The notes below the pieces were generated by a model. That model saw only the letters and a list, made by a program, of their open reading frames with translations. It searched no databases and had not been told where the DNA came from. Below, piece after piece: positions 1 through 61,504 of a DNA stretch of 61,504 nt. Source of the DNA: Pyrinomonadaceae bacterium. Its GTDB lineage: Bacteria > Acidobacteriota > Blastocatellia > Pyrinomonadales > Pyrinomonadaceae. The stretch is from contig DATNFX010000313.1 of NCBI GenBank assembly GCA_035606195.1, positions 1 through 61,504 on the forward strand, in the 5' to 3' direction. Both the position numbers and the translations under genes were made by a program. Every line of letters begins with the position of its first letter. Position 1 is the stretch's first letter.

Positions 1-57
1 CTATATTCTCGACAACTACCTCTCACAACCAACTCGGTTCGTTTCGAACTTGAGCCG

Positions 58-1500
58 ATGAGTTACGCTGACGAAGCCGCCGAAGTAAAGCGGCTTTCCG
101 ATCGGTTGGACGCGAAGCGCAACTGGCAGACCCAAGAGGAAGTTGGAAAGCTGTTGGCGTATCTTACCGGCGAACCGTCAACTCGCGAGAAGGTGCAGCG
201 TTTCCTGAATCAGGACGAGCGCAGCGGAAACCTCAACGCACAGCTGTGGCACGGATTATTTACTGCCAGCGATCGTCAGTTGGTGCTCAAACTCCTCGAA
301 GCAGGTCTGCGCGATCCGGACACTCCAGTAAGTTCGCAGTTGCTCATCGCAGTAACGCGGCTCCGCAAGTTGGTCACAGACGGCGTGAGGATGGACAAAC
401 ATGTCGTTCCGAATACTCCGCCAGAAGAAGATCCTCGCGCTCGTGAGATCCGGGATGCTTATGTCGTCGAGTTGTCAGCGGGTCTGGCCAAGCGAAAGGA
501 CAAAGCTTTAACGACGACGGCAATAACCATAGCCTCCAATCCGCCGAAAGATCCTCAGGCGGCGAGTGTCGGTTCGCGTGACGCGCGACGCGTCCTCATT
601 CAACAGTTCGAAGCACTACAGCCGATTAGTCAAGAGTGGCTTTTGCGGCAGGACTGGGAGGAACTGCGCGATCGTTCAATGATTCCTGTATTCAAGCGGA
701 TGCTATCGACTGGTCCTGGTCCAGCCCAGACGCAGCTGCACCAGGCGGCGCTGAAGTTACTAATTGAGACAGCGCCCGACGAAGCGCGCCCCTTTGTCGT
801 TGCCGAAATACGCGATCCTGGCTCGTTAGTCGATGTGAAGTTGCTGGGCAGCATCGAGACTAAGTCGTTGCCGGAAGCCGACTCAACTCTGCTCGAACAA
901 ATTCGTCGTTTTGCCATGCTGCCGGATAATGTCGGCTTTGTTTTTCTGAAACAAAAGACATCGCTGCTGGTGCGTTTTGGGACTGACGGAATCTATCAGG
1001 AGCTGATGGACCTTTATCAAACAGTCGGAGCAAAGTTGTATCCGGATTGCCGTGCAGGACTGCTCGCTTATTTTGCAAAGCACAATGAACGAGAAGCTCT
1101 TCCGCTAATAGAACAAGCAATATCTGAGTTGAAACCGGACCAGGATCCTGCTGTGCTTCGTGAGTTGACGAAGTTGCATTACTCAGAGGCGATCGCTGGT
1201 TTGGTAAAGAAGCTGTTGGCGACAGACGATCGCTCATATGCGAGTACTGCGGCCTATTTGCTTGGGCTGCATGGATCAGCCGATGACAAAGAGGTGCTGG
1301 AGGCGCGGTTGAAACGTTGGCAGGAGCAGTGGGGAAACCGAGTGGTAGAAGCCGACGATCAACAGCAGGGCCGAATCGAAACGGAACTCGTCTGGGCTTT
1401 GATTCACGGCACGTCGTGGAAACTTCCTCCCGAGCGTCTGCGCGAACTTCAGACGGGTTGCGTCACACAGATGTGCAAACGGAGCAACCCGCTACCGTGA
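58..1500 (+). CDS. hypothetical protein, helical-repeat-like
   Basis: 480-aa ORF with ATG start. Leu/Ala/Glu-rich sequence looks like HEAT/ARM-type helical repeats in the C-terminal half. Overlapping ORFs are short and low-complexity. No catalytic motif recognised. Confidence 0.5.
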   Translation: MSYADEAAEVKRLSDRLDAKRNWQTQEEVGKLLAYLTGEPSTREKVQRFLNQDERSGNLNAQLWHGLFTASDRQLVLKLLEAGLRDPDTPVSSQLLIAVTRLRKLVTDGVRMDKHVVPNTPPEEDPRAREIRDAYVVELSAGLAKRKDKALTTTAITIASNPPKDPQAASVGSRDARRVLIQQFEALQPISQEWLLRQDWEELRDRSMIPVFKRMLSTGPGPAQTQLHQAALKLLIETAPDEARPFVVAEIRDPGSLVDVKLLGSIETKSLPEADSTLLEQIRRFAMLPDNVGFVFLKQKTSLLVRFGTDGIYQELMDLYQTVGAKLYPDCRAGLLAYFAKHNEREALPLIEQAISELKPDQDPAVLRELTKLHYSEAIAGLVKKLLATDDRSYASTAAYLLGLHGSADDKEVLEARLKRWQEQWGNRVVEADDQQQGRIETELVWALIHGTSWKLPPERLRELQTGCVTQMCKRSNPLP

Positions 1501-1503
1501 GTC

Positions 1504-1618
1504 TAGCCTGCGAAGCAGGCAGGAGCATAAAGCCTGGGCGCGAGCCCCAGGGATCAAAGCACAACAGATGTTTGAAGCCCGTGAATGCGAGCGATAGCCC
1601 GAAGCGAGACAAAGCCGG
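1504..1618 (+). repeat. copy 1 of a dispersed structured repeat (other copies at 54365-54478 and, inverted, 54546-54595)
   Basis: By-eye alignment with 54365-54478 gives roughly four-fifths identity over ~110 nt. Contains a CCTGC-GAA-GCAGG hairpin and a CCTGGGC-GCGA-GCCCCAGG hairpin. ORF 1317..1688 reads through it and is probably spurious. Confidence 0.75.
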
Positions 1619-1773
1619 TAGGTCTCCAGGTCAAATTTACGCCAACATGCAAAACCGGCCGGGACTTGATGCTGCTCTAAGTCGTTGATTCTATTGGCGG
1701 AGCAGGGGGGCTCATTGCGAATTAGACGACCGGGTATAAGGTAAGTATTTGCCGGCGGACCCGAAATGAGTTA

Positions 1774-1802
1774 TTGACAAACCCCATTCTCGTCAACATA
1801 AT
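1774..1802 (+). promoter_or_regulatory. sigma70-type promoter candidate (TTGACA-N17-CATAAT)
   Basis: TTGACA at 1774-1779, 17-nt spacer, CATAAT at 1797-1802. Lies ~100 nt upstream of the RHH gene start at 1902. Confidence 0.55.
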
Positions 1803-1813
1803 GTCTGCATGAT

Positions 1814-1843
1814 ATGCGCATCCCATGCTCATTCCATGCGCAT
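1814..1843. promoter_or_regulatory. two copies of the 8-bp palindrome ATGCGCAT (candidate operator)
   Basis: ATGCGCAT at 1814-1821 and 1836-1843, 22 bp centre to centre. They sit between the -10 box and the RHH start codon. Confidence 0.5.
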
Positions 1844-1901
1844 CTAAGGAAGCGTTGGGGGCAAGTGCTTGAGCAATTCCCCCCTGAAAAGGAGGTTAGA
1901 T

Positions 1902-2156
1902 ATGGAATCACGAGCAGCAACAGATATGGAACCAAAAGTAGCAACAGAATTGAGACGACTCAATATAAACCTGCCGCCACCGGTGTATGAAATCCTGCAA
2001 GACTTAGCTACCCAGACAGGCCGGACGATGACAGATGTTGTGCGGACCGGTTTAAGTCTGGCCAAGATTGCGCTTGAGGCCGAAAAGGCGAAGAACAAAC
2101 TGGCCGTGGTGAGTCAGGATGGAACGATCTTAAAAGATATTGTGCTTGTAAGATAG
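1902..2156 (+). CDS. ribbon-helix-helix (CopG/Arc/MetJ-like) DNA-binding protein
   Basis: GGAGG at 1891-1895 lies 6 nt before ATG 1902; the track start TTG 1869 is less likely. LNINLPPPVYEILQDLATQTGRTMTDVVRTGLSLAKIA fits the strand-helix-helix pattern. Confidence 0.7.
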   Translation: MESRAATDMEPKVATELRRLNINLPPPVYEILQDLATQTGRTMTDVVRTGLSLAKIALEAEKAKNKLAVVSQDGTILKDIVLVR

Positions 2157-2579
2157 AACTCGTAGAGAAAGGACCGCAAAAATATTCTCATCACCCGTCA
2201 ACCAGGGCCCCGTCTGGAGCTCTGAATTCTTGCGGTTTCTCGAGTTTTTAAGTTGACAATGTCCAGCCCTCGGATTAGAGTTCCGCGGTCTCAAATTCAG
2301 AACCTGTGAACGGTGTCCTCTCGCCGGCATTTCAGCTTCACCAAGTGGGTTTCCGCGCGAGTCGATTCAGCAGAGAGTCTCCGTTCTGACCGGAACAATT
2401 GAACAAGGATTCGAACAAAGAGCTTATCGAGGATTTCGACGGCGAACTCGGGAACGTTACCGTAACCGAAGATGAGCTGCCGCCTGAGTCCGATCCGAAT
2501 GAAATCACGATCGAGGATCTCGATGCGGCGACGACGGTAGATCCAAACATCTATTAGCGTTGCTTCCTGGACGGATGAG

Positions 2580-2987
2580 GTGCAACCGATAGATGTAGTC
2601 GTAATTGACTTGGACGCGGCGCGGGCTGACGATCCGGCACCAAACCCGGGGCCACCACCTATGAATCCTAACCCTAACCCGCCAGAAGACGTAATTGTAC
2701 CCGACTTGTCGGCGGCTCGAACTGAATCTGCTCGAGTTATAGTGCAGGAGACGGCTGCGAAAGTCGTCGCTTACATTATCGTTGGGACTTTTGCGGCGAC
2801 TATTCTTGTAACGCTATTAATTTGTCTAGGTATTGTCTGGAAGAGTGGTGATCCAACTCGTGTAAAGCTTTTCGGCGACGCCGTTCTTCAAGTTTTTGAA
2901 GGCGTAGGCAAATTTGTTCCAGCAATCTTCGGTTCTCTTCTTGCCTTCATACTCGGTTACTATTTCAGCAAAGAGCAGAAGAAATAA
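2580..2987 (+). CDS. hypothetical membrane protein (Pro/Asn-rich N-terminus, two predicted TM helices)
   Basis: 135-aa ORF with GTG start. Hydrophobic stretches VVAYIIVGTFAATILVTLLICLGIVW and FVPAIFGSLLAFILGYYF. No family recognised. Confidence 0.45.
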   Translation: MQPIDVVVIDLDAARADDPAPNPGPPPMNPNPNPPEDVIVPDLSAARTESARVIVQETAAKVVAYIIVGTFAATILVTLLICLGIVWKSGDPTRVKLFGDAVLQVFEGVGKFVPAIFGSLLAFILGYYFSKEQKK

Positions 2988-3056
2988 CGTTGGTCTAACT
3001 TGAAATCGGACCGCAATCAACTAACCGAGTCGAACCTCTGAGATAATTTTCCTCGT

Positions 3057-4594
3057 ATGAAGCTTATCTTGACGGCCGGAACGTTGCTGTTGTTTTGCGC
3101 TTACTTCTTTAATGAGGCACATGCTTGCACGTGTCTCGACTACGGAGTTCCCACCTGCTCACTCTTTGCTGGAGCGGATGCAGTCTTTGTCGGGAAGATA
3201 GAGCGGATCACGTCGGCAATGGATGACAATGACGCAAGCGTGCAGCTCGGAGGCGTTGGTTCGATCTCATCGCGCGGCAGCGATTTGATCTGGGTGCACT
3301 TTACCCTCGAGCACGCGTTCAAAGGAGTTAGCGGAAAAATCATTAAGGCTCTGACCTACCGCGGCACGTCGTGCGATCTCGGTGTAAAGGAAGGGCAGCG
3401 ATGGTTGATCTTTGCACATCGTGATAAGCAAACCAGCAACCGGAGCTTCGGAGCTTGCGACGGAAATGGAGCTATCGAGAAAGACTCCCCATTGATCACC
3501 GAACTCGAAAAGCTTTCGAGACACAGCGGACCGATTTCAATTCGCGGACGAGTCGCTGAGCAGCGGTTCAACAACGTGAAAGGCGCAAAAGCGGTCATCA
3601 CGGGCAATGGACTTAACCTTGAGACTGTAACGGACTACGAGGGATCTTACAGTTTTGAGGTGCCCAGGGCGGGCCAATACACGGTCAAAGTCATCGTGCC
3701 TTTTAGTGCGAGTTTGATGCGCAGCCGCGACGACCGTCCGATCGATGAAAAGCCCGAGGAAACGCAAACTGTTTTTGAGTATTCTGCGACCGCCTCGCCA
3801 GACGCATGCGACTACCAACTTTTCGACACTTTCAAAATCGATCTAAAAGCAACGGCCAGTATTGCCGGAGTGTTTATTCTGGATAATTGGAAATATGTTC
3901 CGCGATTCAATCCGAGCGTTTGCCGGCTCATGCCGACCGAGAAGGAAACTCTCAGTGAATGCCGAACGGAATTCGACGGTCTTAATCCGGATGGCACCTT
4001 TAGGTTCGAAGGCTTACGTGATGGAACCTACACTATAGTTATGAATGACGATGACTTCCTGGATGGCAACTCGCCCTTCCCGCGTCATTACTACCCGGGC
4101 GTTCGAGACTTCTCAAAACCGAGCCCATCGTACTCGGACAGGGCGAAGAAAAAACGCAAATTCGATTCAAAGCCCTGCCGATGATTCCACTCCGAGCTGT
4201 ATCCGGCCAGGTTTTTCGCAAAGACGGAAACCCATTTTCGGCACCTGCAGGCCCAAAGCCTTTCATAAAGGTATACAGTTATGAAAAAGGAAAGGAGCCA
4301 AAGTACTTTTTCATGGATTCGTATATCCTCGATTGGGGCAAAGGGAAGGACGGACGTAAGGTGAAGTTGGTCGACGTCTCACCAGACGGAAAGATCTCAC
4401 TGAGTCTGTTCGAAGGATCTAGCTACATCGTAGTTGTTGAGACCAATCCGTGGGGGGATAAGGTCGAGTGCGGTATGGCGAAGGTTGATATCAGCTCTCA
4501 ACCAGCGAATCCGTTGCGAATCGTCATGGACAGGAAAGGGCGATGCGACGAAAAGGCGTTCGCTAAAGAGCTTGATGCGGGGATTAGGAAGTAG
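3057..4594 (+). pseudogene. secreted carboxypeptidase-regulatory-like (CarboxypepD_reg) repeat protein, split by a frameshift near 4115-4118
   Basis: ORFs 3057..4184 and 4181..4594 are consecutive. The -1 frame is open from 4055 and reads ...KTEPIVLGQGEEKTQIRFKALPMIPLRAVSGQVFRKDG, a sensible continuation of ...HYYPGVRDFSK. N-terminal signal peptide MKLILTAGTLLLFCAYFFNEAHA. The segment GRVAEQ..GAKAVITG..TVTDYEGSYSFEVPRAGQYTVKV is CarboxypepD_reg-like. Confidence 0.6.
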
Positions 4595-4703
4595 GTTGAG
4601 AAGAACTGGATAAGAAACTGGACATAGGGTTCAGGCCTGCCATTTGCAATTCTCGAAATTAAGTTCAGCAAAGCAGTATTTCGTTGTGGGGTATTAAAGT
4701 GTT

Positions 4704-4825
4704 GCTGGTTCCTTTTCAACCAGCGGGGCAAGCCCCTCTTCCTGACTTGTTTTATTTTCTGATTCAAGTTCCATTCGACGTTTGCGCAACTGAGAATAGA
4801 ACAAGTCAGGGGCTTGCCCCGGCTC
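4704..4825. terminator. convergent terminator region (hairpins plus T-rich tracts on both strands)
   Basis: GCTGGTT-N7-AACCAGC hairpin (4704-4724), then GGGGCAAGCCCC (4725-4736) followed by a T-rich run. The inverted partner AACAAGTCAGGGGCTTGCCCC (4800-4820) gives the same GC hairpin plus T-run on the minus strand. Lies between convergent genes ending at 4594 (+) and 4868 (-). Confidence 0.45.
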
Positions 4826-4867
4826 TAATCGATCCTGCGTGAATCCCTTACGCAACCCGATGGCCCA

Positions 4868-6448
4868 CTACTGGCGGCTCTGCCGTAGCTTCGGGGTCGT
4901 ACTGGGCGGATGCCTGTGATGTGTCAGTTGCTCATAGCCATATGCGAGCCTTATCAGCGTCGACTCATCCCATGCGCGGCCGAAGAAGGTTAGGCCAGCT
5001 GGTAACACGCCGTTGCGCGTGTAGCCCATCGGCACTTGGATAGCGGGGAAGCCCGAGGTCGGTGAAAAAATCTGGCTGTTGTCGCCGTGCGGAGTGTTAA
5101 GGTCACCTATGAGCCGCGGCGGGTTGCTCCACGTCGGATAGACAAATGCATCCAGCTTGAGCTTGTCCATCGTTTTAATCACTGCCTCGCCGAAGGCCTT
5201 GCGATACGCCATCTCAGACTTACACGCGTCACTATCCGGACCTTGTGGCGTTGATTGTTGCGCCCGTTCCAGTCGCAGTTGTACCGACGGGTGGAAGCGT
5301 TGTGATTTGATGATCTCGTCCAGGTTGTGCACCGGCACACGATTACCCTGCGCGGCCAGATATGCGTTGATGTCGTACTTGAATCCCATGCAGACGCCCG
5401 CAGTCTGGTCGCGTCGGACCTGACTCAGATCTACAGGTGCCGGATCGATGATCTCGGCGCCCGCCTTCTTCATATCTTCGATTGCTTTCATGAAGACCTT
5501 TACGACTTCGGGGTCTGTCGTGCTGCGCTCATACGCCTGACGTAGAACTCCGATGCGCGCCCTCTTTAAACCGTCGCGCTTGAGTGACGTTGCGTAGTTT
5601 GGGATCGGGTGGTTGCGACTAGCCGCGGTGACGGGGTCATTCGGGTCTTCGCCGGCTATTACTTGAAAGACCACGACAGCGTCCTCGACCGTGCGCGTGA
5701 TTGGACCAGCAATGTCCGCAAGCAGGTTGAGTGGCGCCACACCGGCTCGACTCGTCAGCCCCATCGTCGATCGGATCCCCACCAGCGCCTGATGAGACGA
5801 CGGCCCGCGAATGGAGTTTCCGGTGTCACTGCCAAGGCCGATGACACCAAAGTTTGCAGCGATCGCCGCCGCAGTGCCGCCGCTCGACCCGGCTGTCACG
5901 CGATCGAGCGCATGCGGATTGCGCGTGTAGCCAGGAAGGATCGAATTCACCGTCTCGTAAGGACTAAACGCGAACTCGGCCATGTTCGACTTGGCGAGCA
6001 CAATCGCGCCGGCTTCTTTGATTTTGCGAACCTGAAACGCGTCCTTGTTTGAAATGAATCCCTGGAGTGAGAGCGACCCGTCGGCACTCTGTAGTCCAAT
6101 CGTTTCGAAGTTATCCTTCACGATCGCGGGTATGCAGTGCAGTGGTCCAACGAAGCCACCTTGCGCAAAGCGGCGATCCAACTCGTCCGCCTCTCTAGTT
6201 GCGTTTGGATTGAGCACGACCAGAGAGTTGATGGCAGGACCGCGCTTGTCGTAAGCGTCGATGCGCTTGAGATAAGCCTCGACCAACTGACGGCAAGTCA
6301 CTTGGTGAGCGCGCATCGCCGCATGAATTTGAGCGATCGTGGTCTCTTCAACCGAGAACGACAGCGTCGCACGCTGCGCGAACACGGGCGTCGACGACGC
6401 GCCAATGCAGAGTAGAAAGGACAGTGCTACGTTTCTGAATCCGCGCAT
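4868..6448 (-). CDS. secreted amidase (amidase-signature family)
   Basis: 526 aa. Signal peptide MRGFRNVALSFLLCIGASSTPVFA. Amidase signature GSSGGTAAAIAANFGVIGLGSDTGNSIRGPSSHQALVGIRST. Confidence 0.85.
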   Translation of the reverse strand: MRGFRNVALSFLLCIGASSTPVFAQRATLSFSVEETTIAQIHAAMRAHQVTCRQLVEAYLKRIDAYDKRGPAINSLVVLNPNATREADELDRRFAQGGFVGPLHCIPAIVKDNFETIGLQSADGSLSLQGFISNKDAFQVRKIKEAGAIVLAKSNMAEFAFSPYETVNSILPGYTRNPHALDRVTAGSSGGTAAAIAANFGVIGLGSDTGNSIRGPSSHQALVGIRSTMGLTSRAGVAPLNLLADIAGPITRTVEDAVVVFQVIAGEDPNDPVTAASRNHPIPNYATSLKRDGLKRARIGVLRQAYERSTTDPEVVKVFMKAIEDMKKAGAEIIDPAPVDLSQVRRDQTAGVCMGFKYDINAYLAAQGNRVPVHNLDEIIKSQRFHPSVQLRLERAQQSTPQGPDSDACKSEMAYRKAFGEAVIKTMDKLKLDAFVYPTWSNPPRLIGDLNTPHGDNSQIFSPTSGFPAIQVPMGYTRNGVLPAGLTFFGRAWDESTLIRLAYGYEQLTHHRHPPSTTPKLRQSRQ

Positions 6449-6638
6449 TGGATCTGTTAGGGATTTGTTAAGTAGCGTCGTTTGATTTTTTACTCAGTCC
6501 GCCTTCGGAACCGGATTCGGCTCCCATGCTCTCGCTCCGAACTTCTCGAAGTTCTCCTACGTTGTACCCCATCCAAACGAGCGGCCACAAATGAAATACG
6601 GCCGCCAGTGCCGGCAGCCGTAAATGATTGAAACTAAA

Positions 6639-6685
<47 letters not shown>

Positions 6686-7093
6686 GCCAAATGGTTCACT
6701 GCATCTTTTGACACGCAATGACAGGCAGCGACATACCTTACAATTCTTCAACAGGTTGCAGCCGTAACAGCATTAATTTTTCTTGCATCCTTTGACATCG
6801 ATTTTCATCGATTTGCAGAGAGTCGAGTGACGAATCGGTGACATTTTTTCAGCTCTGATTCGCAGATCTTCCGCAGTTGGCGCTGATTTGCTTTGTTTCA
6901 TTCGGGCCTCGTTTCTTCCTAAGTTCAATCGTGATCGCTGTCTCGTAAATAACTAGCCGATCCGCACTGATCGGATTCCGAAAGGACTGCTCGCCGAAGT
7001 TGAAGAGCGGGGAATAGGCGTGACTTGAGTCCCACTTCACTCAACAGACATTGAGTGATCTCGTCAATATGCCGGACTGGACCAACACTCAAT

Positions 7094-7798
7094 CTAGAGC
7101 GTTCCACCCTCGGGCCAGTTTCGCCAGTGCGTATTCGGGTTGCGGGTGGGTCGATAGGCTGCAGCATCTCCGGTCGTAATACTTTGGGCGAGCATCTGGA
7201 AAGTTTCGCAATTACTTGGTAGTTCCCCCGCCGCCAAGTCGGGATGAAACCATTCGTCCAGCGAGATAAGCAATGGCAAATCGTGTTTGTTGCGAGCGGC
7301 GATTTCCTCCGGAGAGGCGAGCAATAGGTGTCGCTGCTCAGGTAAGAGACTGCGCATGACAACCACCGGATCGACATTCGGTGGCTCGATGAGTTCAAGA
7401 CCGCGCTGGGCCAATGCGTCGGCTGAAAGGTCCAAAGCGATGCGGTGACCTCGAATACTCAGTGCCTGGACTTGAGGCCTAACATACCAATCATACTCAT
7501 CCTCGAAAAGTGGATCATCCGGTAAGGAGTTGATTGGGTATAGGAAGTCCTCGTTCGCTGGTCCAGGTTCACGGTGGAGGTCGTTACCGAAAAGGTGAAG
7601 ACAGTTTTGAAAGACGTCGCAGCCAGAGACTTTAGGTACGTAGACACCCAATACCTCAACGATTATCAGCCAACGAACTTGGTCTCTGAAAATGGAAAGC
7701 CGAACATCTGCCGGATATACGTATCCATTATCCAACATCGGAAATGCGAAATTTTTAGCTGCAAGATCGAACTGGTCGAGGATCAAGTCAGGCGTCAT
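7094..7798 (-). CDS. hypothetical protein
   Basis: 234-aa ORF with ATG start and an AAGGGA-like RBS ~9 nt upstream. Non-repetitive, balanced composition. No family recognised. Confidence 0.6.
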   Translation of the reverse strand: MTPDLILDQFDLAAKNFAFPMLDNGYVYPADVRLSIFRDQVRWLIIVEVLGVYVPKVSGCDVFQNCLHLFGNDLHREPGPANEDFLYPINSLPDDPLFEDEYDWYVRPQVQALSIRGHRIALDLSADALAQRGLELIEPPNVDPVVVMRSLLPEQRHLLLASPEEIAARNKHDLPLLISLDEWFHPDLAAGELPSNCETFQMLAQSITTGDAAAYRPTRNPNTHWRNWPEGGTL

Positions 7799-7874
7799 TT
7801 TCGGTTGTCCCTTCTCGCGGCCGCTGGAGAGCGCGATTATACCGGTATGCTCGGGTCATAGAAGGCTTTGGCCA

Positions 7875-7927
7875 TTTTGGCGCGAAAGGGTTATTTGCGC
7901 CAAAACGAAGCCCAGTTTTGGCGCGAA
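7875..7927. promoter_or_regulatory. three copies of a 12-mer, TTTTGGCGCGAA / TTTTGGCGCAAA (direct, inverted, direct)
   Basis: TTTTGGCGCGAA at 7875-7886 and 7916-7927. The reverse complement of TTTTGGCGCAAA lies at 7894-7905. The cluster is 77-130 nt upstream of the minus-strand start at 7798. Confidence 0.4.
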
Positions 7928-8525
7928 TAGGCTTGGGGTCGTCTTGCTTGACTTTGAAGGGGTTGCCGCATCCGCTGGACGAGTGTAGCAATAAGGGGAA
8001 TCGTAATCCGTAATACCCTTCTTTATTTGTTTGTTGCAAAACGAAGAACGCGTGTTAATCGTGCCGAGAAAACTACTTCACCACTTATTAATCCTGTGGA
8101 GTTAACAAGCATTTAGCGCCTCAAACTCGAAGCTCGCGCATAGGCTAGCTCGCCCGCTGCCTAAATGAATCGAACAATGCAAATTGTTGAAGCAAACAAG
8201 GTTGACACTGGTGCCGAGGGCGGGGAGTCTAACACCTTAAAAGTGCTTGGCAATCAGGACAAATGGCAATATTCCTAAAAGGTTTTTAGTGGTTTGCGTA
8301 TTTTGAACGAATGGGTTCACGTAGTCATGATCATCGGCATCGGGTTCAAATAGAGTAACAGGCGATCCAATTAGTTCGCCCAGTCGGCCTGCCAACAGCG
8401 TTGACAGAGTAACCCCAAAAGTCCCATACTCCGCACAACCTCGCCTTGCTTCAGTGGTATCGTTTCAGCCCAGGTCGACAACTCCTATAGTAATTACATG
8501 GCCGATAACTCGGCAGGGGTGATCT

Positions 8526-9260
8526 ATGGTTGGGACATCGAAAAAGGTTGATATTGAAAACAAAATTCTCACTGCGCTACCTCATGAAGAGTTAGTGCGC
8601 ATTCTACCGCACCTCGTAAGTGCTCGCCTCGAAAAGGGGGAAGTGATTTATGTAACCGGGGACAGAATCCGCTATGTCTACTTTCCGAGCAACGGTTTGA
8701 TTTCATTGCGTTGTGTAAGCTCCTCAGGTTCCACGGTCGAAGTGGCAATGGTAGGTGATGAAGGTATTATTGGATATCCCGTGATTCTAGGTAATTGGTT
8801 GATGCCCTACGAGGTCACCGTTCAAATTACTACCGACGTATTAAGGATCAAAGCGGATGACTTCCAGGAAGAGTTCAATAAGAGAGGAGCGCTATACCAC
8901 CTCACCTTGCGTTATCTTAATTTAATTATTGCGGAAATCTCGCAGTCATCTCTCTGTCATCGTTTTCACACTGTCGAAGAAGGACTCATCCGCTGGTTGC
9001 TCATCGCTCACGATCGATTATTCTCGAGTAGCCTTAACGTCACGCACGAGACTATTTCGAACTCTCTGGGTGTGCCGAGGACAGGTGTGACAATGGCTGC
9101 AGGTGCGTTACAGCGCGCAGGGATAATTCGTTACACTCGTGGCAAGATTGTTATCCTCGATCGGGCTAGACTGGAGGCCAGCTCATGTGAGTGTTTTCGA
9201 ATAGTCCACGATGAGCTCAACCGCTTTTCGAAGGAACAAATTCCGTCCTCGATTTCTTAA
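8526..9260 (+). CDS. Crp/Fnr-family transcriptional regulator (cNMP-binding-like domain plus C-terminal HTH)
   Basis: 244 aa. The N-terminal beta-roll-like region (GEVIYVTGDRIRYVYFPSNGLISL) and C-terminal HTH (THETISNSLGVPRTGVTMAAGALQRAGIIRYTRGKIVILD) are typical of the family. Confidence 0.85.
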   Translation: MVGTSKKVDIENKILTALPHEELVRILPHLVSARLEKGEVIYVTGDRIRYVYFPSNGLISLRCVSSSGSTVEVAMVGDEGIIGYPVILGNWLMPYEVTVQITTDVLRIKADDFQEEFNKRGALYHLTLRYLNLIIAEISQSSLCHRFHTVEEGLIRWLLIAHDRLFSSSLNVTHETISNSLGVPRTGVTMAAGALQRAGIIRYTRGKIVILDRARLEASSCECFRIVHDELNRFSKEQIPSSIS

Positions 9261-9281
9261 CATGAAAAAACAACATCGTAC

Positions 9282-9400
9282 TTTGTCTAATTTCAGACTC
9301 AGTCGACTTCACGACAGACGAGACATCTCATCTGATGTAGAAAGTTCGTGCTCTGACTAAACGGAAGACTCCAAACCCAGAGGATTCCCCTCCCTTACCC
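9282..9400 (+). promoter_or_regulatory. conserved leader element, copy A (paralog at 46995-47112), containing TGTCT-N6-AGACT
   Basis: Shares with copy B the blocks TTTGTCT.ATTTCAGACTCAGTC, TTCACGACAGAC, GTAGAAAG and GCTCTGACTAA, plus a weaker ..GAGGA.TC...CCTCCC tail. Same order and orientation in both copies. Confidence 0.6.
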
Positions 9401-9589
9401 CCATTAGTCAAAAAGCAGTTCAAGTAAATAAGTTTCGCTGTTTTTAACTGACGGAGACGAGTCTGTGGGATAGCTTTAGGTTTCATGGCCTGTTTATTCG
9501 GGCCCCCCATCACTCTCATGCCTAGATACCGTCACTCGCAAATCAGAAATAAGTCCAGGGCAGGAATGTAAGTAAGGAGGCCAACTCTG

Positions 9590-10114
9590 ATGATTCAGGA
9601 CGTCAGCGATAGACCAACTTGGTACGCAATCTGCACAAATCCTCAGCAGGAAGACCGAGCTTGCAGTAATCTGCGCGCGTGGGGAGTAGAATGCTTGAAC
9701 CCCAAAATTAAGGAGTCTCGACGTAATCATTTCACGGGCATCGCCGAAGTCATTTCCAAACCATTGTTCCCGCGTTACATTTTCTCACGCTTCGAACTGA
9801 AAGGCGCATTTCACAAGATCAGTTTTACCAGGGGTGTCCATCGTGTGGTAAGTTTCGACGGTCGGCCCACTCCAATTGATGAAGACGTGATCGCGTTGAT
9901 TCAGTCGCGCGTAGGCAGCGATGGATTCGTCAAGATAGGTGCGAGCTTGAAACCTGGCGATGTGGTGCGAGTCAAAGATGGTCCGTGGAAGGCCCTGACC
10001 GGTGTAGTAGAGCGTGAGTTCAAGACAAACGAGAGGATCACGCTCCTATTGCAGTCCATCAAGTATCAGAGTCGCCTGACAATTGAAAGTCATTGGGTTG
10101 AGAAGATCAGTTGA
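9590..10114 (+). CDS. NusG-paralog transcription antiterminator (RfaH/LoaP/UpxY/TaA-like)
   Basis: 174 aa. AAGGAGG RBS at 9574-9580. NGN-like N-terminus (WYAICTNPQQE...KPLFPRYIF) and KOW motif (LKPGDVVRVKDGPWKALTGVVE). Confidence 0.8.
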   Translation: MIQDVSDRPTWYAICTNPQQEDRACSNLRAWGVECLNPKIKESRRNHFTGIAEVISKPLFPRYIFSRFELKGAFHKISFTRGVHRVVSFDGRPTPIDEDVIALIQSRVGSDGFVKIGASLKPGDVVRVKDGPWKALTGVVEREFKTNERITLLLQSIKYQSRLTIESHWVEKIS

Positions 10115-10290
10115 TTTACGTTAGGCCCTTCAGTCCTTGATTGAAGTAAATGATTTAAGCGTTCCCCATAGTGACCTCCCCGAACAGTGAACGAATATGA
10201 GTGAGTCCGCGCGGCTTTATGTCCGCGGTCTCATTCGAACCGGTTTCACCAGGTAATCCCAGTTTCGTAGATTGCACCTCTGGTGCAGAG

Positions 10291-10309
10291 TGCGGTAGCT
10301 CTGCCTGCC
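10291..10309 (+). promoter_or_regulatory. ops-like box TGCGGTAGCTCTGCCTGCC (copy 1)
   Basis: Contains GCGGTAGC, which matches positions 2-9 of E. coli ops (GGCGGTAGCGTG). 17/19 identical to 47271-47289. On the non-template strand of the leader, 65-71 nt before the first megasynthase start. Preceded by a TGCACC-TCT-GGTGCA hairpin (10273-10287). Confidence 0.5.
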
Positions 10310-10355
10310 CAACCTATCCTAGACAATCAAATTCATATTTTCGACCAGGCGACTT

Positions 10356-13300
10356 TTGTCAATGAGTACAAACACCCTCGCTATCCGTGAGCGCAACGCT
10401 GAAGTGCCGTCTACTTCGCTGACGCTCGTCGAGCTTCTAAGAAACCGAGCGCGGCTCCACGCCGATAGGGCTGCATATATCTTTCTCTCGGATGGAATCA
10501 CCGAAGAGACCACGCTGACCTGGGGAGATCTCGACCTCCAGGCGCGTGCCATGGGCGCATGGCTGCAATCGCTTACTGCTCGCCGAGAACGAGTACTCTT
10601 GCTTTACCCTGCCGGTCTCGAATACATCACCGCTTTCTTCGGGTGCTTGTATGCGGGTGTAATCGCTGTTCCAGCTTATCCGCCAAGGCAAAACCGGAAC
10701 CTGCGCCGCTTGCACTCGCTGATAATCGACGCGCAGCCGGCTGTCGCTTTAACTACCCGACCAATCTTGTCTCGAGTAATCAATTCATTCGGCAAAAATC
10801 CGGAGCTTGCAATGCTTCGCTGGGTTGCGTCTGAAGATAGACCAACCGCAGAACCGGAAAACTGGCAAGCGCCTGAAATCGCCCCGACTGACCTTGCGTT
10901 CTTGCAATACACATCAGGATCGACGTCGGCCCCCAAGGGCGTGATGCTGAGTCATAGCAATCTCGTCCAAAACGATCGTTTGATACATAAAGCTTTCGGC
11001 CAAACAGAACAGTCAGTCATAGTGAGTTGGCTGCCGCTTTATCACGACATGGGCCTTATCGGCGTCGTTCTTCACGCGTTGTCGGCCGGCGCGCGGTGCA
11101 TTCTCTTGTCGCCGACGGCGTTTTTGCAGCAGCCCTTTCAGTGGCTTCAGACTATCTCTCGCTATCGTGCCACCACGAGTGGTGGGCCAAACTTTTCCTA
11201 CGATCTCTGCGTGCGAAAGATTACCGATGAACAACGGGCCACGCTGGATCTGAGCTCGTGGAGTGTTGCCTTCAATGGCGCTGAAACTGTTCGCGCCGAA
11301 ACGATGGATAGGTTCGCCGCGGCCTTCGCCCCCTGCGGTTTTCGTCGCGAAGCGTTCCGGCCTTGTTACGGATTGGCCGAAGCAACGTTGATTGTGTCTG
11401 CTCGCGGCGAGTCCAGAGCTGAAGAGAACCGGCCTCTCGTCAAACACGTTTGCAAAACATCGCTGGAACAAAATCGCGTGATCGAGTTGGGGAAGAAAAC
11501 TCCAGACGCCCGCACAGTGGTCACGTGTGGTGCGCCGCTGTGCGCTCGGGAAGTGATCATCGCCAATCCCGATACATTGACGGGATGTGCGGCCAATGAG
11601 GTGGGTGAGATCTGGGTGTCAAGCCCAAGTGTCGCCGCCGGCTATTGGAACAACACCGAAGAGAGCGCGCGTACATTTCGAGCTGTTCCAAATGGTAGTA
11701 AAGCGACGTATCTGCGCACCGGCGACCTGGGCTTTCTTCTTGACGGTGAACTTTTTTTGACCGGTCGCCTCAAAGATTTGATCATCACGCGCGGGCGGAA
11801 CCTTTACCCTCAGGACATAGAAGGTACTGTTGAGCAGTGCGATCCGTCGCTTCGTCCGGGCTGTGGAGCTGCGTTCTCGGTAACGGTCGAGAGTGAGGAG
11901 CGCGTGGTCATAGTCCACGAGATAGAACCTCGGCGCACGGTGGAACTACAGTCTCTCATTACCTCAATACGCCAGGCCATTAGTGAAGAACATGAAGTAG
12001 TGGTGTATTCGGTTGCACTCGTCAAAGCTGGAATGGTCCCGAAGACATCCAGTGGCAAAATTCAGCGGAAAGCATGTCGCGAACTGTTTTTAGAAGGCGG
12101 ACTGGCGCCGATTGCCTATTGGCTGGAGACGCCTTTCGGCCATAAAGAAAACCTGTCCGATTCTCTGCGGCCCGCAGACTCTCTGAACGGAGCAGAGACG
12201 CTGAATTGGCTTCGCCTTCAGTTTGCGCAAGTTGTGAACATCAGCGCGGCCGAGATCGACATTCATCAGCCAATCCTGCGCTATGGTTTGGATTCACTGC
12301 TGGCGACTGAGTTGACACATCGCATTGAGTCAGAGCTGGGGATAGCAGTTCCGCTTACGAGTTTGTTGGAAAGCCCCACGATTGAGCAACTCGCAGCCAG
12401 TATTTGCGGCGAGGCTTTCGTCCGGGATAACGAAGAGCTGGTGGGACCTACACCTCTGACGAACACATCCTCAGAATATCCACTCTCATTCGGACAACAG
12501 TCACTCTGGTTTCAGCACCGCATGGCGCCGGACAGCGCCGCCTACAATCTCGCCAGTGCGTTGCGTCTCCGAGGACCTCTGAATGCGGTAGCTCTGGAGC
12601 GCGCCTTTGCATCTCTGGTGCAACGTCACGCGATGCTCAGGACCACCTTCTCTCAAAATAGCCTCGCTCCGCGCCAGCAAATACACGAAGAAATGCCCGT
12701 TTGCTTCGAGTTCGCTGACGCCTCATCGTGGAGCGAAGCCGCTGTACGCGAGTATTTGTTAAAGGAAGCGGAAGGGCCTTTCGACTTGTCCGCAGGACCA
12801 CTGCTACGGGTGAACCTGCTGAAGCGAGCTGACGATGAACACGTGTTGCTCGTCGCCGTTCATCACATCATCGTCGACTTCTGGTCCCTGTCAGTTTTGA
12901 TGAAGGAACTGGGTGTGCTCTACGAAGCGCACCGGAATGGTATGGATGCCAACCTGCCACCTTTGCAGTTGCAATACACGGATTACGTGCGCCACGAGAT
13001 GGAAGATCTCGAAGGGCCGCGCGGTAAGAGACTGTTGGAGTATTGGCAGCAACAGCTTGGTGGAGTGTTGCCGTTATTGAATCTCCAAACCGACTGGCCA
13101 AGACCCTCGCTGCAAACATTTCGCGGCTCTTCACAGAGTTTCAAGGTTAGCGCCGGCCTTACACACAAACTCAAAGAGCTTGGTCGAGAAACTGGCACAA
13201 CTCTGTACATGGTCCTGCTCGCGGCGTTTCAGCTGTTGCTCCATCGATACACGCAACAGAAGGAATTCCTGATCGGCTCACCGGTTGCGGGTCGTAACTC

Positions 13301-16300
13301 AGCGGCGCTCGCGTCTGTGATGGGATATTTCGTTAATCCTCTGGTTCTGCGAGCTGACATCTCCGGCGATCCCTCATTCATCGATTTGCTCGCGCGTGTG
13401 CGAGACACGGTGCTGAGCGCGCTGGCCCACCAGGATTGTCCCTTTGCTTTGCTTGTGGAACACCTCGAGCCAACACGTGACCCCAGCCGAAGTGCTCTGT
13501 TTCAACACATGTTTGTTATGCAGCAGTCCGCTATTGCGGGGGTGGGAGGACTATCGGAACAACTCGGCGAACTAGCCATGGAGCCAATCGCTTTGGATCG
13601 GCATGTTTCGATCTTCGATTTGAGGCTTGAGGTCGCACAAGCGGAAAAAACGCTGATCGGCTCGATGGAATACAACAGTGATTTGTTCGAGGCGACGACG
13701 ATCGAACGCATGCTGGGCCACTTTGAAACGTTGCTACAGAGCATTGTCGCGAACCCGGAAAAATGTGTTTCCAAACAAGCACTCCTCACGCCTGCCGAGA
13801 ATCAACAGTTGCTCGCTGAATGGAACGATACAACGGTGGATCGACCAGATAAGGCGCTGCATCAGCTCATTGAGGCCCAGGTCGCGCGGACGCACAATCT
13901 CGTCGCGGTGATCTTTGAAGATCAAAAGGTAACTTATGCTGAACTCGATCAACGGGCAAACGCGCTTGCCGCTGAATTGCGGCGGCGCGGGGTTGGACCA
14001 GACGTAATCGTCGCCATATGCATGGAGCGTTCAATCGAACTGGTGGTCGCTCTCCTTGGAGTATTGAAGGCCGGGGGGGCCTATTTGCCTCTCGATCCGG
14101 ATTATCCACGCGACCGGCTTCACTTCATGATTGAAGACTCGCGGCCCCCCGTGCTGCTGACGCAGAAACACGTGCGGCACAACCTGCCGAATTTCGCGGC
14201 ATGTCAAACGCTGTGTGTCGACGACGAAGTCTTCCCCGCAGCTCAAATAAACTCGGAAGTGACTGCCTCCAACCTGGCATACGTCATCTACACTTCGGGC
14301 TCTACGGGCTGGCCCAAAGGCGCGATGAACACGCACGCGGGTATCGTCAATCGTTTGCTGTGGATGCAGGAACAGTACGAATTGACCTCCACCGACTGTG
14401 TGCTCCAGAAAACGCCTTTCAGTTTTGATGTTTCGGTGTGGGAGTTTTTCTGGCCGCTGCTGACGGGCGCAAGGATGGTCCTGGCCAGGCCCGGTGGGCA
14501 CCAGGATCCCGCTTACCTCGCGGAGTTGATCGAGCGCGAGCATGTCACGACGATTCACTTCGTGCCGTCGATGTTGCAGATGTTTCTGGCAAACGCTGAC
14601 GCGAGCCGCTGCGACAGCTTGAAACGAGTGATCTGTAGTGGCGAGGCGTTGTCAAATGAACTGCAAGAGCGTTTCCACGCACGGCTCGGCGCGGAACTCC
14701 ACAACCTCTATGGCCCAACCGAAGCATCGGTAGATGTCACCTACTGGAAATGTGAGAGAGATGCGCGGCGGGCGGTAGTACCTATCGGACGGCCAATAGC
14801 CAACCTCGAGATCTTTTTGCTCGATGCGCTCGGCCATCCGGTTCCTGCCGGCGTTGTGGGTGAATTACACATAGGCGGCGTTGGGCTGGGCCGTGGTTAT
14901 TTCAATCGTCCTGAGTTGACCGCAGAACGTTTCCGACCGCACCCGTTTTCCAGCAAACCGGGAACTCAACTCTATCGCACAGGCGATCTCGGGCGCTATC
15001 GACCAGATGGTCAAATCGAGTTTCTGGGGAGGGTGGATCAGCAAGTTAAGCTGCGGGGCTTTCGCGTCGAGCTGGGCGAGGTTGAAGAGGCGCTCAGGGC
15101 GCACACTGCAGTGCGCGATTGTGTGGTAACAACAGCCGAAATCCTGCCCGGAGACATGAGGCTCGTCGCGTACGTGGTCCATGAAGGTAACGCCAGCGCA
15201 AACTCGGAAGAACTGCGGCGTCATTTGAGAGTAAGACTGCCGGAATACATGGTGCCGTCATATTTCGTGGCGCTCGAAACAATACCCCTTCTGCCAAATG
15301 CCAAGGTTGATCGTCGCAACCTGCCGCCGCCATCCGACCTGAGACTCGAGTTAACAAAAGAATTCGTTGCGCCTCGGAATCAGATCGAGAAGCAGTTGGC
15401 GGCGATCTGGGTTGAGGTCCTGGGCCTGGGGCAAGTGGGAGTTGATGACAACTTCTTCGAACTCGGCGGGCACTCGTTGCTGGCGATGCAGATAGTGGCT
15501 CGCATTAACCAGTTGTACCTGATCGATTTTCCACTGCGCAGGATGTTCGAAACTCCCACGGTCGCAGGAATCGCGCAATATCTTTCGGCGATGCGCCGCG
15601 CGGATGCGAAGCAGGAACAGCAACCGAGCAAACGCGCGCCGCGCCAGGTTGACTTACAACTCTCGTTTGCACAGGAGCGACTATGGTTTCTTGATCAGCT
15701 TGATCCTGTTAACTCAGCCTATAACATGCCAATCGTTCTTCGCATCCGCGGGCGACTAGACCTCGCTGTGTTGGAGCGTAGCGTGCAGGAAATCATCCGC
15801 CGCCATGAGATCTTGCGCGTGAGCCTCACCAACGTGAAGGGAAAGCCGGTGCAGGTGATTGCGCCGTTCGAAGAGTGGCGGTTGCGTGTGTTTGATCTGT
15901 TTGGTACCGCCAAATCGGACCGTTGGAATGAAGTGATTCGTTATGCGACGAAAGAAGCACAACGACCTTTCGATCTCACGCAAGGCCCACTGCTGCGCGC
16001 TGCCGCCTGGCAGATTGACGTGAATGACTATCTTCTTGTGCTCGTGATGCACCACATCGTCAGCGATGGCTGGTCGTTGGGAGTGTTCGCTAACGAATTG
16101 AAGACTCTCTACAAGGCCTATAGCGATGGCCGGCCTTCGCCGTTGCCCGATTTGTCGATTCATTACTCCGACTTCGTTCACTGGCAGCGTGAACGCCTTG
16201 CGAGTGAAGCAGCAGCCGAGCAACTTGATTACTGGAAGCGTCAACTTGCAGGACGTCTGCCGGCGCTCGTGTTGCCGGGCGAACATTTGCGCCGGCCGGC

Positions 16301-19300
16301 GCCGTCGGTCCAGGTTGCCGCCGAATCTTGCGCGCTTCAGTCACAATTGATCCAGAGGCTCAAAGAATTCAGTTGCGCGAGTGGGGTCACTCCGTTCATG
16401 ACTCTGCTGGCAGTCTTTCAGATCCTGCTGCAACGTTACACCGGGCTTGATGATGTTCTCGTAGGCACTCCGGTCGCCGGCCGCACGCGCGTCGAGACCG
16501 AAACCCTGATCGGATTGTTCACGAACACACTCGTTCTTCGTACCGATCTTTCGGGTAATCCGACGTTCCTTGAATTGCTCGGTAAAGTGCGCGAAACGAC
16601 ACTCGAAGCGCACGCGCACCAAGACGTTCCGTTTGAAATGCTCGTGGAGGTGTTACAACCGGAACGAGACTTAACCCGCACGCCTCTTTTTCAGGTGATG
16701 ATTGTGTTTGATCCACCTCTGCCGGAGGTCGATCTTCCTGGGTTGCAACTGGAACAGGTCGAACTGCCTGCCGCCGCACCCAAATTCGATTTGATTCTCT
16801 TTCTGAAGGAACGGGACGGTGAACTGATCGCGCGCTTTGAATATGACACCACACGTCTCGATCAAAAAACCGTGCAGCGTTTGGCGAGGCATTTCCAGAC
16901 TCTGCTGGTGAACGCGCTCGCGCACGCAGAAACGCACATCTCGGATCTCGAGCTAATGACCAAAACCGAGGCGCAGCGTCTCCGCAACGATTGGAACGAT
17001 ACGTACAAACAGTACCCGCGAGAGGTTTGCTTGCATCAGCTATTCGAAGCACAGGCGGCGCGTACACCGGAGCTCGTTGCTTTAGTTGCCGGCCGCGAAT
17101 GCTTGAGCTACCGCGAGTTGAATCAGCGTGCTAATCGGCTGGCCCATCATCTTCGCGCGCTGGGTGCCGGCCCGGAGTCTTTGGTGGGCGTGCTGCTAAA
17201 TCGCTCAACTTCGCTTGTGGTGGCGTTGCTTGGAGTGCTCAAAGCTGGAGCCGCGTATGTTCCACTCGATCCGGACTACCCGCGCGAGCGACTGCGTTTG
17301 ATGATCGACGCAAACATCAATGTGTTGGTCACGCAGGAGAACCTGAAATACAACTTGCCACCATACAACGCCAGCGTCACTTGTCTGGATGCAGAGTGGG
17401 GAAGTATTGCGCTCGAGAGCGGCGACGATCCCGTGTGTTTGAACACACTTTCACAGCTCGCCTATCTGATCTACACCTCCGGTTCCACTGGTAAACCCAA
17501 AGCTGCGGCTATTGAGCACCGTAATGTCGTCACGCTCATGCATTGGGCGCGCGAGCTGTTTACCACGATCGAGCTCGGGGGTGTGCTGGCTTCGACGTCC
17601 GTCTGCTTCGATCTATCAGTGTTCGAGATCTTCGTTCCTCTGTGTTGGGGCGGCAAGGTGATACTCGCTGCGAATGCGCTTGAGTTACCAACGCTCAACG
17701 CAGCGAGTGAAGTGACACTAATCAATACCGTGCCGTCGGCCATGACCGAACTGATCAGGATAAGCGGTGTTCCCAAATCTGTGCGGACGGTAAATCTCGC
17801 CGGCGAGGCGCTCCATCATTCGCTGGTGCAGCGGATTTACGAATTGGAAGGCGTGGAGCGAGTGCTAAACCTTTACGGCCCTTCAGAAGATACAACTTAC
17901 TCGACCGGGGCGACGATCGACAGATGTGACTCTCAAGCGCCCACGATAGGCCGGCCAATTGCCAACACGCAGGCTTACATACTCGATATTCATCAGAAGG
18001 CACTGCCGATCGGCGTCGCCGGCGAGCTTTACGTCGCGGGCGATGGACTTGCTCGCGGTTATTTCAATAGACCTGATCTCACGGCGGAAAAGTTCATTCC
18101 AAATCCGTTCGCAGGCGCACCGGGCATGCGCATGTACCGCACTGGCGATCTCGCACGCTATTTGTCAGACGGGCAAATCGAGTTTCTTGGACGCAGCGAT
18201 CATCAGGTGAAGCTACGCGGCTTTCGTATCGAACTCGGTGAGATTGAGACGATGCTTCGCGAACACCCTGAGATACGCGACGCGGTAGTTATCATGCGTC
18301 AACAGAATGAAGATCAAGTCCTTGTGGCGTACGTGGTGAATGAGAGCGAGCAAGCGGTGACGCCGAAGAAGTTAAAAGCATATCTTTCCAAACGTCTTCC
18401 AAAGCACATGGTACCGGCGTTCATCGTACCCCTCGCGGCACTGCCATTAACTCCGAACGGCAAGGTCGATCGCCGTGCTTTGCCTTCACTTGAAACCAGC
18501 GATGAGGTTCAGGAAGACGCGATTGTCTTGCCGCGCACAGATATTGAATCGAGGCTGACGGGCCTGTGGTCACAATTGCTAAAACGGCGACAGATCGGAG
18601 TCCACGACGACTTCTTCGCGCACGGTGGGCACTCACTACTCGCCGTTCAACTCGTCTCACGCATTCGTGATGAGTTTCAGGTTGACCTGCCACTGCGCAG
18701 TGTCTTCGAGACAGCGACGATCGCTGAGCTTGCGAGGCTTGTCGAAAATGCATCGCTGTTTTCCTCGCCGATTCCCAAAATTCAGCGGTCGAAGCCGGCG
18801 CCGCTATCGTTCGCTCAGCAGCGGCTCTGGTTTCTGGATCGACTGGCGCCTGGAAGTTCCGCGTACAACATCTTCGGCGGTATACGTTTACGCGGCGAAC
18901 TGGACCAGACGGCATTTGCGCAATCCCTGAACGCCATCGTCGAAAGACACGAGATTCTGCGCACGGCGTTCACCACAGTTGACTGGCAGCCTGCGCAGGT
19001 CGTCTCCGCGGCGCAACCGGTCTCGCTCAGTTTCATAGATCTGCCTGGCGCGACCGAAGACGAGCGGGAGACGAAACTGCGAACACTGGCGAATGACGAA
19101 CTGAGTCGTCCTTTCAATCTGTCCGATGGGCCTTTACTGCGCTTGATTCTCCTGCGACTTAATGAAGAAGAACACGTGGCGCTGGTGACAATGCACCACA
19201 TCGTCGCCGATGGATGGTCCCTGAACATCTTTGTGAAGGAGTTCGCCGAGTTTTATCGAGCGTTCCACACCGGTCAACCCGCGCAGCTCGCGACATTGCC

Positions 19301-20213
19301 GATTCAATATGCCGACTATGCTCACTGGCAGCGCGCATGGTTTGATGACGAGAGGCGGGAAATTCAGCTCGATTACTGGCTTCGCACGTTGACAGGCACA
19401 CTGCCTGTGCTCGAGCTTCCAGTGGACCACGCTCGTCCATCTGAGCCGACTTTGCGGGGCGAGAAACTGGTTCATAAGTTTTCCGCTGAACTTTCCGAAA
19501 AGCTGCGCGAACTCAGTCGTCGCGAAGGCGCGACGCTCTTCATGGTCCTGCTGGCCGCGTTCAAAACGCTGCTATACCGATACACGAACCAGGACGATTT
19601 GATCGTCGGCACCGCGGTGGCCGGGCGTAATCGATCCGAGCTCGAGGGTCTCATCGGGATCTTCATCAACATGCTCGTATTGCGAACAAACGTCTCGGGG
19701 AATCCGACATTCGTTGAGTTGCTGCGGCGCGTGCGCGAAGTGATGCTCGAGGCTTACGCACACCAGGACGTGCCGTTTGAGCGACTCGTCGAGAAGTTAC
19801 AGCCCAATCGCACACTGGCCCGCTCGCCGTTCTTTCAGGTTGCCTTTGGGCTGCAGCACGAGCGGATCCAAAATCTAGCTTTACCGCGACTCGAGCTGAG
19901 TCCTGTCAGCTTCGACACGGATCTGGCGAGGTACGACCTGACGTTGTGGGTCTTTGAAAACGAAAGCGAATTGGAAGCGTCCTGGACGTTCAGCAAGGAC
20001 CTCTTCCGGCCGGAAACGATCGGGCTTATGAACCTGCGCTTTCAGACGCTGCTGCTCAGTGTCGTCAAAGAGCCCGAGCTACGGCTTAGTGAATTGGAAA
20101 TGCATTCCGACGAAGAGCGAAGACACGTCGCGATTCGCGAGCGTGAGTCGGAAGCATTGAGTGTAAGTAAGTTACTTTCCGTCAAACGGCGGGCCGTCAG
20201 AGTAGGGCAGTGA
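10356..20213 (+). CDS. lipoinitiation NRPS: FAAL-ACP-C-A-T-C-A-T-C
   Basis: Track start is TTG 10356; ATG 10362 is an equally plausible start. FAAL motif YTSGSTSAPKG (from 10908). Carrier serines at 12294, 15474 and 18633. C motifs HHIIVDF (12861), HHIVSDG (16050) and HHIVADG (19194). A cores YTSGSTGWPKG (~14289) and YTSGSTGKPK (17472). Ends in a C domain with no cis A-T. Confidence 0.95.
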   Translation: MSMSTNTLAIRERNAEVPSTSLTLVELLRNRARLHADRAAYIFLSDGITEETTLTWGDLDLQARAMGAWLQSLTARRERVLLLYPAGLEYITAFFGCLYAGVIAVPAYPPRQNRNLRRLHSLIIDAQPAVALTTRPILSRVINSFGKNPELAMLRWVASEDRPTAEPENWQAPEIAPTDLAFLQYTSGSTSAPKGVMLSHSNLVQNDRLIHKAFGQTEQSVIVSWLPLYHDMGLIGVVLHALSAGARCILLSPTAFLQQPFQWLQTISRYRATTSGGPNFSYDLCVRKITDEQRATLDLSSWSVAFNGAETVRAETMDRFAAAFAPCGFRREAFRPCYGLAEATLIVSARGESRAEENRPLVKHVCKTSLEQNRVIELGKKTPDARTVVTCGAPLCAREVIIANPDTLTGCAANEVGEIWVSSPSVAAGYWNNTEESARTFRAVPNGSKATYLRTGDLGFLLDGELFLTGRLKDLIITRGRNLYPQDIEGTVEQCDPSLRPGCGAAFSVTVESEERVVIVHEIEPRRTVELQSLITSIRQAISEEHEVVVYSVALVKAGMVPKTSSGKIQRKACRELFLEGGLAPIAYWLETPFGHKENLSDSLRPADSLNGAETLNWLRLQFAQVVNISAAEIDIHQPILRYGLDSLLATELTHRIESELGIAVPLTSLLESPTIEQLAASICGEAFVRDNEELVGPTPLTNTSSEYPLSFGQQSLWFQHRMAPDSAAYNLASALRLRGPLNAVALERAFASLVQRHAMLRTTFSQNSLAPRQQIHEEMPVCFEFADASSWSEAAVREYLLKEAEGPFDLSAGPLLRVNLLKRADDEHVLLVAVHHIIVDFWSLSVLMKELGVLYEAHRNGMDANLPPLQLQYTDYVRHEMEDLEGPRGKRLLEYWQQQLGGVLPLLNLQTDWPRPSLQTFRGSSQSFKVSAGLTHKLKELGRETGTTLYMVLLAAFQLLLHRYTQQKEFLIGSPVAGRNSAALASVMGYFVNPLVLRADISGDPSFIDLLARVRDTVLSALAHQDCPFALLVEHLEPTRDPSRSALFQHMFVMQQSAIAGVGGLSEQLGELAMEPIALDRHVSIFDLRLEVAQAEKTLIGSMEYNSDLFEATTIERMLGHFETLLQSIVANPEKCVSKQALLTPAENQQLLAEWNDTTVDRPDKALHQLIEAQVARTHNLVAVIFEDQKVTYAELDQRANALAAELRRRGVGPDVIVAICMERSIELVVALLGVLKAGGAYLPLDPDYPRDRLHFMIEDSRPPVLLTQKHVRHNLPNFAACQTLCVDDEVFPAAQINSEVTASNLAYVIYTSGSTGWPKGAMNTHAGIVNRLLWMQEQYELTSTDCVLQKTPFSFDVSVWEFFWPLLTGARMVLARPGGHQDPAYLAELIEREHVTTIHFVPSMLQMFLANADASRCDSLKRVICSGEALSNELQERFHARLGAELHNLYGPTEASVDVTYWKCERDARRAVVPIGRPIANLEIFLLDALGHPVPAGVVGELHIGGVGLGRGYFNRPELTAERFRPHPFSSKPGTQLYRTGDLGRYRPDGQIEFLGRVDQQVKLRGFRVELGEVEEALRAHTAVRDCVVTTAEILPGDMRLVAYVVHEGNASANSEELRRHLRVRLPEYMVPSYFVALETIPLLPNAKVDRRNLPPPSDLRLELTKEFVAPRNQIEKQLAAIWVEVLGLGQVGVDDNFFELGGHSLLAMQIVARINQLYLIDFPLRRMFETPTVAGIAQYLSAMRRADAKQEQQPSKRAPRQVDLQLSFAQERLWFLDQLDPVNSAYNMPIVLRIRGRLDLAVLERSVQEIIRRHEILRVSLTNVKGKPVQVIAPFEEWRLRVFDLFGTAKSDRWNEVIRYATKEAQRPFDLTQGPLLRAAAWQIDVNDYLLVLVMHHIVSDGWSLGVFANELKTLYKAYSDGRPSPLPDLSIHYSDFVHWQRERLASEAAAEQLDYWKRQLAGRLPALVLPGEHLRRPAPSVQVAAESCALQSQLIQRLKEFSCASGVTPFMTLLAVFQILLQRYTGLDDVLVGTPVAGRTRVETETLIGLFTNTLVLRTDLSGNPTFLELLGKVRETTLEAHAHQDVPFEMLVEVLQPERDLTRTPLFQVMIVFDPPLPEVDLPGLQLEQVELPAAAPKFDLILFLKERDGELIARFEYDTTRLDQKTVQRLARHFQTLLVNALAHAETHISDLELMTKTEAQRLRNDWNDTYKQYPREVCLHQLFEAQAARTPELVALVAGRECLSYRELNQRANRLAHHLRALGAGPESLVGVLLNRSTSLVVALLGVLKAGAAYVPLDPDYPRERLRLMIDANINVLVTQENLKYNLPPYNASVTCLDAEWGSIALESGDDPVCLNTLSQLAYLIYTSGSTGKPKAAAIEHRNVVTLMHWARELFTTIELGGVLASTSVCFDLSVFEIFVPLCWGGKVILAANALELPTLNAASEVTLINTVPSAMTELIRISGVPKSVRTVNLAGEALHHSLVQRIYELEGVERVLNLYGPSEDTTYSTGATIDRCDSQAPTIGRPIANTQAYILDIHQKALPIGVAGELYVAGDGLARGYFNRPDLTAEKFIPNPFAGAPGMRMYRTGDLARYLSDGQIEFLGRSDHQVKLRGFRIELGEIETMLREHPEIRDAVVIMRQQNEDQVLVAYVVNESEQAVTPKKLKAYLSKRLPKHMVPAFIVPLAALPLTPNGKVDRRALPSLETSDEVQEDAIVLPRTDIESRLTGLWSQLLKRRQIGVHDDFFAHGGHSLLAVQLVSRIRDEFQVDLPLRSVFETATIAELARLVENASLFSSPIPKIQRSKPAPLSFAQQRLWFLDRLAPGSSAYNIFGGIRLRGELDQTAFAQSLNAIVERHEILRTAFTTVDWQPAQVVSAAQPVSLSFIDLPGATEDERETKLRTLANDELSRPFNLSDGPLLRLILLRLNEEEHVALVTMHHIVADGWSLNIFVKEFAEFYRAFHTGQPAQLATLPIQYADYAHWQRAWFDDERREIQLDYWLRTLTGTLPVLELPVDHARPSEPTLRGEKLVHKFSAELSEKLRELSRREGATLFMVLLAAFKTLLYRYTNQDDLIVGTAVAGRNRSELEGLIGIFINMLVLRTNVSGNPTFVELLRRVREVMLEAYAHQDVPFERLVEKLQPNRTLARSPFFQVAFGLQHERIQNLALPRLELSPVSFDTDLARYDLTLWVFENESELEASWTFSKDLFRPETIGLMNLRFQTLLLSVVKEPELRLSELEMHSDEERRHVAIRERESEALSVSKLLSVKRRAVRVGQ

Positions 20214-20256
20214 ATTAGGATTCTCCGGGCAAGAGCTGCAGAGAAGAAATTCGAAT

Positions 20257-21294
20257 ATGAGTAGTCCGGCTCAATTCAAACGGGCGCGCAATGCTGTCCG
20301 GTTGATGTCGTCATCACTCGTCAGGCCCTACTACCTTGACGATGAGCGGAGAATGCCGCTGGTGATTGAACCCTCCTCGACCGACCTCGATCTCGTTTCA
20401 TGGGCCAGCGATCGCCGCCAGTTCATTGCGGACGAGTTATCACGTCACGGTGCGTTGTTGCTGCGCGGTTTCAGCATCCGCTCTGTGCAGCAGTTTGAGC
20501 AGTTTATTGACGTGACATCGGGTGGCGCGCTGCCGTACAGTGAACGCTCATCTCCACGCAGCCAGGTCAGTGGCAACATTTTTACGTCGACTGACTATCC
20601 CGCATCGGAAAAGATATTTCTGCACAATGAGCAGTCATATAACCTCCAGTTTCCTCTGAAGATTTATTTCTTTTGCCTCTTGCCCGCGGAAGTCGGGGGC
20701 GAAACGCCCGTGGCCGATACGCGACAACTTCTCGCTTCGATCCGGCCCGATATTCGCCGCCGCTTTTCAGAACAGGGCTACCTGTACGTTAGAAATTTCG
20801 GCAACGGCTTTGGGCTGTCATGGCAGGAGACCTTCCAAACGAGCAGCAAAACTGAAGTTGAGCAGTATTGTCGACAGCACCAGATCGGGTGCCAGTGGTT
20901 GGCCGGCAACCGATTAAGAACGTCGCAGCGACGCGACGCGATCGCCACACACCCGCGGACGGGAGAACAAGCGTGGTTCAATCATGCGACCTTTTTCCAC
21001 GTCTCGACTCTGGAACCGGTAATCCGTGAACGCGTGCTGGCGGAGTTTCCGGAAGTCGCTCTCCCAAACAACACCTACTACGGTGACGGCTCGCGTATTG
21101 AAGCTGAAACGATGGACCACCTTCAAGGCGTTTACCTGCAACACAAGATCCCCTTCACGTGGCAACAGTTTGATGTGCTGATGCTCGACAATATGCTCGC
21201 CGCGCACGGACGTGAAGCGTTCAAGGGACAGCGAAAAGTCGTAACCGGCATGGCCGATCCTAATCTCTGGAAAGATTGTAAAGCGAAAGACTGA
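20257..21294 (+). CDS. TauD/TfdA-family (SyrP-like) Fe(II)/2-oxoglutarate hydroxylase, paralog 1
   Basis: 345 aa. HxE facial-triad motif FLHNEQSY and distal LAAHGREAF. Size and genomic context are typical of hydroxylases acting on carrier-bound amino acids. Confidence 0.8.
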   Translation: MSSPAQFKRARNAVRLMSSSLVRPYYLDDERRMPLVIEPSSTDLDLVSWASDRRQFIADELSRHGALLLRGFSIRSVQQFEQFIDVTSGGALPYSERSSPRSQVSGNIFTSTDYPASEKIFLHNEQSYNLQFPLKIYFFCLLPAEVGGETPVADTRQLLASIRPDIRRRFSEQGYLYVRNFGNGFGLSWQETFQTSSKTEVEQYCRQHQIGCQWLAGNRLRTSQRRDAIATHPRTGEQAWFNHATFFHVSTLEPVIRERVLAEFPEVALPNNTYYGDGSRIEAETMDHLQGVYLQHKIPFTWQQFDVLMLDNMLAAHGREAFKGQRKVVTGMADPNLWKDCKAKD

Positions 21295-21299
21295 AAACT

Positions 21300-22325
21300 A
21301 TGAGCGGGAGTTTCGTAGCCGTCAGACGCAAGACGGTAAGGTTGAGTAGCGCGGAACTGGTAACGACCGGTTACCTCTCGGCTGGCGCCAGGAATCTTCC
21401 TTTAGTGATCCAGCCAAAGGTTGAGGGAGTTGACCTCATCGGTTGGACTGAATCGCAGCGCGCTCTTATCGAATCAGAGTTGTTGGGACATGGCGCCATC
21501 CTGTTTCGCGATTTCGGCGTCGAGTCTGAGACGCACTTCGAAAAGTTCGCCCGCACGCTCACTCCGGAATTGATCGACTATCTGGAGCGCGCCGCGGCAC
21601 GACGCGAGGTCGCCCCGAACATTTTTACCTCGACCGAATATCCGGCCGACCAGGCAATCCCGCTGCATCATGAGATGTCGTACTCGCACAACTGGCCCGG
21701 CAAGATTTACTTCTACTGCGCGCAACCAGCGTTAAGTGGAGGGGCAACTCCGATATCGAACGACCGCGTAGTGATCAACCGCATCGACCCGGCGATCAAA
21801 GAGCAGTTCAGACGGAAGAAGGTCATGTACGTCCGAAACTTCGGTGTGGGACTCGACCTTTCATGGCAGGAAGCTTTTCAGACTACTGATCGCGCCGTCG
21901 TGGAAAGATACTGCGCCGGCGTGCACATGACGTGCGAGTGGCGCGACGGGGATCGACTGCGAACGCGATCTGTGCGGCAGACGTTCGCGACTCATCCTGT
22001 TACTGGCGAGATTGTCTGGTTCAATCACGCACACATGTTCCACATCTCAAACGTGGAGCATTCGGCCCGCGAGGCTTTGCTGGCCCACTTCCGTGAAGAC
22101 GAACTGCCGCGAAATGCGTTCTACGGTGATGGTTCACCGATTGAAAGCTCAGTGCTCAGCGAGATTAGAGAAGTTTACGCTGAGGCGGCCGTACGTTTTT
22201 GCTGGGAGGAAGGCGACGTGCTTTTACTCGACAACTTCCTTACCTCACATGGTCGTGAGGCCTTCACCGGGCCTCGCCGGATCCTGGTTGCAATGGCCGA
22301 TCTCTTTACCCCGAGCACGGTCTAA
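21300..22325 (+). CDS. TauD/TfdA-family (SyrP-like) Fe(II)/2-oxoglutarate hydroxylase, paralog 2
   Basis: 341 aa. PLHHEMSY and LTSHGREAF motifs. Collinear similarity to the preceding gene, which ends 5 nt upstream. Confidence 0.8.
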   Translation: MSGSFVAVRRKTVRLSSAELVTTGYLSAGARNLPLVIQPKVEGVDLIGWTESQRALIESELLGHGAILFRDFGVESETHFEKFARTLTPELIDYLERAAARREVAPNIFTSTEYPADQAIPLHHEMSYSHNWPGKIYFYCAQPALSGGATPISNDRVVINRIDPAIKEQFRRKKVMYVRNFGVGLDLSWQEAFQTTDRAVVERYCAGVHMTCEWRDGDRLRTRSVRQTFATHPVTGEIVWFNHAHMFHISNVEHSAREALLAHFREDELPRNAFYGDGSPIESSVLSEIREVYAEAAVRFCWEEGDVLLLDNFLTSHGREAFTGPRRILVAMADLFTPSTV

Positions 22326-22383
22326 CCACAAAAGCCACATAACTCACATTAATTGAAGATCTAATCGGAAGGACAAGAGACAC

Positions 22384-23700
22384 GTGACAGAACAAGTCGT
22401 GGAGGGGTTCGAACTCTCGAGGCAACAACGGCGCATATGGTCTATGCAAGATAACGGCGACGCCTTTCAATCGCAGTGCGCGATCCTGCTCGAAGGCGCT
22501 TTGAATAAACGGGCGCTGCGTCAAGCCCTGCAAATAGCCATCGCGAGTCACGAAATTTTGCGCACTTCGTTCCGCTCGTTGTCCGGCATGAAGTTTCCCA
22601 TCCAGGTGATTAGCGAAGATGCAGATGCACCAGCTCTAAATGAGTGTGATCTGAACTGCGAACTCGAAGAACTCCTGTTGGAAGAACTTCGTACGCCTTT
22701 CGATCTGGATGCCCCCTCTCTGATTCGCTGCAAGCTACTGAATCTTTCGCAGGACAGGCATGTATTGATTTTGGGGCAGCCGGCGTTGTGCGCCGACGCC
22801 GAATCGCTCGTTCAGTTGTTTATCAAGCTGGGCCGCTTCTACGCATCATCTGTAACGGGCAAGGCCATTGTTGAGGAGCCCGTGCAGTTTGTGGACTTTT
22901 CAGAGTGGCAACGCGAACTGCAGACCTCCGCGGATGCGGCAGCCCAGAGAGAGTACTGGAGCCGGCAGATCACGACGGCAAACCCGGATTCACTGGTGCT
23001 TCCGACGGAAAGTAGTGAACGAACGGAAAATTTTGCGCCACGCCCGTTTAATTTCGAGATCCCCCGGGACATATCACAAAGCAGCGAAGCTCTCGCGCTT
23101 GCGCTTGATGCGTCAATCGAGACGCTGTTGTCGTCATGCTTACAAATCCTGCTGTGGCGTCTCACCGGACAGTCAGAAATTGTGACGGGCCATTTTTCGA
23201 ATGGCCGGCGGATCTCACACCTGCGTGAATGTCTCGGCCCGGCCGGCGATTATTTACCTCTTGCTGGTCGCTTCGATCGAAAGCTCCGATTCTCCGAGGT
23301 GGTGAAGCGCAACCATGAGGCAGTAAAAGCAAATCGCATCCACGAAGAATACTTCTCGCAAACAGACGAGAGCCAACTTCCTTTGCTCGCGAAGTTCGAT
23401 TTCATGGAATGGCCCAAACCATCGCTGGCTGCTGACGTGCGTTTCTCTCTCCTCAGAGTTTATAGCACCGCCGATCGGTACAAAGTGAGACTTTCCGTGA
23501 CGCGCCGGGATTCGACGCTAATGGCCGTGCTTCACCACGACGAGGCTTTGTATACATCGGAGTTCGCCGAACGCTTCGCGGGTCAATTCACAGCTCTCAT
23601 GCAAAGCGCATTGGCGCAGCCGGATTCGTCGATTGCCGATCTTGATGTGCTCGGCGAAGAGGAACGCCGGTTGGTGATCGATCAGTGGAACGATACCGCC
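22384..23700 (+). other. condensation-like domain lacking both catalytic histidines
   Basis: Collinear with C domains (N-terminal LSRQQRRIW), but the DRHVLILGQPALCADAESL segment replaces ..HHxxxDGWS. The 3' boundary is approximate. Confidence 0.7.
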
Positions 23701-26457
23701 ATCGAATGCCGCCGGGACGTCTGCTGGCACGAGTTGTTTGAGGAGCAGGTGGAACGCACACCTGGCGCGACCGCGGCGATCTTTCGCGAAGAAGAAATCA
23801 GCTTTACTGAACTGAACGCGCGCGCAAATCAGTTGGCCCATTACCTGCGATACTTGGGGGTCGGCCCGGAAACCAAAGTGGCGCTTTGCGTTGAGCGCAG
23901 CGTCGAGCTGATAGTGGGACTGCTCGCGATCCTCAAAGCCGGTGGCGCGTACGTGCCGCTGGACATTGCACAGCCGCCGCAGCGGCTCGCGAGGATGTTT
24001 AAAGATGCAAATGTAAGTGTGGTACTCACGCAGAGCGAGTTCGCGGAATCCCTCCCGCCACATAACGCAGCCGTCGTTTGCCTCGACGACAGCGCAGCGC
24101 TATTGGCAGACGAGAGCACCGATAACCTTGTCGCGACGGCGACTGCTGAAAATCTCGCTTATATCATCTACACATCGGGCTCAACGGGCACACCGAAGGG
24201 TGTGATGGTCGCTCATAGCTCCGTGGTGAACCTGGTGTTGGCATTGCGGCGCACGGTCTATGCGTCCTCGTCAACGTCTCTACGCGTCGGAGTGAATGCG
24301 CAAATCACGTTCGACGCATCAGTCAAGCAGTTAATACAACTGCTGTTCGGTCATACGCTGGTGTTCATCCCGCAGGAAGTGCGACTGACCGGCGACGCGT
24401 TGCTGGCATACACGGCGGAGAAGCAGGTGAACGCACTCGATTGCACGCCTGCGCAACTGCAATTGATGCTGGCTGAGGAGCGGCAGTTCAAATCTTTCCC
24501 CTCGTTGATGCTGGTCGGCGGTGAAGCGATCGACCACGATCTCTGGCATCGCATTGCCGCACAAACCGAACTCAGTTGCTACAACCTTTATGGACCAACG
24601 GAATGCACCGTGGATACCACTATCGCGCGCGTCGAAGGCGAAACGCCAACGATCGGACGCCCGATCGACAACGTGCGGGTCTACCTGCTCGACGAGCAGC
24701 TACGTCCGGCGCCCATCGGTGTGCGCGGTGAGATCTGCGTCGCAGGCGACGGGTTGTCGCGCGGTTATCTGCATCGACCAGACAAAACTGCGGAGAAGTT
24801 CGTCCCCGATGCATTCTCGAATATCTCCGGCGCGCGGTTGTATCGCACCGGCGACATGGCGCGGTTCCGATCTGACGGCCAGTTGGAATTTTTAGGCCGG
24901 GTAGACCATCAGGTGAAGCTGCGCGGTGTGAGAATCGAGCTCGGAGAAATCGAAGCTGCAATAAAACAAAACCACGCAGTGCGCGATGCCGTCGTACAAA
25001 TGCATGAGGACGCGCCGGGTTGCGCTCGGCTCGTCGCGTACGTCGCAGTGCACCGCCGGCACTTGCCTGTGGTGAGTGGCCGCGCACGATATCAATTGCC
25101 AAACGGCATGGCCATTCTGCATCAGAACAAGAACGAGACCGATTACCTCTACCATGAGATTTTTGAGCACCGGACCTACCTCAAGCATGGCATTGAATTA
25201 TCCGGGGAAGCCTGCGTCTTCGACGTCGGAGCAAACATCGGGCTCTTCACTTTGTTTGTTCTCGAACACTGCTCCAACGCGCGGATTTATGCCTTCGAGC
25301 CCATCCAACCGATCTTCGAAACGCTGAAGATCAATGTCGATCTTTACGGCGGGAAGGTGAGGCTCTTTCCCTTCGGTCTTTCCGCGAAAGCCGGTGTGGC
25401 CGCGTTTACGTTCTACCCGCATTACTCGATGATGTCTGGGTTAAGCGACTACGCGCTCGCTCGCAACGACGTCGAGGTGGTGAAGCGATACTTACTGAAC
25501 CAACAACGCGAGGGCACAGAAGGGGCCGACTTCCTGTTGCAGCATGCAGAGGAGTTTTTGCCTGAACGCTTCGTGGGCCACACGCACCAATCTCAACTCC
25601 AAACACTTTCAGAAGTTATCCGTGCGGAGAAAATTGACCGCATCGATCTGCTGAAGATCGACGTCCAGCGCGCCGAACTTGACGTGCTCAATGGAATCGA
25701 TGACAGCGATTGGGACAAGATTCAGCAAGTCGTGTTGGAGGCCCACCAGGAAGAAGGTGAGACCACGCATCGACGCCTGGATCAAATCTCTAGCCTGCTC
25801 GAGCGTCATGGATTCAAGGTAACGGCGGAACAGGACGATCTCTTGAGCGGAACCGATCGCCACAACGTCTACGCGAAACGAAGCGGCAGCCAAAAAAATA
25901 CATACGTTAGTATCGATCGCGACACGGCTCAACCATCACGCCTCGTTCCGCTCGTTTCGGCGACCGATCTTCGCCATTCACTGCAACCCCTTTTGCCCGA
26001 GTACATGATTCCGTCTGCGTTTGTCCTGCTCGAAGAGTTGCCACTGACACGCAACGGAAAGATAGATCGTGCAGCGTGCGCGGCTTTGGATGTCCGGCTT
26101 ACACCGGAAAACACGGCCTACGTCGCTCCACAGAACGAGATGGAAAAGATCGTCGCCCGCATCTGGCAGGAAGCACTCGGGGTCGAGCGGGTCGGGGCGC
26201 ACGACAACTTTTTCGAGTTGGGTGGCCATTCACTACTGCTGGCCCACGTTCATAACAGGCTCGTAACCACTCTCGACAGGCAAATCTCCATGGTCGAGAT
26301 GTTTCAGCACCCGACTGTCAGCACTTTGGCCCAACGCCTGAGTCAGCATGGACCACGCCCGCGTTCACTGCAAGCCGCGCACGAACGAGCGGCCCGTCAA
26401 AAGGAAGCAATGGAGCACCAGAAGATGATGATGAGGAAGGCAGGCACGGCTGTATGA
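22384..26457 (+). CDS. NRPS module: (His-less C-like)-A[FkbM-type methyltransferase insert]-T
   Basis: GTG start. QPALCAD (22777-22797) occupies the position of HHxxxDG. A core YTSGSTGTPKG (~24169). FkbM-like VFDVGANIGLFTLF sits between the A8 region (RLVAYVAV) and A9/A10 (LPEYMIPSAFVLLEELPLTRNGKIDR). T serine at 26230. Confidence 0.95.
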   Translation: MTEQVVEGFELSRQQRRIWSMQDNGDAFQSQCAILLEGALNKRALRQALQIAIASHEILRTSFRSLSGMKFPIQVISEDADAPALNECDLNCELEELLLEELRTPFDLDAPSLIRCKLLNLSQDRHVLILGQPALCADAESLVQLFIKLGRFYASSVTGKAIVEEPVQFVDFSEWQRELQTSADAAAQREYWSRQITTANPDSLVLPTESSERTENFAPRPFNFEIPRDISQSSEALALALDASIETLLSSCLQILLWRLTGQSEIVTGHFSNGRRISHLRECLGPAGDYLPLAGRFDRKLRFSEVVKRNHEAVKANRIHEEYFSQTDESQLPLLAKFDFMEWPKPSLAADVRFSLLRVYSTADRYKVRLSVTRRDSTLMAVLHHDEALYTSEFAERFAGQFTALMQSALAQPDSSIADLDVLGEEERRLVIDQWNDTAIECRRDVCWHELFEEQVERTPGATAAIFREEEISFTELNARANQLAHYLRYLGVGPETKVALCVERSVELIVGLLAILKAGGAYVPLDIAQPPQRLARMFKDANVSVVLTQSEFAESLPPHNAAVVCLDDSAALLADESTDNLVATATAENLAYIIYTSGSTGTPKGVMVAHSSVVNLVLALRRTVYASSSTSLRVGVNAQITFDASVKQLIQLLFGHTLVFIPQEVRLTGDALLAYTAEKQVNALDCTPAQLQLMLAEERQFKSFPSLMLVGGEAIDHDLWHRIAAQTELSCYNLYGPTECTVDTTIARVEGETPTIGRPIDNVRVYLLDEQLRPAPIGVRGEICVAGDGLSRGYLHRPDKTAEKFVPDAFSNISGARLYRTGDMARFRSDGQLEFLGRVDHQVKLRGVRIELGEIEAAIKQNHAVRDAVVQMHEDAPGCARLVAYVAVHRRHLPVVSGRARYQLPNGMAILHQNKNETDYLYHEIFEHRTYLKHGIELSGEACVFDVGANIGLFTLFVLEHCSNARIYAFEPIQPIFETLKINVDLYGGKVRLFPFGLSAKAGVAAFTFYPHYSMMSGLSDYALARNDVEVVKRYLLNQQREGTEGADFLLQHAEEFLPERFVGHTHQSQLQTLSEVIRAEKIDRIDLLKIDVQRAELDVLNGIDDSDWDKIQQVVLEAHQEEGETTHRRLDQISSLLERHGFKVTAEQDDLLSGTDRHNVYAKRSGSQKNTYVSIDRDTAQPSRLVPLVSATDLRHSLQPLLPEYMIPSAFVLLEELPLTRNGKIDRAACAALDVRLTPENTAYVAPQNEMEKIVARIWQEALGVERVGAHDNFFELGGHSLLLAHVHNRLVTTLDRQISMVEMFQHPTVSTLAQRLSQHGPRPRSLQAAHERAARQKEAMEHQKMMMRKAGTAV
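25051..25980 (+). other. FkbM-family methyltransferase domain embedded in an A domain (between A8 and A9)
   Basis: VFDVGANIGLFTLFVLEH...YAFEP...FGLS...LLKIDVQRAELDVLNG is flanked by A-domain core motifs. Boundaries approximate. Confidence 0.8.
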
Positions 26458-29400
26458 GTAACAACGACGTGATCGGAGCAACGCAAGGCATCGCTATCGT
26501 CGGCCTGGCCGGCCGGTTTCCGCGTGCCGGGACGGTCGCGGAGTTTTGGCGAAATCTCGTTGCAGGCACGAAGACCATTTCGTTCTTTAACGACGAGGAG
26601 TTGCGTGGGGAAGGAATTGCAAAGCACGTCATCGCCGATCCTTCTTACGTAAAGGCCAAGGGAATGCTCGAGGACATCGAGTGGTTCGACGCCCCGTTCT
26701 TTGGCATCACACCCAAGGAAGCCGAGCTGATGGATCCGCAACAGCGCCTTTTTCTTGAGTGTTGCTGGACCGCGCTTGAGGTTGCAGGCTACGACGCGGA
26801 ACAGTTCGCCGGCGCGATCGGGCTGTTTGCCGGCGCCAGCATCAACAGCTATCTGCTGCTGAATCTCTTATCAAATACGGGCCTGATCGATCGGACCGGC
26901 ATACTTCAGTCGTCAATTCCGAATCGCACCGATCATCTGACCACCAGGTCAGCCTACAAGCTGAATCTGAAAGGCCCTGCGGTTACGGTCCAAACGGCTT
27001 GTTCGACGTCGCTGGTCGCGGTGCATCTTGCTTGTCAAAGCTTGTCCAGTTACCAGTCAGACATTGCGCTAGCGGGCGGAGTTACGATCAGCGTTCCCGG
27101 TAAGTCGGGTTACTACTATCAGGAGGGCGGCGTGCTTTCGCCCGATGGTTACTGTCGTCCTTTCGATCACAAAGCGAAGGGCACTGTTGTCGGCAATGGA
27201 GTTGGAGTAGTCGTTCTCAAACGGCTTGTGGATGCGCTTGCTGATGGCGACTCGATTCACGCAGTAATCAAAGGTTCGGCGATCAATAACGACGGCTCGC
27301 TGAAGGTCGGCTACACGGCGCCAAGTCTCGAGGGCCAATTAGAAGTGATCGCCACGGCACAGGCGGTGGCGGCCATCAGTCCTGACACAGTCTCCTATGT
27401 TGAGGCACACGGGACCGGTACTGCGCTCGGAGATCCGATCGAGATCGCGGCGCTCACCGAAGTTTTCCGCGCGAGCACGGACCGCAAAAACTTCTGTGCA
27501 ATCGGATCGGTAAAGGCAAACATCGGACATCTCGACGTAGCTGCCGGTATTGCGGGCCTGATCAAGACAACACTCGCGCTTGAACACGGCGTGATCCCGC
27601 CAGTGCTGAATTTTGAGCAGCCAAATCTGCAGATAGATCTCGCGACCAGTCCTTTTTACATCAACCCTGCGCCAGTTGAGTGGAAGAGTAACGGCAAACC
27701 GAGACGCGCGGGCGTCAGTTCATTCGGCATCGGCGGCACAAATGCGCATGTCGTGCTTGAAGAAGCGCCGGCACGCGCCAAATCTGTTGCGTCACGTCCG
27801 AGTCAGTTGCTGTTGCTCTCCGCCGCGACCTCTTCGGCGCTGGAAACTGCAACCGCGAATCTCAGTACGTACCTTGAAAAGAACACCACTGTAGATCTTG
27901 CGGACGTTGCCCACACGCTTGCGCTTGGGCGCAAAGCTTTTCGTCATCGCCGCGTGCTTGCGGCCCAGGATGTGGGAGATGCAGTCCAGGCGCTAAATGC
28001 GCTTGATCCGCGGCGCGTCATGACCGCGTTGCAGGAACCACGAAACCGTCCGGTGATGTTCATGTTTCCGGGCCAGGGGGCGCAGTTCGTCAACATGGGG
28101 CGCGAGCTTTACGAAACAGAAGTTACCTTCCGCGCCGAAGTCGATTGTTGCGTTGAGCAACTGCGGCCGCACCTTGGACTCGATCTGCGCGAGATTCTCT
28201 ATCCGAAAGCCGGCGCGCTTGCATGGAGTGCAGAACAGTTGCGACAGACTGCGATCACGCAACCGGCACTTTTCGTCACGGAATATGCGCTCACGAAATT
28301 GTTCATGGAGTGGGGCGTACATCCTGCCGGAATGATCGGTCATAGCATCGGCGAGTTTGTCGCCGCCTGTCTCGCCGGGGTGCTTTCGTTGCCCGATGCC
28401 ATTGCTCTCGTAGCAAGCAGAGGCCGCCTGATGCAATCGGCTGAAAAAGGCGAGATGCTAATTGTGCCACTACCTGAAAGCGATCTTCAGGCGCTGCTTG
28501 GTCCGGACCTCTCAATCGCGTCCGTAAATGCTCCTTCACTTTGCGTAGTCGCTGGTCCAACAACTGCGATCGCCCGCCTGGACGAGACGTTGAGGGCCCA
28601 GGACGTGTCGTGTCGTCGCCTGGAAACTTCCCACGCGTTTCACTCGCAAATGATGGATCCGATTCTCGACGCGTTCCGGTCTGAAGTCGATCGAGCGAAG
28701 CTCAAGGCTCCCACAATCCCTTATGTTTCCAACCTGACGGGTACCTGGATCCGCGCCGAAGAGGCCACTGATCCGAACTATTGGGTAAGACAATTAAGGC
28801 AGACGGTGCGTTTCGGCGAAGGCGTGCTGCGGTTGTTCGAACAGCCTGATTCGATCCTCCTTGAAGTTGGACCAGGGAAGATGCTGATGACGATCGCGCG
28901 CTGGCATCCCGCAAAAACTGCCGGGCAGACAGTTTTAACTTCGCTGTCCGCTCCGAATGAACCCGCCTCGGATCTGATCGCGCTGCAAAACAGTTTGGGC
29001 AAACTTTGGCTCGCCGGCGTGAATATCAGTTGGCGCGACTTTTATGCGCACGAGCGGCGGCAGCGTATCTCCCTGCCAACTTATCCGTTTGAGCGTCGTC
29101 GTTACTGGATCGACCCTGCGAACCAAAACACGGCGTCGGCCGCTGAGTTTAACCTGCGGAAAAAATCTCATATCAGCGAGTGGTTTTACGTTCCCGGCTG
29201 GAAGAGTTCGGCGTTACCGGCACGTCTGGAATCAATCGCTGCGGATAAAAAAGACTCCGCATGGGTGTTGCTTGTCGACGAGTGCGGCATGGGCCAACGT
29301 CTCGCAGAGAAACTCAAGACCGCTGGTTGCGAAGTGATAACCGTGCCCGCCGGCGATCAATTCGCCGCGCGTGGTGAGAGAGAATTCGTAATCGCGCCGT

Positions 29401-32400
29401 CGTCCCGGCAAGACTTCGAACTGCTCCTGCAAAAACTCGATGAGCGCGGAACTCAGCCGGCGGGGTTCGTCCATCTTTGGAATGTGACGCCCGCGTTCGA
29501 TTCGCTCGACGACGTCGAGCAAGCGATTGACTGCGGCCGGCGCGGCTTTTACTCCCTGCTTTCACTTGCACAAGCACTCGGAAATCAAAACGAGTCGAAT
29601 CCGACCGAAGTAATAGTGGTGACCAATGATTTGCACCGCGTTACGGGCGACGAGACGTTATGTTCTGACAAGGCCACAGTCCTTGGCCCGTGTCGCGTCA
29701 TTCCACAGGAGTACAAACATGTCACCTGTCGCAGTGTCGATGTCACGTTGGACCATAACCAGGATCGGCTGGCCGAGTTGCTCGCGATTGAACTCTTAGC
29801 AAGACCGCCTGATAACACGATTGCCTACCGCAATCAGCAACGATGGGTACAAACATTCGAGCCATACCCGTTGCCGAAACCCGCTCACGAGGGCACACGG
29901 CTACGACAAAAAGGTGTGTACCTCGTCACGGGTGGTCTCGGCGGTATGGGTCTGGTTTTTGCCGAGCACTTTGCGAAAACGATGGGTGCCCGACTCGCGC
30001 TCGTTGGCCGTTCGGCTTTTCCCGCGCGCGAACGCTGGCGGCGCTGGCTTGGCACTCACGACGAACACGACGAAGTCTCCCAAAAAATTCGCCGAATACA
30101 GGAGTTAGAAACATACGGCGCGCGGGTGGAGGTCTTTAGTGCTGACGTAACCGATCTCGAGCAGATGAGAGCCGTGGTTGCGCAGGTCAATGAGCAGTTT
30201 GGACCAATCAATGGAGTCATTCACGCGGCCGGTGTTCCCGGCGGCGGCATGATCCAGCTCAAGACCGCGGAAAAAGCGGCGGCGATTCTCGCGCCGAAAG
30301 TTGAAGGCACACGAGTACTCGGCCAACTGTTCCAAAAGGCCGAACTGGATTTTCTTTTTCTCTGTTCGTCAAGAAGCTCCACTCTCGGTGGATATGGTCA
30401 GATCGATTATTGCGCTGCCAACAACTTCCTCGACGCTTTCGCGCATTACTACACTGCGAAGACCGGGACGTTTACTGTCGCAGCTGCCTGGGACGGCTGG
30501 CAGGAAGTGGGAATGCTGGTCAAAACAGCGTCGCAATACGGCGTCGCAAAACTATCGAAGCAGAGCACCAATCATCCATTACTGGCCCAACGAATTGCCC
30601 AGCCGGACGGCCGCGAAACTTACATTACTCGGTTCGGCGTAGCGGACAGTTGGATACTTGAAGAGCACCGTATCGGCGGGAGAGCCGTGTTGCCCGGCGT
30701 CACTTATCTGGAGATGGCGCGCGCCGCCTTCGAGCAACTCAGTGGTGTCGCGGGACCAATCGAGTTGCGCGACGTATTTTTCGTCACGCCCATGAGTCTC
30801 GCTGATGACGAGAAGAGAGACGTGCGTCTTGTGCTCGAGCGAAAAGGTGAAGGTTACAAATTCCTGGCGTCGAGTAAAGCGTCGGGCAACGGCGACACGG
30901 AGCTGGATTGGCAGGACCACGCCGTCGGTGAAGTCGGACTGGCAGACTCCAGAGCGCCGCGTCAGCACGATCTACAGGAAATCATCAGGCGCTGCAACAA
31001 GCAGGAGTTTCTCGTCAGTGACGACGAACGCGATCCGGACCTCGGACCACGTTGGCAGAACATCAGGAAAGTCTATCTCGGCGAGCGCGAGATGGTCGTC
31101 ATCTTCGAGCTGAACGAAGTTTTCGCGGCTGACCTGGACCAATTAAAGCTCCATCCTTCACTCCTCGATCGAGCGGCCGGCACGGGAATGCTCTACATGG
31201 AGCTCGAAGGCATCTACCTCCCGATGTCTTACAAACGACTGCGCGTCGAACGTCCTCTGCCGCGACGGATCTTCGCGCACATCAGGGAGTCTGAAGACAA
31301 TTATTCCAAACGAGAGACGATTACATTTGACGTTTTCATCATGGACGAGAACGGCAATGAGCTGGTCGAGATTGCAGAGTTTAGCGAGAAGCGAATCAAC
31401 GACTTGACCCAGCAGGTGCGCGCGATGGGCGATAAGAACGCCAGCGTTAACCTCAGTGAAACGGTGGCTGCCGCTGCCGGAAACATTTACGAAGAAAGTC
31501 TTCGTGAAGGAATCACGTCGCGCGAAGGTGTTGACGTTCTGACGCGCATTCTTGATGGTGCGACCGTTCCTCACGTGATTGTTTCGACAAAGGACCTCGC
31601 AGCTTCGATAGCCGAAGCCAATGCGTTCGTCGAAACGAAAGTCTCGGCGGAGATCGCCAGGCTCCAGGTCGCACGCCCGTCGCACCCACGGCCGGATTTG
31701 CAAGCCGACTATGCGCCGCCCCGTAACGAAGTCGAAGCGATGCTTGCGGGCATCATGCAGGAAGCGCTCGGCGTGGATCGTGTCGGTATCAACGACAACT
31801 TCTTTGAGCTGGGCGGCGATTCGGTCCTCAGCATTCAAATTATCGCCCGCGTGAATCGCGCCGGATGGCGCATAACGCCGCAGCAGCTCTTCCAACACCA
31901 AACGATAGCTGAACTTGCCACCGTCACTGTCAAAACGGACGAGCCGGCCGCGCCGCCCGACGCCACTCCGCCGAAAGGAGTGCCCACCGGTTTCGGAGTA
32001 GCGGGCCTTGCAGGACGAAAGCTCAACAAGCTGTCGCGACTGCTGGAAGAGGAAGATGATTTCGACGATCAAGAAGAAGACGGATCGGTTGCTGAACCGT
32101 TCACGCAAGTCATTTCTGTTCCGGGTAACGGCTCAGGATCGATCCCAACGAGGAAAATCGATTTCAGTCTCTTCTATTTTGCCGCCGACAACAGCAAATC
32201 GGGCGCGGACAAATATCGACTCTATCTTGAGGGGGCAAAGTTTGCCGACGAGAACAACTTCGAGGCAGTGTGGACACCGGAACGTCATTTTCACGAAAGC
32301 GGCGGACTCTACCCAAATCCTTCTGTCTTGAGTGCCGCGCTCGCCGCGGTCACGAAACGGATCAAGCTGCGCGCCGGAAGTGTGGTGTTACCACTGCACC

Positions 32401-33242
32401 ACTCGATACGCGTCGCGGAGGAGTGGTCCGTCGTCGACAACCTTTCGAACGGACGCGTCGGAGTGTCGTTTACGTCGGGTTGGATTCCAAACGACTTCGC
32501 ATTTTTCCCCGAACGCTTCGCCAACAAACGCGAGGAAATGCTGCACGGAATCCGGGAAGTACAACAACTCTGGCGCGGCGAGACGATTGCCGCAATCGAC
32601 GGTGCAGGGAAGAGTCGAGAACTCAGAATTTTGCCGCGACCAATTCAACCTGAGTTGCCGATCTGGCTTACGTGCAGCGGAGATCCACAAATGTTCGTCA
32701 AGGCGGGTGAGTTAGGACTCAACGTTTTGACCGCGCTGCTCTCTCAATCGGTGGAAGAGGTAGCGAGCAAGATAAAACTCTATCGCGATGCCCGGGCCCG
32801 CCACGCACACGATCCTGATACCGGCCGTGTCACGCTAATGCTTCACACCTTCGTGGGAAAGGAAGAGCAGACCGTCGTGGATATCACGCGTGGTCCTTTG
32901 AGCGAGTACCTCAACGCGCATGTGGGTTTGATCGAAACGATGACACAGAGTCTCGACATCAAGCTCGACATTAATAAGGAGCAATATCTCGACTCGCTCA
33001 TCGATTTCGCTCTTGAGCGCTATTACCACATTGCCTCTTTGATCGGCACGCCGCAGAAATGCCTGCCCCTGGTTAACCGGCTCCGCGATATCGGCGTGGA
33101 CGAGCTGGCTTGCTTCATCGATTTCGGTGTCCAGGTAGACGCGGTGCTCGATGCGTTGAGGCCTTTGCATGAGCTCAAGGAGCTCAGTGAAACAGCCGTC
33201 CCTAAGCAGAATTCGCAGCTTGCGCGATCGGAATCTGCGTAA
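26454..33242 (+). CDS. PKS module with NRPS-type carrier and terminal monooxygenase: KS-AT-KR-DH-T-LLM
   Basis: The ATGA start overlaps the upstream stop. KS Cys at 27000 (TACSTSL), plus EAHGTGT and KANIGH. AT GHSIGE (Ser 28344) with HAFH (malonyl-type). KR GVYLVTGGLGGMG (~29912). DH HPLL...EEHRIGGRAVLPG (His 30666) and LHPSLLD. T GGDS (Ser 31821). Luciferase-like monooxygenase domain from ~32154 (FSLFYFA...WTPERHF...). Confidence 0.95.
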   Translation: MSNNDVIGATQGIAIVGLAGRFPRAGTVAEFWRNLVAGTKTISFFNDEELRGEGIAKHVIADPSYVKAKGMLEDIEWFDAPFFGITPKEAELMDPQQRLFLECCWTALEVAGYDAEQFAGAIGLFAGASINSYLLLNLLSNTGLIDRTGILQSSIPNRTDHLTTRSAYKLNLKGPAVTVQTACSTSLVAVHLACQSLSSYQSDIALAGGVTISVPGKSGYYYQEGGVLSPDGYCRPFDHKAKGTVVGNGVGVVVLKRLVDALADGDSIHAVIKGSAINNDGSLKVGYTAPSLEGQLEVIATAQAVAAISPDTVSYVEAHGTGTALGDPIEIAALTEVFRASTDRKNFCAIGSVKANIGHLDVAAGIAGLIKTTLALEHGVIPPVLNFEQPNLQIDLATSPFYINPAPVEWKSNGKPRRAGVSSFGIGGTNAHVVLEEAPARAKSVASRPSQLLLLSAATSSALETATANLSTYLEKNTTVDLADVAHTLALGRKAFRHRRVLAAQDVGDAVQALNALDPRRVMTALQEPRNRPVMFMFPGQGAQFVNMGRELYETEVTFRAEVDCCVEQLRPHLGLDLREILYPKAGALAWSAEQLRQTAITQPALFVTEYALTKLFMEWGVHPAGMIGHSIGEFVAACLAGVLSLPDAIALVASRGRLMQSAEKGEMLIVPLPESDLQALLGPDLSIASVNAPSLCVVAGPTTAIARLDETLRAQDVSCRRLETSHAFHSQMMDPILDAFRSEVDRAKLKAPTIPYVSNLTGTWIRAEEATDPNYWVRQLRQTVRFGEGVLRLFEQPDSILLEVGPGKMLMTIARWHPAKTAGQTVLTSLSAPNEPASDLIALQNSLGKLWLAGVNISWRDFYAHERRQRISLPTYPFERRRYWIDPANQNTASAAEFNLRKKSHISEWFYVPGWKSSALPARLESIAADKKDSAWVLLVDECGMGQRLAEKLKTAGCEVITVPAGDQFAARGEREFVIAPSSRQDFELLLQKLDERGTQPAGFVHLWNVTPAFDSLDDVEQAIDCGRRGFYSLLSLAQALGNQNESNPTEVIVVTNDLHRVTGDETLCSDKATVLGPCRVIPQEYKHVTCRSVDVTLDHNQDRLAELLAIELLARPPDNTIAYRNQQRWVQTFEPYPLPKPAHEGTRLRQKGVYLVTGGLGGMGLVFAEHFAKTMGARLALVGRSAFPARERWRRWLGTHDEHDEVSQKIRRIQELETYGARVEVFSADVTDLEQMRAVVAQVNEQFGPINGVIHAAGVPGGGMIQLKTAEKAAAILAPKVEGTRVLGQLFQKAELDFLFLCSSRSSTLGGYGQIDYCAANNFLDAFAHYYTAKTGTFTVAAAWDGWQEVGMLVKTASQYGVAKLSKQSTNHPLLAQRIAQPDGRETYITRFGVADSWILEEHRIGGRAVLPGVTYLEMARAAFEQLSGVAGPIELRDVFFVTPMSLADDEKRDVRLVLERKGEGYKFLASSKASGNGDTELDWQDHAVGEVGLADSRAPRQHDLQEIIRRCNKQEFLVSDDERDPDLGPRWQNIRKVYLGEREMVVIFELNEVFAADLDQLKLHPSLLDRAAGTGMLYMELEGIYLPMSYKRLRVERPLPRRIFAHIRESEDNYSKRETITFDVFIMDENGNELVEIAEFSEKRINDLTQQVRAMGDKNASVNLSETVAAAAGNIYEESLREGITSREGVDVLTRILDGATVPHVIVSTKDLAASIAEANAFVETKVSAEIARLQVARPSHPRPDLQADYAPPRNEVEAMLAGIMQEALGVDRVGINDNFFELGGDSVLSIQIIARVNRAGWRITPQQLFQHQTIAELATVTVKTDEPAAPPDATPPKGVPTGFGVAGLAGRKLNKLSRLLEEEDDFDDQEEDGSVAEPFTQVISVPGNGSGSIPTRKIDFSLFYFAADNSKSGADKYRLYLEGAKFADENNFEAVWTPERHFHESGGLYPNPSVLSAALAAVTKRIKLRAGSVVLPLHHSIRVAEEWSVVDNLSNGRVGVSFTSGWIPNDFAFFPERFANKREEMLHGIREVQQLWRGETIAAIDGAGKSRELRILPRPIQPELPIWLTCSGDPQMFVKAGELGLNVLTALLSQSVEEVASKIKLYRDARARHAHDPDTGRVTLMLHTFVGKEEQTVVDITRGPLSEYLNAHVGLIETMTQSLDIKLDINKEQYLDSLIDFALERYYHIASLIGTPQKCLPLVNRLRDIGVDELACFIDFGVQVDAVLDALRPLHELKELSETAVPKQNSQLARSESA
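32154..33239 (+). other. C-terminal luciferase-like monooxygenase (LLM) domain
   Basis: KIDFSLFYFAADNS...AKFADENNFEAVWTPERHFHESGGLYPNPSVLSAALA...GRVGVSFTSGW resembles the FMN-dependent LLM domains fused to NRPS/PKS (MupA/MtaG-Ox type). Confidence 0.75.
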
Positions 33243-33281
33243 ATTTTCACGGGGTTCTGGGTAGTGCCTCAATTTCAATTG

Positions 33282-33380
33282 TTCTCTTTGCAACCTCTGT
33301 GTTCTCTGTGCCTCTGTGGTCATAGGAATGCACGATACAACAACCACAAGACACAGAGAGCACAGAGGTTGCAAAGAGAA
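33282..33380. repeat. long imperfect inverted repeat (39/38-nt arms, 22-nt loop) with internal CTCTGTG tandem units
   Basis: Left arm 33282-33320 (TTCTCTTTGCAACCTCTGTGTTCTCTGTGCCTCTGTGGT). Right arm 33343-33380 is its near-perfect reverse complement: the first 20 nt are identical, followed by 2 mismatches and a 1-nt gap. Confidence 0.85.
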
Positions 33381-33420
33381 GTTCAGCAAGAGACTTAAAG
33401 GGTAAATCAGGTTTCGAACA

Positions 33421-36400
33421 ATGAAAATGAAGAACGTCGAAGATATCTATCCGCTTTCGCCGATGCAGGAAGGAATTCTCTTCCACACGCGACACGATCC
33501 GGCGTTTGCGATGTACTTCGAAATTATCACCGGCACAATGCACGGTGAGGTGGATCTCAGTGCGTTCGCACGCGCCTGGCAGTCGGTGGTAGACCGCCAC
33601 GCGGTATTGCGAACGGCTTTCGTCTGGGAAGGACTAGACGAGCCCATCCAGGTGGTACGAAGGCGCGCGAAGTTGACCGTGACTAATCACGACTGGCGAT
33701 CTTTGACCATCGACGAACAGTCGAATGCGCTCGCGGAACTGTTTGCGGCTGAACGTGCGCTTGGTTTTGATCTCTCCAAAGCCCCATTGATGCGCGTTGC
33801 CCTCATTCAGACTGGCGCCGGCTCTTACCGTTTTGTTTGGACTTACTATCACGGTCTGGTCGATGGTTGGTCAGGCTCGCTTGTTTTCAACGACGTTCTT
33901 CTCTTCTACGAAGCGTTGACTAACGGCGTCGAGATCAACTTACCGGCCGCCCCTTCTTTTCGCAGCTACATTGATTGGGTCCGCAGCCATGACTTCGCTG
34001 AAGCCCGCGAGTACTGGCGGCGCACGTTGAGAGGATTCAAGGCCGCGACGCCCATAGATTTTGTAAGCCCGCATGAGACCAGCTCCTCGGATAGGACAAC
34101 GAGTTATCGCGAACGGGAGTTTAACCTAAACGCAGAAACAACCGCCCGCCTGCTGCGACTGTCACGTCAGGAGCGGTTGACGTTGAACACAATCTGCCAG
34201 GGCGCGTGGGCCATTTTGCTGCATCGCTACAGCGGCCAGCGAGACGTCGTGTTTGGTGTGACCGTGTCGGGTCGTCCGCCGGAGCTCGAACACATCGAAA
34301 CGATGATCGGCATGCTCATCAATACGCTGCCCGCGCGTATTGAAGTGACGCCCGATGCGAAGTTAGTCCCCTGGCTCAAGGACATTCAGGCGCGGCAGTG
34401 GGAAATGCGGCAGTACGAATACAGTCCGCTGGTTGAAGTCCAGGGTTTGAGCGATGTGCCTCGCACCAATCCACTGTTCGATTCGATCGTCTCTTTTGAA
34501 AACCATCCGATCGATCATTCGCTCTTGAAGAGGAATGACCGCGCTCAGGTGCGCGACGTGGTCCACTATCACACCGCCACCGGTTACCCAATCAATATCA
34601 TCATCGAACCCGGCGCCGAGCTGTCGGTAAAACTGCTGTACGACTTTGGCCGAATTGACGATGCCAGAGTGGATCGCATCCTGGGCCATCTCGGACATTT
34701 GCTGACGGACATTGCCGCCGATCCGGATCGAATAATTTCGAAATTCGCAGTACTTACGCCTCACGAACAACAAGAACTGCTCGTCGAGTGGAATATGACG
34801 GCAGCGGAATACCGCCGCGACGTTTGTTTGCACGAGTTGTTTGAGGAGCAGGTGGAACGCGCGCCTGAGAGGCCCGCAGTTGTCTTTCGTGACCGGCAAT
34901 TGAGCTTTTCAGAATTGAACGCGCAGGCCAATCAGCTCGCCCGTTACCTGCGGCGACTGGGTGTGGGCCCGGAAGTCAGAGTCGCTGTGTGCATGGAACG
35001 TTCGGTGGAAATGGTCCTGGGAATGATCGCCACTCTGAAAGCCGGCGGCGTTTATGTGCCGCTCGATCCGTCACAGCCTACACAACGCCTGAAGTTCTTG
35101 TTTGGCGATGCAAATGTTCGCGTCGTACTGACGCAGAAAGCGCTCACGGAACTGCTGCCGGCGTGTGATTCAGAAATCGTTTGCCTGGACGAATGCCTGA
35201 CACAACCCGAGTACACGACAAATCTGCCGGTCAGCACGACAGCGGAAAGTCTCGCTTACGTGATTTACACGTCAGGCTCAACGGGTACGCCGAAAGGCGT
35301 GATGGTCCAGCATCGCTCCGCAGTCAATCTGGTAGGCGCGTTACAACAAGAAATCTACCAGGATCAGAACGATGCGTTGCGCGTGGGCCTGAATGCACAG
35401 GTGATATTCGACGCGTCAATCAAGCAACTGTTGCAACTTCTTTCCGGCCATACGTTGGTAGTGGTTCCCGAAGAAATACGGGCGAATCCGGATGAGTTAC
35501 TGGGCCACGTCGCTGAGCAGCAGTTGGACGTGCTTGATTGCACACCATCACAACTGCAACTGCTTTTAACTTCGAAATCGTGGCGTGAGAGGCGACCAAA
35601 GTTGATGCTAATTGGCGGCGAATCGTTGCGCAGCCATCTCTGGGACCGTCTTGCCGCGGAACAGGGTACAGAGTTCTACAACGTCTATGGTCCAACCGAG
35701 TGTACGGTTGATGCCGCGATCGGTCACATCCGTACCGCCGGTGAGCCGCCCAACATCGGACGCCCGATAAACAATACGAGAATCTATCTGCTCGACGATC
35801 GACAACAGCCGGCGCCGTTGGGAGTGCGTGGTGAGATCTGTGTCGCCGGTGAGTGTCTCGCGCGCGGCTATCTGAATGGGCCGGAGTCAACGGCGGAGAA
35901 GTTCATCCCTGAACCGTTTTCGGGAGCGGCAGGCGCGCGAATGTATCGCACTGGCGATGTGGGCCGCTATCTCGAAGACGGGCGTTTGCAGTTTGTAGGA
36001 CGCGCCGACCACCAGGTGAAGGTACGTGGCGTGCGCATCGAGCTGGGCGAGATTGAGACCGCTCTTAGACAACACCACGGCGTGCGCGACGCGGTGGTCC
36101 AGGCCCACGGCGAGTCTTCGGAAGATCGACGCCTGGTTGCTTATGTTGTGCCGGAGCGTACCCGAAGTTTGCCGCTCGTAGCAAAATCCAATGGAGACGA
36201 TCTCTTAGCCGGCAAACAAGTATCGAAACTCCCGAACGGCATGGTCATAGCGGGCCACGGCAGTCTGCAGGCGAGTGGCGTGTATCGCGAGATCTTCGAA
36301 GACAGGATCTACATGAAGCACGGCATTCGCCTGGACGAAAACGCCTGTGTCTTCGATGTAGGCGCAAACATCGGTCTCTTCACGTTGTTTGTAAAGCAAC

Positions 36401-39400
36401 AGTCGCCAGGCGCTCGCGTTTACTCTTTTGAACCGCTGCCGCCGAACTTCGAAGCGTTGCAGACGAACGTAAAGTTCTATGGCCTCGACGTCGAGCTTTT
36501 TGAGTGTGGACTTTCGAGCCGGCGTGAGACGGCGACTTTCACTTTTTATCCCCATGCAGCGGCGATGTCGGGCAAGGGTAGCCGCGTCGATGAAGACAAG
36601 GCCGCGGCCCGCGCGAACGTGGGCAGTTGGCTTAAGACCTTTGAGCACAATTCTCAGACGCCGGGTCAGTACGATCTCGATAGTTTTGTCGAACACTACC
36701 TGATTGGCGAGTCGTATACCTGCCAGCTCCGCACCCTTTCCGAGGTCATTCGTGAAAACGAAATTGAGCGTATCGATCTGTTGAAGCTCGACGTAGAACG
36801 AAGCGAGTTTGACGTGGTTTTGGGAATTGAGGACGAGGATTGGAAGAAGATCAGACAGTTTGTGATCGAAGTCCATTCCGATGGGCTGCTGGAGCAGATC
36901 ACAGCGCTCTTGCGCACACGCGGATTCACGTTTGTAGTGGAGAAGAGTGCGATCGTGGAAACGACCAGCCAGGACATCGTTCGGGGTTACATGCTTTATG
37001 CGTGGGACCCGGAGCAGCGGGCCGCTAGCAATGGTAATGGCGCGAATCCTGCACCCGAGGTCCCCGAATTGTCGCCGGACGATTTGCGAAATTTCCTGCG
37101 GGAACATCTGCCGATCCAGATGATCCCGTCGGCGTTTGTTTTGCTGAAAGAGCTGCCGTTAATGGCCAGCGGCAAAGTTGACCGCTGCGCACTACCTGCG
37201 CCGGATGGCCCAATAATCCTGACGGACGAACACGTCGCGCCGCGAACTCCCGTTGAAGAGATCGTCGCGGGAATCTGCGCCTCGGTCCTGCGCCTCGATG
37301 ACATCAGTGTGACCGGCAACTTTTTCGATCTCGGCGGTCATTCACTCCTGGCGGCGCAGGTGATTTCTCGCGTACGTGAGACATTTCATATCGAACTGAG
37401 TCTCCGCAATCTGTTCCTGAAGCCGACGGTCGAGGGGCTTGCAGAGAACATCGAAAGATCGCTGAAGGCCGGCGAACAGGTAGCGGTCGGGACTATCGCG
37501 CGAGTTTCCCGTGCGGTCGACCTGCCACTTTCCTTCTCGCAGCAGCGGATCTGGTTCCTGGACCAGATGGCCGGCGGCACGCCTTACTACAACATTATTT
37601 CGCGCGTGCGTCTGCAGGGAGAATTGAATCTCGACGCACTGCAAAGGGCGTTCGCGGAGATCGTCCGGCGTCATGAGATTCTCCGCACGACGTTTGCAAA
37701 CTTTAGAGGTCGCCCAACGCAGATCGTCAGTCCGTGGACGCCGTCAACGTTGGAGATCGAAGAGATTGCGGGCGAAACGGACGAGGAACGAGCAGAAAAT
37801 GCTCGTTTGCTTGCACGGCAAGAGGCCATGGAGCCGTTTGATTTGAGCAGCGGCCCGCTGTTACGCGTTCGCATTCTGCGTCTTAGCGACGCAGAGCACC
37901 TCGCTATTCTCAAGCTGCACCACGTGATCTCGGACGGATGGTCCACCAGTGTGCTCGTGAATGAGCTCTCGACGCTTTACTCGGCTTTCTTGCAGGACCA
38001 ACCGTCGCCGCTGGCTGAGTTGCCGTTTCAATATAGCGATTACGCAGTTTGGCAACGCGGATGGTTGCAGGGCGAAGTGCTCGAAACGCAACTGAACTAC
38101 TGGCGCCGGCAACTCAAGGACGCTCCGGCATTGCTCGAGCTGCCCACAGACAAGCCACGCCCTGCGATTCAAACTTTCAACGGCGCTCCCGAGCACTTCG
38201 AGATTGGACCAGAGCTGGCGGCGCGACTGCGTGGACTCTCCCGGGACGAAGGCGCAACGCTCTTCATGACATTGCTGGCGGCGTTTACGACGCTGCTCTA
38301 TCGCTACTCCAATCAAAACGACATCGTAATTGGCACCGACATCGCCAACCGCACGCGCGCTGACATCGAAAACCTGATCGGTTTCTTCGCAAACATGGTG
38401 CTGTTGCGCAGCAACGTGTCTGATAATCCGACTTTTGCGGAACTGCTGGGCCGGATTCGCGAAACTGCTCTCGGCGCTTATGCGCATCAGGATCTGCCTT
38501 TCGAAAAACTGGTTGAGGAACTGCAGCCGGAACGCAGCCTGAGCCACGCGCCGTTCTTCAATGTGGTTTTCGTTCTGCAGAACACGCCGCGGAACGCGCT
38601 TGAGCTGCCCGGCCTCAAAGTCACGCCCGAACCGTTTGAGAGCAACTTCACGCGCTTCGATCTCGAGTTTCATCTCTGGGAAAGCGAAGAGCGGCTGAGC
38701 GGATTTCTCATTTCAAACACCGATCTGTTCGAACCTGACACGATACGACGGTTACTCAACCACTTCACTAATTTGCTCGAAGGAATTGTCGCTGATCCGG
38801 ATCGCCGGATTGCCAGCTTGCCCTTGCTCTCAGTGGACGAGCGCTGTCGCTTCTTGACGACTGCGAACAACACAACCGCCGATTACCCGCGAAACGGACT
38901 CATTGCGCAACACTTTGAGTCACAGTGTGCGCGAACACCGGAGGCCACAGCACTGATTTTCGGCGAACGCGAGATGACTTACCACGAACTCAATCGCCGT
39001 GCTAATCAGCTGGCGCACCATCTCAAGTCGCTTGGCGTCGGGCCGGAGATCCCGGTCGCGCTCTGCATTGAACGTTCGTTTGAAATGGTCGTCGCGCTGC
39101 TGGCGATTATCAAAGCAGGTGGTTACTACGTGCCGCTGGATCCTGAATATCCGATCGGCGGGTTGGAGTTCATATTTAACGACCTGGCGATCCCCGTCGT
39201 GGTAACGCAAGAGTCGCTGTTGGGCGTGCTGCCTGCGCACTGGTCGCACGTGTTGAGTTTGGATACCGATTGGGACGCCATCGCTCGGAAGAGTGATGAG
39301 AATCTCCGCCTTGAGGGAATAGCCGAGCACCTTGCCTATGTGATGTACACGTCAGGTTCGACGGGCCAGCCGAAAGGTGTCGCGGTCACGCACCGCGGCG

Positions 39401-42400
39401 TTTTGCGTCTCGTAAAAGAAACCAACTATGCAAGCTTCGGAAGCGACGAAGTATTTTTGCAATTGGCGCCAATCACATTCGACGCTTCAACGTTCGAAGT
39501 ATGGGGCAGTCTGCTTAACGGCGGGCGGCTTGTGATCTTTCCTCCGAAAGCGCCTGCATTGGAAGAAGTGGGCGCAGCGTTGCGACGTCATGGTGTGACA
39601 ACTTTATGGCTCACAGCCGGCCTGTTTCACCTGATGGTGGATCAACGGCCCGATGATTTGCGCGAGTTGCGTCAACTCCTTGCGGGTGGCGATATATTGT
39701 CGGCTGCGCACGTGCAAAAAGTGCTGAGAAGTTTTCCCGGTCGCTTGATAAATGGCTATGGACCAACTGAAAACACCACCTTCACGTGCTGTTATCCAAT
39801 GATGAGGGGGGAGGAGTCTCGCGACGTGGTTCCCATTGGTCGCCCGATCTCAAACACGCAAGTCTATTTGCTGAATCGAGATCTCGAGCCGGTACCTCCC
39901 GGAGTAGCAGCCGAGCTTTACACTGGCGGCGACGGCCTGGCGCGTGGCTACCATTATCGACCAGAGCTAACGGCCGAGCGTTTCATTCCGCATCCCTGCG
40001 GCAAACCCGGTGAACGGCTCTATCGCACTGGTGATCTGGCGCGTTACCTGCCGGACGGCCGGATAGAGTTTGCCGGCCGGTTGGACCATCAGGTCAAGGT
40101 ACGCGGCTTCCGCATTGAGCTGGAAGAGATCGAGGGTGTGTTGGCAGCACATCCGGCCGTGCGGCAATGTGTAGTCCTCGCGCGTGCAGATGCCGGACTT
40201 GAAAAGCAGTTGGTCGCATACGTCGTGCTCGAAGACGAGCGAGAGTTGATCGCGACCGGCATGCGAAGTTACCTCGGCCAGCACCTGCCGGATTACATGG
40301 TTCCTTCGCAGCTCGTCATACTTGATTCTTTTCCGCTAACGGCGAACGGCAAAGTCGACCGGCAGGCGCTGCCTGCGCCCGGCGAAGTGCGAGACAAGGT
40401 GAAGGAGGAGTATGTTCCGGCGCGCACTCCCGCGGAGAAGGCACTCGTCGAAATTTGGCAGGACGTGCTGGGAGTCGAGCGTGTCAGTGTTAACGACAAT
40501 TTCTTCGATCTCGGCGGAGATTCAATTCGCAGTATTCAAGTACACGCAAGGGCGGAGGAGCATGGCTATCAGGTTTCGGTGCGGGAGATCCTCCAGCTTC
40601 AGACAATTGCCGAACTGGCGCGTGTCGCTGAAAGAACTGATTCCGGTGTGGCTGAATCCTGCAAGAGCGATGCGTTCGGCCTGGTCGGCATCGATGATCG
40701 CCACAGGCTGCCTGAAAGTATCGAAGACGCGTATCCACTCTCGTTCCTTCAGCGCGGAATGTTGTATCACACGAATTTGAGTGGAGAGTTGGCGCTCTAT
40801 CATGTGATCTTCAGTTGCGTCGTTCGTGGTTCACTCGAAATCGAGGCGCTAAAGGGAGTGCTGCAACGTGTGACGGAGCAGCATCCGATTTTACGTACCT
40901 CCTTCGATCTACACAGTTACAGCGAACCGCTACAACTCGTACACGATCGCGTGACCGTGCCGTTTGAGGTGGTGGATTTAGCGTATTTGGCGGCGACCGA
41001 TCGGAAACAGGCGTTCGCCGAGTGGCAGGAAGAAGAGAAGAGGCGTGGTTTTGATTGGTCTTCACCGCCCATCATGCGTCTAAGGCTCTTTGTCCACGGC
41101 GAAACCGAGTTTCGCATCGCGCTCAGTTTTCACCATGCGATTCTCGATGGGTGGAGTTTGAGTTCGATGTTGTCAGAGCTCTTCTCGCTCTATCAGGAAC
41201 TCCGTGATAGGGAGGAGCCTGCGACTAGCTTCAGAGACTTCATTGCTCTCGAACAGCAAGCGTTGCATTCGGAGGAAAACCAGCGCTACTGGTCGGAAAA
41301 ACTATCAACTCTGCCATTCACTATGTTGCCGCCGCGGGAAGGATCCGCGCCACCTGACGCAAGCAGAAATATTTTGCAGGTGCGTTTTGATAGTGAGTTA
41401 GCCGGTGGTTTGAAATCGTTTGCGCGTCGCGCTGGAGTGCCACTCAAGTCAGTGCTGCTGGCGGCGCACTGCAAGATACTTGGGGTGCTTACCGGGCAGC
41501 CCGAGGTCACAACAGGTCTTGTCTCCAACGGTCGCCCTGAAGCGGGCGGTGGAGATCGAGCGCTCGGCCTGTTTTTGAACACGGTTCCATTCTCAACGCG
41601 GATCCAGGACAAGTCGTGGCTCGATCTGGCCCAGGCCGTCGCTGCTGAGGAGAATGAGCTTTCAGCATTTCGCCGCTATCCGCTCGCGGAACTGCAAAGA
41701 GCACGTGGCGGTGAACCGCTTTTTGAGGCGACATTCAATTACACACACTTCCACATTCTCGAAAACGTGCATGAAAGCAATGACTTCAAGGTCGTCGATG
41801 CCGAAGTGTTTAGCCAGATCAACTTTCCATTCAGCGCCGGGTTCGATCTAAACAATTCGGAACTGGTGTTGATACTCGAACACGATCTCTCGCGGATAAG
41901 CCTCCAACAGATCGACGAGATCAAGAACTACTATGCCGGGGCGCTGCACGCGATCGTCTCGAATCCAGCCGGCAAGGACAATTCCTGGGCGCTCGTTGAA
42001 GCCGAGCGTCGCCGGCTGCTGGTCCAGTGGAACGAGACAAGCGCTGATTACCCTCGCGAAGTTTGTTTGTATGAATTGATCGAGGCGCAGGTAGAGCGTA
42101 CGCCCGCTGCGGTGGCCCTCATTTCAGGTGACGAGCAAACGAGCTATCGCGAATTGAATGAACGCGCGAACCAGTTCGCGCACTATCTCGAGTCATTGGG
42201 CGCAGGGCCGGACGTCCTCGTTGGCGTCATGCTGAATCGTTCAGTCGATATGATCGTGGCGCTGCTCGCGGTGTTAAAGGCGGGTGCAGCATATGTACCG
42301 CTCGATCCGGCCTACCCGCGCGAACGTTTGCGCTTCATGATCGAAGACGCAGGAGTGTCGATTTTGCTGACCGAACAGGCCCTGGTTGACAGGTTGCCCG

Positions 42401-45400
42401 AGAATGGGCCAAAGCGAGTACTTATCGATACGGACAAGACAGCGATTCAACCACACAGCCGAATGAGCCCGTTAAGTGGCGTGAGCGCCGGCAACCTCGT
42501 CTACATAATCTATACCTCCGGGACAACGGGGCGACCGAAAGGTGTAATGTTGGACCACCGCGAAGTCGTGAATTGTGTGCTGTGGATGCAAAGCACCTAC
42601 GCATTAACGCCGCAAGACTCCATGCTGTGTAAGACAACACTCAACTTCGATCCGTCGATTTGGGAGATCTTTTGGCCGTTGCTGACCGGCGGTCGGGTAG
42701 TACTGACCCGGTCAGAGGACCAGCACGACAGCGCTGCCCTTTTGCAAATAATTATCGATCGTCACGTGACCATCGCGTATTTTGTGCCTGCGATGCTGAG
42801 GCTCTTTCTGTCTGAGGACGGCGTCGCACAAGCGAGGTCTCTGCGAAAAGTGATCTGCGGCGGGGAGTCTTTGCCTCACGATCTGGTGAAGTTGTTTTAT
42901 CAACGCCTGCCGCAGGCGACACTGCATCACTCGTACGGACCGACGGAAACGGCCATTGCGTCTGTAGAGACGATCTGCGCGCCGGATTCCCCGTACGGAG
43001 TGACGCCGATAGGCCGTCCGCTGGCAAACACCGAGTTATATGTGTTGGATCAGCAGATGCAACCCGTTCCGCGCGGCGTGATTGGAGAACTGTTTATTGG
43101 TGGAGAGGGATTAGGTCGCGGTTATCTCAAGCGACCGGACCTGACGGCTGAAAGGTTTGTGCCGGATCCTTTCGGACCCAGACCGCATGGCCGCCTGTAT
43201 CGCACCGGCGACATGGTCCGCTACCTGCCATGCGGGAACCTCGAGTTTCACGGGCGCCGTGACGAGCAGGTGAAATTGCGCGGCCTTCGCATCGAGCTGG
43301 GAGAGATTCAAGCCGCTATCACAGTCGAGCAGGACGTGGAGACGGCGCTTGTTACGTTGCGTCACGATCATTCGGGAGGGAGCAGTCTGATCGCCTATGT
43401 TGTTCCGAAACCCGGCTCTGAGTTAGTCGTTGCCGAACTCCGGCAAAGAGTTGCGCAACGTCTGCCCGCCGCGATGGTCCCCACGGCATTCATGATTATC
43501 GAGACGCTTCCGCTGTTGCCGAACGGCAAGGTGGATCGCGCGGCGCTACCGAATCCGGAGTTTGAAGTTGCGAATGACTACCTCGTTCCGCGCGACGCCG
43601 TAGAAGAATTGATCGCGGGTATTTGGGCTGAGCTTCTCGATCTCGAGCGCGTCGGCGTACACGACGACTTTTTCACGATAGGTGGACACTCTTTAATCGC
43701 CACGCAAGTGATGGCGAGACTATTTGACGTGTTCCACGTCGACCTCGGTCTGCGCAGTTTGTTTGAGACACCGACGGTCGCCGCGCTCGCACAAAGAATT
43801 AACTGCGCTATGCGCGAAGGAAGGTTGAGCCAGCCGTTCGAAATTGGACCGTGGCCGCGGCCGCAGCCGCTGCCTCTGTCGTTTGCGCAGCAGCGACTCT
43901 GGTTCCTGGAACAATTGGGATCGCCCGGGGCCGCTTATCACATTCCAGTCATCTTCCGCATTCGCGGCCGGCTCGACGTCGAGGTGCTTGCACGAGTTGT
44001 GAACGAGATCATGCAGCGTCACGAGTCGCTGCGCACAAGTTTCCACGTCGTTGACGGTGCCCCTGTGCAGGTGATCAACCGTTATCAAGAAGTGTCGCTA
44101 CCACTTATCGACTTGAGCGACCTGCCAGAAGAGCAACGAGAAGCTGACGCAGTGTTGCTTTCGAGCCAGCAGTCACAACTGAGGTTTGACTTGTCTGCTG
44201 GTCCGCTTATGCGCGTTTGTCTGCTGCGGTTGAATCAACAGGAGCATGTGCTGCAACTCACGCTGCATCATTTGATCGCTGACGGTTGGTCAGTGGCCGT
44301 ACTGGCCCGCGAGACTCGCGCGCTGTACGAAGCAGTCTGTCAGGATCAGCCGTCGCCTCTGCCTGCGCTCGAGATACAGTACGCCGACTTCGCTTTGTGG
44401 CAACGCGAGTGGTTACAGGGCGATCTGCTTGCTGGACAGATCGACTATTGGCGCCGGCAACTGGCCGGCGCGCCCCCGGCGCTCGAACTCCCCACGGACC
44501 AGACGCGTCCGGCACTGCAGAGCTTCCGAGGCTCGCAAATCGGGTTCACACTGGCGCGCGCATTAACACAAGAGTTGCACAGCTTGAGCCGGCGTGAGGG
44601 CACGACAATCTTTATGACGTTGCTAGCCGCGTACGCTGTGCTGCTGTCGCGTTATGCAAATCAGGCGGACGTCGTGGTGGGCACTCCAATCGCAAATCGC
44701 AGGCAAACTGAACTCGAAGGCCTCATCGGATTCTTCGCCAACACACTTGCCCTTCGCGTTAAGGTACATCCGGAGCTCACGTTCCGCGCGTTGCTGCGCA
44801 ACGTTCGTGAAGTGACTCTCGGGGCTTATGCTAATCAGGACGTGCCGTTCGAAAGACTCGTTGAAGAGTTACGCCCGGCTCGCGAACTGAATCGAAACCC
44901 GTTCTTCCAGGTGACGTTTGGGGTGCAGAACATTCCGCACGCGCAACTAAATCTACCGGGGCTCGAAATCGGGGTGCAGGAGTTCGTTACGGGTGCGACA
45001 AGATTTGATCTCGAATGTTTTCTACGCGAGGAAGACGGCGAGTTACGCGGCAATTTTACCTACAGCACGGATCTGTTCGAACAACAAACGATCGAGAGCA
45101 TGCTGCGTCACTTCGAGCGACTGCTGGAACTCGTGGTCGCTGATCCAAAACAGCAGCTTTGCGAGATTCAGCTATTGACGCCTGAGGAAGAGCAACAATT
45201 GATTCGGCGGCGTGATGCTCAGTTGAAGCGCGGCGGTAATCAGGTTGAGGCCGCAGACAAGGGACCGCCACAAGCACCCGCATCGACCGCGGCGACAGAG
45301 TTAGTCGCTGAGATCTGGGCTGAAGTGCTGGGCCTCGAACGCGTTGGTTTGCACCAGGACTTCTTCGAGCTCGGAGGCCATTCGCTGCTCGCAACACGAG

Positions 45401-46902
45401 TCGTTTCGCGTCTGCGCGAAGCGTACAAACTAGAGGTGCCGCTCCGCCGGCTGTTCGAATTGCCAACCGTGTTTGAGCTCGCGACACACATCGACAGTCT
45501 GCTTCGTGACGGCAAGGATCTGGCCCAACCACCTATTCGGCGTCAGGCACAAGATGGTCCGCGGCCACTCTCGTTTGCGCAGCAGCGTCTGTGGTTCTGG
45601 GAGCAACTGGAACCAAACACTCCAACTTATAACCTCACGTCAGCGTTTCGACTCGAAGGAGATCTCGATCGCGCCGTCCTCGAGCGGACGCTGAACGAGA
45701 TCGTGCGCCGGCACGAGATTCTGCGGACCTCGTTTATGGCAGTTGACGGTGAACCGGTACAGGTCGTGGCTCCGCGCAAGACTCTTCGTGTGAACCTCTT
45801 AGACATCGGTTGGTTGCCGGCGGAAGAGCGCGAAGCTGAGGCGCGGCGTTTGACAGCAGAGGAAGCGTCGCGCCCGTTTGCCTTAAATAAAGCTCCGCTG
45901 CTGCGTGTGAAGCTGCTGCGCCTGAGTCCGCAGGAACACGTCGCACTGGTCGTGATGCACCACATCATTTCCGACGGCTGGTCGATGGGAGTTCTTATCG
46001 ACGAGGTAACGGCCTTGTACGAAGCTTTTCGTTCAAATCAGCCATCACCGTTGCCGGATTTGCCAGTGCAGTATGCCGACTTCGCTGAGTGGCAACTCGA
46101 GCTGTTACGCACGGAGAGCGAAGTCCTCGAGTCGCAGCTCAACTATTGGGCCGAAAAACTCCGCGAGGCGCCAAACCTGGAACTGCCTACCGATCGGCCA
46201 CGACCGCGTGTCTACAATCCGCGTGGGGCGATCATTCCTTTCAAGCTGTCAGCAGAATTGTTGCAGGAGCTGAAGACGTTAAACCGTCGAGAACACGTGA
46301 CTCTGTTCATGACTCTGCTCGCCGCGTTCAACATCCTGCTCCGCTCACGCGCTCGACAGGACGACATCGTTGTTGGCGCGGATATCGCTAATCGAACGCG
46401 TGTGGAAACGGAAGGCCTGATCGGGTTCTTCGTGAACATGTTGGTGCTGCGAACAGATCTCAGCGGCGACCCGACGTTCGGCGAGTTGCTGCAAAGAGTA
46501 CGCGAAGTCACGCTTGGCGCTTACGCGCACCAGGATGTGCCGTTCGCCAAACTCGTAAGTCAATTGCAAGTAAAGCGCGACTTGAGTCGCAACCCGCTTT
46601 TCCAGGTTGTGTTTGTGTTGCAAAACGCTTCTATGAAAACGCTGGAGCTGCCTGGGTTGAAGCTGAGTCCGTTCGAGTTTGGAATGACGAACGCGCCCTT
46701 CGACATTGTCCTATCGCTCAACGAGACTCCGGACGGATTGCTTGGCTCCATTACTTACAACACAGAACTTTTCGACGAGCAGACAGCGCGGCGACTGTTA
46801 GACGATTACGAGAATATGCTCGAACGCCTGGTAAAAGATCCAGCTCAACGGATCTCAAGTCTCGAGCTTTTTCGCCCGCGTGAGTTGGGCCAACATGCGT
46901 GA
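33421..46902 (+). CDS. NRPS: C-A[FkbM MT insert]-T-C-A-T-C-A-T-C-T-C
   Basis: C motifs YHGLVDG (33847), HHVISDG (37918), HHAILDG (41131), HHLIADG (44266) and HHIISDG (45958). A cores near 35270, 39346 and 42511. T serines at 37342, 40522 (GGDS), 43690 and 45382. FkbM-like insert at ~36151-37090. No A domain between the C at 44266 and the T at 45382. Confidence 0.95.
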   Translation: MKMKNVEDIYPLSPMQEGILFHTRHDPAFAMYFEIITGTMHGEVDLSAFARAWQSVVDRHAVLRTAFVWEGLDEPIQVVRRRAKLTVTNHDWRSLTIDEQSNALAELFAAERALGFDLSKAPLMRVALIQTGAGSYRFVWTYYHGLVDGWSGSLVFNDVLLFYEALTNGVEINLPAAPSFRSYIDWVRSHDFAEAREYWRRTLRGFKAATPIDFVSPHETSSSDRTTSYREREFNLNAETTARLLRLSRQERLTLNTICQGAWAILLHRYSGQRDVVFGVTVSGRPPELEHIETMIGMLINTLPARIEVTPDAKLVPWLKDIQARQWEMRQYEYSPLVEVQGLSDVPRTNPLFDSIVSFENHPIDHSLLKRNDRAQVRDVVHYHTATGYPINIIIEPGAELSVKLLYDFGRIDDARVDRILGHLGHLLTDIAADPDRIISKFAVLTPHEQQELLVEWNMTAAEYRRDVCLHELFEEQVERAPERPAVVFRDRQLSFSELNAQANQLARYLRRLGVGPEVRVAVCMERSVEMVLGMIATLKAGGVYVPLDPSQPTQRLKFLFGDANVRVVLTQKALTELLPACDSEIVCLDECLTQPEYTTNLPVSTTAESLAYVIYTSGSTGTPKGVMVQHRSAVNLVGALQQEIYQDQNDALRVGLNAQVIFDASIKQLLQLLSGHTLVVVPEEIRANPDELLGHVAEQQLDVLDCTPSQLQLLLTSKSWRERRPKLMLIGGESLRSHLWDRLAAEQGTEFYNVYGPTECTVDAAIGHIRTAGEPPNIGRPINNTRIYLLDDRQQPAPLGVRGEICVAGECLARGYLNGPESTAEKFIPEPFSGAAGARMYRTGDVGRYLEDGRLQFVGRADHQVKVRGVRIELGEIETALRQHHGVRDAVVQAHGESSEDRRLVAYVVPERTRSLPLVAKSNGDDLLAGKQVSKLPNGMVIAGHGSLQASGVYREIFEDRIYMKHGIRLDENACVFDVGANIGLFTLFVKQQSPGARVYSFEPLPPNFEALQTNVKFYGLDVELFECGLSSRRETATFTFYPHAAAMSGKGSRVDEDKAAARANVGSWLKTFEHNSQTPGQYDLDSFVEHYLIGESYTCQLRTLSEVIRENEIERIDLLKLDVERSEFDVVLGIEDEDWKKIRQFVIEVHSDGLLEQITALLRTRGFTFVVEKSAIVETTSQDIVRGYMLYAWDPEQRAASNGNGANPAPEVPELSPDDLRNFLREHLPIQMIPSAFVLLKELPLMASGKVDRCALPAPDGPIILTDEHVAPRTPVEEIVAGICASVLRLDDISVTGNFFDLGGHSLLAAQVISRVRETFHIELSLRNLFLKPTVEGLAENIERSLKAGEQVAVGTIARVSRAVDLPLSFSQQRIWFLDQMAGGTPYYNIISRVRLQGELNLDALQRAFAEIVRRHEILRTTFANFRGRPTQIVSPWTPSTLEIEEIAGETDEERAENARLLARQEAMEPFDLSSGPLLRVRILRLSDAEHLAILKLHHVISDGWSTSVLVNELSTLYSAFLQDQPSPLAELPFQYSDYAVWQRGWLQGEVLETQLNYWRRQLKDAPALLELPTDKPRPAIQTFNGAPEHFEIGPELAARLRGLSRDEGATLFMTLLAAFTTLLYRYSNQNDIVIGTDIANRTRADIENLIGFFANMVLLRSNVSDNPTFAELLGRIRETALGAYAHQDLPFEKLVEELQPERSLSHAPFFNVVFVLQNTPRNALELPGLKVTPEPFESNFTRFDLEFHLWESEERLSGFLISNTDLFEPDTIRRLLNHFTNLLEGIVADPDRRIASLPLLSVDERCRFLTTANNTTADYPRNGLIAQHFESQCARTPEATALIFGEREMTYHELNRRANQLAHHLKSLGVGPEIPVALCIERSFEMVVALLAIIKAGGYYVPLDPEYPIGGLEFIFNDLAIPVVVTQESLLGVLPAHWSHVLSLDTDWDAIARKSDENLRLEGIAEHLAYVMYTSGSTGQPKGVAVTHRGVLRLVKETNYASFGSDEVFLQLAPITFDASTFEVWGSLLNGGRLVIFPPKAPALEEVGAALRRHGVTTLWLTAGLFHLMVDQRPDDLRELRQLLAGGDILSAAHVQKVLRSFPGRLINGYGPTENTTFTCCYPMMRGEESRDVVPIGRPISNTQVYLLNRDLEPVPPGVAAELYTGGDGLARGYHYRPELTAERFIPHPCGKPGERLYRTGDLARYLPDGRIEFAGRLDHQVKVRGFRIELEEIEGVLAAHPAVRQCVVLARADAGLEKQLVAYVVLEDERELIATGMRSYLGQHLPDYMVPSQLVILDSFPLTANGKVDRQALPAPGEVRDKVKEEYVPARTPAEKALVEIWQDVLGVERVSVNDNFFDLGGDSIRSIQVHARAEEHGYQVSVREILQLQTIAELARVAERTDSGVAESCKSDAFGLVGIDDRHRLPESIEDAYPLSFLQRGMLYHTNLSGELALYHVIFSCVVRGSLEIEALKGVLQRVTEQHPILRTSFDLHSYSEPLQLVHDRVTVPFEVVDLAYLAATDRKQAFAEWQEEEKRRGFDWSSPPIMRLRLFVHGETEFRIALSFHHAILDGWSLSSMLSELFSLYQELRDREEPATSFRDFIALEQQALHSEENQRYWSEKLSTLPFTMLPPREGSAPPDASRNILQVRFDSELAGGLKSFARRAGVPLKSVLLAAHCKILGVLTGQPEVTTGLVSNGRPEAGGGDRALGLFLNTVPFSTRIQDKSWLDLAQAVAAEENELSAFRRYPLAELQRARGGEPLFEATFNYTHFHILENVHESNDFKVVDAEVFSQINFPFSAGFDLNNSELVLILEHDLSRISLQQIDEIKNYYAGALHAIVSNPAGKDNSWALVEAERRRLLVQWNETSADYPREVCLYELIEAQVERTPAAVALISGDEQTSYRELNERANQFAHYLESLGAGPDVLVGVMLNRSVDMIVALLAVLKAGAAYVPLDPAYPRERLRFMIEDAGVSILLTEQALVDRLPENGPKRVLIDTDKTAIQPHSRMSPLSGVSAGNLVYIIYTSGTTGRPKGVMLDHREVVNCVLWMQSTYALTPQDSMLCKTTLNFDPSIWEIFWPLLTGGRVVLTRSEDQHDSAALLQIIIDRHVTIAYFVPAMLRLFLSEDGVAQARSLRKVICGGESLPHDLVKLFYQRLPQATLHHSYGPTETAIASVETICAPDSPYGVTPIGRPLANTELYVLDQQMQPVPRGVIGELFIGGEGLGRGYLKRPDLTAERFVPDPFGPRPHGRLYRTGDMVRYLPCGNLEFHGRRDEQVKLRGLRIELGEIQAAITVEQDVETALVTLRHDHSGGSSLIAYVVPKPGSELVVAELRQRVAQRLPAAMVPTAFMIIETLPLLPNGKVDRAALPNPEFEVANDYLVPRDAVEELIAGIWAELLDLERVGVHDDFFTIGGHSLIATQVMARLFDVFHVDLGLRSLFETPTVAALAQRINCAMREGRLSQPFEIGPWPRPQPLPLSFAQQRLWFLEQLGSPGAAYHIPVIFRIRGRLDVEVLARVVNEIMQRHESLRTSFHVVDGAPVQVINRYQEVSLPLIDLSDLPEEQREADAVLLSSQQSQLRFDLSAGPLMRVCLLRLNQQEHVLQLTLHHLIADGWSVAVLARETRALYEAVCQDQPSPLPALEIQYADFALWQREWLQGDLLAGQIDYWRRQLAGAPPALELPTDQTRPALQSFRGSQIGFTLARALTQELHSLSRREGTTIFMTLLAAYAVLLSRYANQADVVVGTPIANRRQTELEGLIGFFANTLALRVKVHPELTFRALLRNVREVTLGAYANQDVPFERLVEELRPARELNRNPFFQVTFGVQNIPHAQLNLPGLEIGVQEFVTGATRFDLECFLREEDGELRGNFTYSTDLFEQQTIESMLRHFERLLELVVADPKQQLCEIQLLTPEEEQQLIRRRDAQLKRGGNQVEAADKGPPQAPASTAATELVAEIWAEVLGLERVGLHQDFFELGGHSLLATRVVSRLREAYKLEVPLRRLFELPTVFELATHIDSLLRDGKDLAQPPIRRQAQDGPRPLSFAQQRLWFWEQLEPNTPTYNLTSAFRLEGDLDRAVLERTLNEIVRRHEILRTSFMAVDGEPVQVVAPRKTLRVNLLDIGWLPAEEREAEARRLTAEEASRPFALNKAPLLRVKLLRLSPQEHVALVVMHHIISDGWSMGVLIDEVTALYEAFRSNQPSPLPDLPVQYADFAEWQLELLRTESEVLESQLNYWAEKLREAPNLELPTDRPRPRVYNPRGAIIPFKLSAELLQELKTLNRREHVTLFMTLLAAFNILLRSRARQDDIVVGADIANRTRVETEGLIGFFVNMLVLRTDLSGDPTFGELLQRVREVTLGAYAHQDVPFAKLVSQLQVKRDLSRNPLFQVVFVLQNASMKTLELPGLKLSPFEFGMTNAPFDIVLSLNETPDGLLGSITYNTELFDEQTARRLLDDYENMLERLVKDPAQRISSLELFRPRELGQHA
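36151..37090 (+). other. second FkbM-family methyltransferase domain embedded in an A domain
   Basis: VFDVGANIGLFTLFVKQQSPGARVYSFEP...LLKLDVERSEFDVVLG lies between RRLVAYVV and LPIQMIPSAFVLLKELPLMASGKVDR. Collinear with the 25051-25980 insert. Confidence 0.8.
45172..45300 (+). other. C-to-T junction where an A domain is missing (~43 codons)
   Basis: LLTPEEEQQLI (the normal C-A linker) runs straight into RRRDAQLKRGGNQVEAADKGPPQAPASTAATELVAEIWAEVLG...FFELGGHSLL (the normal pre-T segment). Confidence 0.85.
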
Positions 46903-46994
46903 ACAGCTATCGGTTGAAATAGGACCTCATAAGGACCAATAAAGCATAAAAGATCCGAAATTATTTTAGAAAAACCACAATGATGGAGAATTGG

Positions 46995-47112
46995 TTTGTC
47001 TGATTTCAGACTCAGTCCGATTCACGACAGACAGCAACGTCTCAGGTTGGGTAGAAAGGGGCGGCTCTGACTAATAGATGTTCTATCCGAGGACTCGCTC
47101 CGACCTCCCCAG
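46995..47112 (+). promoter_or_regulatory. conserved leader element, copy B (paralog of 9282-9400), containing TGTCT-N6-AGACT
   Basis: Same conserved blocks as copy A, in the same order and orientation. Sits in the 433-nt gap between the NRPS stop (46902) and the MbtH-like gene. Confidence 0.6.
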
Positions 47113-47270
47113 TAGAGAGAAAGCCCTGAGCAACTACGTAGTACCTATGTTGTTGTGTGGACACTTCATGCTTACGAGCTCTCGGTAATTAGAACAAGCC
47201 TGCGGACGACTTGTCCGAGTAGGCATCCACACATTTTGTCTTCTCATTTAAGATGCCACTTGGCTTCGGA

Positions 47271-47289
47271 TGCGGTAGCTGTGCCGGCC
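47271..47289 (+). promoter_or_regulatory. ops-like box TGCGGTAGCTGTGCCGGCC (copy 2)
   Basis: 17/19 identical to 10291-10309 and contains GCGGTAGC. Lies 65 nt upstream of ATG 47336. Confidence 0.5.
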
Positions 47290-47335
47290 ACTTGCAATTG
47301 CAGATTTCGCACAAAATAAAATCGGAGGGAAAAAG

Positions 47336-47569
47336 ATGGACCGAGATGACGCAGAAGATCAAACAATCTATAAAGTTGTGCTCAACCACGAAGAGCAGTA
47401 CTCGATTTGGCCTGCCGATCGCGAGAATGCACTCGGTTGGTTTGACGCCGGTAAAACCGGTATGAAGGCCGAATGTCTGGAGTACATCAAAGAGGTCTGG
47501 ACTGACATGAGACCTCTGAGCCTGCGCAAGCATATGGAGGAAGCTGCCGCAAAGCAGTCGAGCGCGTAG
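47336..47569 (+). CDS. mbtH: MbtH-like protein
   Basis: 77 aa. GGAGGG RBS at 47324-47329. Hallmark [24 protein letters not shown]...AECLEYI with the conserved Trp residues. Confidence 0.9.
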
Positions 47570-47655
47570 CCCGGCATGAACTCCTGAGCTCGATCGTTTA
47601 CGCTGCGCCTACCCGCACCCACCTGAGTTGTTTAAGTTCCACAACGGTAAAGACA

Positions 47656-48657
47656 ATGAAAAAGTTTGCCAATGTTGCGGCTTCGCCTGCTCCTGTGAGC
47701 GCTAATAGTTTCAAAGACGAAACGAAGATCCGGCATCTGCTTTCGATCCACGACTGCACGCCGGGTCAGTTACGAAAGCTCGTCGAAACGGCAGTCGCTT
47801 TCGCGGCCGGAGAGGAGATTGGTCACTCTTCTCTGAGCGGGAGCACGGTTGGCATCTATTTTCGTCGTGCCTCTACGCGCACGCGGACGTCATTCTCAGT
47901 GGCCGCGCATCGCCTCGGGGCGAAAACAATTCACTATGGACCATCCGATCTACAACTCACAACCGGCGAAACTGTTGAGGACACCACCAGGGTGTTGTCC
48001 GGTTTTCTTAAAGCACTCGTTATTCGTACCAACGACTCAGTTTCTGAAATGGAGCTCTTTGCAACGCAGCACAGGATGCCCGTTATCAATGCCATGAGTG
48101 AGAACGAGCATCCCACGCAGGCGATTGCGGATCTGGCGGCGATGCGAGAGACGTTGGGCCGGCTCGAAGACGTTCACGTGCTTTATCTGGGCGAGGGAAA
48201 CAACACGGCAGCGTCATTAGCGTTTGGCATTGCGATGTTTGCAGGAATGAGACTTACGCTGGTGACTCCTGCCGGTTATGGATTGGCTGACGCTCAACTT
48301 GAGACCGCAAAAATAATGGCACGCAAGACCGGAGCTGAGATCGAACAGCACCACCGGATCGATCGGTTACCGCGTAACGTTGACGTCGTCTACACCACGA
48401 GATGGCAGACGATGGGAGTGCCTAAGGCGGACCCCGATTGGAAGGCGAAGTTCAGACCTTACAGCGTGACCCTGGAGCTCATGGCGAACGTCTCAAAACC
48501 TTCAGGCACGATCTTTCTTCACGACTTGCCGGCCGTGCGCGGAGACGAAGTAACGAACGAAGTCCTTGATGGACCGCAAAGCAAGGCTTTCCGGCAAGCT
48601 GAATACAAACTGTTTGGAGCGATGGCAACGCTCTGCTGGTGTGTTGGTGACCTCTGA
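47656..48657 (+). CDS. carbamoyltransferase of the ATC/OTC superfamily with non-canonical second-substrate motifs
   Basis: Carbamoyl-phosphate motifs STRTR and HPTQ are present. The OTC-like GEGNNTAASL is present. However, DxxxSMG is replaced by TRWQTMG and HCLP by HDLP. Confidence 0.8.
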   Translation: MKKFANVAASPAPVSANSFKDETKIRHLLSIHDCTPGQLRKLVETAVAFAAGEEIGHSSLSGSTVGIYFRRASTRTRTSFSVAAHRLGAKTIHYGPSDLQLTTGETVEDTTRVLSGFLKALVIRTNDSVSEMELFATQHRMPVINAMSENEHPTQAIADLAAMRETLGRLEDVHVLYLGEGNNTAASLAFGIAMFAGMRLTLVTPAGYGLADAQLETAKIMARKTGAEIEQHHRIDRLPRNVDVVYTTRWQTMGVPKADPDWKAKFRPYSVTLELMANVSKPSGTIFLHDLPAVRGDEVTNEVLDGPQSKAFRQAEYKLFGAMATLCWCVGDL

Positions 48658-48736
48658 ACCGGATCTTCTCTGAGGCTTGCACCAGAGAATAAGCACCTTC
48701 ATGCAATCGAACCCAAAGCTAAAGGAGCCGCTCTCG

Positions 48737-49558
48737 ATGTCAATCACTGACGAGCAGTTGCGCGAGTATGGAGACCGCGGTCTTCTGTTTCTGCCCGGTT
48801 ATTTCTCCGCTGCCGAAGTTGACATTATGAAAGCGGAGCTTCCTCACCTCTTCGCCGCCACCTCATTGGGAAAAGTCATGGAAGACGGAGGCCGTGACGT
48901 GCGTTCCGTATATGGAGCACAGTTCACTAGTAAGACTTTCCAACGGCTAACAAGGCATGCGCGAATCGCAGAGCCGATCATGAAAATTCTCGACAGCCAG
49001 GTGTACGTCTACCAGTTTAAGATCAACGCCAAGGCAGCGTTCGGTGGTGATATTTGGGAGTGGCACCAGGATTACATCTACTGGCAGAAAGAGGATGGCA
49101 TGCCGTCAGCTCGTGCCTCCAACGTCATAATTTTTCTCGATGACGTGAATGAATTCAACGGACCTTTGTTCTTCATCCCCGGCTCACACAAGGAAGGCGT
49201 GATTGAAACGCCGGTCTGTGACCCCGGGCCAGAAGTCAGCAACGAGAACAACCCGGGCTGGCTCTCTTCCCGGCTCAAGTACGCTCTTGATCGGGGGACG
49301 GTCGCGCAACGAATCGCCACCTACGGCATTATCGCACCCAAGGGTCCCGCGGGTTCAATGCTCTTTACACATCCGAATATCATTCATTGCTCGCCTAGTA
49401 ACATGTCTCCTTTTGATCGCGTCGTCGCGATCATCACCTACAACAGCGTCGAGAATATTCCCACTCAAACCAATCAGCGACCGGAGTTCCTGTCCAGTCG
49501 CGACTTGACACCCGTTGTGCCGTTGCCTGAAGACAGTTGGGCCAAAGCGGCGTACTGA
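48737..49558 (+). CDS. PhyH/EctD-like Fe(II)/2-oxoglutarate hydroxylase
   Basis: AAGGAG at 48722-48727 lies 9 nt before ATG 48737; the track start 48677 is possible. IWEWHQDYIYWQKEDGMP resembles the EctD signature F-x-WHSDFETWH-x-EDG-M/L-P. HxD (WHQD) and a distal His (NIIHCSP) are present. Confidence 0.8.
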   Translation: MSITDEQLREYGDRGLLFLPGYFSAAEVDIMKAELPHLFAATSLGKVMEDGGRDVRSVYGAQFTSKTFQRLTRHARIAEPIMKILDSQVYVYQFKINAKAAFGGDIWEWHQDYIYWQKEDGMPSARASNVIIFLDDVNEFNGPLFFIPGSHKEGVIETPVCDPGPEVSNENNPGWLSSRLKYALDRGTVAQRIATYGIIAPKGPAGSMLFTHPNIIHCSPSNMSPFDRVVAIITYNSVENIPTQTNQRPEFLSSRDLTPVVPLPEDSWAKAAY

Positions 49559-49576
49559 GCACGATCAGATAACGAG

Positions 49577-51982
49577 ATGATGGAACAATCGGCTGCAGCT
49601 ACCGCTGAGGCTTGCGAACCTGTTTCGGCGGACTCAGCGAACACACCGGCGCATTTGATCAGGCTTGACGAAACGTGGGCGCTGTGGCGTTGGGTCGGTC
49701 TCAGAGGTGCGGGGTTTCCGATTGCTCAGCTCTCAAAACTAGCCGCGCCGGAGACAGCCAAGGCGGCGGACGCAATTCTGGAAGCAGAAAGCGCAGGCAA
49801 CAACGGACGCGAACAACCAGCACCGCTCTGGTCCGATTTCAAGGCAAACTTCAAAGCGGAAGCTTTGCTAATTTCGCAGGCAATCAAGGATGCGGCGACG
49901 TCGAAAACTTTTCGTGAGGCAATCATTTGGCAGAACCGAAACGCATTACACGGCAGCATTGAAGCTTTGCTCCGCATGCCGGAGCAGCGCGACGTCGGAG
50001 TGAGAGACCGGCGGCGGCGCGAAGAGGCGGTCGCCAGTTACGTCCAGCGTTATTGTGCGAAGAATGACACCATTGGCTTTTTCGGACCCGTCGGCTGGGC
50101 CGAGCTTGCTTCAACGGGAGATTTGATTCAAGCGCAACCCGGTGAGACGCTGCTGGCGCAACGTGATGTGTACTTCGAAGTCTGGTGTATTGACAAGTTG
50201 GCCCAGGTGCTCGCGGCAAATGGTACGTCTCGCGAGTGGATTGCGCCACGCCGCGCTTCTTACATCGATCTCGCGGGAACTCGCCTGTATTTACCGTCGC
50301 GTGGAGCGATCAATCTGCCGCTCAACGAGGCTGCTGCACTAAGAGCATGTGACGGTTGCCGAACTGCTAAAGAGATCGCGAAAGTGCTCGTCGCCAATCC
50401 TCTGATTGGAATCAAAAGTGCGGCAGAAGCATACGCCCTACTTGAGAAGCTTGAGCAACGGGCATGGATTGTCTGGAAGTTCGAAGTTCCGATGGAACTA
50501 TTTCCAGAACGGACTCTGCGTCGAGGCCTTGAGCAAATTGCCGACGACGCAAAGCGGGAACTTTCATTAGCCGCACTCACCGAGCTTGAGTTGGCCCGTG
50601 ATTGCGTTGCGAGAGCGGCTGGCGACGATCAAGAGTTAGACGCGGCGATTGGAAATCTGGAAGAAACGTTTACGCGATTGACCGGCTCGGCCTCGACGCG
50701 ATCGCCAGGAGAGATGTATGCGGCGAGGACGCTGGTTTACGAGGATTGCCGCCGTGATCTAGATCTCGAGCTCGGCCCACAAGTCACGGCTTCTTTGGCG
50801 CCGTCTCTTTGCCTGCTTCTGACGAGCGCAAGGTGGTTTAGTTACCAGATCGCCAACATCGCGAGAGGTTGGTTTAATAAGTTGTACGCCGAAATCTCCG
50901 CACGCACGCGATCGCGGACGATTGACTTCACAACTTTCTGGTATCAAATCTCGCCACTAGTGTTGACCGATCAACGCGCACCGCTCAACGTGGTACTGCT
51001 CGAAGTCCAGAAGAAGTGGGACCAAATACTCTCTTTGCCGGCTGGAACAAGCCGCGTCGAATATACGAGCGAAGAGCTTCGCGAAGCAGTCGCTACGGCG
51101 TTCGACTCACCACGCGCCGGATGGGAAGCGGCGATCTATCACAGTCCGGACATCATGATCGCAGCGGAAAGCATCGACGCAATTCGGCGCGGTGATTATC
51201 AGTTCGTTTTGGGCGAGATACACGCAACGGTCAACACTATAGGCACCCATGTTTTTGTCGAGCATCATCCGCAGCCCCGAGAGTTCTTGCGCAATTTCGT
51301 TTTGGATCGGGCTGAACCGAAGGCAGTGCCGCTCGTACCTAAGGTGGTTTGGCCGTCGCAGTCTTCACGTCTGATGCCGGTTTATTCTCCGCATGACTAT
51401 ATTATTGAGTTTGTGCCCGAACCTGCCGACGTGCCTCACTCGCAGATAGTCCAGTTCGGTTCGCTGGTCGTTGAGGATCAGGGCAAGGGGCCGATGGTCC
51501 GCACCCGCGATGGAAGGTTGCAGTTCGATCCGTTGGACCTACTCACTGTTACACCAACTCTGAGCGTCGGAAACGATTTCAAGCTGCTTGCCCGGGTGAA
51601 ACACCGGCCGAGAATTACGATCGATCGGCTGGTGGTCGAGCGCGAGACATGGTGTTTCCAAGCTGCGGAAATCGAGTTCGCCGAGGAAAAAGACGAAGCC
51701 TCGCGATTTCTGGCAGCGCGACGTTGGGCCCGTGAGCAAGGCATGCCGCGATTTGTTTTTATAAAATCGCCGATTGAAGTCAAACCGGTATTCGTGGATT
51801 TTGACAGTCCTGTCTACCTCAACATCCTGAGTAAAATGGTGCGCAAAGGCCTCAGGAATGATTGTTCGGACTTCGTCTTCACGGAGATGCTTCCGACTCC
51901 GGGGCAATGTTGGTTGCCTGACGCAAATGGTCAAAAGTATGCGAGCGAGTTGAGGTTTATTGCGGTGGATCTAGGTTATTAG
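49577..51982 (+). CDS. small LanB-like protein (lantibiotic-dehydratase N-terminal/glutamylation-type domain only)
   Basis: 801 aa. LIRLDETWALWRWVGLRGAGFP, FREAIIWQN and VQRYCAKNDTIGFFGPVGWAEL resemble conserved N-terminal blocks of LanB / split LanB / PEARL proteins. No SpaB_C-type elimination domain recognised. Called from memory of the family, not from a search. Confidence 0.6.
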   Translation: MMEQSAAATAEACEPVSADSANTPAHLIRLDETWALWRWVGLRGAGFPIAQLSKLAAPETAKAADAILEAESAGNNGREQPAPLWSDFKANFKAEALLISQAIKDAATSKTFREAIIWQNRNALHGSIEALLRMPEQRDVGVRDRRRREEAVASYVQRYCAKNDTIGFFGPVGWAELASTGDLIQAQPGETLLAQRDVYFEVWCIDKLAQVLAANGTSREWIAPRRASYIDLAGTRLYLPSRGAINLPLNEAAALRACDGCRTAKEIAKVLVANPLIGIKSAAEAYALLEKLEQRAWIVWKFEVPMELFPERTLRRGLEQIADDAKRELSLAALTELELARDCVARAAGDDQELDAAIGNLEETFTRLTGSASTRSPGEMYAARTLVYEDCRRDLDLELGPQVTASLAPSLCLLLTSARWFSYQIANIARGWFNKLYAEISARTRSRTIDFTTFWYQISPLVLTDQRAPLNVVLLEVQKKWDQILSLPAGTSRVEYTSEELREAVATAFDSPRAGWEAAIYHSPDIMIAAESIDAIRRGDYQFVLGEIHATVNTIGTHVFVEHHPQPREFLRNFVLDRAEPKAVPLVPKVVWPSQSSRLMPVYSPHDYIIEFVPEPADVPHSQIVQFGSLVVEDQGKGPMVRTRDGRLQFDPLDLLTVTPTLSVGNDFKLLARVKHRPRITIDRLVVERETWCFQAAEIEFAEEKDEASRFLAARRWAREQGMPRFVFIKSPIEVKPVFVDFDSPVYLNILSKMVRKGLRNDCSDFVFTEMLPTPGQCWLPDANGQKYASELRFIAVDLGY

Positions 51983-51992
51983 GAGAGCAGAC

Positions 51993-54338
51993 ATGGCCCA
52001 GTCGTCGGTATCAGTAAAAGCCGGTCCGGTGGTGTCCGCCAAGCCGTTCGATAGCGCCGCACTTTTTAATGTCCTTAGCTTGCTGTTCGTCGTCTTTGTA
52101 GTGTTTGTCGCTGTACACCTGCAAAAGGCGCCGGCAGCGGTACCACAAAGCGCTCCGCTGGATGTTTTCTCTTCGGGCCGTGCAATGAATGATCTCAAGG
52201 TCATTGCTGCTGGTCCACGTCCTATCGGAACAGCTCAACAGGCGGCAGTAAGACAGCATATCGTTCAGCGCTTGAGCAGCCTGGGTCTCGAGCCGCAGGT
52301 GCAAACGACCACCGCCGTTAATAGCGCCTACAGTCAGGCCGGAACAGTAAACAACATCGTTGCGAGAATAAAAGGCTCGAATGGCGCCAAAGCGTTGGTG
52401 CTGTCAACGCACTACGACTCTGTGCCGTACGGTCCCGGCGCGAACGACGCGGGCACTGCCGTTGCCGCCTTACTCGAAACCGCGCGCGCGTTGAAAACCG
52501 GTGGGCTGCTAAAGAACGACCTGATCTTCCTGTTTACCGATGGTGAGGAAACTGGACTTCTGGGCGCGCAGGCTTTCGCGAGCGAGCACCCCTGGGCCAA
52601 AGACGTTGGTTTGGTTTTGAACTTCGAGGCGCGCGGCAACACGGGTCCTTCAATAATGTTCGAGAGCAGTAATAATAATGCCTGGCTAATCGACGGTTTG
52701 GACCAGGCGGCGCCCGCTCCAATATCCAACTCTCTGGCGAATGAAGTCTACCGGCTCTTGCCCAACGATACGGATCTGACAGTATTCAAAAAGGCGGGCT
52801 GGGCGGGTCTGAACTTTGCTTACATCGATGGCCTGACACATTATCATACGCGCCTCGATGACCTCGGAAACACAGATGAGCGTAGTTTGCAGCATCAAGG
52901 TTCTTACGCGCTCGCACTCGCGCGATATTTTGGCAATGTCGACCTGACGCGCGGCGGTCAGGGCAATGCTGTGTACTTCAATATCCTCGGCACTGCGTTG
53001 CTTCATTACTCTTATGCATGGAACATCCCGCTGGCCATCTTCACTCTGCTAATCACGATCGCGGTTTTAACTATCGGAATTCGTAAAGGTGAGCTAACGC
53101 TGCGAGGTATTGCGTGGGGGACACTGACCTTCGTAGTCGCACTTGCCGTGAGCTGGTTCGTCGTGACGGGTTTGTGGTGGTTGATAAACCTGGTGGCGAA
53201 TTGGACTGGTTCGATATTTCAGAACAGAGCCTCTCGCAGTGAGTACTATTTTTTAAGTTTCGTGGCGCTGTCCGCGGCACTGTTTGCGGGCATGATCCAA
53301 TGGTTACGAAAGAAAACTGCGGATGCAAACCTGTTCGCGGGAGTTTTGGTTTTATATGCGTTACTGCTGTTACCCGCGACGTTGTTCCTCCCGGGCGTGA
53401 GTTATCTTTTTGTCTGGCCGCTGCTGGGTGCAGCCGTGTCGCTACTAATCGCCTTCGTGACTACTGACAAGGAAAGCGAATCACCACAACGACTTGGCAT
53501 TCTCACGCTCGGCGCGCTGCCTGGTCTGCTCCTCCTTGCTCCAACAGTCTACTTCTTGTATACCGCTCTGGTTTTGAGTATGCCGGCGGTATTGATTGTC
53601 CTGGCGGTGTTAGCGCTTGGTTTGTTGGCGCCCGCTCTGGCGCTGCCGGCAGTTTCAAAGCGATGGCTATTGCCGGTCGGTCTCGCAATCGCCGGCGTGG
53701 TGTTGCTGGCTATCGCTGGTTTGAACTCCAACTTCGACCACGACCAACCGCAAAAATCAGATCTCTTTTATGCCATGAACGCCGGCACCGGCAAAGCCAT
53801 TTGGGCCAGTGCGGACGTCCGGCTAAACGACTGGACCCGGCAATTCCTCGCGCAGGGAAACAGAGGAGACGTCAATCAATTCTTTCCCTCGCGCAATCGC
53901 TCGTTTCTACAAAGCGAGGCGCCTGCGATCCAGGAACCAGCGCCTGGCCTGCAAGTGCTGAAAGATGAAAACGGTTCTGACGTTCGCCGAGTGCAGTTAA
54001 AAATTACCTCGCCGCGTCAGGCCCCGAGCCTTGTAGTCTTTGTCGATGCCGACGTGCTGAAGGCAACAGTCAACGGCAGAGAAATTACGACTCCAGCCTC
54101 TCTGCGTGTTGGATCTGGTAGCGGTTGGTCCATGCAGTACAGCGGGACGCCTGTCGAAGGCTTTGATCTAGCGCTTGAGTTAAAACCATCGCAGCCGCTC
54201 AAGATCACGATAGTTGACCGCACCGATGGCTTGCCACAGTCATTAATTGGGAATTTCAAGTCACGCCCTGCTGACTTGGCGCCGTCTTCAAACCCATTCA
54301 GTGATGCGACTTTCATAAGCCGCTATTTCACACTCTGA
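51993..54338 (+). CDS. membrane-embedded M28-family metallopeptidase
   Basis: AGGAGAG RBS overlaps the upstream stop. M28 motifs STHYDSVPYGPGANDAGTAVAALLE and LFTDGEETGLLGA. N-terminal anchor plus a block of ~8 hydrophobic helices (about aa 330-560) and a C-terminal soluble domain. Confidence 0.8.
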   Translation: MAQSSVSVKAGPVVSAKPFDSAALFNVLSLLFVVFVVFVAVHLQKAPAAVPQSAPLDVFSSGRAMNDLKVIAAGPRPIGTAQQAAVRQHIVQRLSSLGLEPQVQTTTAVNSAYSQAGTVNNIVARIKGSNGAKALVLSTHYDSVPYGPGANDAGTAVAALLETARALKTGGLLKNDLIFLFTDGEETGLLGAQAFASEHPWAKDVGLVLNFEARGNTGPSIMFESSNNNAWLIDGLDQAAPAPISNSLANEVYRLLPNDTDLTVFKKAGWAGLNFAYIDGLTHYHTRLDDLGNTDERSLQHQGSYALALARYFGNVDLTRGGQGNAVYFNILGTALLHYSYAWNIPLAIFTLLITIAVLTIGIRKGELTLRGIAWGTLTFVVALAVSWFVVTGLWWLINLVANWTGSIFQNRASRSEYYFLSFVALSAALFAGMIQWLRKKTADANLFAGVLVLYALLLLPATLFLPGVSYLFVWPLLGAAVSLLIAFVTTDKESESPQRLGILTLGALPGLLLLAPTVYFLYTALVLSMPAVLIVLAVLALGLLAPALALPAVSKRWLLPVGLAIAGVVLLAIAGLNSNFDHDQPQKSDLFYAMNAGTGKAIWASADVRLNDWTRQFLAQGNRGDVNQFFPSRNRSFLQSEAPAIQEPAPGLQVLKDENGSDVRRVQLKITSPRQAPSLVVFVDADVLKATVNGREITTPASLRVGSGSGWSMQYSGTPVEGFDLALELKPSQPLKITIVDRTDGLPQSLIGNFKSRPADLAPSSNPFSDATFISRYFTL

Positions 54339-54364
54339 GAGGCTTTGCACAAAAATTACGGTCT

Positions 54365-54595
54365 TAGCCTGCGAAGCAGGCGGAAGCATAAAGCCTGGGG
54401 CGTAAGCCCCAAGGTCAAAGCGAAACAGATTTTCAAGCCCGCGAATGCGGGCGACAGAGCAAGCGCAGTCAAAATGGGACCGAATTTTGTTGCCCATGAG
54501 CTGCCGCCCATTTCATGGGCTCGCAAATTTAATTTTAATCCTCCTCCTGGGGCTTGCGCCCCAGGCTTTATGCTTCCGCCTGCTTCGCAGGCAAG
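54365..54595. repeat. composite palindromic (MITE-like) element: repeat copy 2 (54365-54478) plus inverted partial copy 3 (54546-54595) flanking a central hairpin
   Basis: CCTGC-GAA-GCAGG (54368-54380). CCTGGGGC-GTAA-GCCCCAAGG (54394-54414). GCCCGC-GAAT-GCGGGC. Central CCCATGA-N13-TCATGGG (54493-54519). The inverted copy contains CCTGGGGCTTGCGCCCCAGG (54546-54565) and CCTGCTTCGCAGG (54579-54591). Confidence 0.8.
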
Positions 54596-54686
54596 GTCCA
54601 CTTTTTGTGCAAAGCCACTCTGAGACAGCTCTCGTATCTTAACCTCGCAGAGAAAAGCGCGTAGGCCGACCAGCTAAGCGAAACCC

Positions 54687-57600
54687 ATGACAGTCAGTGT
54701 AAGCCCGGTCTCCGAAGAGAGGACACGGAATAGCATCGCTCGTAATCTGGTTGAACTCCTGATCTCGAGAGCGCAGGAGCAGCCGGATCGCGTGGCCTAT
54801 ACGTTTGTCGCGCAGGATGGCGCCGAAGAGCTCAGCGTCACCTACGAGGAGCTCGATCAAAAAGCCAGAAAGATCGCAGCAGCGATTCGGACGCGGGAAC
54901 TCAGCGGCGCGCACGTTTTGTTGGTTTATCCATTTGGACTCGAATACGTCGCAGCCTTCTTCGGCTGTTTGTATGCCGGTGCGGTCGCAGTGCCTGCGTA
55001 TCCGCCTCGTTCGAACCGCAACGTGACGCGGTTGAGATCGATCATCGTCGACGCGCAAGCGCGACTAATCCTCACCACAGAGACGTTGCGCAGCAGGCTC
55101 GAAAGTCTCTTGGGTGAAGAGTGCGATCTCGAGTGTTTGATCACGCCAGGCATTGACGATCGACTCGCTGAGGATTGGACGCCTGATCCAATCGATGGCG
55201 ATAGCGTGTGTCTTCTTCAGTACACGTCTGGCTCAACTTCGATACCGCGCGGCGTGCTGGTGACGCACAGTAACCTTTTGCACAATGAAGCACTGATTGC
55301 CGAAGCGTTCGAGCAGCGGCCTGAGTCAGTGATTGTGAGCTGGTTGCCGCTTTACCACGATATGGGGCTGATTGGGGGCGTGTTGCAGCCACTCTATCTG
55401 GGTGCGCGCTGCATACTTTTCTCGCCGTTGAGTTTCCTGCAACGTCCTTCCTTGTGGCTTGAACTGATCACGCGCTATCGCGCAACGACGAGCGGTGGGC
55501 CAAATTTCGCCTACGATTTATGTTTGCGAAAGATTCCGGCGGAAGCGCGCGCGACGTTTGATCTTCGCAGTTGGCAGGTCGCGTTCAATGGCGCTGAACC
55601 CGTGCGGCAGGAAACGCTCGAACGATTTGCTGAAGCATTTGCGCCCGCGGGATTCCGGCAGGAGGTTTTCTTCCCTTGTTATGGCCTCGCAGAGGCGACT
55701 TTGCTTGTTTCCGGAGGCAAGGCGAAAGACGCCGCACCGGTTATCAAGCCATTGCAGAGCAGTGAACTCGAACGAAACCGGGTCGTCGAGGGAAGGCCTG
55801 ACGAAGGACTGCGATATCTCGCCAGTTGTGGCATCCATGCGCGCGGACAAAAGGTTGTTGTGGTCAATCCCGAAACTCTGTTTGAGTGCCCGCGCGGGGA
55901 AATTGGCGAAGTGTGGGTGGCTGGGCCAAGTGTAGCGCTCGGTTATTGGAACCAGCCCGATCTGACGGCACAGACTTTCCGCGCTTATCTCTCCGGCACT
56001 GGCGCAGGACCTTTCTTACGCACTGGAGATCTCGGCTTTGTCGATGATGGAGAACTATTCATCACGGGCCGGCTAAAGGATCTCGTCATCGTTCGCGGTC
56101 TGAACTACTACCCACAGGACATCGAACTGGTGGCCGAGCATTGCCATCCGTCATTGCGTGCCGGTTGCGGCGCTGCGTTCACCGCTGACGTTGAAGGCGC
56201 CGAAGAGTTGGTTGTTGTGTACGAGGTGGATCGCCGTCGCACGGTCGAGATTGACAAAGTGCTCGTGGCAATTCACGAAGCGATTGCAGAAGAACTGGAG
56301 CTACAGGTTTCGACTGTTCTCCTGACAACGACTGGTTCGATACCAAAGACCTCGAGCGGGAAGATTCAACGAAGTCTTTGCCGCGAAATGTTTTTGGCGG
56401 GCGAGTTGAAGACAGTGGGTGCGTGGAGTGCGCGTTCGGGGCCCGGCGCCGTCGCTGGTGCTGACGATGTTGAGTCGATCGAGGAGTGGCTGATAAAGCA
56501 ACTGGCGCAGAGACTCGGTGTAGAACGATCGAGCATCGACGTCGAGCAGCCGATCGTGCGCTACGGGATTGATTCACTGGCGGCAGTAGAGTTGGCCCAC
56601 CTGATCGAGAGCCGCTTTGGGATCGTCGTGCCCATGGTTCGCTTTCTCCAGGATTCTTCTGTTCGTGAGTTGGCTACCTTTGCGCGGTCACAGCCGGAGG
56701 GGCCCGAGTTCTCCGCCGAGGATTTTCAACATTCAGAACAGCCGTTGTCTTCCGGGCAGCAATCTCTCTGGTTCATGCAAAAGCTGGCGCCGGAAAGCAC
56801 GGCCTACAACCTGGCCCGCGCGTTCCGAGTGAGGTCTCGGCTGGACCAGGAGGCGTTGCGGCGAGCGTTGAAAAAGTTAGTTGCTCGCCACGCTGCGCTT
56901 CGTACTACGTTCCACGAATCGCATGGCCGGCCGGTGCAAAGGATTCATGAGTTCGCGGAGATCTCTTTCCACGAGCTTGACGCCTTATCGATGAGCGAAC
57001 TTGCTTTTCAAGAGCGACTCACTGAAGAAACTAAAAAGCCGTTCAATCTCGAAACCGGGCCGCTGCTGCACGTGACTCTCTTTCGGAGAGCGCATGACGA
57101 GCACGTCCTGCTAATCGTAATTCATCACATCGTCTCTGATTTTTGGTCGTTCGCGCTTGTCATGAAAGAGCTGAGCGCGCTATATGCGGCAGAGGTAAAT
57201 GGTCAGGTTGCTAAGCTCGATCCGCTGCACGGGCAGTACGCGGAGTACGTAGCATCGCAGACCGATTTTATTGTTAACGGCAGGGGCCGATGTTGCGAGG
57301 AGTACTGGCAGCAGCAGCTCTCGGGCGAGTTGCCTCGGCTCAATCTACCTGGCGCTAATCCACGCCCGGCATTCAAGACGTTCGCCGGCCGATCGGCACT
57401 TTTAAAGTTCGACGCGGATTTTGGAGCACGCGTCAAAGCTCTCAGTAAAGAGTACGGCGCGACTCCGTACATGATCTTACTGGCGGGCTTCTACACGTTG
57501 CTGCACCGGCTCACGGGTGAGCACGATTTGATCGTTGGCACACTTACTTCGGGGAGAAGTCGTCCGCAGTTTGCCGGCAACGTTGGTTATTTTGTTAATC

Positions 57601-60023
57601 CGCTACCGCTGCGGGCCGATCTCAGTGGTCAGCCAACGTTCGCCGGCGTAATGCAACGCATGCGCGCGCTTGTATTGTCTGCATTTGAGCACCAGGACTG
57701 GCCCTTTCCGCAACTCGTCAACCAGGTACAACCACAACGCGATCCGGCGCGGTCGCCGATCTTCGACGTTGTGTTCGTGCTTCAGAAAACGCAATTGTTG
57801 GACGATCAGGATCTCTCTGCTTTTGCACTCGAACAGCCCGGAGCGCAATTGGAATTGAATGGATTGCGGCTTGAAACCGTGCCGCTGGAGAGTTGCACTG
57901 CTCAGTTCGATCTCATGCTTCTGATGGCGGAAACAGAGGCGGGAATAGTTGGGCGACTGGAGTACAACTCCGATCTCTACGAGCCGGAAGTAATCGAACG
58001 AATGCGAGCGCAGTACGAGCGGTTGCTGCGTGAAGCAGTTAGTGCGCCCTCGCACCGTGTGTCGCAGTTGCCCTTGCTCGGTGAGGCGGAGAAACAGCAG
58101 TTACTGGTGAATTGGAACCCGGGTGGAGCAGCACCCAATCAAGGACGCACGCTGAACGAAATGTTTTGGGCGCAGGCGCAACGAACACCTGAGGCGGTGG
58201 CGGTGCGTGGCCGGAATGGCGAGGGACTGAGTTATGCCGCTCTCGAAACGCAAGCTCGCGTGGTAGCTGAGTATCTGCGGCGGCAGGGGATTGGACCAGA
58301 GCAGTTAGTGGGAGTTTGTCTGCAACGCACGCCACAGTTGCTGGTTGGATTGCTGGGAATTCTGGAAGCCGGAGCCGCGTACGTCCCGTTAGATCCGCAT
58401 TATCCGAGTGAACGGCTGCGTTGGATGCTGGCCGACGCGGGAGCGAAATGGGTGTTGACTGAAGAAGCACTCATGGAAACAGTCCGCGCTATTGGCAGTG
58501 AAAGTGAAAGCATCAATCTGGATGCACTGTTGTCGGGATTGCCTGAACCGGCAGCCGAAGGTGCGAGCGGAGTCGCGCCGGCGAATCTCGCATATGTGCT
58601 TTACACGTCTGGATCCACGGGCAGGCCGAAGGGAGTCATGCTGACGCATGAGAGTGCAGTCGCGTTGCTGGGCTGGGCCCATGAGCAGTATGACGCAGCA
58701 GAGTTGAGCGCGGTGCTGGCGAGCACGTCAATCTGTTTCGACTTGTCTATCTTCGAACTGTTTGTGCCGCTGACGTGTGGCGGGACAGTCGTGCTGGTTG
58801 AAAACGTGCTGGAGCTGGGCGAGCTGAGGGGACGCGATGAGGTGCGATTAATCAACACGGTGCCTTCGGCGATGAAGGAGTTGTTGCGATTGCACGGGGC
58901 GTCGGGGAGTGTTCAAGTTGTGAATCTTGCTGGTGAAACGCTCGACGGCGGGCTGGTTGGAGAAATCTACGAACAGTTGCCGCATGTGAAAGCTGTTTGG
59001 AACCTGTATGGGCCAACAGAGGACACCACCTACTCGACGGGAGGAGTAGTTGAGCGCGGGACCGCAAGGCCGAATATCGGCCGAGTGCTGGCTGGAGAAC
59101 GGCTCTACATTGTCGATGCGCAGCAGCAGTTGAGGCCGATTGGCGCCACCGGGGAAGTGGTGTTGGGCGGCGTTGGGCTGGCGCGGGGTTATTTAGGCCG
59201 GCCGGAGATGACAGCGGAGCGGTTTGTACCCGACGGCATCAGTGGCGAGGCCGGAGCGCGTTTGTATCGCACGGGAGATCTCGGGCGGTATCAGCGCGAT
59301 GGCGCAGTCGAGTTTCTGGGGCGAATGGACCAGCAAATGAAACTGCGTGGATTTCGAATTGAGTTGGAGGAGATAGAGTCGGCCTTGCTGGGCCACGATT
59401 GGGTGAGTGAAGCCGCGGTCGTTGCGCAAACAGTGATCAAAGAGCAACGGCTGGTGGCCTATGTGGCGCTGACTGGAGCGGTTGATCGGAGCGTGAGTGA
59501 AGTGACGGAGGAGTTGCAAGGCCATCTTTCCGGGCTGTTGCCGGAGTTCATGTTGCCCGCGGCGTTGCTGGTGTTGCCTGCACTGCCGCGCACACCCAAC
59601 GGAAAGTTGGATCGAAAACAGTTACCGCCGGTCACGGAGTGGGGGGCGCCGCATACGCCTGACGCCAGCCTGCCCTTGAACCCCGTTGAGCAGTTGGTGG
59701 CGGAAATCTGGAGCGAGGTGTTGGGTCGCAGTGTAGTCGGTGCGGAGGACAACTTCTTCGCACTGGGTGGCCATTCGTTACTGGCAACTCAGGTGCTGTC
59801 GCGTTTGCGAGAAACCTTTGCCGTCGATCTTCCACTGCGAGTGATGTTTGAAGCACCGGTGCTCTCGGCGCTGGCGCGGACTGTTCAAGAACGGCTCAAT
59901 GGCGAGCAGGCTTCGCGCAAGTCTGCCGAAACGGTCAAGCGAGCGAGCCGCGATCTCTATCGCGTGAAATTGACCGGAACAGAGCAATTGACATTGCCCG
60001 AGAGCGTGAAGCGTTTCTTGTGA
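54687..60023 (+). CDS. second lipoinitiation NRPS: FAAL-ACP-C-A-T
   Basis: 1778 aa, collinear with the first ~1750 aa of the 10356 gene. FAAL LQYTSGSTSIPRG; ACP GIDSL; C HHIVSDF (57123); A YTSGSTGRPKG; T FFALGGHSLL. Confidence 0.95.
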   Translation: MTVSVSPVSEERTRNSIARNLVELLISRAQEQPDRVAYTFVAQDGAEELSVTYEELDQKARKIAAAIRTRELSGAHVLLVYPFGLEYVAAFFGCLYAGAVAVPAYPPRSNRNVTRLRSIIVDAQARLILTTETLRSRLESLLGEECDLECLITPGIDDRLAEDWTPDPIDGDSVCLLQYTSGSTSIPRGVLVTHSNLLHNEALIAEAFEQRPESVIVSWLPLYHDMGLIGGVLQPLYLGARCILFSPLSFLQRPSLWLELITRYRATTSGGPNFAYDLCLRKIPAEARATFDLRSWQVAFNGAEPVRQETLERFAEAFAPAGFRQEVFFPCYGLAEATLLVSGGKAKDAAPVIKPLQSSELERNRVVEGRPDEGLRYLASCGIHARGQKVVVVNPETLFECPRGEIGEVWVAGPSVALGYWNQPDLTAQTFRAYLSGTGAGPFLRTGDLGFVDDGELFITGRLKDLVIVRGLNYYPQDIELVAEHCHPSLRAGCGAAFTADVEGAEELVVVYEVDRRRTVEIDKVLVAIHEAIAEELELQVSTVLLTTTGSIPKTSSGKIQRSLCREMFLAGELKTVGAWSARSGPGAVAGADDVESIEEWLIKQLAQRLGVERSSIDVEQPIVRYGIDSLAAVELAHLIESRFGIVVPMVRFLQDSSVRELATFARSQPEGPEFSAEDFQHSEQPLSSGQQSLWFMQKLAPESTAYNLARAFRVRSRLDQEALRRALKKLVARHAALRTTFHESHGRPVQRIHEFAEISFHELDALSMSELAFQERLTEETKKPFNLETGPLLHVTLFRRAHDEHVLLIVIHHIVSDFWSFALVMKELSALYAAEVNGQVAKLDPLHGQYAEYVASQTDFIVNGRGRCCEEYWQQQLSGELPRLNLPGANPRPAFKTFAGRSALLKFDADFGARVKALSKEYGATPYMILLAGFYTLLHRLTGEHDLIVGTLTSGRSRPQFAGNVGYFVNPLPLRADLSGQPTFAGVMQRMRALVLSAFEHQDWPFPQLVNQVQPQRDPARSPIFDVVFVLQKTQLLDDQDLSAFALEQPGAQLELNGLRLETVPLESCTAQFDLMLLMAETEAGIVGRLEYNSDLYEPEVIERMRAQYERLLREAVSAPSHRVSQLPLLGEAEKQQLLVNWNPGGAAPNQGRTLNEMFWAQAQRTPEAVAVRGRNGEGLSYAALETQARVVAEYLRRQGIGPEQLVGVCLQRTPQLLVGLLGILEAGAAYVPLDPHYPSERLRWMLADAGAKWVLTEEALMETVRAIGSESESINLDALLSGLPEPAAEGASGVAPANLAYVLYTSGSTGRPKGVMLTHESAVALLGWAHEQYDAAELSAVLASTSICFDLSIFELFVPLTCGGTVVLVENVLELGELRGRDEVRLINTVPSAMKELLRLHGASGSVQVVNLAGETLDGGLVGEIYEQLPHVKAVWNLYGPTEDTTYSTGGVVERGTARPNIGRVLAGERLYIVDAQQQLRPIGATGEVVLGGVGLARGYLGRPEMTAERFVPDGISGEAGARLYRTGDLGRYQRDGAVEFLGRMDQQMKLRGFRIELEEIESALLGHDWVSEAAVVAQTVIKEQRLVAYVALTGAVDRSVSEVTEELQGHLSGLLPEFMLPAALLVLPALPRTPNGKLDRKQLPPVTEWGAPHTPDASLPLNPVEQLVAEIWSEVLGRSVVGAEDNFFALGGHSLLATQVLSRLRETFAVDLPLRVMFEAPVLSALARTVQERLNGEQASRKSAETVKRASRDLYRVKLTGTEQLTLPESVKRFL

Positions 60024-60068
60024 AGAAGTCTTTCAAGAGACTCAATCGGTCAAAGCTGAGTAACCTCA

Positions 60069-61504
60069 ATGAGTTTGATGGAAGCTGATCTGACGGAGAG
60101 GGAAGTCCACGTCTTTCCTACCTCCCTGGCCCAGCAGCGACTCTGGTTTCTAAATCAATTAGAACCGGACAGCGTGGCCTACAATATTAGTTTCGCCATT
60201 CGAATCGCCGGCGACCTCAAGGTGCATGCGCTTGAAAAAAGCCTGCGCGCCCTCGTAAACCGCCACGAGATTCTGCGGACCACGTTTTGCGCTGTTGAGG
60301 GACGACCGGTGCAGGTCGTTGCTCCTCACGCCGAATTGATCCTGCCGATTATCGATATCAGCGGCTGGCCGAAAGCTGTACGCGAAGATCGCGCGCGGGG
60401 ATTGGCGCGCGACGAGGCGCAGCGACTGTTCGATCTTGCTCGTGGTCCACTGCTTCGTACCACGCTGCTGCGATTAGCGGAAGCTGAGTGCATCTTGTTG
60501 CTCAGTATGCATCACATCGTCGCCGACGGATGGTCTATGAACGTCTTCGTCAATGAGACGGCCGCACTCTACGATAGTTTCAGACGAGACGAATCGTCGC
60601 CGCTCGCAGAGTTGCCGCTTCAGTATTCCGACTATTCGATCTGGCAGCGAGAGTGGCTCGAGAGCGGGGCAGCCGAATCTCAACTTTCATACTGGCGGCA
60701 GCATTTGAACAGTAGACCGGCGCTACTCGACCTGCAGTTCGATCATCCACGCACCGCGGTTGAATCCTCTCCGGGACTCAAGCAGTCGATTGTTCTGGAT
60801 GCGGAACTTACCGAACGTCTGCGGAGATTGAGCCGGCAGGAACACGTCACGATCTTCATGACGCTGCTCGCCGCGTTCCAAACGTTGCTTTACCGCTACA
60901 CGAACCAGGTAGATATCAGCGTTGGATCTACCATCGCCGGTCGCGATCGGAAAGAAATTGAGGGCCTCATCGGCTGCTTCCTCAATACGCTCGTGCTACG
61001 GACAGATCTTTCCGGCGATCCGACTTTCCGCGAACTGCTGCATCGCGTGCGTGAAGTGGCGCTCGCGGCTTATGCGAACCAGGACGTGCCGGTCGAGATG
61101 TTGTTGGATGAACTTCGGCCTGAGCGGCATCTCAATCTCAATCCACTCTTCCAGGTGATGTTCATTCTCCAGAACACGCCACACACTCAGTTACAACTCG
61201 CGGACGTCACGCTTAGCCTGCTGCCGAATGACTACAGCACGCCGAAGTTTGATCTGACACTTGATCTGACCGAAAGGCCTCAAGACATTTCTGGTTTCAT
61301 CGAGTACCGGACGGAGCTGTTCGAGACAGAGAGCATCGCCCGCTTTGCGCAACAGTTCCGGACGCTGCTGGGGGCGATTGTAGAGTGTCCTGAGAGGCGG
61401 GTGTCGCAGCTGCGGCTGCTGACGGCAGCGGAGGAGCAGCAGTTGCTGGTGGAGTTTGCTTCGTCAGGGAAGAGCGCGGGCGGTTCCTCCGGTCTTTGTT
61501 TGCA
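60069..61504 (+). CDS. NRPS (partial, runs off the window): C domain and start of an A domain
   Basis: ATG 60069. SLAQQRLWFLNQLEP, HHIVADGWS, then the C-A linker LLTAAEEQQLLVEF. The frame is open to the window end, so it is absent from the ORF track. Confidence 0.9.
   Translation, partial: MSLMEADLTEREVHVFPTSLAQQRLWFLNQLEPDSVAYNISFAIRIAGDLKVHALEKSLRALVNRHEILRTTFCAVEGRPVQVVAPHAELILPIIDISGWPKAVREDRARGLARDEAQRLFDLARGPLLRTTLLRLAEAECILLLSMHHIVADGWSMNVFVNETAALYDSFRRDESSPLAELPLQYSDYSIWQREWLESGAAESQLSYWRQHLNSRPALLDLQFDHPRTAVESSPGLKQSIVLDAELTERLRRLSRQEHVTIFMTLLAAFQTLLYRYTNQVDISVGSTIAGRDRKEIEGLIGCFLNTLVLRTDLSGDPTFRELLHRVREVALAAYANQDVPVEMLLDELRPERHLNLNPLFQVMFILQNTPHTQLQLADVTLSLLPNDYSTPKFDLTLDLTERPQDISGFIEYRTELFETESIARFAQQFRTLLGAIVECPERRVSQLRLLTAAEEQQLLVEFASSGKSAGGSSGLCL

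Follow-up and report, generated by a model that had tools for sequence, protein, structure and literature searches.

A lipoinitiated NRPS-PKS locus from an uncultured Pyrinomonadaceae bacterium combines an AMB-like glutamate cassette, a PuwE-like oxygenase domain and a putative PEARL

Several described systems make use of the parts that are brought together in the locus reported here. In AMB biosynthesis, ambB-C-D-E make a hydroxy-methoxy-glutamate on a carrier domain, which is then fed to a C*-T2-TE ending. The puwainaphycin/minutissamide synthetase is a FAAL-primed hybrid lipopeptide line with its FAAL-ACP in PuwC/D, in which PuwE, with the order PKS-AmT-Ox-NRPS, carries a flavin oxygenase fused after a PKS ACP. 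In Stackebrandtia nassauensis, the sna (threopeptin) NRPS-PKS cluster encodes a ureido-forming C domain in SnaA and a PEARL, SnaE (Yu and van der Donk 2024). PEARLs of this type have been described in some 2000 NRPS/PKS clusters; of the NRPS-associated ones, a single member has been characterised so far.

The locus occupies positions 8526-61504 of contig DATNFX010000313.1 (assembly GCA_035606195.1); the window, which is the whole stretch of DNA analysed, is 61,504 nucleotides long and cuts the last gene, g15. All 15 genes are on the + strand and comprise two regulators, six megasynthase genes and seven accessory genes (Table 1). A first, sequence-only reading had counted 14 genes with five megasynthases; its two regulators and seven accessory genes stand, while the other two counts do not. 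It had also placed the start of an eighth A domain at the window edge, but g15 stops at residue 478, in the C-A linker, and in an identical allele A8 begins at about residue 482. The rest of its inventory, a unidirectional FAAL-primed NRPS-PKS locus of at least 53 kb, was borne out by Pfam scans, domain mapping and motif checks, which agree: two FAAL-ACP starts, each followed by a starter C domain (g03 and g14), seven complete A domains, one PKS module with a C-terminal LLM domain (g07), two genes ending in an orphan C domain (g03 and g08), two FkbM-interrupted A domains (g06 and g08), two SyrP-like hydroxylases in the form of two TauD genes (g04 and g05), an MbtH-like protein (g09), a non-canonical carbamoyltransferase (g10), an EctD-like hydroxylase (g11) and a membrane M28 peptidase with its multi-helix region (g13). 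The most unusual calls, namely the His-less C domain, the A-less C-T module and the LanB-like protein, also survived these checks. No characterised pathway of this overall architecture was found, in a comparison made without MIBiG. The combination as such is nonetheless less unusual than that reading had claimed, as most of the odd parts fall into three sub-assemblies, each with a published precedent.

At the 5′ end, g02 scores under every equivalog cut-off of NCBIfam (for RfaH, 99.5 bits where 144.5 are required). An Rfam scan of the window gave no match. Throughout, A-domain substrates are tentative assignments, made by reading the specificity codes by hand and matching them to code tables. 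According to best matches to solved structures, C domains with 'LSFAQQRLWFL' are LCL-like and those with 'YPLSPMQEG' are DCL/CmodAA-like.

Table 1. Genes and other features of the locus, with coordinates in the window.
Feature	Length	Coordinates	Strand	Assignment
g01		8526..9260	+	CRP/FNR-type regulator, cNMP-binding and HTH_Crp_2 (Pfam, NCBIfam)
g02		9590..10114	+	NusG paralogue, RfaH/LoaP/UpxY-like antiterminator (Pfam, NCBIfam)
g03	3285 aa	10356..20213	+	FAAL-ACP-C1(HHxxxDF)-A1(~Ser)-T-C2-A2(~Ala)-T-C3
g04		20257..21294	+	TauD-family Fe/2OG oxygenase (Pfam)
g05		21300..22325	+	TauD-family Fe/2OG oxygenase (Pfam)
g06	1357 aa	22384..26457	+	His-less C-like domain-A3(~Glu, FkbM MT inserted)-T
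g07	2262 aa	26454..33242	+	KS-AT-KR-DH-ACP-LLM
g08	4493 aa	33421..46902	+	C5-A4(Glu, FkbM)-T-C6-A5(~Val)-T-C7-A6-T-C8-T-C9
C7 of g08		40732..42060	+	McyA/AmbE (CmodAA, dehydrating) type, HHxxxDG intact
C8-T-C9 of g08		43870..46881	+	Module without A domain (domain mapping)
g09		47336..47569	+	MbtH-like protein (Pfam)
g10		47656..48657	+	OTCase-fold carbamoyltransferase, altered second-substrate site (Pfam, NCBIfam, motifs)
g11		48677..49558	+	PhyH-family (EctD-like) Fe/2OG oxygenase (Pfam, NCBIfam)
g12	801 aa	49577..51982	+	Small LanB/PEARL-like protein, glutamylation-domain fold only
g13		51993..54338	+	Membrane M28 peptidase (Pfam)
MITE-like insertion	277 bp	54340..54616	.	Long terminal inverted repeats
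g14	1778 aa	54687..60023	+	FAAL-ACP-C10(HHxxxDF)-A7(~Ala)-T
g15	first 478 aa in window	60069..61504	+	C11 and C-A linker

From the second module of g03 to g06, the order A(Ala)-T-C, TauD, TauD, His-less C-like-A(Glu)-FkbM-T is that published for ambB-C-D-E, the substrates being based on the codes. The catalytic motif of the terminal C3 is intact and the two TauD proteins are 46% identical. In the C-like domain of g06 (aa 10-428), QPALCADAES stands at the expected HHxxxDG site; this motif is kept in the g06 orthologues (L163 and L164) and spans three lineages that are 62-71% identical; the cassette arrangement with QPxLCxDAES is conserved in two lineages besides that of the window. The FkbM methyltransferases of g06 and g08 sit between motifs A8 and A9 (TIGR01444, 93 bits) and leave both halves of the A domain intact, with A8 at aa 838, FkbM at 947-1145, A9 at 1204 and A10 at 1225 in g06, and A8 at aa 860, FkbM at 979-1170, A9 at 1230 and A10 at 1251 in g08. 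By analogy, we group the orphan C domain, the two hydroxylases, the His-less C domain and the Glu A domain with its FkbM insertion as a single cassette that mirrors ambB-C-D-E.

The likeness to AMB lies in the domain order: both have A(Ala)-T-C, two Fe/2OG oxygenases, a non-catalytic N-terminal region of ~450 aa, a Glu-type A domain, a methyltransferase and a T domain, and both sets of megasynthases also include a T domain without an A domain and an atypical C* domain that is McyA-like. No Amb-specific or SyrP-specific NCBIfam model matched, and C11, used as a stand-in for C3, scored only 108 bits with the AmbB T-C didomain but 337 with Txo2. A plasmid tblastn with g06 gave no match above about 40% identity. 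Unlike in AMB, the cassette here is part of a long lipopeptide line, where it feeds a PKS module, and it is partly duplicated in the first module of g08; unlike in AmbE, the module ahead of the C*-type domain is a Val module and not the modified Glu module. In this first line, FAAL would place a fatty acid on the ACP, the starter C1 would join it to Ser, Ala would come next and C3 would condense the chain onto Glu held by the T domain of g06. This tethered Glu would be hydroxylated by both TauD oxygenases and O-methylated by the embedded FkbM domain, in the manner of AMB biosynthesis. The His-less domain may correspond to the N-terminal region of AmbE (461 aa), and probably docks partner proteins rather than being catalytic.

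The potashchelin and cupriachelin synthetases likewise place a C domain, one or more TauD proteins and a second C-family domain before the A domain of the hydroxylated residue. So-called 'interface' domains are reportedly a feature of beta-hydroxy-aspartate siderophore synthetases. antiSMASH 8 has interface domains among its annotations. Compared with these lipid siderophore synthetases, the codes here are of Glu type and not Asp type, the O-methyltransferase is embedded, and siderophore transport genes are missing from the window.

The AT of g07 is of the malonyl type (motifs GHSIG/HAFH). Its LLM domain (nt 32193-33104) belongs to TIGR04020 (492 bits) and is closely homologous to the oxygenase domain of PuwE (392 bits to PDB 6KET), placed as in PuwE after a PKS ACP. 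Unlike PuwE, g07 has no aminotransferase domain, and its module has a KR and a DH. The KR stands ahead of the DH, an unusual order that the sequence-only reading had not listed. The module would add, reduce and dehydrate one malonate unit, after which the PuwE-like flavin oxygenase would oxidise the ACP-bound chain.

Next in the line, g08 would add a second modified Glu, Val and a further residue (A6 code DPWYIGSIAK). Its C5 is DCL-like and has lost the first His (YYHGLVDG), a loss that had escaped the first reading. The same is true of the type of C7, which went unmentioned there: typed by best match to solved structures and not by phylogeny, C7 is closest to McyA (8JBR, 380 bits), followed by AmbE (7R9X, 236), McyB (174) and TycC6 (90), and it may dehydrate a residue. 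The T domain of the A-less module (nt 45304-45489) has kept the GGHSL serine motif and would be loaded in trans or skipped. At this spot, from which the A domain is deleted here, the orthologue holds a decayed, truncated A remnant.

The second FAAL-ACP start, in g14, is a paralogue of the loading unit of g03 (46% identical). Beyond the window edge, the sequence comes from a metagenome scan and an exact look-up of g14; two contigs (L171 and L166) carry the identical allele, the first 478 aa of their g15 being equal to those of the window. In these, g15 continues as A8(DTEDIGTVVK)-T-Curea(EHHLVHDG)-A9(~Val)-T-C..., with the Curea signature LTEHHLVHDGWTQ at residue 1216, about 2.2 kb past the edge. 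The signature EHHxxHDG is found in 0/11 of the C domains inside the window and recurs in the g15 orthologue, a protein of 3715 aa with a C domain at its end. When the g15 fragment was searched against a protein database, the matches were all short C-domain proteins (identity <= 57%). A break at one and the same position of g15 is common to many assemblies.

This ureido-type domain is not the first C domain of its line. In SnaA, with the order A-T-Curea-A-T, it is, and the donor is a free aminoacyl thioester; the classical A-T-Curea layout is also seen in L026, where the sLanB (small LanB-like) gene adjoins the ureido-NRPS gene. Here, as in L084, L085, L088 and L092, Curea is the third C domain, after FAAL-ACP-C-A-T-C-A-T. 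Its donor should already be N-acylated, in conflict with the mechanism as published; the two could be reconciled if the basic residue were a diamino acid or if C11 had a different role. The second line (g09-g15 and beyond) would run FAAL-ACP-C-A(Ala)-T, C-A(basic residue)-T, Curea, A(Val)-T and more modules, and the variant carbamoyltransferase and the PhyH oxygenase may tailor a basic residue.

The carbamoyltransferase g10 has kept the carbamoyl-phosphate motifs (STRTR and HPxQ), but where DxxxSMG and HCLP are expected it has TTRWQTMG and HDLP. As the ornithine motifs are missing and TIGR00658 is not reached (257.1 bits, cut-off 280.85), we rejected it as an ornithine carbamoyltransferase; in 10/83 related loci, the sLanB gene has an OTCase-like gene in its vicinity. 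The PhyH member g11 is nearest to ectoine hydroxylase but falls far under the family cut-off (TIGR02408, 152.8 bits against 336.5) and is not a true EctD; its homologues come after the ureido-NRPS gene in L088 and L092. The peptidase g13 has an N-terminal TM helix, an M28 domain (aa 121-309) and a multi-TM block (aa ~340-580). It is missing from the 75%-identical orthologous clusters and is not a core step, and a role as a ClbP-like prodrug-cap peptidase was set aside. The MITE-like insertion, not noticed at first, is bounded by the 8-bp direct repeat ACTCTGAG and is polymorphic, being absent from a contig with near-identical flanks (one mismatch in the aligned stretch). Promoter and terminator scans stayed at chance level, apart from hairpins that are the arms of this element.

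Do these genes form one assembly line or two? The trio of sLanB, FAAL-NRPS and ureido-NRPS genes recurs in four other loci (L084, L085, L050 and L062), and in one of them (L085) its flanks hold no other NRPS/PKS gene and no ORF >= 200 aa. Since the trio recurs, once with no further biosynthetic gene called next to it, we consider it on balance probable that the locus encodes two fatty-acid-primed assembly lines, an AMB-like/PuwE-like first one (g01-g08) and a ureido/PEARL second one. A single convergent pathway is also possible, although we regard it as rather doubtful: both lipidated chains would end up in one branched product, the terminal C domains of g03, g08 and g15 would work between proteins and one of them would join the lines, for example at the side-chain amine of a basic residue or at the A-less T domain of g08. 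The 15 genes are indeed co-directional and tightly spaced with regulators, including the NusG-type antiterminator, at the 5′ end only; the two halves are adjacent on one contig in a 75% orthologue too; neither half has a TE; and the C domains that end g03, g08 and g15 resemble LCL domains of ordinary elongation rather than domains specialised for release. This reading is at odds with L085, which has the second half without the first, and with an orthologue of the first half on a 1.34-Mb contig, a contig size seen among none of the best 120 sLanB matches. Also against it, an AT-rich spacer of 434 bp that contains a conserved block lies between g08 and g09, and apart from g06 there is no acceptor protein that starts with an A or T domain.

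The only Pfam domain of g12 is PF04738 (Lant_dehydr_N, E 1.4e-34). While a sequence search against the PDB gave no match, the g12 model (pLDDT 80) aligns over its full length with the TbtB glutamylation domain (TM 0.64) and also matches the N-terminal domains of MadB, MibB and NisB (TM up to 0.64). The elimination domain PF14028 was found neither in the 15 cluster genes nor in five upstream ORFs, and the window has no unassigned ORF or gap big enough for an elimination-domain gene. The only space for a precursor is the g08-g09 gap, whose 54-aa ORF has no conserved counterpart in the orthologue. With no elimination domain and an NRPS context, g12 was rejected as a class I LanB.

A published criterion assigns stand-alone LanB-like proteins of this kind to the PEARLs. 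Because the truncated g15 bears an EHHxxHDG C domain past the window edge, in the identical-allele contigs, g12 is most likely a PEARL, as in threopeptin, where a stand-alone LanB-like protein without elimination domain and an EHHxxHDG C domain also occur in the same NRPS-PKS cluster; threopeptin differs by a TE gene that is not present here. Among loci around sLanB homologues, an NRPS A domain lies within 10 kb in 57/83 and EHHxxHDG in only 4/83, and a general link between this motif and the sLanB clade was discarded on that count. We infer that ureido formation frees a carboxylate, which the LanB-like PEARL would extend with an amino acid from an aminoacyl-tRNA and ATP. There is a slim chance that g12 is instead part of a true dehydratase, glutamylating Ser/Thr or a beta-hydroxy residue with elimination elsewhere or spontaneous. 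Its fold is that of LanB glutamylation domains, the first line activates Ser, and the TauD enzymes could give beta-hydroxy residues. Apart from the missing elimination domain and the published criterion, such a role is countered by C7, a dedicated dehydrating-type C domain that is already there, and by the association of g12-type genes with the ureido-NRPS cassette and not with the first line.

At least eight metagenome contigs, assembled independently, carry the same gene set, and in orthologues with 72-88% amino-acid identity the ORFs are intact; the locus is not an assembly artefact. That the cluster is decaying or chimeric, with its His-less C domain, A-less module and missing TE being non-functional or misassembled, is very improbable: the decayed or deleted A domain of the last g08 module, the shared g15 break point and the transposon-like insertion would fit such a history, but the long intact ORFs, the gene order common to those assemblies, the His-less motif conserved over three lineages and the motifs retained in the KS, AT, KR, DH and T domains and in 9/11 C domains (C4 of g06 lacks both His and C5 of g08 the first) all speak against it. 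This cluster of >60 kb from an uncultured bacterium is real, intact and uncharacterised.

Thioesterase and NAD_binding_4 models had zero matches in all 15 genes, in agreement with the first reading, which had recognised no TE, reductase or E domain in the window; none of the three was found here either. No release domain turned up for either line, whether in the window or in the orthologues, which leaves the proposed pathway incomplete. Domain content, motifs, conservation and synteny are observed, while substrates, the sequence of steps, PEARL activity, release and any joining of the two lines are inferred.

The cluster makes a good lead for genome mining, but it is not a new kind of system. 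In Acidobacteriota-like, Solibacteraceae, gammaproteobacterial and Parvularcula genomes, a putative PEARL gene lies beside a FAAL-primed line that has a ureido-type C domain in its interior. As a tentative and rather unlikely proposal, the cassette of sLanB with FAAL-ACP-C-A-T and C-A(basic)-T-Curea-A-T could direct lipo-ureido peptides with a mid-chain reversal at one diamino acid, a three-way branch and TE-free release, possibly coupled here to a second lipopeptide line via terminal C domains. If this were true, one amine of the diamino acid would bear an acyl-Ala cap, the other would be ureido-linked to the remaining chain, and the freed carboxylate would be extended by a tRNA-dependent PEARL. 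The locus suggests that large lipopeptide lines reuse the AMB chemistry on carrier-bound glutamate, and together with its relatives it widens the probable reach of tRNA-dependent nonribosomal peptide extension. It also raises the mechanistic question of a ureido domain acting on an already acylated donor, and offers a defined target for heterologous expression or product synthesis in a lineage with almost no characterised metabolites.

Pfam and NCBIfam scans, mapping against the window's own domains and motif inspection gave, for the stretch that runs from 8526 to the window's end, a map of 15 co-directional genes, one more than the fourteen counted in the sequence-only reading, of which six rather than five encode megasynthases. 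The map contains, as had been claimed, two FAAL-ACP starts (g03 and g14), seven complete A domains (A1-A7), two of them interrupted by FkbM (A3 in g06, A4 in g08), one PKS module and an LLM domain (both in g07), a His-less C domain (C4 of g06) and an A-less C-T unit (C8-T of g08). The eighth A domain that had been placed at the window edge has to be withdrawn, as comparison with the identical g15 allele indicates that none begins inside the window. Thioesterase and NAD_binding_4 had no match in any of the 15 genes, in line with the earlier failure to recognise a TE or reductase. The serine is kept in all carrier domains. Nothing obvious connects the cluster with the genes upstream of 8.5 kb, which encode a CarboxypepD_reg protein, an amidase, a DUF7003 protein and, at the window's left edge, a protein that matches HEAT repeats weakly.

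Features of the locus and of related contigs. Specificity codes were read by hand and matched to Stachelhaus tables; amino acids are those we take the codes to indicate.
Feature	Position	Description
HEAT-like protein	58-1500	weak match
g01		CRP-type regulator
g02		NusG/RfaH-like factor
g03		FAAL-ACP-C1-A1-T-C2-A2-T-C3
g04, g05		TauD oxygenases, mutual identity 46%
g06		C4-A3(FkbM)-T
g07		KS-AT-KR-DH-ACP-LLM
KR-DH of g07	29589-31403 (aa ~1046-1650)	KR ahead of DH
g08		C5-A4(FkbM)-T-C6-A5-T-C7-A6-T-C8-T-C9
C8-T linker of g08	45205-45303	bare 34 aa
A remnant, L003	aa ~1456-1886	in fetched 2435-aa C-terminal part of g08 homologue
g09		MbtH-like protein
g10		OTCase-fold protein
g11		PhyH oxygenase
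g12		801-aa protein, Lant_dehydr_N only
g13	51993-54338	M28 peptidase, membrane, about eight hydrophobic helices
Direct repeats	54332-54339; 54617-54624	8 bp
Inverted-repeat element	54340-54616	277 bp
g14		FAAL-ACP-C10-A7-T
g15		C11 + linker; only first 478 residues inside window
Shared assembly break	~61415-61504	g15 aa 449-478
A1 code		DVWHISLVDK, presumably Ser-like
A2, A7 code		DLFNNALTYK, presumably Ala-like
A3 code		DAKDLGLVDK, presumably Glu-like
A4 code		DAKDLGVVDK, presumably Glu
A5 code		DAFWLGGTFK, presumably Val-like
A6 code		DPWYIGSIAK
OTCase-like + sLanB, L004/L005	9001-12595	
OTCase-like + sLanB, L006, L010, L020, L041, L044		
HEAT-repeat protein, L085	629-1969	directly upstream of stand-alone sLanB cassette

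All catalytic motifs of the g07 PKS are intact, and those of its AT (GHSIG and HAFH) are, by established motif knowledge, of malonyl type. The order of its KR and DH, overlooked by the sequence-only reading, is unusual for a cis-AT PKS; the KR is closest to the trans-AT PksJ/MlnE-type KR and the DH to the PksJ/Cur-type DH. The C-terminal LLM domain scores 492 bits against TIGR04020 (cut-off 244) and 392 bits against PuwE (PDB 6KET), the puwainaphycin PKS/NRPS whose aminotransferase and oxygenase domains were proposed to build a 3-amino-2-hydroxy acyl unit. It is the oxygenase domain of PuwE that is matched, whereas g07 has no aminotransferase domain.

From the end of g03 through g06, the stretch A2(Ala)-T-C3, TauD, TauD, C4*-A3(Glu)-MT-T has the parts of the amb genes in the amb order, a parallel of architecture. 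AmbB is A(Ala)-T-C, AmbC and AmbD are two oxygenases, and AmbE carries a 461-aa N-terminal region of unknown function followed by A(Glu)-MT-T1. In the AMB pathway, carrier-bound Glu is hydroxylated by both oxygenases and O-methylated by the MT before a McyA-like C* domain dehydrates it; an A-less T2 is loaded in trans. By analogy, this precedent would account for four of the items previously called unusual. Here, by contrast, the modified Glu would be handed to a PKS, the A(Glu)-MT unit is repeated in module 1 of g08 (42% identical to g06) and the C*-type domain is placed after the Val module. Two Pyrinomonadaceae proteins of 837 aa, matched in the g15 fragment search (P0231, P0240), are C-domain-TauD fusions resembling that of potashchelin PtcB; such fusions support the view that a terminal C domain and a TauD hydroxylase may work as a pair.

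C domains were typed by their scores against solved structures, with structure types taken from the literature. For C11, TycC6, FscG and Txo1/2 score far above SrfA-C and TycB1, indicating that it is LCL-like, and by similarity so are C2, C3, C6, C8 and C9. The reverse pattern of C5 (McyB, 404 bits) points to a DCL-like domain. C7 (380 bits against the McyA N-terminal C domain, 236 bits against AmbE C*) is predicted to belong to the CmodAA or dehydrating clade, as described in a review, rather than to be an ordinary C domain; neither this nor the YYHGLVDG motif of C5 had been noticed before. The His-less C4 compares as a diverged LCL-like domain whose motif QPxLCxDAES is kept in three lineages with an overall identity of only 62-71%, which argues that it is maintained and not decayed. 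In place of the bare C8-T linker, the ~75%-identical orthologue L003 holds a ~430-aa A-domain remnant, decayed and truncated (P-loop TSDTSGMPNG; A4 Asp and A5 Glu missing, motifs A9 and A10 absent), which argues that A-domain loss in the last g08 module is old and tolerated.

Searched by sequence, g12 has no match in the PDB; its model (pLDDT 80) superposes full-length on the glutamylation domains of TbtB, MadB, MibB, GodF and NisB. This family of small LanB-like proteins (sLanB) has more than 1500 database homologues and at least 578 confirmed stretches in species-representative genomes, with an NRPS A domain within 10 kb in 57 of the 83 fetched loci. Yu and van der Donk reported ~2000 NRPS/PKS clusters with such proteins and showed SnaE to be a PEARL, a tRNA-dependent amino-acid ligase that elongates the carboxylate which a ureido-forming C domain (Curea, signature EHHxxHDG) leaves behind. 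None of the 11 C domains of the window carries this signature. On two contigs where the first 478 residues of g15 are identical to the window copy (L171, L166), g15 continues as A8(DTEDIGTVVK)-T-C(LTEHHLVHDGWTQ)-A9(Val-like)-T-C; its 3715-aa orthologue also has the ureido-type domain and ends in a further C domain. In every case examined, the preceding A domain has the code D[AT]EDIG[TS][IV]VK, with acidic residues in the pocket that point to a basic amino acid. The donor of the ureido-type domain should here be an N-acyl dipeptide. All three genes, sLanB, FAAL-ACP-C-A-T and C-A(basic)-T-Curea-A-T, recur together in L085, where no other biosynthetic gene was found in the flanks, and, rearranged, in a gammaproteobacterial and a Parvularcula MAG (L050, L062). 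In a Solibacteraceae MAG (L026), sLanB adjoins an A-T-Curea-A-T gene and no FAAL gene was seen. In L088 and L092, the ureido-NRPS gene is followed by a PhyH homologue.

The g10 protein keeps the carbamoyl-phosphate site and has lost the ornithine-binding Asp and Cys. An OTCase-like gene lies near sLanB in 10 of 83 related loci and adjoins it in distant genomes, being directly upstream in a distant Acidobacteriota genome; within the fetched 10 kb flanks of these loci, a ureido-type C domain was found only in L003. Together these observations hint that the carbamoyltransferase and the putative PEARL are functionally linked.

At least eight metagenome contigs, assembled independently of one another, encode the exact g12 and g14 proteins among the same neighbours. 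Apart from the M28 gene, the same genes recur at 72-88% amino-acid identity in a second lineage (L003, L084, L164), and a third (L163, a 1.34-Mb contig) has the first half. An origin in Acidobacteriota is likely because, among the matches listed, named homologues are mostly from this phylum: Pyrinomonadaceae and Blastocatellia for TauD (62-69% identity), mostly Pyrinomonadaceae or other Acidobacteriota, with some Herpetosiphonaceae, for the LanB-like protein (44-49%). Every contig that covers the M28 position and has an identical g12 or g14 allele carries the M28 gene, which is absent from L003 and L084, where the FAAL gene directly follows sLanB; by this distribution it is a recent addition and not a core pathway gene. 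Between it and g14, the 277-bp element has long terminal inverted repeats (arms of ~80 nt, 91-92% complementary) and is flanked by the direct repeat ACTCTGAG. In L001 the element is exactly missing, the two 8-mers are adjacent and the flanks otherwise near-identical; no further copy of its arm was found in the window or in 165 fetched loci. We would read it as a polymorphic insertion of MITE-like type, or as the footprint of its excision. Like the window, several assemblies made independently (L001/L168, L167, L169, L170) break off inside one 30-codon stretch of g15. In the orthologue, the first and third copies of the downstream A domains carry one common specificity code, and near-identical repeats in these domains are probably the cause of the shared break.

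We lean towards two assembly lines, separable in evolution, because the second half (g09 onwards) recurs alone, each half starts with a FAAL of its own, and a 434-bp AT-rich spacer containing a conserved block parts g08 from g09. These points weigh against a convergence of both halves on a single product, which is nonetheless a serious rival since two lineages have the halves side by side, regulators stand at the 5′ end only, neither half has a release domain and three genes terminate in ordinary elongation-type C domains.

Altogether, with two lines still the reading to which we lean, the hybrid lipopeptide locus is real, large and uncharacterised. The unusual character claimed for it does not hold for the parts, mostly accounted for by three published precedents. 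What is new is the lack of a known release step, the internal position that the ureido-type domain takes within a conserved PEARL cassette, and the way in which the parts are combined.

What the first reader, a model, noticed from the sequence alone, without database searches (positions are those of the whole stretch)
9282..9400. Conserved ~80-120 nt leader element duplicated in front of two transcription units of the cluster
9282-9360 and 46995-47074 align block for block: TTTGTCT[A/G]ATTTCAGACTCAGTC, TTCACGACAGAC, GTAGAAAG and GCTCTGACTAA. A weaker shared tail (GAGGA.TC...CCTCCC) extends to about 9400 and 47112. Both copies are on the + strand in large intergenic gaps. One lies between the Crp/Fnr gene and the NusG-paralog gene; the other lies after the 13.5-kb NRPS gene and before the MbtH-like gene.

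Each copy starts with TGTCT-N6-AGACT (9284-9299 and 46997-47012). This is the 5-6-5 palindrome geometry of CRP/FNR-family operators, and a Crp/Fnr-family regulator is encoded immediately upstream.

A variable segment forms a hairpin in both copies with different sequence: ACATC-N6-GATGT versus CAAC-N7-GTTG. That hints at compensatory change and an RNA-level role. I could not find a convincing -35/-10 pair inside the element.
Basis: partly seen in the sequence, partly recalled or inferred. Interest (0 to 1): 0.7.

Follow-up and report, generated by a model that had tools for sequence, protein, structure and literature searches.

The report
Duplicated Crp-type operator-promoter in NRPS cluster
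The repeated 80-nt block is most likely a regulated promoter (tandem binding sites for the neighbouring Crp/Fnr-type regulator plus -35/-10 boxes) placed before two operons of an acidobacterial peptide-antibiotic gene cluster. It is not an RNA leader; the cluster's NusG-like antiterminator appears to use a separate ops-like site further downstream.

Summary
The repeat is real.

Comparison with about 50 related copies from Pyrinomonadaceae/Acidobacteriota genomes and soil metagenomes resolves the anatomy:
- Two tandem palindromes, GTCT-N6-AGAC and GTCn-N6-nGAC, start 17 bp apart.
- An invariant AGACA follows, then 17-18 nt, then TAnAAA.

This reads as operator plus -35/-10. With the predicted start sites (~9350 and ~47064), the proximal palindrome is centred at about -41.5/-42.5.

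The element tracks the Crp/Fnr gene, not the NusG paralog. It is present in 17 of 20 loci with a Crp homologue and in 0 of 46 without.

The "compensatory hairpin" lies in the -35/-10 spacer and is not conserved. No Rfam family matches. The shared tail (small hairpin, C-rich loop, CCTCCC) is conserved at the start of the predicted leader, but its function is unresolved.

Each transcription unit also carries a hairpin followed by GCGGTAGCTnTG, at 10273-10303 and 47252-47283. This is an ops-like site and the likelier loading site for the RfaH-like NusG paralog.

Verdict: a new member of a known kind (activator-dependent promoter). All function is inferred from sequence.

The parts
8526..9260 (+). 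Crp/Fnr-family regulator gene (244 aa), the proposed binder of the operators
   Evidence: Pfam cNMP_binding + HTH_Crp_2. Homologues sit next to the element in 17 of 20 genome loci that encode one. The start of the recognition helix (PRTxVT) is nearly invariant across about 40 homologues.
9285..9298 (.). Copy A distal operator palindrome, GTCT-AATTTC-AGAC
   Evidence: It is conserved as GTCT-N6-AGAC in related copies. Its centre is about -58.5 from the predicted start site.
9302..9315 (.). Copy A proximal operator palindrome, GTCG-ACTTCA-CGAC
   Evidence: It starts 17 bp after the distal site. It is the only site retained in the minimal elements of distant Crp-positive loci. Its centre is about -41.5 from the predicted start site.
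9315..9320 (+). Copy A -35-like hexamer CAGACG (family consensus CAGACA; GACAGACA is nearly invariant)
   Evidence: CAGAC is present in all 52 copies, but it was the alignment anchor and part of the metagenome search pattern. The independent support is its presence in all 18 copies of the protein-sampled set. Positions outside the pattern are also conserved: G 48/52, A 48/52, final A 49/52.
9338..9343 (+). Copy A -10-like hexamer TAGAAA, 17 nt after the -35-like box; predicted start site about 9350
   Evidence: The spacer is 17 nt (23 copies) or 18 nt (28 copies). The hexamers are TAAAAA, TAGAAA, TAGAAG, TAAATA, TATAAA and similar. In the protein-sampled genome loci, 15 of 16 copies outside the window have TA at that spacing.
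9351..9409 (+). Copy A start of the predicted 5' leader: GCTCTGACTAA, a small hairpin (GGAAG..UCC / GGA..UUCC) with a C-rich loop, then CCTCCC...CATTAG
   Evidence: The sequence blocks are conserved in 22 leaders. The structure is only weakly supported: 78% of cells paired against 76% in shuffles, and RNAalifold recovers it on 8 close relatives with a negligible covariation term.
9590..10114 (+). RfaH-like NusG paralog gene, the first gene of unit 1
   Evidence: Pfam NusG. NCBIfam RfaH scores 99.5 bits, below its cut-off of 144.5. The best solved relative is E. coli RfaH at 2.6e-9.
10273..10303 (+). Hairpin (TGCACC-TCT-GGTGCA) + GAGT + ops-like GCGGTAGCTCTG, about 60-70 nt before the first NRPS gene. 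Outside the finding's coordinates
   Evidence: The same hairpin + GCGGTAGC motif is found in 46 instances across the loci.
46998..47011 (.). Copy B distal operator palindrome, GTCTGA-TT-TCAGAC (perfect 6-2-6)
47015..47028 (.). Copy B proximal operator, GTCC-GATTCA-CGAC
   Evidence: Its centre is about -42.5 from the predicted start site.
47028..47033 (+). Copy B -35-like CAGACA
47052..47057 (+). Copy B -10-like TAGAAA, 18 nt after the -35-like box; predicted start site about 47064
47065..47118 (+). Copy B start of the predicted leader: GCTCTGACTAA ... GAGGAC ... CCGACCTCCCCAGTAG
   Evidence: The orthologous copy in a relative with about 76% nucleotide identity (L118) keeps the same blocks.
47252..47283 (+). 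Weak hairpin + GGAT + ops-like GCGGTAGCTGTG, 64 nt before the MbtH start codon (47336). Outside the finding's coordinates

Best explanation
The ~80-nt repeat is a DNA-level promoter-operator module, not an RNA element.

Each copy holds two tandem 14-bp palindromes (GTCT-N6-AGAC, then GTCn-N6-nGAC) that start 17 bp apart. They are immediately followed by a -35-like AGACA, a 17-18-nt spacer and a -10-like TAnAAA.

The Crp/Fnr-family protein encoded at 8526-9260 is proposed to bind the palindromes as a dimer. Most likely it activates transcription from about 9350 and about 47064, with the promoter-proximal site at the Class II position (about -41.5). One regulator would therefore switch on both transcription units together:
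- unit 1, the NusG paralog plus the NRPS genes;
- unit 2, MbtH, tailoring genes and further NRPS genes.

The shared 'tail' is the conserved first ~50 nt of the two leaders, and its role is unresolved. Processivity control by the RfaH-like NusG paralog is a second, separate layer. That layer is served by hairpin + GCGGTAGC (ops-like) sites at 10273-10303 and 47252-47283.

Shown: the anatomy, the conservation, the spacing and the co-occurrence. Inferred: binding, activation rather than repression, and the start sites.
For: 1. The element is found at the same place (after the Crp gene and 250-600 nt before the NusG-paralog gene) in loci fetched by protein similarity only.

2. Anchored comparison shows the palindromes, a nearly invariant GACAGACA and TAnAAA at 17-18 nt. 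In the protein-sampled set, 15 of 16 copies outside the window have TA at that spacing.

3. Distant Crp-positive loci keep only the proximal palindrome + AGACA + 17-18 nt + TATAAG/TATACA/TATATA. That is the core expected of a Class II promoter.

4. Co-occurrence: 17 of 20 loci with a Crp homologue carry the element, against 0 of 46 NusG-paralog loci without one (Fisher 4.5e-13). Loci with NusG only 43-50% identical but Crp present have it (L020, L028, L045, L061). Loci with NusG 54-55% identical but no Crp lack it (L012-L015).

5. A DNA-pattern scan of metagenomes, blind to proteins, gave 39 real copies. All lie upstream of co-oriented genes wherever downstream sequence exists. In 24 of them a Crp homologue lies within the fetched sequence just upstream. 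The genes downstream are the NusG paralog, MbtH, methylaspartate mutase + NRPS, NRPS and similar.

6. Copy B is kept at the orthologous NRPS-to-MbtH junction in a relative with about 76% nucleotide identity (L118).

7. In L122 the start codon lies 16 nt after the -10 box, so the transcript must start close to it.

8. The Arg that begins the Crp recognition helix (PRTxVT) is invariant, as in NtcA.

9. There is no support for RNA structure.
Against: - The -10 box usually ends in A or G rather than the canonical T, and the -35 matches TTGACA in only 4 of 6 positions. The consensus promoter scan therefore does not call either copy. No transcript data were available.
- A 17-bp centre-to-centre spacing puts neighbouring dimers on different faces of the helix. 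This is unusual for CRP-type tandem sites and is unexplained.
- The co-occurrence statistic ignores phylogenetic relatedness.
- 39 of the 52 copies were retrieved with a pattern that fixed GTCT, AGAC, GTC, CAGAC and TAnA(A/T). Conservation at those positions is independent only in the protein-sampled set.
- Binding by the Crp-like protein, and activation as opposed to repression, are untested.
- BLASTP could not align the protein with E. coli CRP, so residue-level specificity arguments rest on the HTH pattern and on the NtcA alignment.
Confidence: 0.7

Rival explanations
1. The block is a transcribed cis-regulatory RNA or non-template-strand element in the 5' leader. It would recruit the cluster's NusG paralog or otherwise act at the RNA level, as ops/JUMPStart, LoaP-leader or riboswitch-like elements do.
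For: Both copies precede long operons in a cluster that encodes an RfaH-like NusG paralog. The 3' tail of the element (from about 9351 and 47065) is conserved, and a small hairpin is recovered by RNAalifold on close relatives.
Against: - The element is absent from 46 NusG-paralog loci that lack Crp.
- There is no ops core inside it. The ops-like GCGGTAGC sites lie elsewhere, at 10292 and 47272.
- The spacer hairpin is not conserved.
- Folding z-scores are -1.26 and -0.61.
- Rfam has no hits even at E<=10, apart from two chance matches to a TMV pseudoknot and a snoRNA.
- Pairing in the tail hairpin is not above shuffles.
Confidence: 0.1
2. The palindromes are operators, but the bound protein represses rather than activates, or a regulator other than the adjacent Crp/Fnr protein binds them.
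For: The proximal site abuts the -35-like box, so occupancy could also occlude RNA polymerase. Up to three tandem sites occur in some relatives (L016, L010, L002), which is reminiscent of repressor arrays. No binding data exist.
Against: The only gene consistently linked to the element is the Crp homologue; the other neighbours differ between loci. The weak -35 and atypical -10 suit an activator-dependent promoter, and sites at -41.5 are typical of activation in this family (established knowledge of CRP/FNR Class II promoters).
Confidence: 0.15
3. The block is a generic dispersed or mobile repeat (MITE- or REP-like) that happens to lie in two intergenic gaps.
For: It contains inverted repeats and occurs more than once per genome. 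Two relatives carry a tandem duplication of it (L005, L107).
Against: There are only two copies in 61.5 kb, both co-oriented with the operons. All 39 real metagenome copies sit at a fixed orientation upstream of genes and show no terminal repeat or target-duplication structure. Copy B is conserved at the orthologous position in a diverged relative.
Confidence: 0.03

Closest known systems
Class II CRP/FNR-family activator-dependent promoters (E. coli CRP TGTGA-N6-TCACA, FNR TTGAT-N4-ATCAA, CooA-type TGTC-N8-GACA cores; sites centred near -41.5)
   Same: - A cNMP-binding + HTH_Crp_2 regulator.
- A dyad with two short half-sites whose centres are about 10 bp apart (GTCT-N6-AGAC).
- The proximal site abuts a weak -35 at about -41.5/-42.5 from the predicted start site.
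- The Arg at the start of the recognition helix is conserved.
   Different: - The half-site is GTCT, not GTGA or TTGAT.
- Sites are arrayed in tandem with a 17-bp period (2-3 per promoter).
- The regulator is cluster-situated in NRPS clusters of uncultured Pyrinomonadaceae rather than global.
- The effector is unknown.
- Nothing has been tested biochemically.
- The comparison with the CooA site is from memory, not from a tool.
RfaH-ops / JUMPStart leader elements of Proteobacteria
   Same: They sit in 5' leaders of long operons that depend on a NusG paralog. The window has GCGGTAGC, identical to ops positions 2-9 of GGCGGTAGCGTG (PMC5995543), ahead of the first NRPS gene and ahead of MbtH.
   Different: - These ops-like sites are not the element in the finding.
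- They are preceded by a variable-sequence hairpin 2-3 nt upstream.
- The paralog keeps only 1 of the 4 RfaH side chains that contact ops (K10, H20, R23, R73 become N, N, A, R).
- The paralog is encoded in the operon it would serve.
Cluster-encoded NusG paralogs (LoaP in Bacillus, TaA in Myxococcus, UpxY in Bacteroides)
   Same: A NusG paralog is encoded at the head of a polyketide, NRPS or polysaccharide cluster and presumably acts on that cluster's leader.
   Different: For those systems recruitment is through an RNA hairpin (LoaP) or is unknown (PMC7593976). Here the candidate site resembles enterobacterial ops. The paralog scores below the curated cut-offs of the LoaP and UpxY models.
Cluster-situated regulators with repeated operator boxes at several promoters of one biosynthetic cluster (for example SARP heptad repeats in Streptomyces)
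   Same: One pathway-linked regulator gene, with the same box repeated before several operons of the cluster and overlapping the -35.
   Different: The regulator family (Crp/Fnr) and the phylum differ. The sites are palindromic rather than direct repeats.

Membership tests
CRP/FNR-family operator in an activator-dependent (Class II-like) promoter | A CRP/FNR-family protein (cNMP-binding-like domain + C-terminal HTH) is available to bind | tested here: met
   Pfam PF00027 + PF13545 on 8526-9260. The nearest solved relatives are Crp/Fnr and NtcA proteins.
CRP/FNR-family operator in an activator-dependent (Class II-like) promoter | Dyad-symmetric site with two 4-5-bp half-sites about one helical turn apart | tested here: met
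   GTCT-N6-AGAC at 9285-9298 and 46998-47011, and GTCn-N6-nGAC at 9302-9315 and 47015-47028. Both are conserved in relatives, with 10-bp perfect arms in L020 and L009.
CRP/FNR-family operator in an activator-dependent (Class II-like) promoter | Site and regulator co-occur across genomes | tested here: met
   17/20 against 0/46. In 24 of 39 metagenome copies found by DNA pattern alone, a Crp homologue lies within the fetched sequence just upstream. Phylogenetic non-independence was not corrected.
CRP/FNR-family operator in an activator-dependent (Class II-like) promoter | Site centred near -41.5 relative to a mapped transcription start, with recognisable -10 | tested here: inconclusive
   The -10-like TAnAAA lies 17-18 nt after AGACA, which puts the centres at -41.5/-42.5. 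The start site is predicted, not mapped, and the -10 lacks the canonical final T.
CRP/FNR-family operator in an activator-dependent (Class II-like) promoter | Direct binding and regulator-dependent transcription | not testable with these tools
   Needs EMSA or footprinting and reporter or in vitro transcription assays.
RfaH-ops / JUMPStart-type recruitment element | ops core (GGCGGTAGnnTG) within the element | tested here: not met
   No GCGGTAG lies inside 9282-9400 or 46995-47112. The intergenic + strand matches are at 10292 and 47272.
RfaH-ops / JUMPStart-type recruitment element | Element accompanies the NusG paralog across genomes | tested here: not met
   It is absent from all 46 NusG-paralog loci without Crp, whereas exact GCGGTAGC lies near the paralog gene in 37 of 71 loci regardless of Crp.
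Structured cis-regulatory RNA (riboswitch, leader or antiterminator RNA) | Match to a curated RNA family | tested here: not met
   Rfam at gathering threshold gives 0 hits in the window. E-value scans of both regions give nothing, or only chance hits at E 3-5.
Structured cis-regulatory RNA (riboswitch, leader or antiterminator RNA) | Conserved secondary structure supported by covariation | tested here: not met
   For 9282-9349, the spacer hairpin has mean z 0.006 over 52 copies, and the two copies fold differently with z -1.26 and -0.61. For the tail the result is inconclusive: 78% paired against 76% in shuffles, and the covariation term is -0.12.
Dispersed or mobile repeat (MITE/REP) | Many copies in varied orientation and context, with terminal repeats and target duplications | tested here: not met
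   Two copies in the window. All related copies are co-oriented upstream of genes, and copy B is conserved at its orthologous position.

The most novel reading that the evidence does not exclude
Uncultured Pyrinomonadaceae (and some Gemmatimonadaceae) may run their giant NRPS/PKS clusters with a conserved two-tier switch that has not been described.

1. A cluster-situated Crp/Fnr activator reads 17-bp-phased GTCT-N6-AGAC arrays at every operon start.
2. A hairpin-plus-ops site (GCGGTAGCTnTG) loads a cluster-encoded NusG paralog that lacks three of the four RfaH residues known to read ops.

The second tier would imply an independent or divergent way of recognising an ops-like signal. The conserved leader tail (C-rich loop + CCUCCC) could be a third, RNA-level layer, for example an anti-Shine-Dalgarno or Rho-loading segment.
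Probability: 0.3. Interest if true: 0.6.

Novelty: new member of a known kind. Interest (0 to 1): 0.4.

Why it matters
Acidobacteria of the Pyrinomonadaceae carry some of the largest unexplored NRPS/PKS clusters in soil, and none can be cultured easily.

A defined operator-promoter module and its likely regulator give a concrete handle for switching such clusters on in heterologous hosts. The approach would be to co-express the Crp-like protein and keep the GTCT-N6-AGAC boxes. The module also helps predict operon boundaries and regulons in metagenome assemblies.

The side observation may matter more to transcription specialists. The recruitment mode of cluster-encoded NusG paralogs is described as unknown in the RfaH evolution literature (PMC7593976). 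A hairpin followed by an ops-like GCGGTAGC site accompanies cluster-encoded NusG paralogs outside the Proteobacteria, which makes that question testable.

Tried and rejected
- Rfam at gathering and at permissive E-value thresholds: no family.
- The consensus sigma-70 scan does not call the promoter, because the -10 lacks the final T and the -35 is weak. I kept the promoter reading on comparative grounds only.
- RNAalifold on 22 leader tails predicted no structure. My hand-drawn hairpin is not better than column shuffles. On 8 close relatives it reappears, but without covariation.
- Anti-Shine-Dalgarno idea (CCUCCC pairing with the downstream ribosome-binding site): the motif pairs with the site in only 4 of 13 minimum-energy folds. 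A 7-bp complement (GGCCUCC/GGAGGCC) exists in the L003 group but not in the window copies. Left as speculation.
- Rho-loading (C-rich) idea: only a mild C excess, with C/G about 1.5-1.7 at +25 to +85.
- BLASTP against E. coli CRP gave no usable alignment. Arguments about residue 181-type specificity are therefore not used as evidence.
- Other GTCT-N6-AGAC matches in the window (10829 and 60028) lack the AGACA/-10 context and are treated as chance.
- One contig of the closest NusG homologue (P0001) had no retrievable DNA.

Full report
**1. Observation**

- The 23-nt block TTTGTCT[A/G]ATTTCAGACTCAGTC matches only 9282-9304 and 46995-47017, even with three mismatches allowed; none is expected from shuffles.
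- GTAGAAAG-N5-GCTCTGACTAA matches only 9337-9360 and 47051-47074.
- TTCACGACAGAC matches only 9308 and 47021.
- The ~81-nt cores are 66/81 identical.

Both copies lie on the + strand in intergenic gaps.
- a Crp/Fnr-family gene at 8526-9260 (cNMP_binding + HTH_Crp_2);
- a NusG-family gene at 9590-10114, which best matches the RfaH model but scores below its cut-off;
- a 4493-aa NRPS ending at 46902;
- an MbtH gene at 47336-47569.

**2. Relatives**

The NusG paralog belongs to a large family in uncultured Acidobacteriota, mostly Pyrinomonadaceae/Blastocatellia.
- Two long contigs keep the order Crp, NusG paralog, NRPS, and their Crp-to-NusG gaps align with the window element.
- I fetched 80 further loci by NusG-paralog similarity.
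- An iterated nhmmer profile found the element 250-600 nt upstream of the paralog gene in about 17 of them.
- A separate scan of metagenome contigs used a DNA pattern only. It returned 43 stretches, of which 39 are genuine copies and 4 are GC-rich coding false positives.
- After removing duplicates there are 52 distinct copies.
- Two metagenome contigs are the same organism as the window (99.8% identity). Two others, L084 and L118, are the orthologous A and B regions of a relative with about 76% nucleotide identity. Copy B is therefore conserved at the NRPS-to-MbtH junction.

**3. Anatomy**

Anchored on the invariant CAGAC, the copies show the following layout:
- A distal palindrome GTCT-N6-AGAC.
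- Three bases later, a proximal palindrome GTCn-N6-nGAC. The two sites start 17 bp apart.
- Directly abutting the proximal site, AGACA. GACAGACA is nearly invariant.
- A spacer of 17 nt (23 copies) or 18 nt (28 copies).
- A TA-rich hexamer: TAAAAA, TAGAAA, TAGAAG, TAAATA, TATAAA and similar.

Some relatives carry a third upstream palindrome at the same 17-bp period (L016, L010, L002 and many metagenome copies). In L020 and L009 the dyad arms extend to 10 perfect base pairs.

Distant Crp-positive loci that the profile missed (L017, L030, L072) retain only the proximal palindrome, AGACA, 17-18 nt and TATAAG/TATACA/TATATA. That minimal form is what a promoter with one activator site would look like.

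In window coordinates:

| Feature | Copy A | Copy B |
|---|---|---|
| Distal site | 9285-9298 | 46998-47011 |
| Proximal site | 9302-9315 | 47015-47028 |
| -35-like box | 9315-9320 | 47028-47033 |
| -10-like box | 9338-9343 | 47052-47057 |

With the usual 7-nt distance from the -10 box, transcription would start near 9350 and 47064. The proximal site would then be centred at -41.5 (A) or -42.5 (B), and the distal site 17 bp further upstream.

One caution applies. The 39 metagenome copies were retrieved with a pattern that fixed GTCT, AGAC, GTC, CAGAC and TAnA(A/T). Conservation at those positions is independent only in the protein-sampled loci. There, 15 of 16 copies outside the window have TA at the expected spacing and all have CAGAC.

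**4. Which protein goes with the element**

A tblastn survey shows that the element follows the Crp homologue, not the NusG paralog.
- Among loci with at least 1.2 kb upstream sequence, 17 of 20 with a Crp homologue have the element.
- None of 46 without a Crp homologue has it (Fisher 4.5e-13, not corrected for relatedness).
- L012-L015 (NusG 54-55% identical, no Crp) lack it.
- L020, L028, L045 and L061 (NusG 43-50% identical, Crp present) have it.

In 24 of the 39 pattern-retrieved metagenome copies a Crp homologue lies within the fetched sequence just upstream. The remaining copies, like window copy B, sit before other operons:
- MbtH;
- methylaspartate mutase followed by NRPS;
- NRPS;
- an M28 peptidase;
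- a fatty-acid desaturase;
- a haem-oxygenase-like gene.

The Crp homologues share a nearly invariant start of the recognition helix, LGVPRTxVT. Its Arg aligns with the Arg of NtcA.

**5. RNA-level tests**

- Rfam finds nothing.
- As RNA, the two copies fold no better than shuffles (z -1.26 and -0.61) and fold differently from each other.
Over 52 copies that segment has a mean folding z-score of 0.006, so there is no conserved hairpin and no compensatory pattern.

The 3' tail is different. From about +1, the leaders of the window-type copies share GCTCTGA, then GGAUG...UCC, a C-rich loop, GGA...CAUCC, then GNCCUCCC.
- A two-helix hairpin can be drawn, and RNAalifold recovers it on eight close relatives. 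It has almost no covariation.
- Across 22 leaders the pairing is no better than column shuffles (78% against 76%).

I therefore record the tail as a conserved leader segment of unknown function. Two ideas remain speculative. An anti-Shine-Dalgarno role is supported in only 4 of 13 folds. A Rho-loading role rests on only a mild C excess.

**6. Where the NusG paralog fits**

Several related leaders contain GGCGGTAGCTTG, the enterobacterial ops consensus GGCGGTAGnnTG (ops12 sequence from PMC5995543).

The window itself has TGCGGTAGCT[C/G]TGCC twice in intergenic DNA on the + strand:
- 10291-10305, between the NusG-paralog gene and the first NRPS gene, preceded by the hairpin TGCACC-TCT-GGTGCA;
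- 47271-47285, 64 nt before the MbtH start codon.

Across the fetched loci there are 46 such instances, including two Gemmatimonadaceae loci.
- A hairpin of variable sequence (42 distinct stems, mean z -1.44) ends 2-3 nt before GCGGTAGC.
- Exact GCGGTAGC lies close to the paralog gene in 37 of 71 loci, with or without Crp.
- About two would be expected by chance, by my own estimate.

This is the likelier loading site for the paralog. The paralog's best solved relative is E. coli RfaH. However, it keeps only one of the four side chains that read ops in RfaH: K10, H20, R23 and R73 correspond to N17, N27, A30 and R81. Its recognition mode may therefore differ.

**7. Mechanism proposed**

One Crp/Fnr-type regulator binds the tandem palindromes and, most likely, activates two weak promoters. 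This would co-induce unit 1 (NusG paralog, then ops-like site, then about 36 kb of NRPS genes) and unit 2 (ops-like site, MbtH, tailoring genes, further NRPS). The paralog made from unit 1 would then load at both ops-like sites and secure read-through of the very long operons.

Shown:
- sequence anatomy;
- conservation;
- spacing;
- gene co-occurrence;
- absence of RNA-structure signal.

Inferred:
- start sites;
- binding by the Crp-like protein;
- activation rather than repression;
- paralog loading.

Weak points:
- The -10 box usually ends in A or G rather than T, so the generic promoter scan misses it.
- The 17-bp phasing of the sites is unexplained.

**8. Comparison with known systems, and novelty**

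The element works like a Class II CRP/FNR-dependent promoter and like the repeated operator boxes of cluster-situated regulators.
- It fails the tests for ops/JUMPStart membership.
- It matches no Rfam family.
- It does not behave like a dispersed or mobile repeat.

Literature searches found no description of this operator, or of ops-like sites in Acidobacteria. A 2020 analysis states that the recruitment mode of operon-encoded NusG paralogs is unknown (PMC7593976).

The finding itself is therefore a new member of a known kind and is moderately interesting. The hairpin + ops-like sites noticed on the way are the more unusual result.

Noticed in passing
window 10273-10303 and 47252-47283; also 46 instances in L001-L122 (for example L011 3584, L020 10720, L081 9822): A hairpin of variable sequence ends 2-3 nt before GCGGTAGCTnTG(C/T)C, which is identical to positions 2-9 of E. 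coli ops. It lies in the leader just before the first biosynthetic gene or just before or after the NusG-paralog gene. It is present with or without Crp, and also occurs in two Gemmatimonadaceae loci. It is the likely loading or pause site for the cluster-encoded NusG paralog.
   Followed up: partly
window 9590-10114: The RfaH-like paralog keeps only R81 (= RfaH R73) of the four RfaH side chains that contact ops. K10, H20 and R23 correspond to N17, N27 and A30, and N27 is invariant in the family alignment. Even so, the associated DNA motif keeps the GCGGTAG core.
   Followed up: partly
window 9411-9476 (and the equivalent region in L001, L003, L084, L089, L095, L096, L120, L124): A second conserved leader block lies about 60-125 nt after the predicted start site. 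It is a short hairpin followed by (G)TTTTCGCCTGACGnA...GTGTCTCTnGGATTGCT. It could be an attenuator, a pause site or a further protein site. Its function is unknown, and it is not obviously present in copy B.
   Followed up: partly
window 54333-54624: A long nested inverted repeat (52-nt arms at 92% and 23-nt arms at 91% complementarity) fills the gap between the gene ending at 54338 and the NRPS gene starting at 54687. It looks like a MITE or a giant hairpin.
   Followed up: partly
L084 8722-8800 and L118 8770-8850 (both from JGI sample Ga0179594): The A-type and B-type promoter copies of this relative are 72/81 identical to each other, including the spacer. Each is only 64-66/81 identical to the window copies. 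This suggests homogenisation (gene conversion) or recent duplication of the two promoters within a genome. That the two contigs come from one genome is assumed, not shown.
   Followed up: partly
L005 9630-9700 and 9745-9822; L107 (oriented copy) 1680-1760 and 1816-1873: The whole operator-promoter module is tandemly duplicated. The upstream copy has a degenerate -10 box (GTGCGAG or GTGTGAG), so it may serve only as extra operator sites.
   Followed up: no
L008, L009, L021, L024, L034, L039, L051 (for example L009 13093-13170): A different repeat, GGTCAGTACCACCT-GCGGTAGC-GGGTGGGT, occurs on both strands in non-ORF DNA. It contains the same GCGGTAGC octamer but in another context, possibly a REP-like element.
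   Followed up: no
window 10356-10364: The first NRPS gene has no obvious Shine-Dalgarno sequence before its probable ATG at 10362 (an in-frame TTG lies at 10356). RfaH-dependent genes in E. coli likewise often lack one and rely on RfaH-ribosome coupling.
   Followed up: no

What the first reader, a model, noticed from the sequence alone, without database searches (positions are those of the whole stretch)
9590..10114. Cluster-situated NusG paralog directly upstream of a ~37 kb megasynthase gene block
The 174-aa protein has an NGN domain plus a KOW motif, with the size of specialised paralogs rather than housekeeping NusG. Established precedents are RfaH (ops-dependent), TaA in the myxovirescin cluster, LoaP in polyketide clusters and UpxY in capsule loci. 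All promote processive antitermination of very long operons. Here the gene sits at the head of the cluster. Downstream intergenic regions carry strong hairpins (for example 33282-33380) that a modified elongation complex would need to read through.
Basis: partly seen in the sequence, partly recalled or inferred. Interest (0 to 1): 0.75.

Follow-up and report, generated by a model that had tools for sequence, protein, structure and literature searches.

The report
RfaH-like antiterminator with ops site
A small gene at the head of a 37-kb antibiotic-type (NRPS-PKS) gene cluster in a soil Acidobacterium encodes a specialised copy of the transcription factor NusG. Next to it lies a conserved DNA/RNA "loading site" that shares its 8-base core with the E. 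coli RfaH ops signal, which suggests how these bacteria transcribe their giant biosynthetic operons to the end.

Summary
ORF 9590-10114 encodes a 174-aa NGN+KOW protein, 241 nt upstream of a 36.5-kb NRPS-PKS block.

- **Family.** It belongs to a clade in Blastocatellia/Pyrinomonadaceae (Acidobacteriota), often with two or more copies per genome. The clade scores best against RfaH models but falls below every curated cutoff (RfaH, UpxY, LoaP, NusG).
- **New cis element.** A conserved, strand-specific composite element sits beside these genes: a covarying hairpin followed by GCGGTAGCTYTGCC. Its 8-nt core is identical to the E. coli ops non-template hairpin. The window has two copies: 10264-10308 (before the NRPS) and 47245-47288 (before an mbtH/tailoring operon).
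- **Enrichment.** GCGGTAGC is among the top unbiased 8-mers flanking the paralogs: 42 of 86 loci on the + strand against 1 on the - strand.
- **Linkage.** 37 of 43 element-bearing loci have NRPS/PKS genes downstream. A reverse search with the element alone recovers the paralog.
- **Structure.** AlphaFold2 predicts a beta-barrel KOW, so the protein is probably not autoinhibited.

Best reading: an RfaH-like processivity factor loaded at a hairpin-stabilised ops pause. This is a hybrid of E. coli RfaH/ops and Bacteroides UpxY/opsX, and a new variant of a known kind. Function is inferred, not tested.

The parts
8526..9260 (+). Crp/Fnr-family regulator gene (context; possible cluster activator)
   Evidence: Pfam cNMP_binding plus HTH_Crp_2. 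The same gene sits upstream of the paralog in 19 of 83 related loci. All are of the 'element downstream of paralog' type or lack the R1 element.
9282..9319 (+). Shared upstream box, copy 1, with palindrome GTCTAATTTCAGAC at 9286-9299. Candidate operator/promoter of transcription unit 1.
   Evidence: Direct repeat D20, 89% identical to 46995-47032. The shared block extends to about 80 nt. Its function is inferred.
9590..10114 (+). RfaH-like specialised NusG paralog (174 aa; NGN residues 10-104, beta-barrel KOW about 118-172)
10272..10288 (+). Covarying hairpin TTGCACC-TCT-GGTGCAG. Proposed nascent-RNA pause hairpin.
   Evidence: Covariance model R1 scores 54 bits. 88% of cells are paired against about 40% in slid controls. 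74 cells show double-sided changes against 27 in shuffles, and U-G wobbles are present. L165 has a compensatory C-G to G-C change. The hairpin appears in the MFE fold.
10292..10305 (+). ops-type core GCGGTAGC (10292-10299) plus conserved TCTGCC. Proposed non-template-DNA hairpin and pause signal, the loading site for the paralog.
   Evidence: The core is identical to the E. coli ops ntDNA hairpin 5'-GCGGTAGC as stated in PMC11685472. It is the only conserved block of the leader in footprinting.
10356..46902 (+). Target transcription unit 1: NRPS-PKS megasynthase block (six co-directional genes)
33282..33380 (+). Very long intergenic hairpin between the PKS and the 4493-aa NRPS gene. Role unknown: possible obstacle, processing site or stabiliser.
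   Evidence: No U-tract follows it.
46995..47032 (+). Shared upstream box, copy 2 (GTCTGATTTCAGAC). Candidate operator/promoter of transcription unit 2.
47245..47288 (+). Second hairpin-plus-ops element (core GCGGTAGC at 47272-47279, followed by TGTGCC). It ends 56 nt before the mbtH start codon.
   Evidence: R1 scores 17.2 bits, E 7e-4 in the window-only search with filters off. Sequence.
47336..54338 (+). Target transcription unit 2: MbtH-like gene, OTCase-like gene, PhyH dioxygenase, Lant_dehydr_N protein and M28 peptidase. It is followed by a further NRPS gene from 54687.

Best explanation
The gene encodes a lineage-specific RfaH-like NusG paralog that acts as the dedicated elongation/processivity factor of this NRPS-PKS cluster.

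**Proposed mechanism**
1. Transcription starts upstream of the paralog, at a box shared with the second operon and possibly controlled by the adjacent Crp/Fnr regulator.
2. About 150 nt after the paralog's stop codon, RNA polymerase transcribes a composite element. A short nascent-RNA hairpin forms. Two to four nucleotides later comes GCGGTAGCTCTGCC, whose core can form the same small non-template-strand DNA hairpin as E. coli ops.
3. The hairpin and the T-G step pause the polymerase. The NGN domain of the paralog reads the exposed non-template hairpin and binds the clamp/gate-loop site in place of housekeeping NusG.
4. Because the paralog ORF lies just upstream on the same transcript, newly made protein is delivered next to the paused polymerase.
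5. The modified complex resists pausing and Rho or intrinsic termination, and possibly couples to the ribosome through the beta-barrel KOW. It then completes the 36.5-kb unit.
6. The same protein loads at the second element (47245-47288) to serve the mbtH/tailoring/NRPS operon.

**Shown:** the protein family, synteny, the element with its strand bias, covariation and reciprocal association, and the predicted beta KOW.
**Inferred:** pausing, DNA rather than RNA readout, co-transcription, and the antitermination outcome.
For: **Protein**
- NGN above the Pfam cutoff.
- RfaH is the best profile for the window protein and ten diverse relatives: 91-116 bits, against 54-75 for UpxY, 43-61 for LoaP and 29-53 for NusG.
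- The closest solved structure is E. coli RfaH. The NGN superposes on 8pen_P at 1.5 A rmsd with 31% identity.
- BLASTP gives 51 bits over the full length for RfaH. NusG gives 43 bits over the C-terminal 120 aa only.

**Element**
- GCGGTAG occurs 27 times on the + strand and 0 on the - strand within 250 nt downstream of the paralog. It occurs 13 against 2 within 250 nt upstream.
- Unbiased 8-mer enrichment puts CGGTAGCT, GCGGTAGC and TGCGGTAG on top. GCGGTAGC is in 42 of 86 loci on the + strand and 1 on the - strand, p about 1e-46.
- The extended consensus is tGGc.caaa.TGCGGTAGCT.TGcC.
- The covariance model finds 50 adjacent instances in 86 loci.
- The stem covaries: 88% of cells are paired. 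0 of 500 shuffles reach the observed value on four of the five measures (49 of 500 on the count of pairs with a change on both sides). U-G wobbles are strand-specific.
- It is the only conserved block of the leader.
- Four paralog-adjacent sites match the full E. coli 12-mer GGCGGTAGnnTG.

**Linkage**
- NRPS/PKS genes lie downstream in 37 of 43 element-bearing loci.
- The reverse search by DNA pattern alone found 76 contigs. 49 have a co-directional paralog adjacent, and 29 of 40 do when both flanks are at least 800 nt.
- The equivalents of RfaH R16, H20 and R73 (R23, N27, R81) are invariant or nearly so in 50 paralogs. Positions 30/31 (RfaH R23/Q24, the T6 pocket) track T versus non-T at ops position 6.

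**Precedents**
- E. coli ops ntDNA hairpin GCGGTAGC, and Bacteroides opsX with a pause hairpin plus ntDNA hairpin (PMC11685472).
- Cis-encoded monomorphic beta-RfaH homologues (PMC13015549).
Against: - No experiment has been done. Pausing, binding and antitermination are all inferred.
- The family is below the curated RfaH cutoff (99.5 against 144.5 bits).
- Four of the E. coli ops-contact residues are replaced: K10 to N/H/K, H20 to N, R23 to A, Q24 to W. Identical DNA is therefore read, if at all, by a different surface.
- The conserved T-G step is displaced by 1 nt relative to E. coli ops in the main class.
- The residue/base covariation is phylogenetically confounded: K76 and R62 score similarly.
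- 36 of 86 loci have no model hit adjacent to the paralog.
- Monomorphic RfaH homologues tested in E. coli were ops-independent (PMC13015549).
- No conserved promoter or terminator was identified, so co-transcription of the paralog and the NRPS is not shown.
Confidence: 0.7

Rival explanations
1. LoaP-like RNA recognition. The paralog binds the nascent RNA (the covarying hairpin plus the single-stranded GCGGUAGCUYUGCC tail) rather than the non-template DNA, and rides with the polymerase as a ribonucleoprotein.
For: - The stem covaries with U-G wobbles, so it is an RNA or single-strand structure on the sense strand.
- LoaP, which controls polyketide clusters, uses a leader RNA hairpin (PMC12691694).
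- Most RfaH ops-contact residues are not conserved here.
Against: - The invariant 8-mer equals the E. coli ops ntDNA hairpin exactly. That would be an unexplained coincidence for an RNA site.
- The loops are not UNCG-type.
- The LoaP profile scores lowest but one.
- Sequence alone cannot separate RNA from non-template DNA, because both are sense-strand.
Confidence: 0.15
2. The paralog is an ops-independent, purely cis-acting 'monomorphic' RfaH homologue recruited co-translationally. The conserved element would be only a polymerase-intrinsic pause or attenuator that the paralog does not read.
For: - AlphaFold2 predicts a beta KOW, and K57 replaces E48.
- Monomorphic homologues were ops-independent in E. 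coli reporters and are encoded next to long operons (PMC13015549).
- In 29 loci the paralog lies immediately upstream of the element.
Against: - A second element lies 37 kb from the gene in the window.
- 11 of 40 element-bearing metagenome contigs lack an adjacent paralog. This implies action at a distance that needs an address.
- In 21 loci the element precedes the paralog.
- The core's invariance, and the residue 30/31 changes when position 6 changes, suggest protein readout.
Confidence: 0.1
3. The element is a promoter (sigma-54 or ECF type) or an operator for the Crp/Fnr regulator, unrelated to elongation control.
For: - TGGCGC-N5-GC superficially resembles the sigma-54 -24/-12 pattern TGGCAC-N5-TTGC.
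- Sigma-54 activator genes occur near some loci.
- A Crp/Fnr gene is adjacent in the window.
Against: - The spacing is GG-N8-GC, not the canonical GG-N10-GC (read; the sigma-54 consensus is from my own knowledge).
- A promoter or operator does not explain a covarying 5' arm with variable loop length and G-U wobbles.
- It also does not explain the strongly conserved GGTAGCT.TGCC downstream.
- Crp-like genes accompany only 19 of 83 loci.
- A different palindromic box (9286-9299, 46999-47012) is the better operator candidate.
Confidence: 0.04
4. The ORF is the housekeeping NusG of the organism.
For: It has the NGN+KOW architecture and a NusG-like predicted beta KOW.
Against: - NusG TIGR00922 scores 45 bits against a cutoff of 135.7. 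NusG aligns only over the C-terminal 120 aa.
- There is no secE/rplK neighbourhood.
- There are several copies per genome.
- NusG's SIFGR loop is SIKYQ here (the role of that loop in Rho binding is from my own knowledge).
Confidence: 0.01

Closest known systems
E. coli RfaH with its ops element (GGCGGTAGnnTG; non-template hairpin GCGGTAGC)
   Same: - Best-scoring family by profile, pairwise alignment and NGN structure.
- An identical 8-nt core GCGGTAGC lies in the sense strand of operon leaders.
- One factor serves more than one site in the window.
- The targets are very long operons.
- The equivalents of R16 and R73 are retained.
   Different: - Acidobacteriota rather than Proteobacteria.
- Below the TIGR01955 cutoff.
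- Encoded beside its target, with several paralogs per genome.
- Predicted beta KOW, with K in place of E48, so probably not autoinhibited.
- K10, H20, R23 and Q24 are replaced.
- The element carries an upstream covarying hairpin that E. coli ops lacks (PMC11685472).
- G1 is T, and the T-G step is shifted by 1 nt in the main class.
Bacteroides UpxY with opsX (Saba et al. 2024, PMC11685472)
   Same: - Locus-specific NusG paralogs encoded in or next to the target operon, several per genome.
- A composite leader element of about 40 nt: a nascent-RNA pause hairpin followed by a GCG..AGC-stem non-template hairpin.
- Within-genome paralogs carry different hairpins on a common core.
- In 21 loci the element precedes the paralog, as in Bacteroides.
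   Different: - The targets are NRPS/PKS clusters, not capsule loci.
- The core is the E. coli-type GCGGTAGC, not YGCGNAGCR.
- No UpxZ-like inhibitor was looked for or seen.
- The UpxY profile is below its cutoff (55 against 100 bits).
- In the window the paralog lies upstream of its element.
LoaP of Bacillus velezensis (dfn/mln polyketide clusters)
   Same: A NusG paralog dedicated to polyketide/NRPS-type clusters, with a hairpin in the leader required for activity (PMC12691694).
   Different: - LoaP binds a UNCG RNA hairpin, and no ops-type DNA signal is known for it.
- Here the loops are not UNCG, and an ops core is present.
- The LoaP profile scores 49 bits against a cutoff of 125.
Monomorphic beta-RfaH homologues (Tabilo-Agurto et al. 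2026 preprint, PMC13015549)
   Same: - CTD predicted by AlphaFold2 in the beta state.
- Lack E48-type autoinhibition and some ops-contact residues.
- Lack the NusG Rho-binding loop.
- Encoded within or next to a long operon.
   Different: Those were described as ops-independent, cis-recruited and linked to virulence/LPS operons. This family keeps a strongly conserved ops-type site, including sites far from the gene, and is linked to NRPS/PKS clusters in Acidobacteriota.
TaA of Myxococcus xanthus (myxovirescin/TA cluster)
   Same: A NusG-like gene inside a PKS/NRPS cluster (cited in PMC7593976).
   Different: Its mode of recruitment is unknown.

Membership tests
NusG/Spt5 superfamily | N-terminal NGN domain | tested here: met
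   Pfam PF02357 scores 53.3 bits against a cutoff of 22.2. The NGN superposes on RfaH and NusG structures.
NusG/Spt5 superfamily | C-terminal KOW beta-barrel | tested here: met
   Pfam KOW is sub-threshold (14.2 against 22.3 bits). AlphaFold2 gives five strands at 125-172 with pLDDT 69-84. Full-length profile alignments reach residue 168-173.
Housekeeping NusG | Passes the TIGR00922 equivalog cutoff | tested here: not met
   45 bits against a cutoff of 135.7. Relatives score 29-53 bits.
Housekeeping NusG | secE-nusG-rplK neighbourhood, single copy | tested here: not met
   The neighbours are a Crp/Fnr regulator and an NRPS. Ten MAGs have two copies among 80 loci.
RfaH | Passes the curated RfaH models (TIGR01955 / NF006534) | tested here: not met
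   99.5 against 144.5 bits, and 71.5 against 124 bits. RfaH is nevertheless the top family for the window protein and ten relatives.
RfaH | ops element in the leader of target operons, sense strand | tested here: met
   - The core GCGGTAGC (8 of 8) is at 10292-10299 and 47272-47279.
- It is family-wide, strand-specific and reciprocally associated with the paralog.
- The full 12-mer GGCGGTAGnnTG is matched only in a minority of loci (L054, L069, L074). The window has T at position 1, and its T-G step is shifted by 1 nt.
RfaH | Autoinhibited alpha-helical-hairpin CTD that refolds (E48-R138 interdomain salt bridge) | tested here: not met
   - AlphaFold2 with an 81-sequence alignment predicts a beta CTD.
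- The E48 equivalent is K57, and is K or R in 47 of 50 paralogs. The R138 equivalent, R149, is invariant.
- A prediction gives one state only, so a minor alpha state is not excluded.
RfaH | ops-contact residues K10, H20, R23, Q24, R73 (Zuber 2018; residue list from my own knowledge) | tested here: inconclusive
   The R73 equivalent (R81) and R16 equivalent (R23) are invariant. H20 becomes N27, which is invariant. K10 becomes N/H/K, R23 becomes A30 and Q24 becomes W31.
UpxY | Passes NF033644 | tested here: not met
   55.3 bits against a cutoff of 100. Relatives score 54-75 bits.
UpxY | Composite opsX: pause hairpin plus non-template hairpin in the leader | tested here: met
   A covarying stem ends 2-4 nt before the GCGGTAGC core. 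The pause itself was not measured.
UpxY | Partner UpxZ inhibitor gene next to the paralog | not tested
   No search for a UpxZ-like gene was made. In the window the next gene is the NRPS.
LoaP | Passes NF033641 | tested here: not met
   49.2 bits against a cutoff of 125.
LoaP | UNCG-type leader RNA hairpin bound by the protein | tested here: not met
   The loops are TCT, TTT, CTT, GTT, ATTG, TGGC and similar. Binding cannot be tested here.
Any processive antiterminator | Factor-dependent read-through of pause/termination sites across the operon | not testable with these tools
   This needs in vitro transcription, or RNA-seq with and without the gene.

The most novel reading that the evidence does not exclude
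This family may be an extant intermediate in RfaH evolution: encoded beside its target and not autoinhibited, yet still addressed by a sequence-specific ops site whose core is identical to that of E. coli. The variable pause hairpin upstream of the common core would act as a locus-specific address. That address would let several paralogs in one genome each control their own biosynthetic cluster, giving a natural set of orthogonal antitermination modules.
Probability: 0.3. Interest if true: 0.8.

Novelty: new variant of a known kind. Interest (0 to 1): 0.68.

Why it matters
**For transcription biology**
- The exact ops non-template hairpin is used outside Proteobacteria, by proteins that lack RfaH's autoinhibition and most of its known DNA-contact residues.
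- It is combined with a Bacteroides-style pause hairpin.
- This bears on the stepwise model of RfaH evolution, from a cis-acting monomorphic ancestor to a trans-acting autoinhibited factor. It also gives a concrete system in which to test that model.

**For natural-product discovery**
- Acidobacteria are rich in silent, uncultured NRPS/PKS clusters.
- If the paralog and its roughly 45-nt leader element are needed for full-length transcription, both must be kept or co-expressed in heterologous hosts.
- The element is an easy sequence marker for operon starts inside such clusters.

Tried and rejected
1. **Known RNA family.** An Rfam scan at E up to 10 of 7800-10500 gave only two chance-level hits. 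JUMPstart (RF01707) did not match.
2. **Alternative helix.** Pairing the 3' arm with CTYTGC, which would put GCGGTAG in a loop, has no covariation: 65.7% paired against 64.2% shuffled. Rejected.
3. **Sigma-54 promoter.** The spacing is GG-N8-GC rather than N10, and this reading cannot explain the covarying 5' arm. Rejected.
4. **Intrinsic terminator after the paralog.** No terminator-like site lies in 7800-10400, and no U-tract follows the hairpin.
5. **Excess terminators inside the 37-kb block.** None was found; counts are at shuffle level.
6. **Intragenic ops-like site at 12584-12596.** It shares 13 nt with site 1 but is not kept in orthologues L165, L009 and L001. Treated as chance.
7. **Residue/base covariation as proof of readout.** It is significant by Fisher test but confounded by phylogeny. 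Kept only as a lead.
8. **Shine-Dalgarno absence as an RfaH hallmark.** The NRPS start lacks an SD, but mbtH after site 2 has GGAGG. No claim is made.
9. **Phylogeny with LoaP, UpxY and TaA references.** Reference sequences could not be obtained. Ranking by curated profiles was used instead.
10. **DNA of the closest relative (P0001, 94% identity).** It was not retrievable.
11. **Literature.** No paper links RfaH or ops to Acidobacteria. The supplements of PMC7593976 held as text do not mention the phylum.
Full report
**1. The observation**

The ORF at 9590-10114 (+) is real. It has an ATG start and encodes 174 aa. A Shine-Dalgarno AAGGAGG lies 9 nt upstream. Pfam finds the NusG NGN domain (E 4.2e-14, residues 10-104). 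The Pfam KOW match is only sub-threshold. However, full-length alignments to the NCBIfam RfaH, UpxY, LoaP and NusG models cover residues 11-168, and AlphaFold2 predicts a five-strand C-terminal barrel.

The next gene starts 241 nt downstream, at 10356/10362. The co-directional block to 46902 (36.5 kb) is a hybrid NRPS-PKS. It comprises:
- a fatty-acyl-AMP-ligase-type starter with C-A-T modules;
- two TauD dioxygenases;
- a C-A-MT-T module;
- a KS-AT-KR-DH-ACP module with a luciferase-like domain;
- a 4493-aa NRPS.

Its arms are 32 nt and 94% complementary, with MFE -73.8 kcal/mol and z -7.7. It is the strongest inverted repeat in the window. It has no U-tract, and terminator-like sites inside the block occur at shuffle frequency.

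**2. The protein family**

- A search of 5.8 billion proteins gave 152 relatives. The named ones come from Acidobacteria/Pyrinomonadaceae, and JGI labels many as 'RfaH'.
- A scan of species-representative genomes returned 80 loci. All are from Pyrinomonadaceae, Blastocatellia or unclassified Acidobacteriota MAGs. Ten MAGs contribute two loci each.
- An exhaustive HMMER search gave 56 clusters at E <= 1e-30 and 1067 at E <= 1e-10.
- Against curated models, the window protein and ten diverse relatives always rank RfaH (91-116 bits) > UpxY (54-75) > LoaP (43-61) > NusG (29-53). Every score is below its cutoff.
- The closest solved structure is E. coli RfaH. The NGN superposes on RfaH 8pen_P at 1.5 A rmsd with 31% identity. 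The best whole-chain match is 'fully recruited' RfaH with a beta KOW.
- BLASTP aligns RfaH over the full length (51 bits). It aligns NusG only over the C-terminal 120 residues (43 bits). NusG's SIFGR loop reads SIKYQ here.

The protein is therefore an RfaH-like specialised paralog outside all curated families. It is not housekeeping NusG.

**3. Synteny**

- The order Crp/Fnr regulator, paralog, NRPS recurs in the nearest relatives.
- More distant members precede other biosynthetic genes: OTCase-like plus carbamoyltransferase, FAAL-NRPS, and radical SAM.
- I searched 86 loci by tblastn with the window's own A, C, FAAL, KS and AT domains. Co-directional NRPS/PKS domains lie downstream in 46 of 71 loci that have at least 3 kb of downstream sequence. 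Only about 9 of 83 upstream flanks have them.

**4. A conserved ops-type element (the main new result)**

*Discovery.* The window leader reads ...TTGCACC-TCT-GGTGCAG-AGT-GCGGTAGCTCTGCC... at 10272-10305. Saba et al. state that all E. coli ops sites encode the non-template hairpin 5'-GCGGTAGC (PMC11685472).

*Position and strand.* Across 85 loci, GCGGTAG occurs 27 times on the + strand and never on the - strand in the 250 nt after the paralog. It occurs 13 times against 2 in the 250 nt before it.

*Unbiased check.* An 8-mer enrichment with no prior assumption puts CGGTAGCT, GCGGTAGC and TGCGGTAG on top. GCGGTAGC is present in 42 of 86 loci on the + strand and 1 on the - strand, p about 1e-46.

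*Consensus and stem.* The anchored consensus is tGGc.caaa.T-GCGGTAGCT.TGcC. Upstream of the core there is a stem whose 5' arm varies in sequence and distance. The mean best stem is 5.6 bp, against 4.08 +/- 0.23 in shuffles.

*Covariance model.* A model seeded from seven in-register instances found 66 hits in 1.04 Mb. Fifty lie adjacent to the paralog on its strand: 29 downstream at 43-365 nt and 21 upstream at 18-296 nt.

*Covariation.* On that alignment 88% of cells are paired, against 30-42% when partners are slid. There are 74 double-sided changes against 27 in shuffles (0 of 500 shuffles reach this). The two top pairs show 12 and 17 U-G wobbles, which only work on the sense strand.

*Footprinting.* Across relatives from 78% down to 60% protein identity, this block is the only conserved part of the leader. 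L165 shows a compensatory C-G to G-C change.

*Variants.* Position 6 of the core is T in 49 instances, C in 13 and A in 2. Four paralog-adjacent sites match the entire E. coli 12-mer GGCGGTAGnnTG, each with its own upstream hairpin.

*Rfam.* There is no match, including to JUMPstart.

**5. Reciprocal test**

I searched metagenome contigs with the DNA pattern alone (GGNNNNNAGTGCGGTAGCTYTGYC). This returned 76 contigs. Forty-nine carry a co-directional paralog next to the element, and 29 of 40 do when both flanks are at least 800 nt. Ten of 16 contigs with at least 3 kb downstream carry NRPS/PKS domains. Elements without an adjacent paralog resemble the window's second site.

**6. Two sites and two transcription units in the window**

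- With filters off, the model finds exactly two good sites: 10264-10308 (54 bits) and 47245-47288 (17.2 bits, E 7e-4).
- The second site ends 56 nt before an MbtH-like gene at 47336-47569 (Pfam E 8.6e-20). That gene heads a set encoding an OTCase-like protein, a PhyH dioxygenase, a Lant_dehydr_N protein and an M28 peptidase, followed by a further NRPS gene.
- The first site ends 62 nt before the NRPS ATG.
- About 250-300 nt upstream of the second site, and of the paralog, lies a shared block of about 80 nt (38 nt at 89% identity). It contains the palindrome GTCTRATTTCAGAC. This is a candidate common operator/promoter, perhaps for the adjacent Crp/Fnr regulator (inference).
- No conserved promoter lies between the paralog and site 1. 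This is compatible with co-transcription of the paralog and the NRPS, but does not show it.

**7. Autoinhibition**

- AlphaFold2 with 81 family sequences predicts a beta KOW (mean pLDDT 84.5).
- The residue equivalent to RfaH E48, the interdomain salt bridge, is K57. It is K or R in 47 of 50 paralogs.
- A 2026 preprint reports that about 14% of RfaH homologues are predicted 'monomorphic' in the same way. Those homologues were constitutively active and ops-independent in E. coli reporters. They lack some ops-contact residues and the Rho-binding loop, and are encoded in or next to long operons (PMC13015549).
- The acidobacterial family fits that class in structure and position, but differs in keeping a strongly conserved ops-type site.

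**8. How the DNA might be read**

- The equivalents of RfaH R16, H20 and R73 (R23, N27, R81) are invariant or nearly so in 50 paralogs.
- The equivalents of K10, R23 and Q24 are N/H/K, A and W.
- Positions 30 and 31 change when ops position 6 is not T (Fisher p 6e-8 and 2e-5).
- This includes the only two GCGGAAGC loci. They sit in one MAG, on paralogs 39% identical, and both lack W31.
- Other columns (K76, R62) score similarly, so this is a lead and not proof.

**9. Specificity among paralogs**

Within-genome pairs are 37-48% identical. They carry different hairpins on the common core. This parallels Bacteroides, where the hairpin-encoding upstream duplex confers UpxY specificity (PMC11685472). 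The parallel is an inference.

**10. Mechanism proposed**

RNA polymerase transcribes the hairpin and then the ops core. The stem's 3' end lies 10-14 nt upstream of the conserved T/T-G positions. That is the geometry of hairpin-stabilised pauses (inference from established pause biology). The paralog's NGN reads the exposed non-template hairpin and replaces NusG. The modified complex then transcribes the 36.5-kb unit and, through site 2, the tailoring operon. Where the paralog ORF lies just upstream of the site, newly made protein is delivered locally.

Rivals and my estimates:
- RNA rather than DNA readout, LoaP-like: 0.15.
- An ops-independent cis-acting factor plus a mere pause site: 0.10.
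- A promoter or operator: 0.04.
- Housekeeping NusG: 0.01.

**11. Novelty**

I found no paper linking RfaH or ops with Acidobacteria. [quoted passage not shown]

A cluster-situated NusG paralog is a known kind (RfaH, UpxY, LoaP, TaA). The variant here is new in three respects:
- an exact E. coli-type ops core fused to a Bacteroides-type pause hairpin;
- use by apparently non-autoinhibited, multi-copy paralogs;
- dedication to NRPS/PKS clusters in Acidobacteriota.

All functional statements remain inferences from sequence comparison.

Noticed in passing
window 1504-1572 and 54365-54433: A 69-nt direct repeat (78% identical), rich in short GC hairpins. Each copy begins just after a stop codon (1500 and 54338). 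It may be a REP-like or terminator-like intergenic element (D17).
   Followed up: no
window 33282-33380: A near-perfect hairpin with 32-nt arms (-73.8 kcal/mol) between the PKS gene and the 4493-aa NRPS gene. It has no U-tract and is unique in the window. Its role is unknown: RNA processing or stability site, roadblock, or remnant of a mobile element.
   Followed up: partly
window 9282-9319 and 46995-47032 (extending to about 80 nt): A shared upstream block with the palindrome GTCTRATTTCAGAC, ahead of the paralog and ahead of the mbtH operon. It is a candidate operator for the adjacent Crp/Fnr regulator. The same palindrome occurs in only three metagenome loci: L104, L135 and L142.
   Followed up: partly
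window 49577-51982: An 801-aa protein with only the N-terminal lantibiotic-dehydratase (glutamylation) domain. It sits among OTCase-like, PhyH, M28 peptidase and MbtH genes in an NRPS-PKS cluster. It may be a small-LanB/PEARL-type tailoring enzyme.
   Followed up: no
L015 5433-5476 and L050 6203-6247 (same MAG, SMAG_U1897): These are the only two loci with A at ops position 6 (GCGGAAGC). They lie in one genome, next to paralogs that are only 39% identical. Both paralogs lack the otherwise dominant Trp at position 31, having S and Q instead.
   Followed up: partly
L054 6699, L069 2513 and 2563, L074 6730: Full matches to the E. coli 12-mer ops consensus (GGCGGTAGCCTG) next to paralogs, each preceded by its own hairpin. 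L069 has two in tandem, 50 nt apart.
   Followed up: partly
window 12584-12596: A 13-nt identity with site 1 (TGCGGTAGCTCTG) inside the first NRPS gene. About 0.001 such matches are expected by chance, but the site is not conserved in orthologues L165, L009 and L001.
   Followed up: yes
L018-L028, L048: about 200-280 nt upstream of the paralog start: A second enriched motif...GCATCATAGCGCAAAG..., in 10-13 loci, with or without the ops-type element. The window lacks it. It may be a clade-specific promoter or operator.
   Followed up: partly
window 10340-10364 compared with 9574-9592 and 47322-47338: The first NRPS gene has no Shine-Dalgarno within 15 nt of its start. The paralog (AAGGAGG) and mbtH (GGAGG) both have one.
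   Followed up: no
window 7094-7798 (-): A DUF7003 protein (Pfam E 2e-63) lies just outside the cluster, divergent from the Crp/Fnr gene.
   Followed up: no
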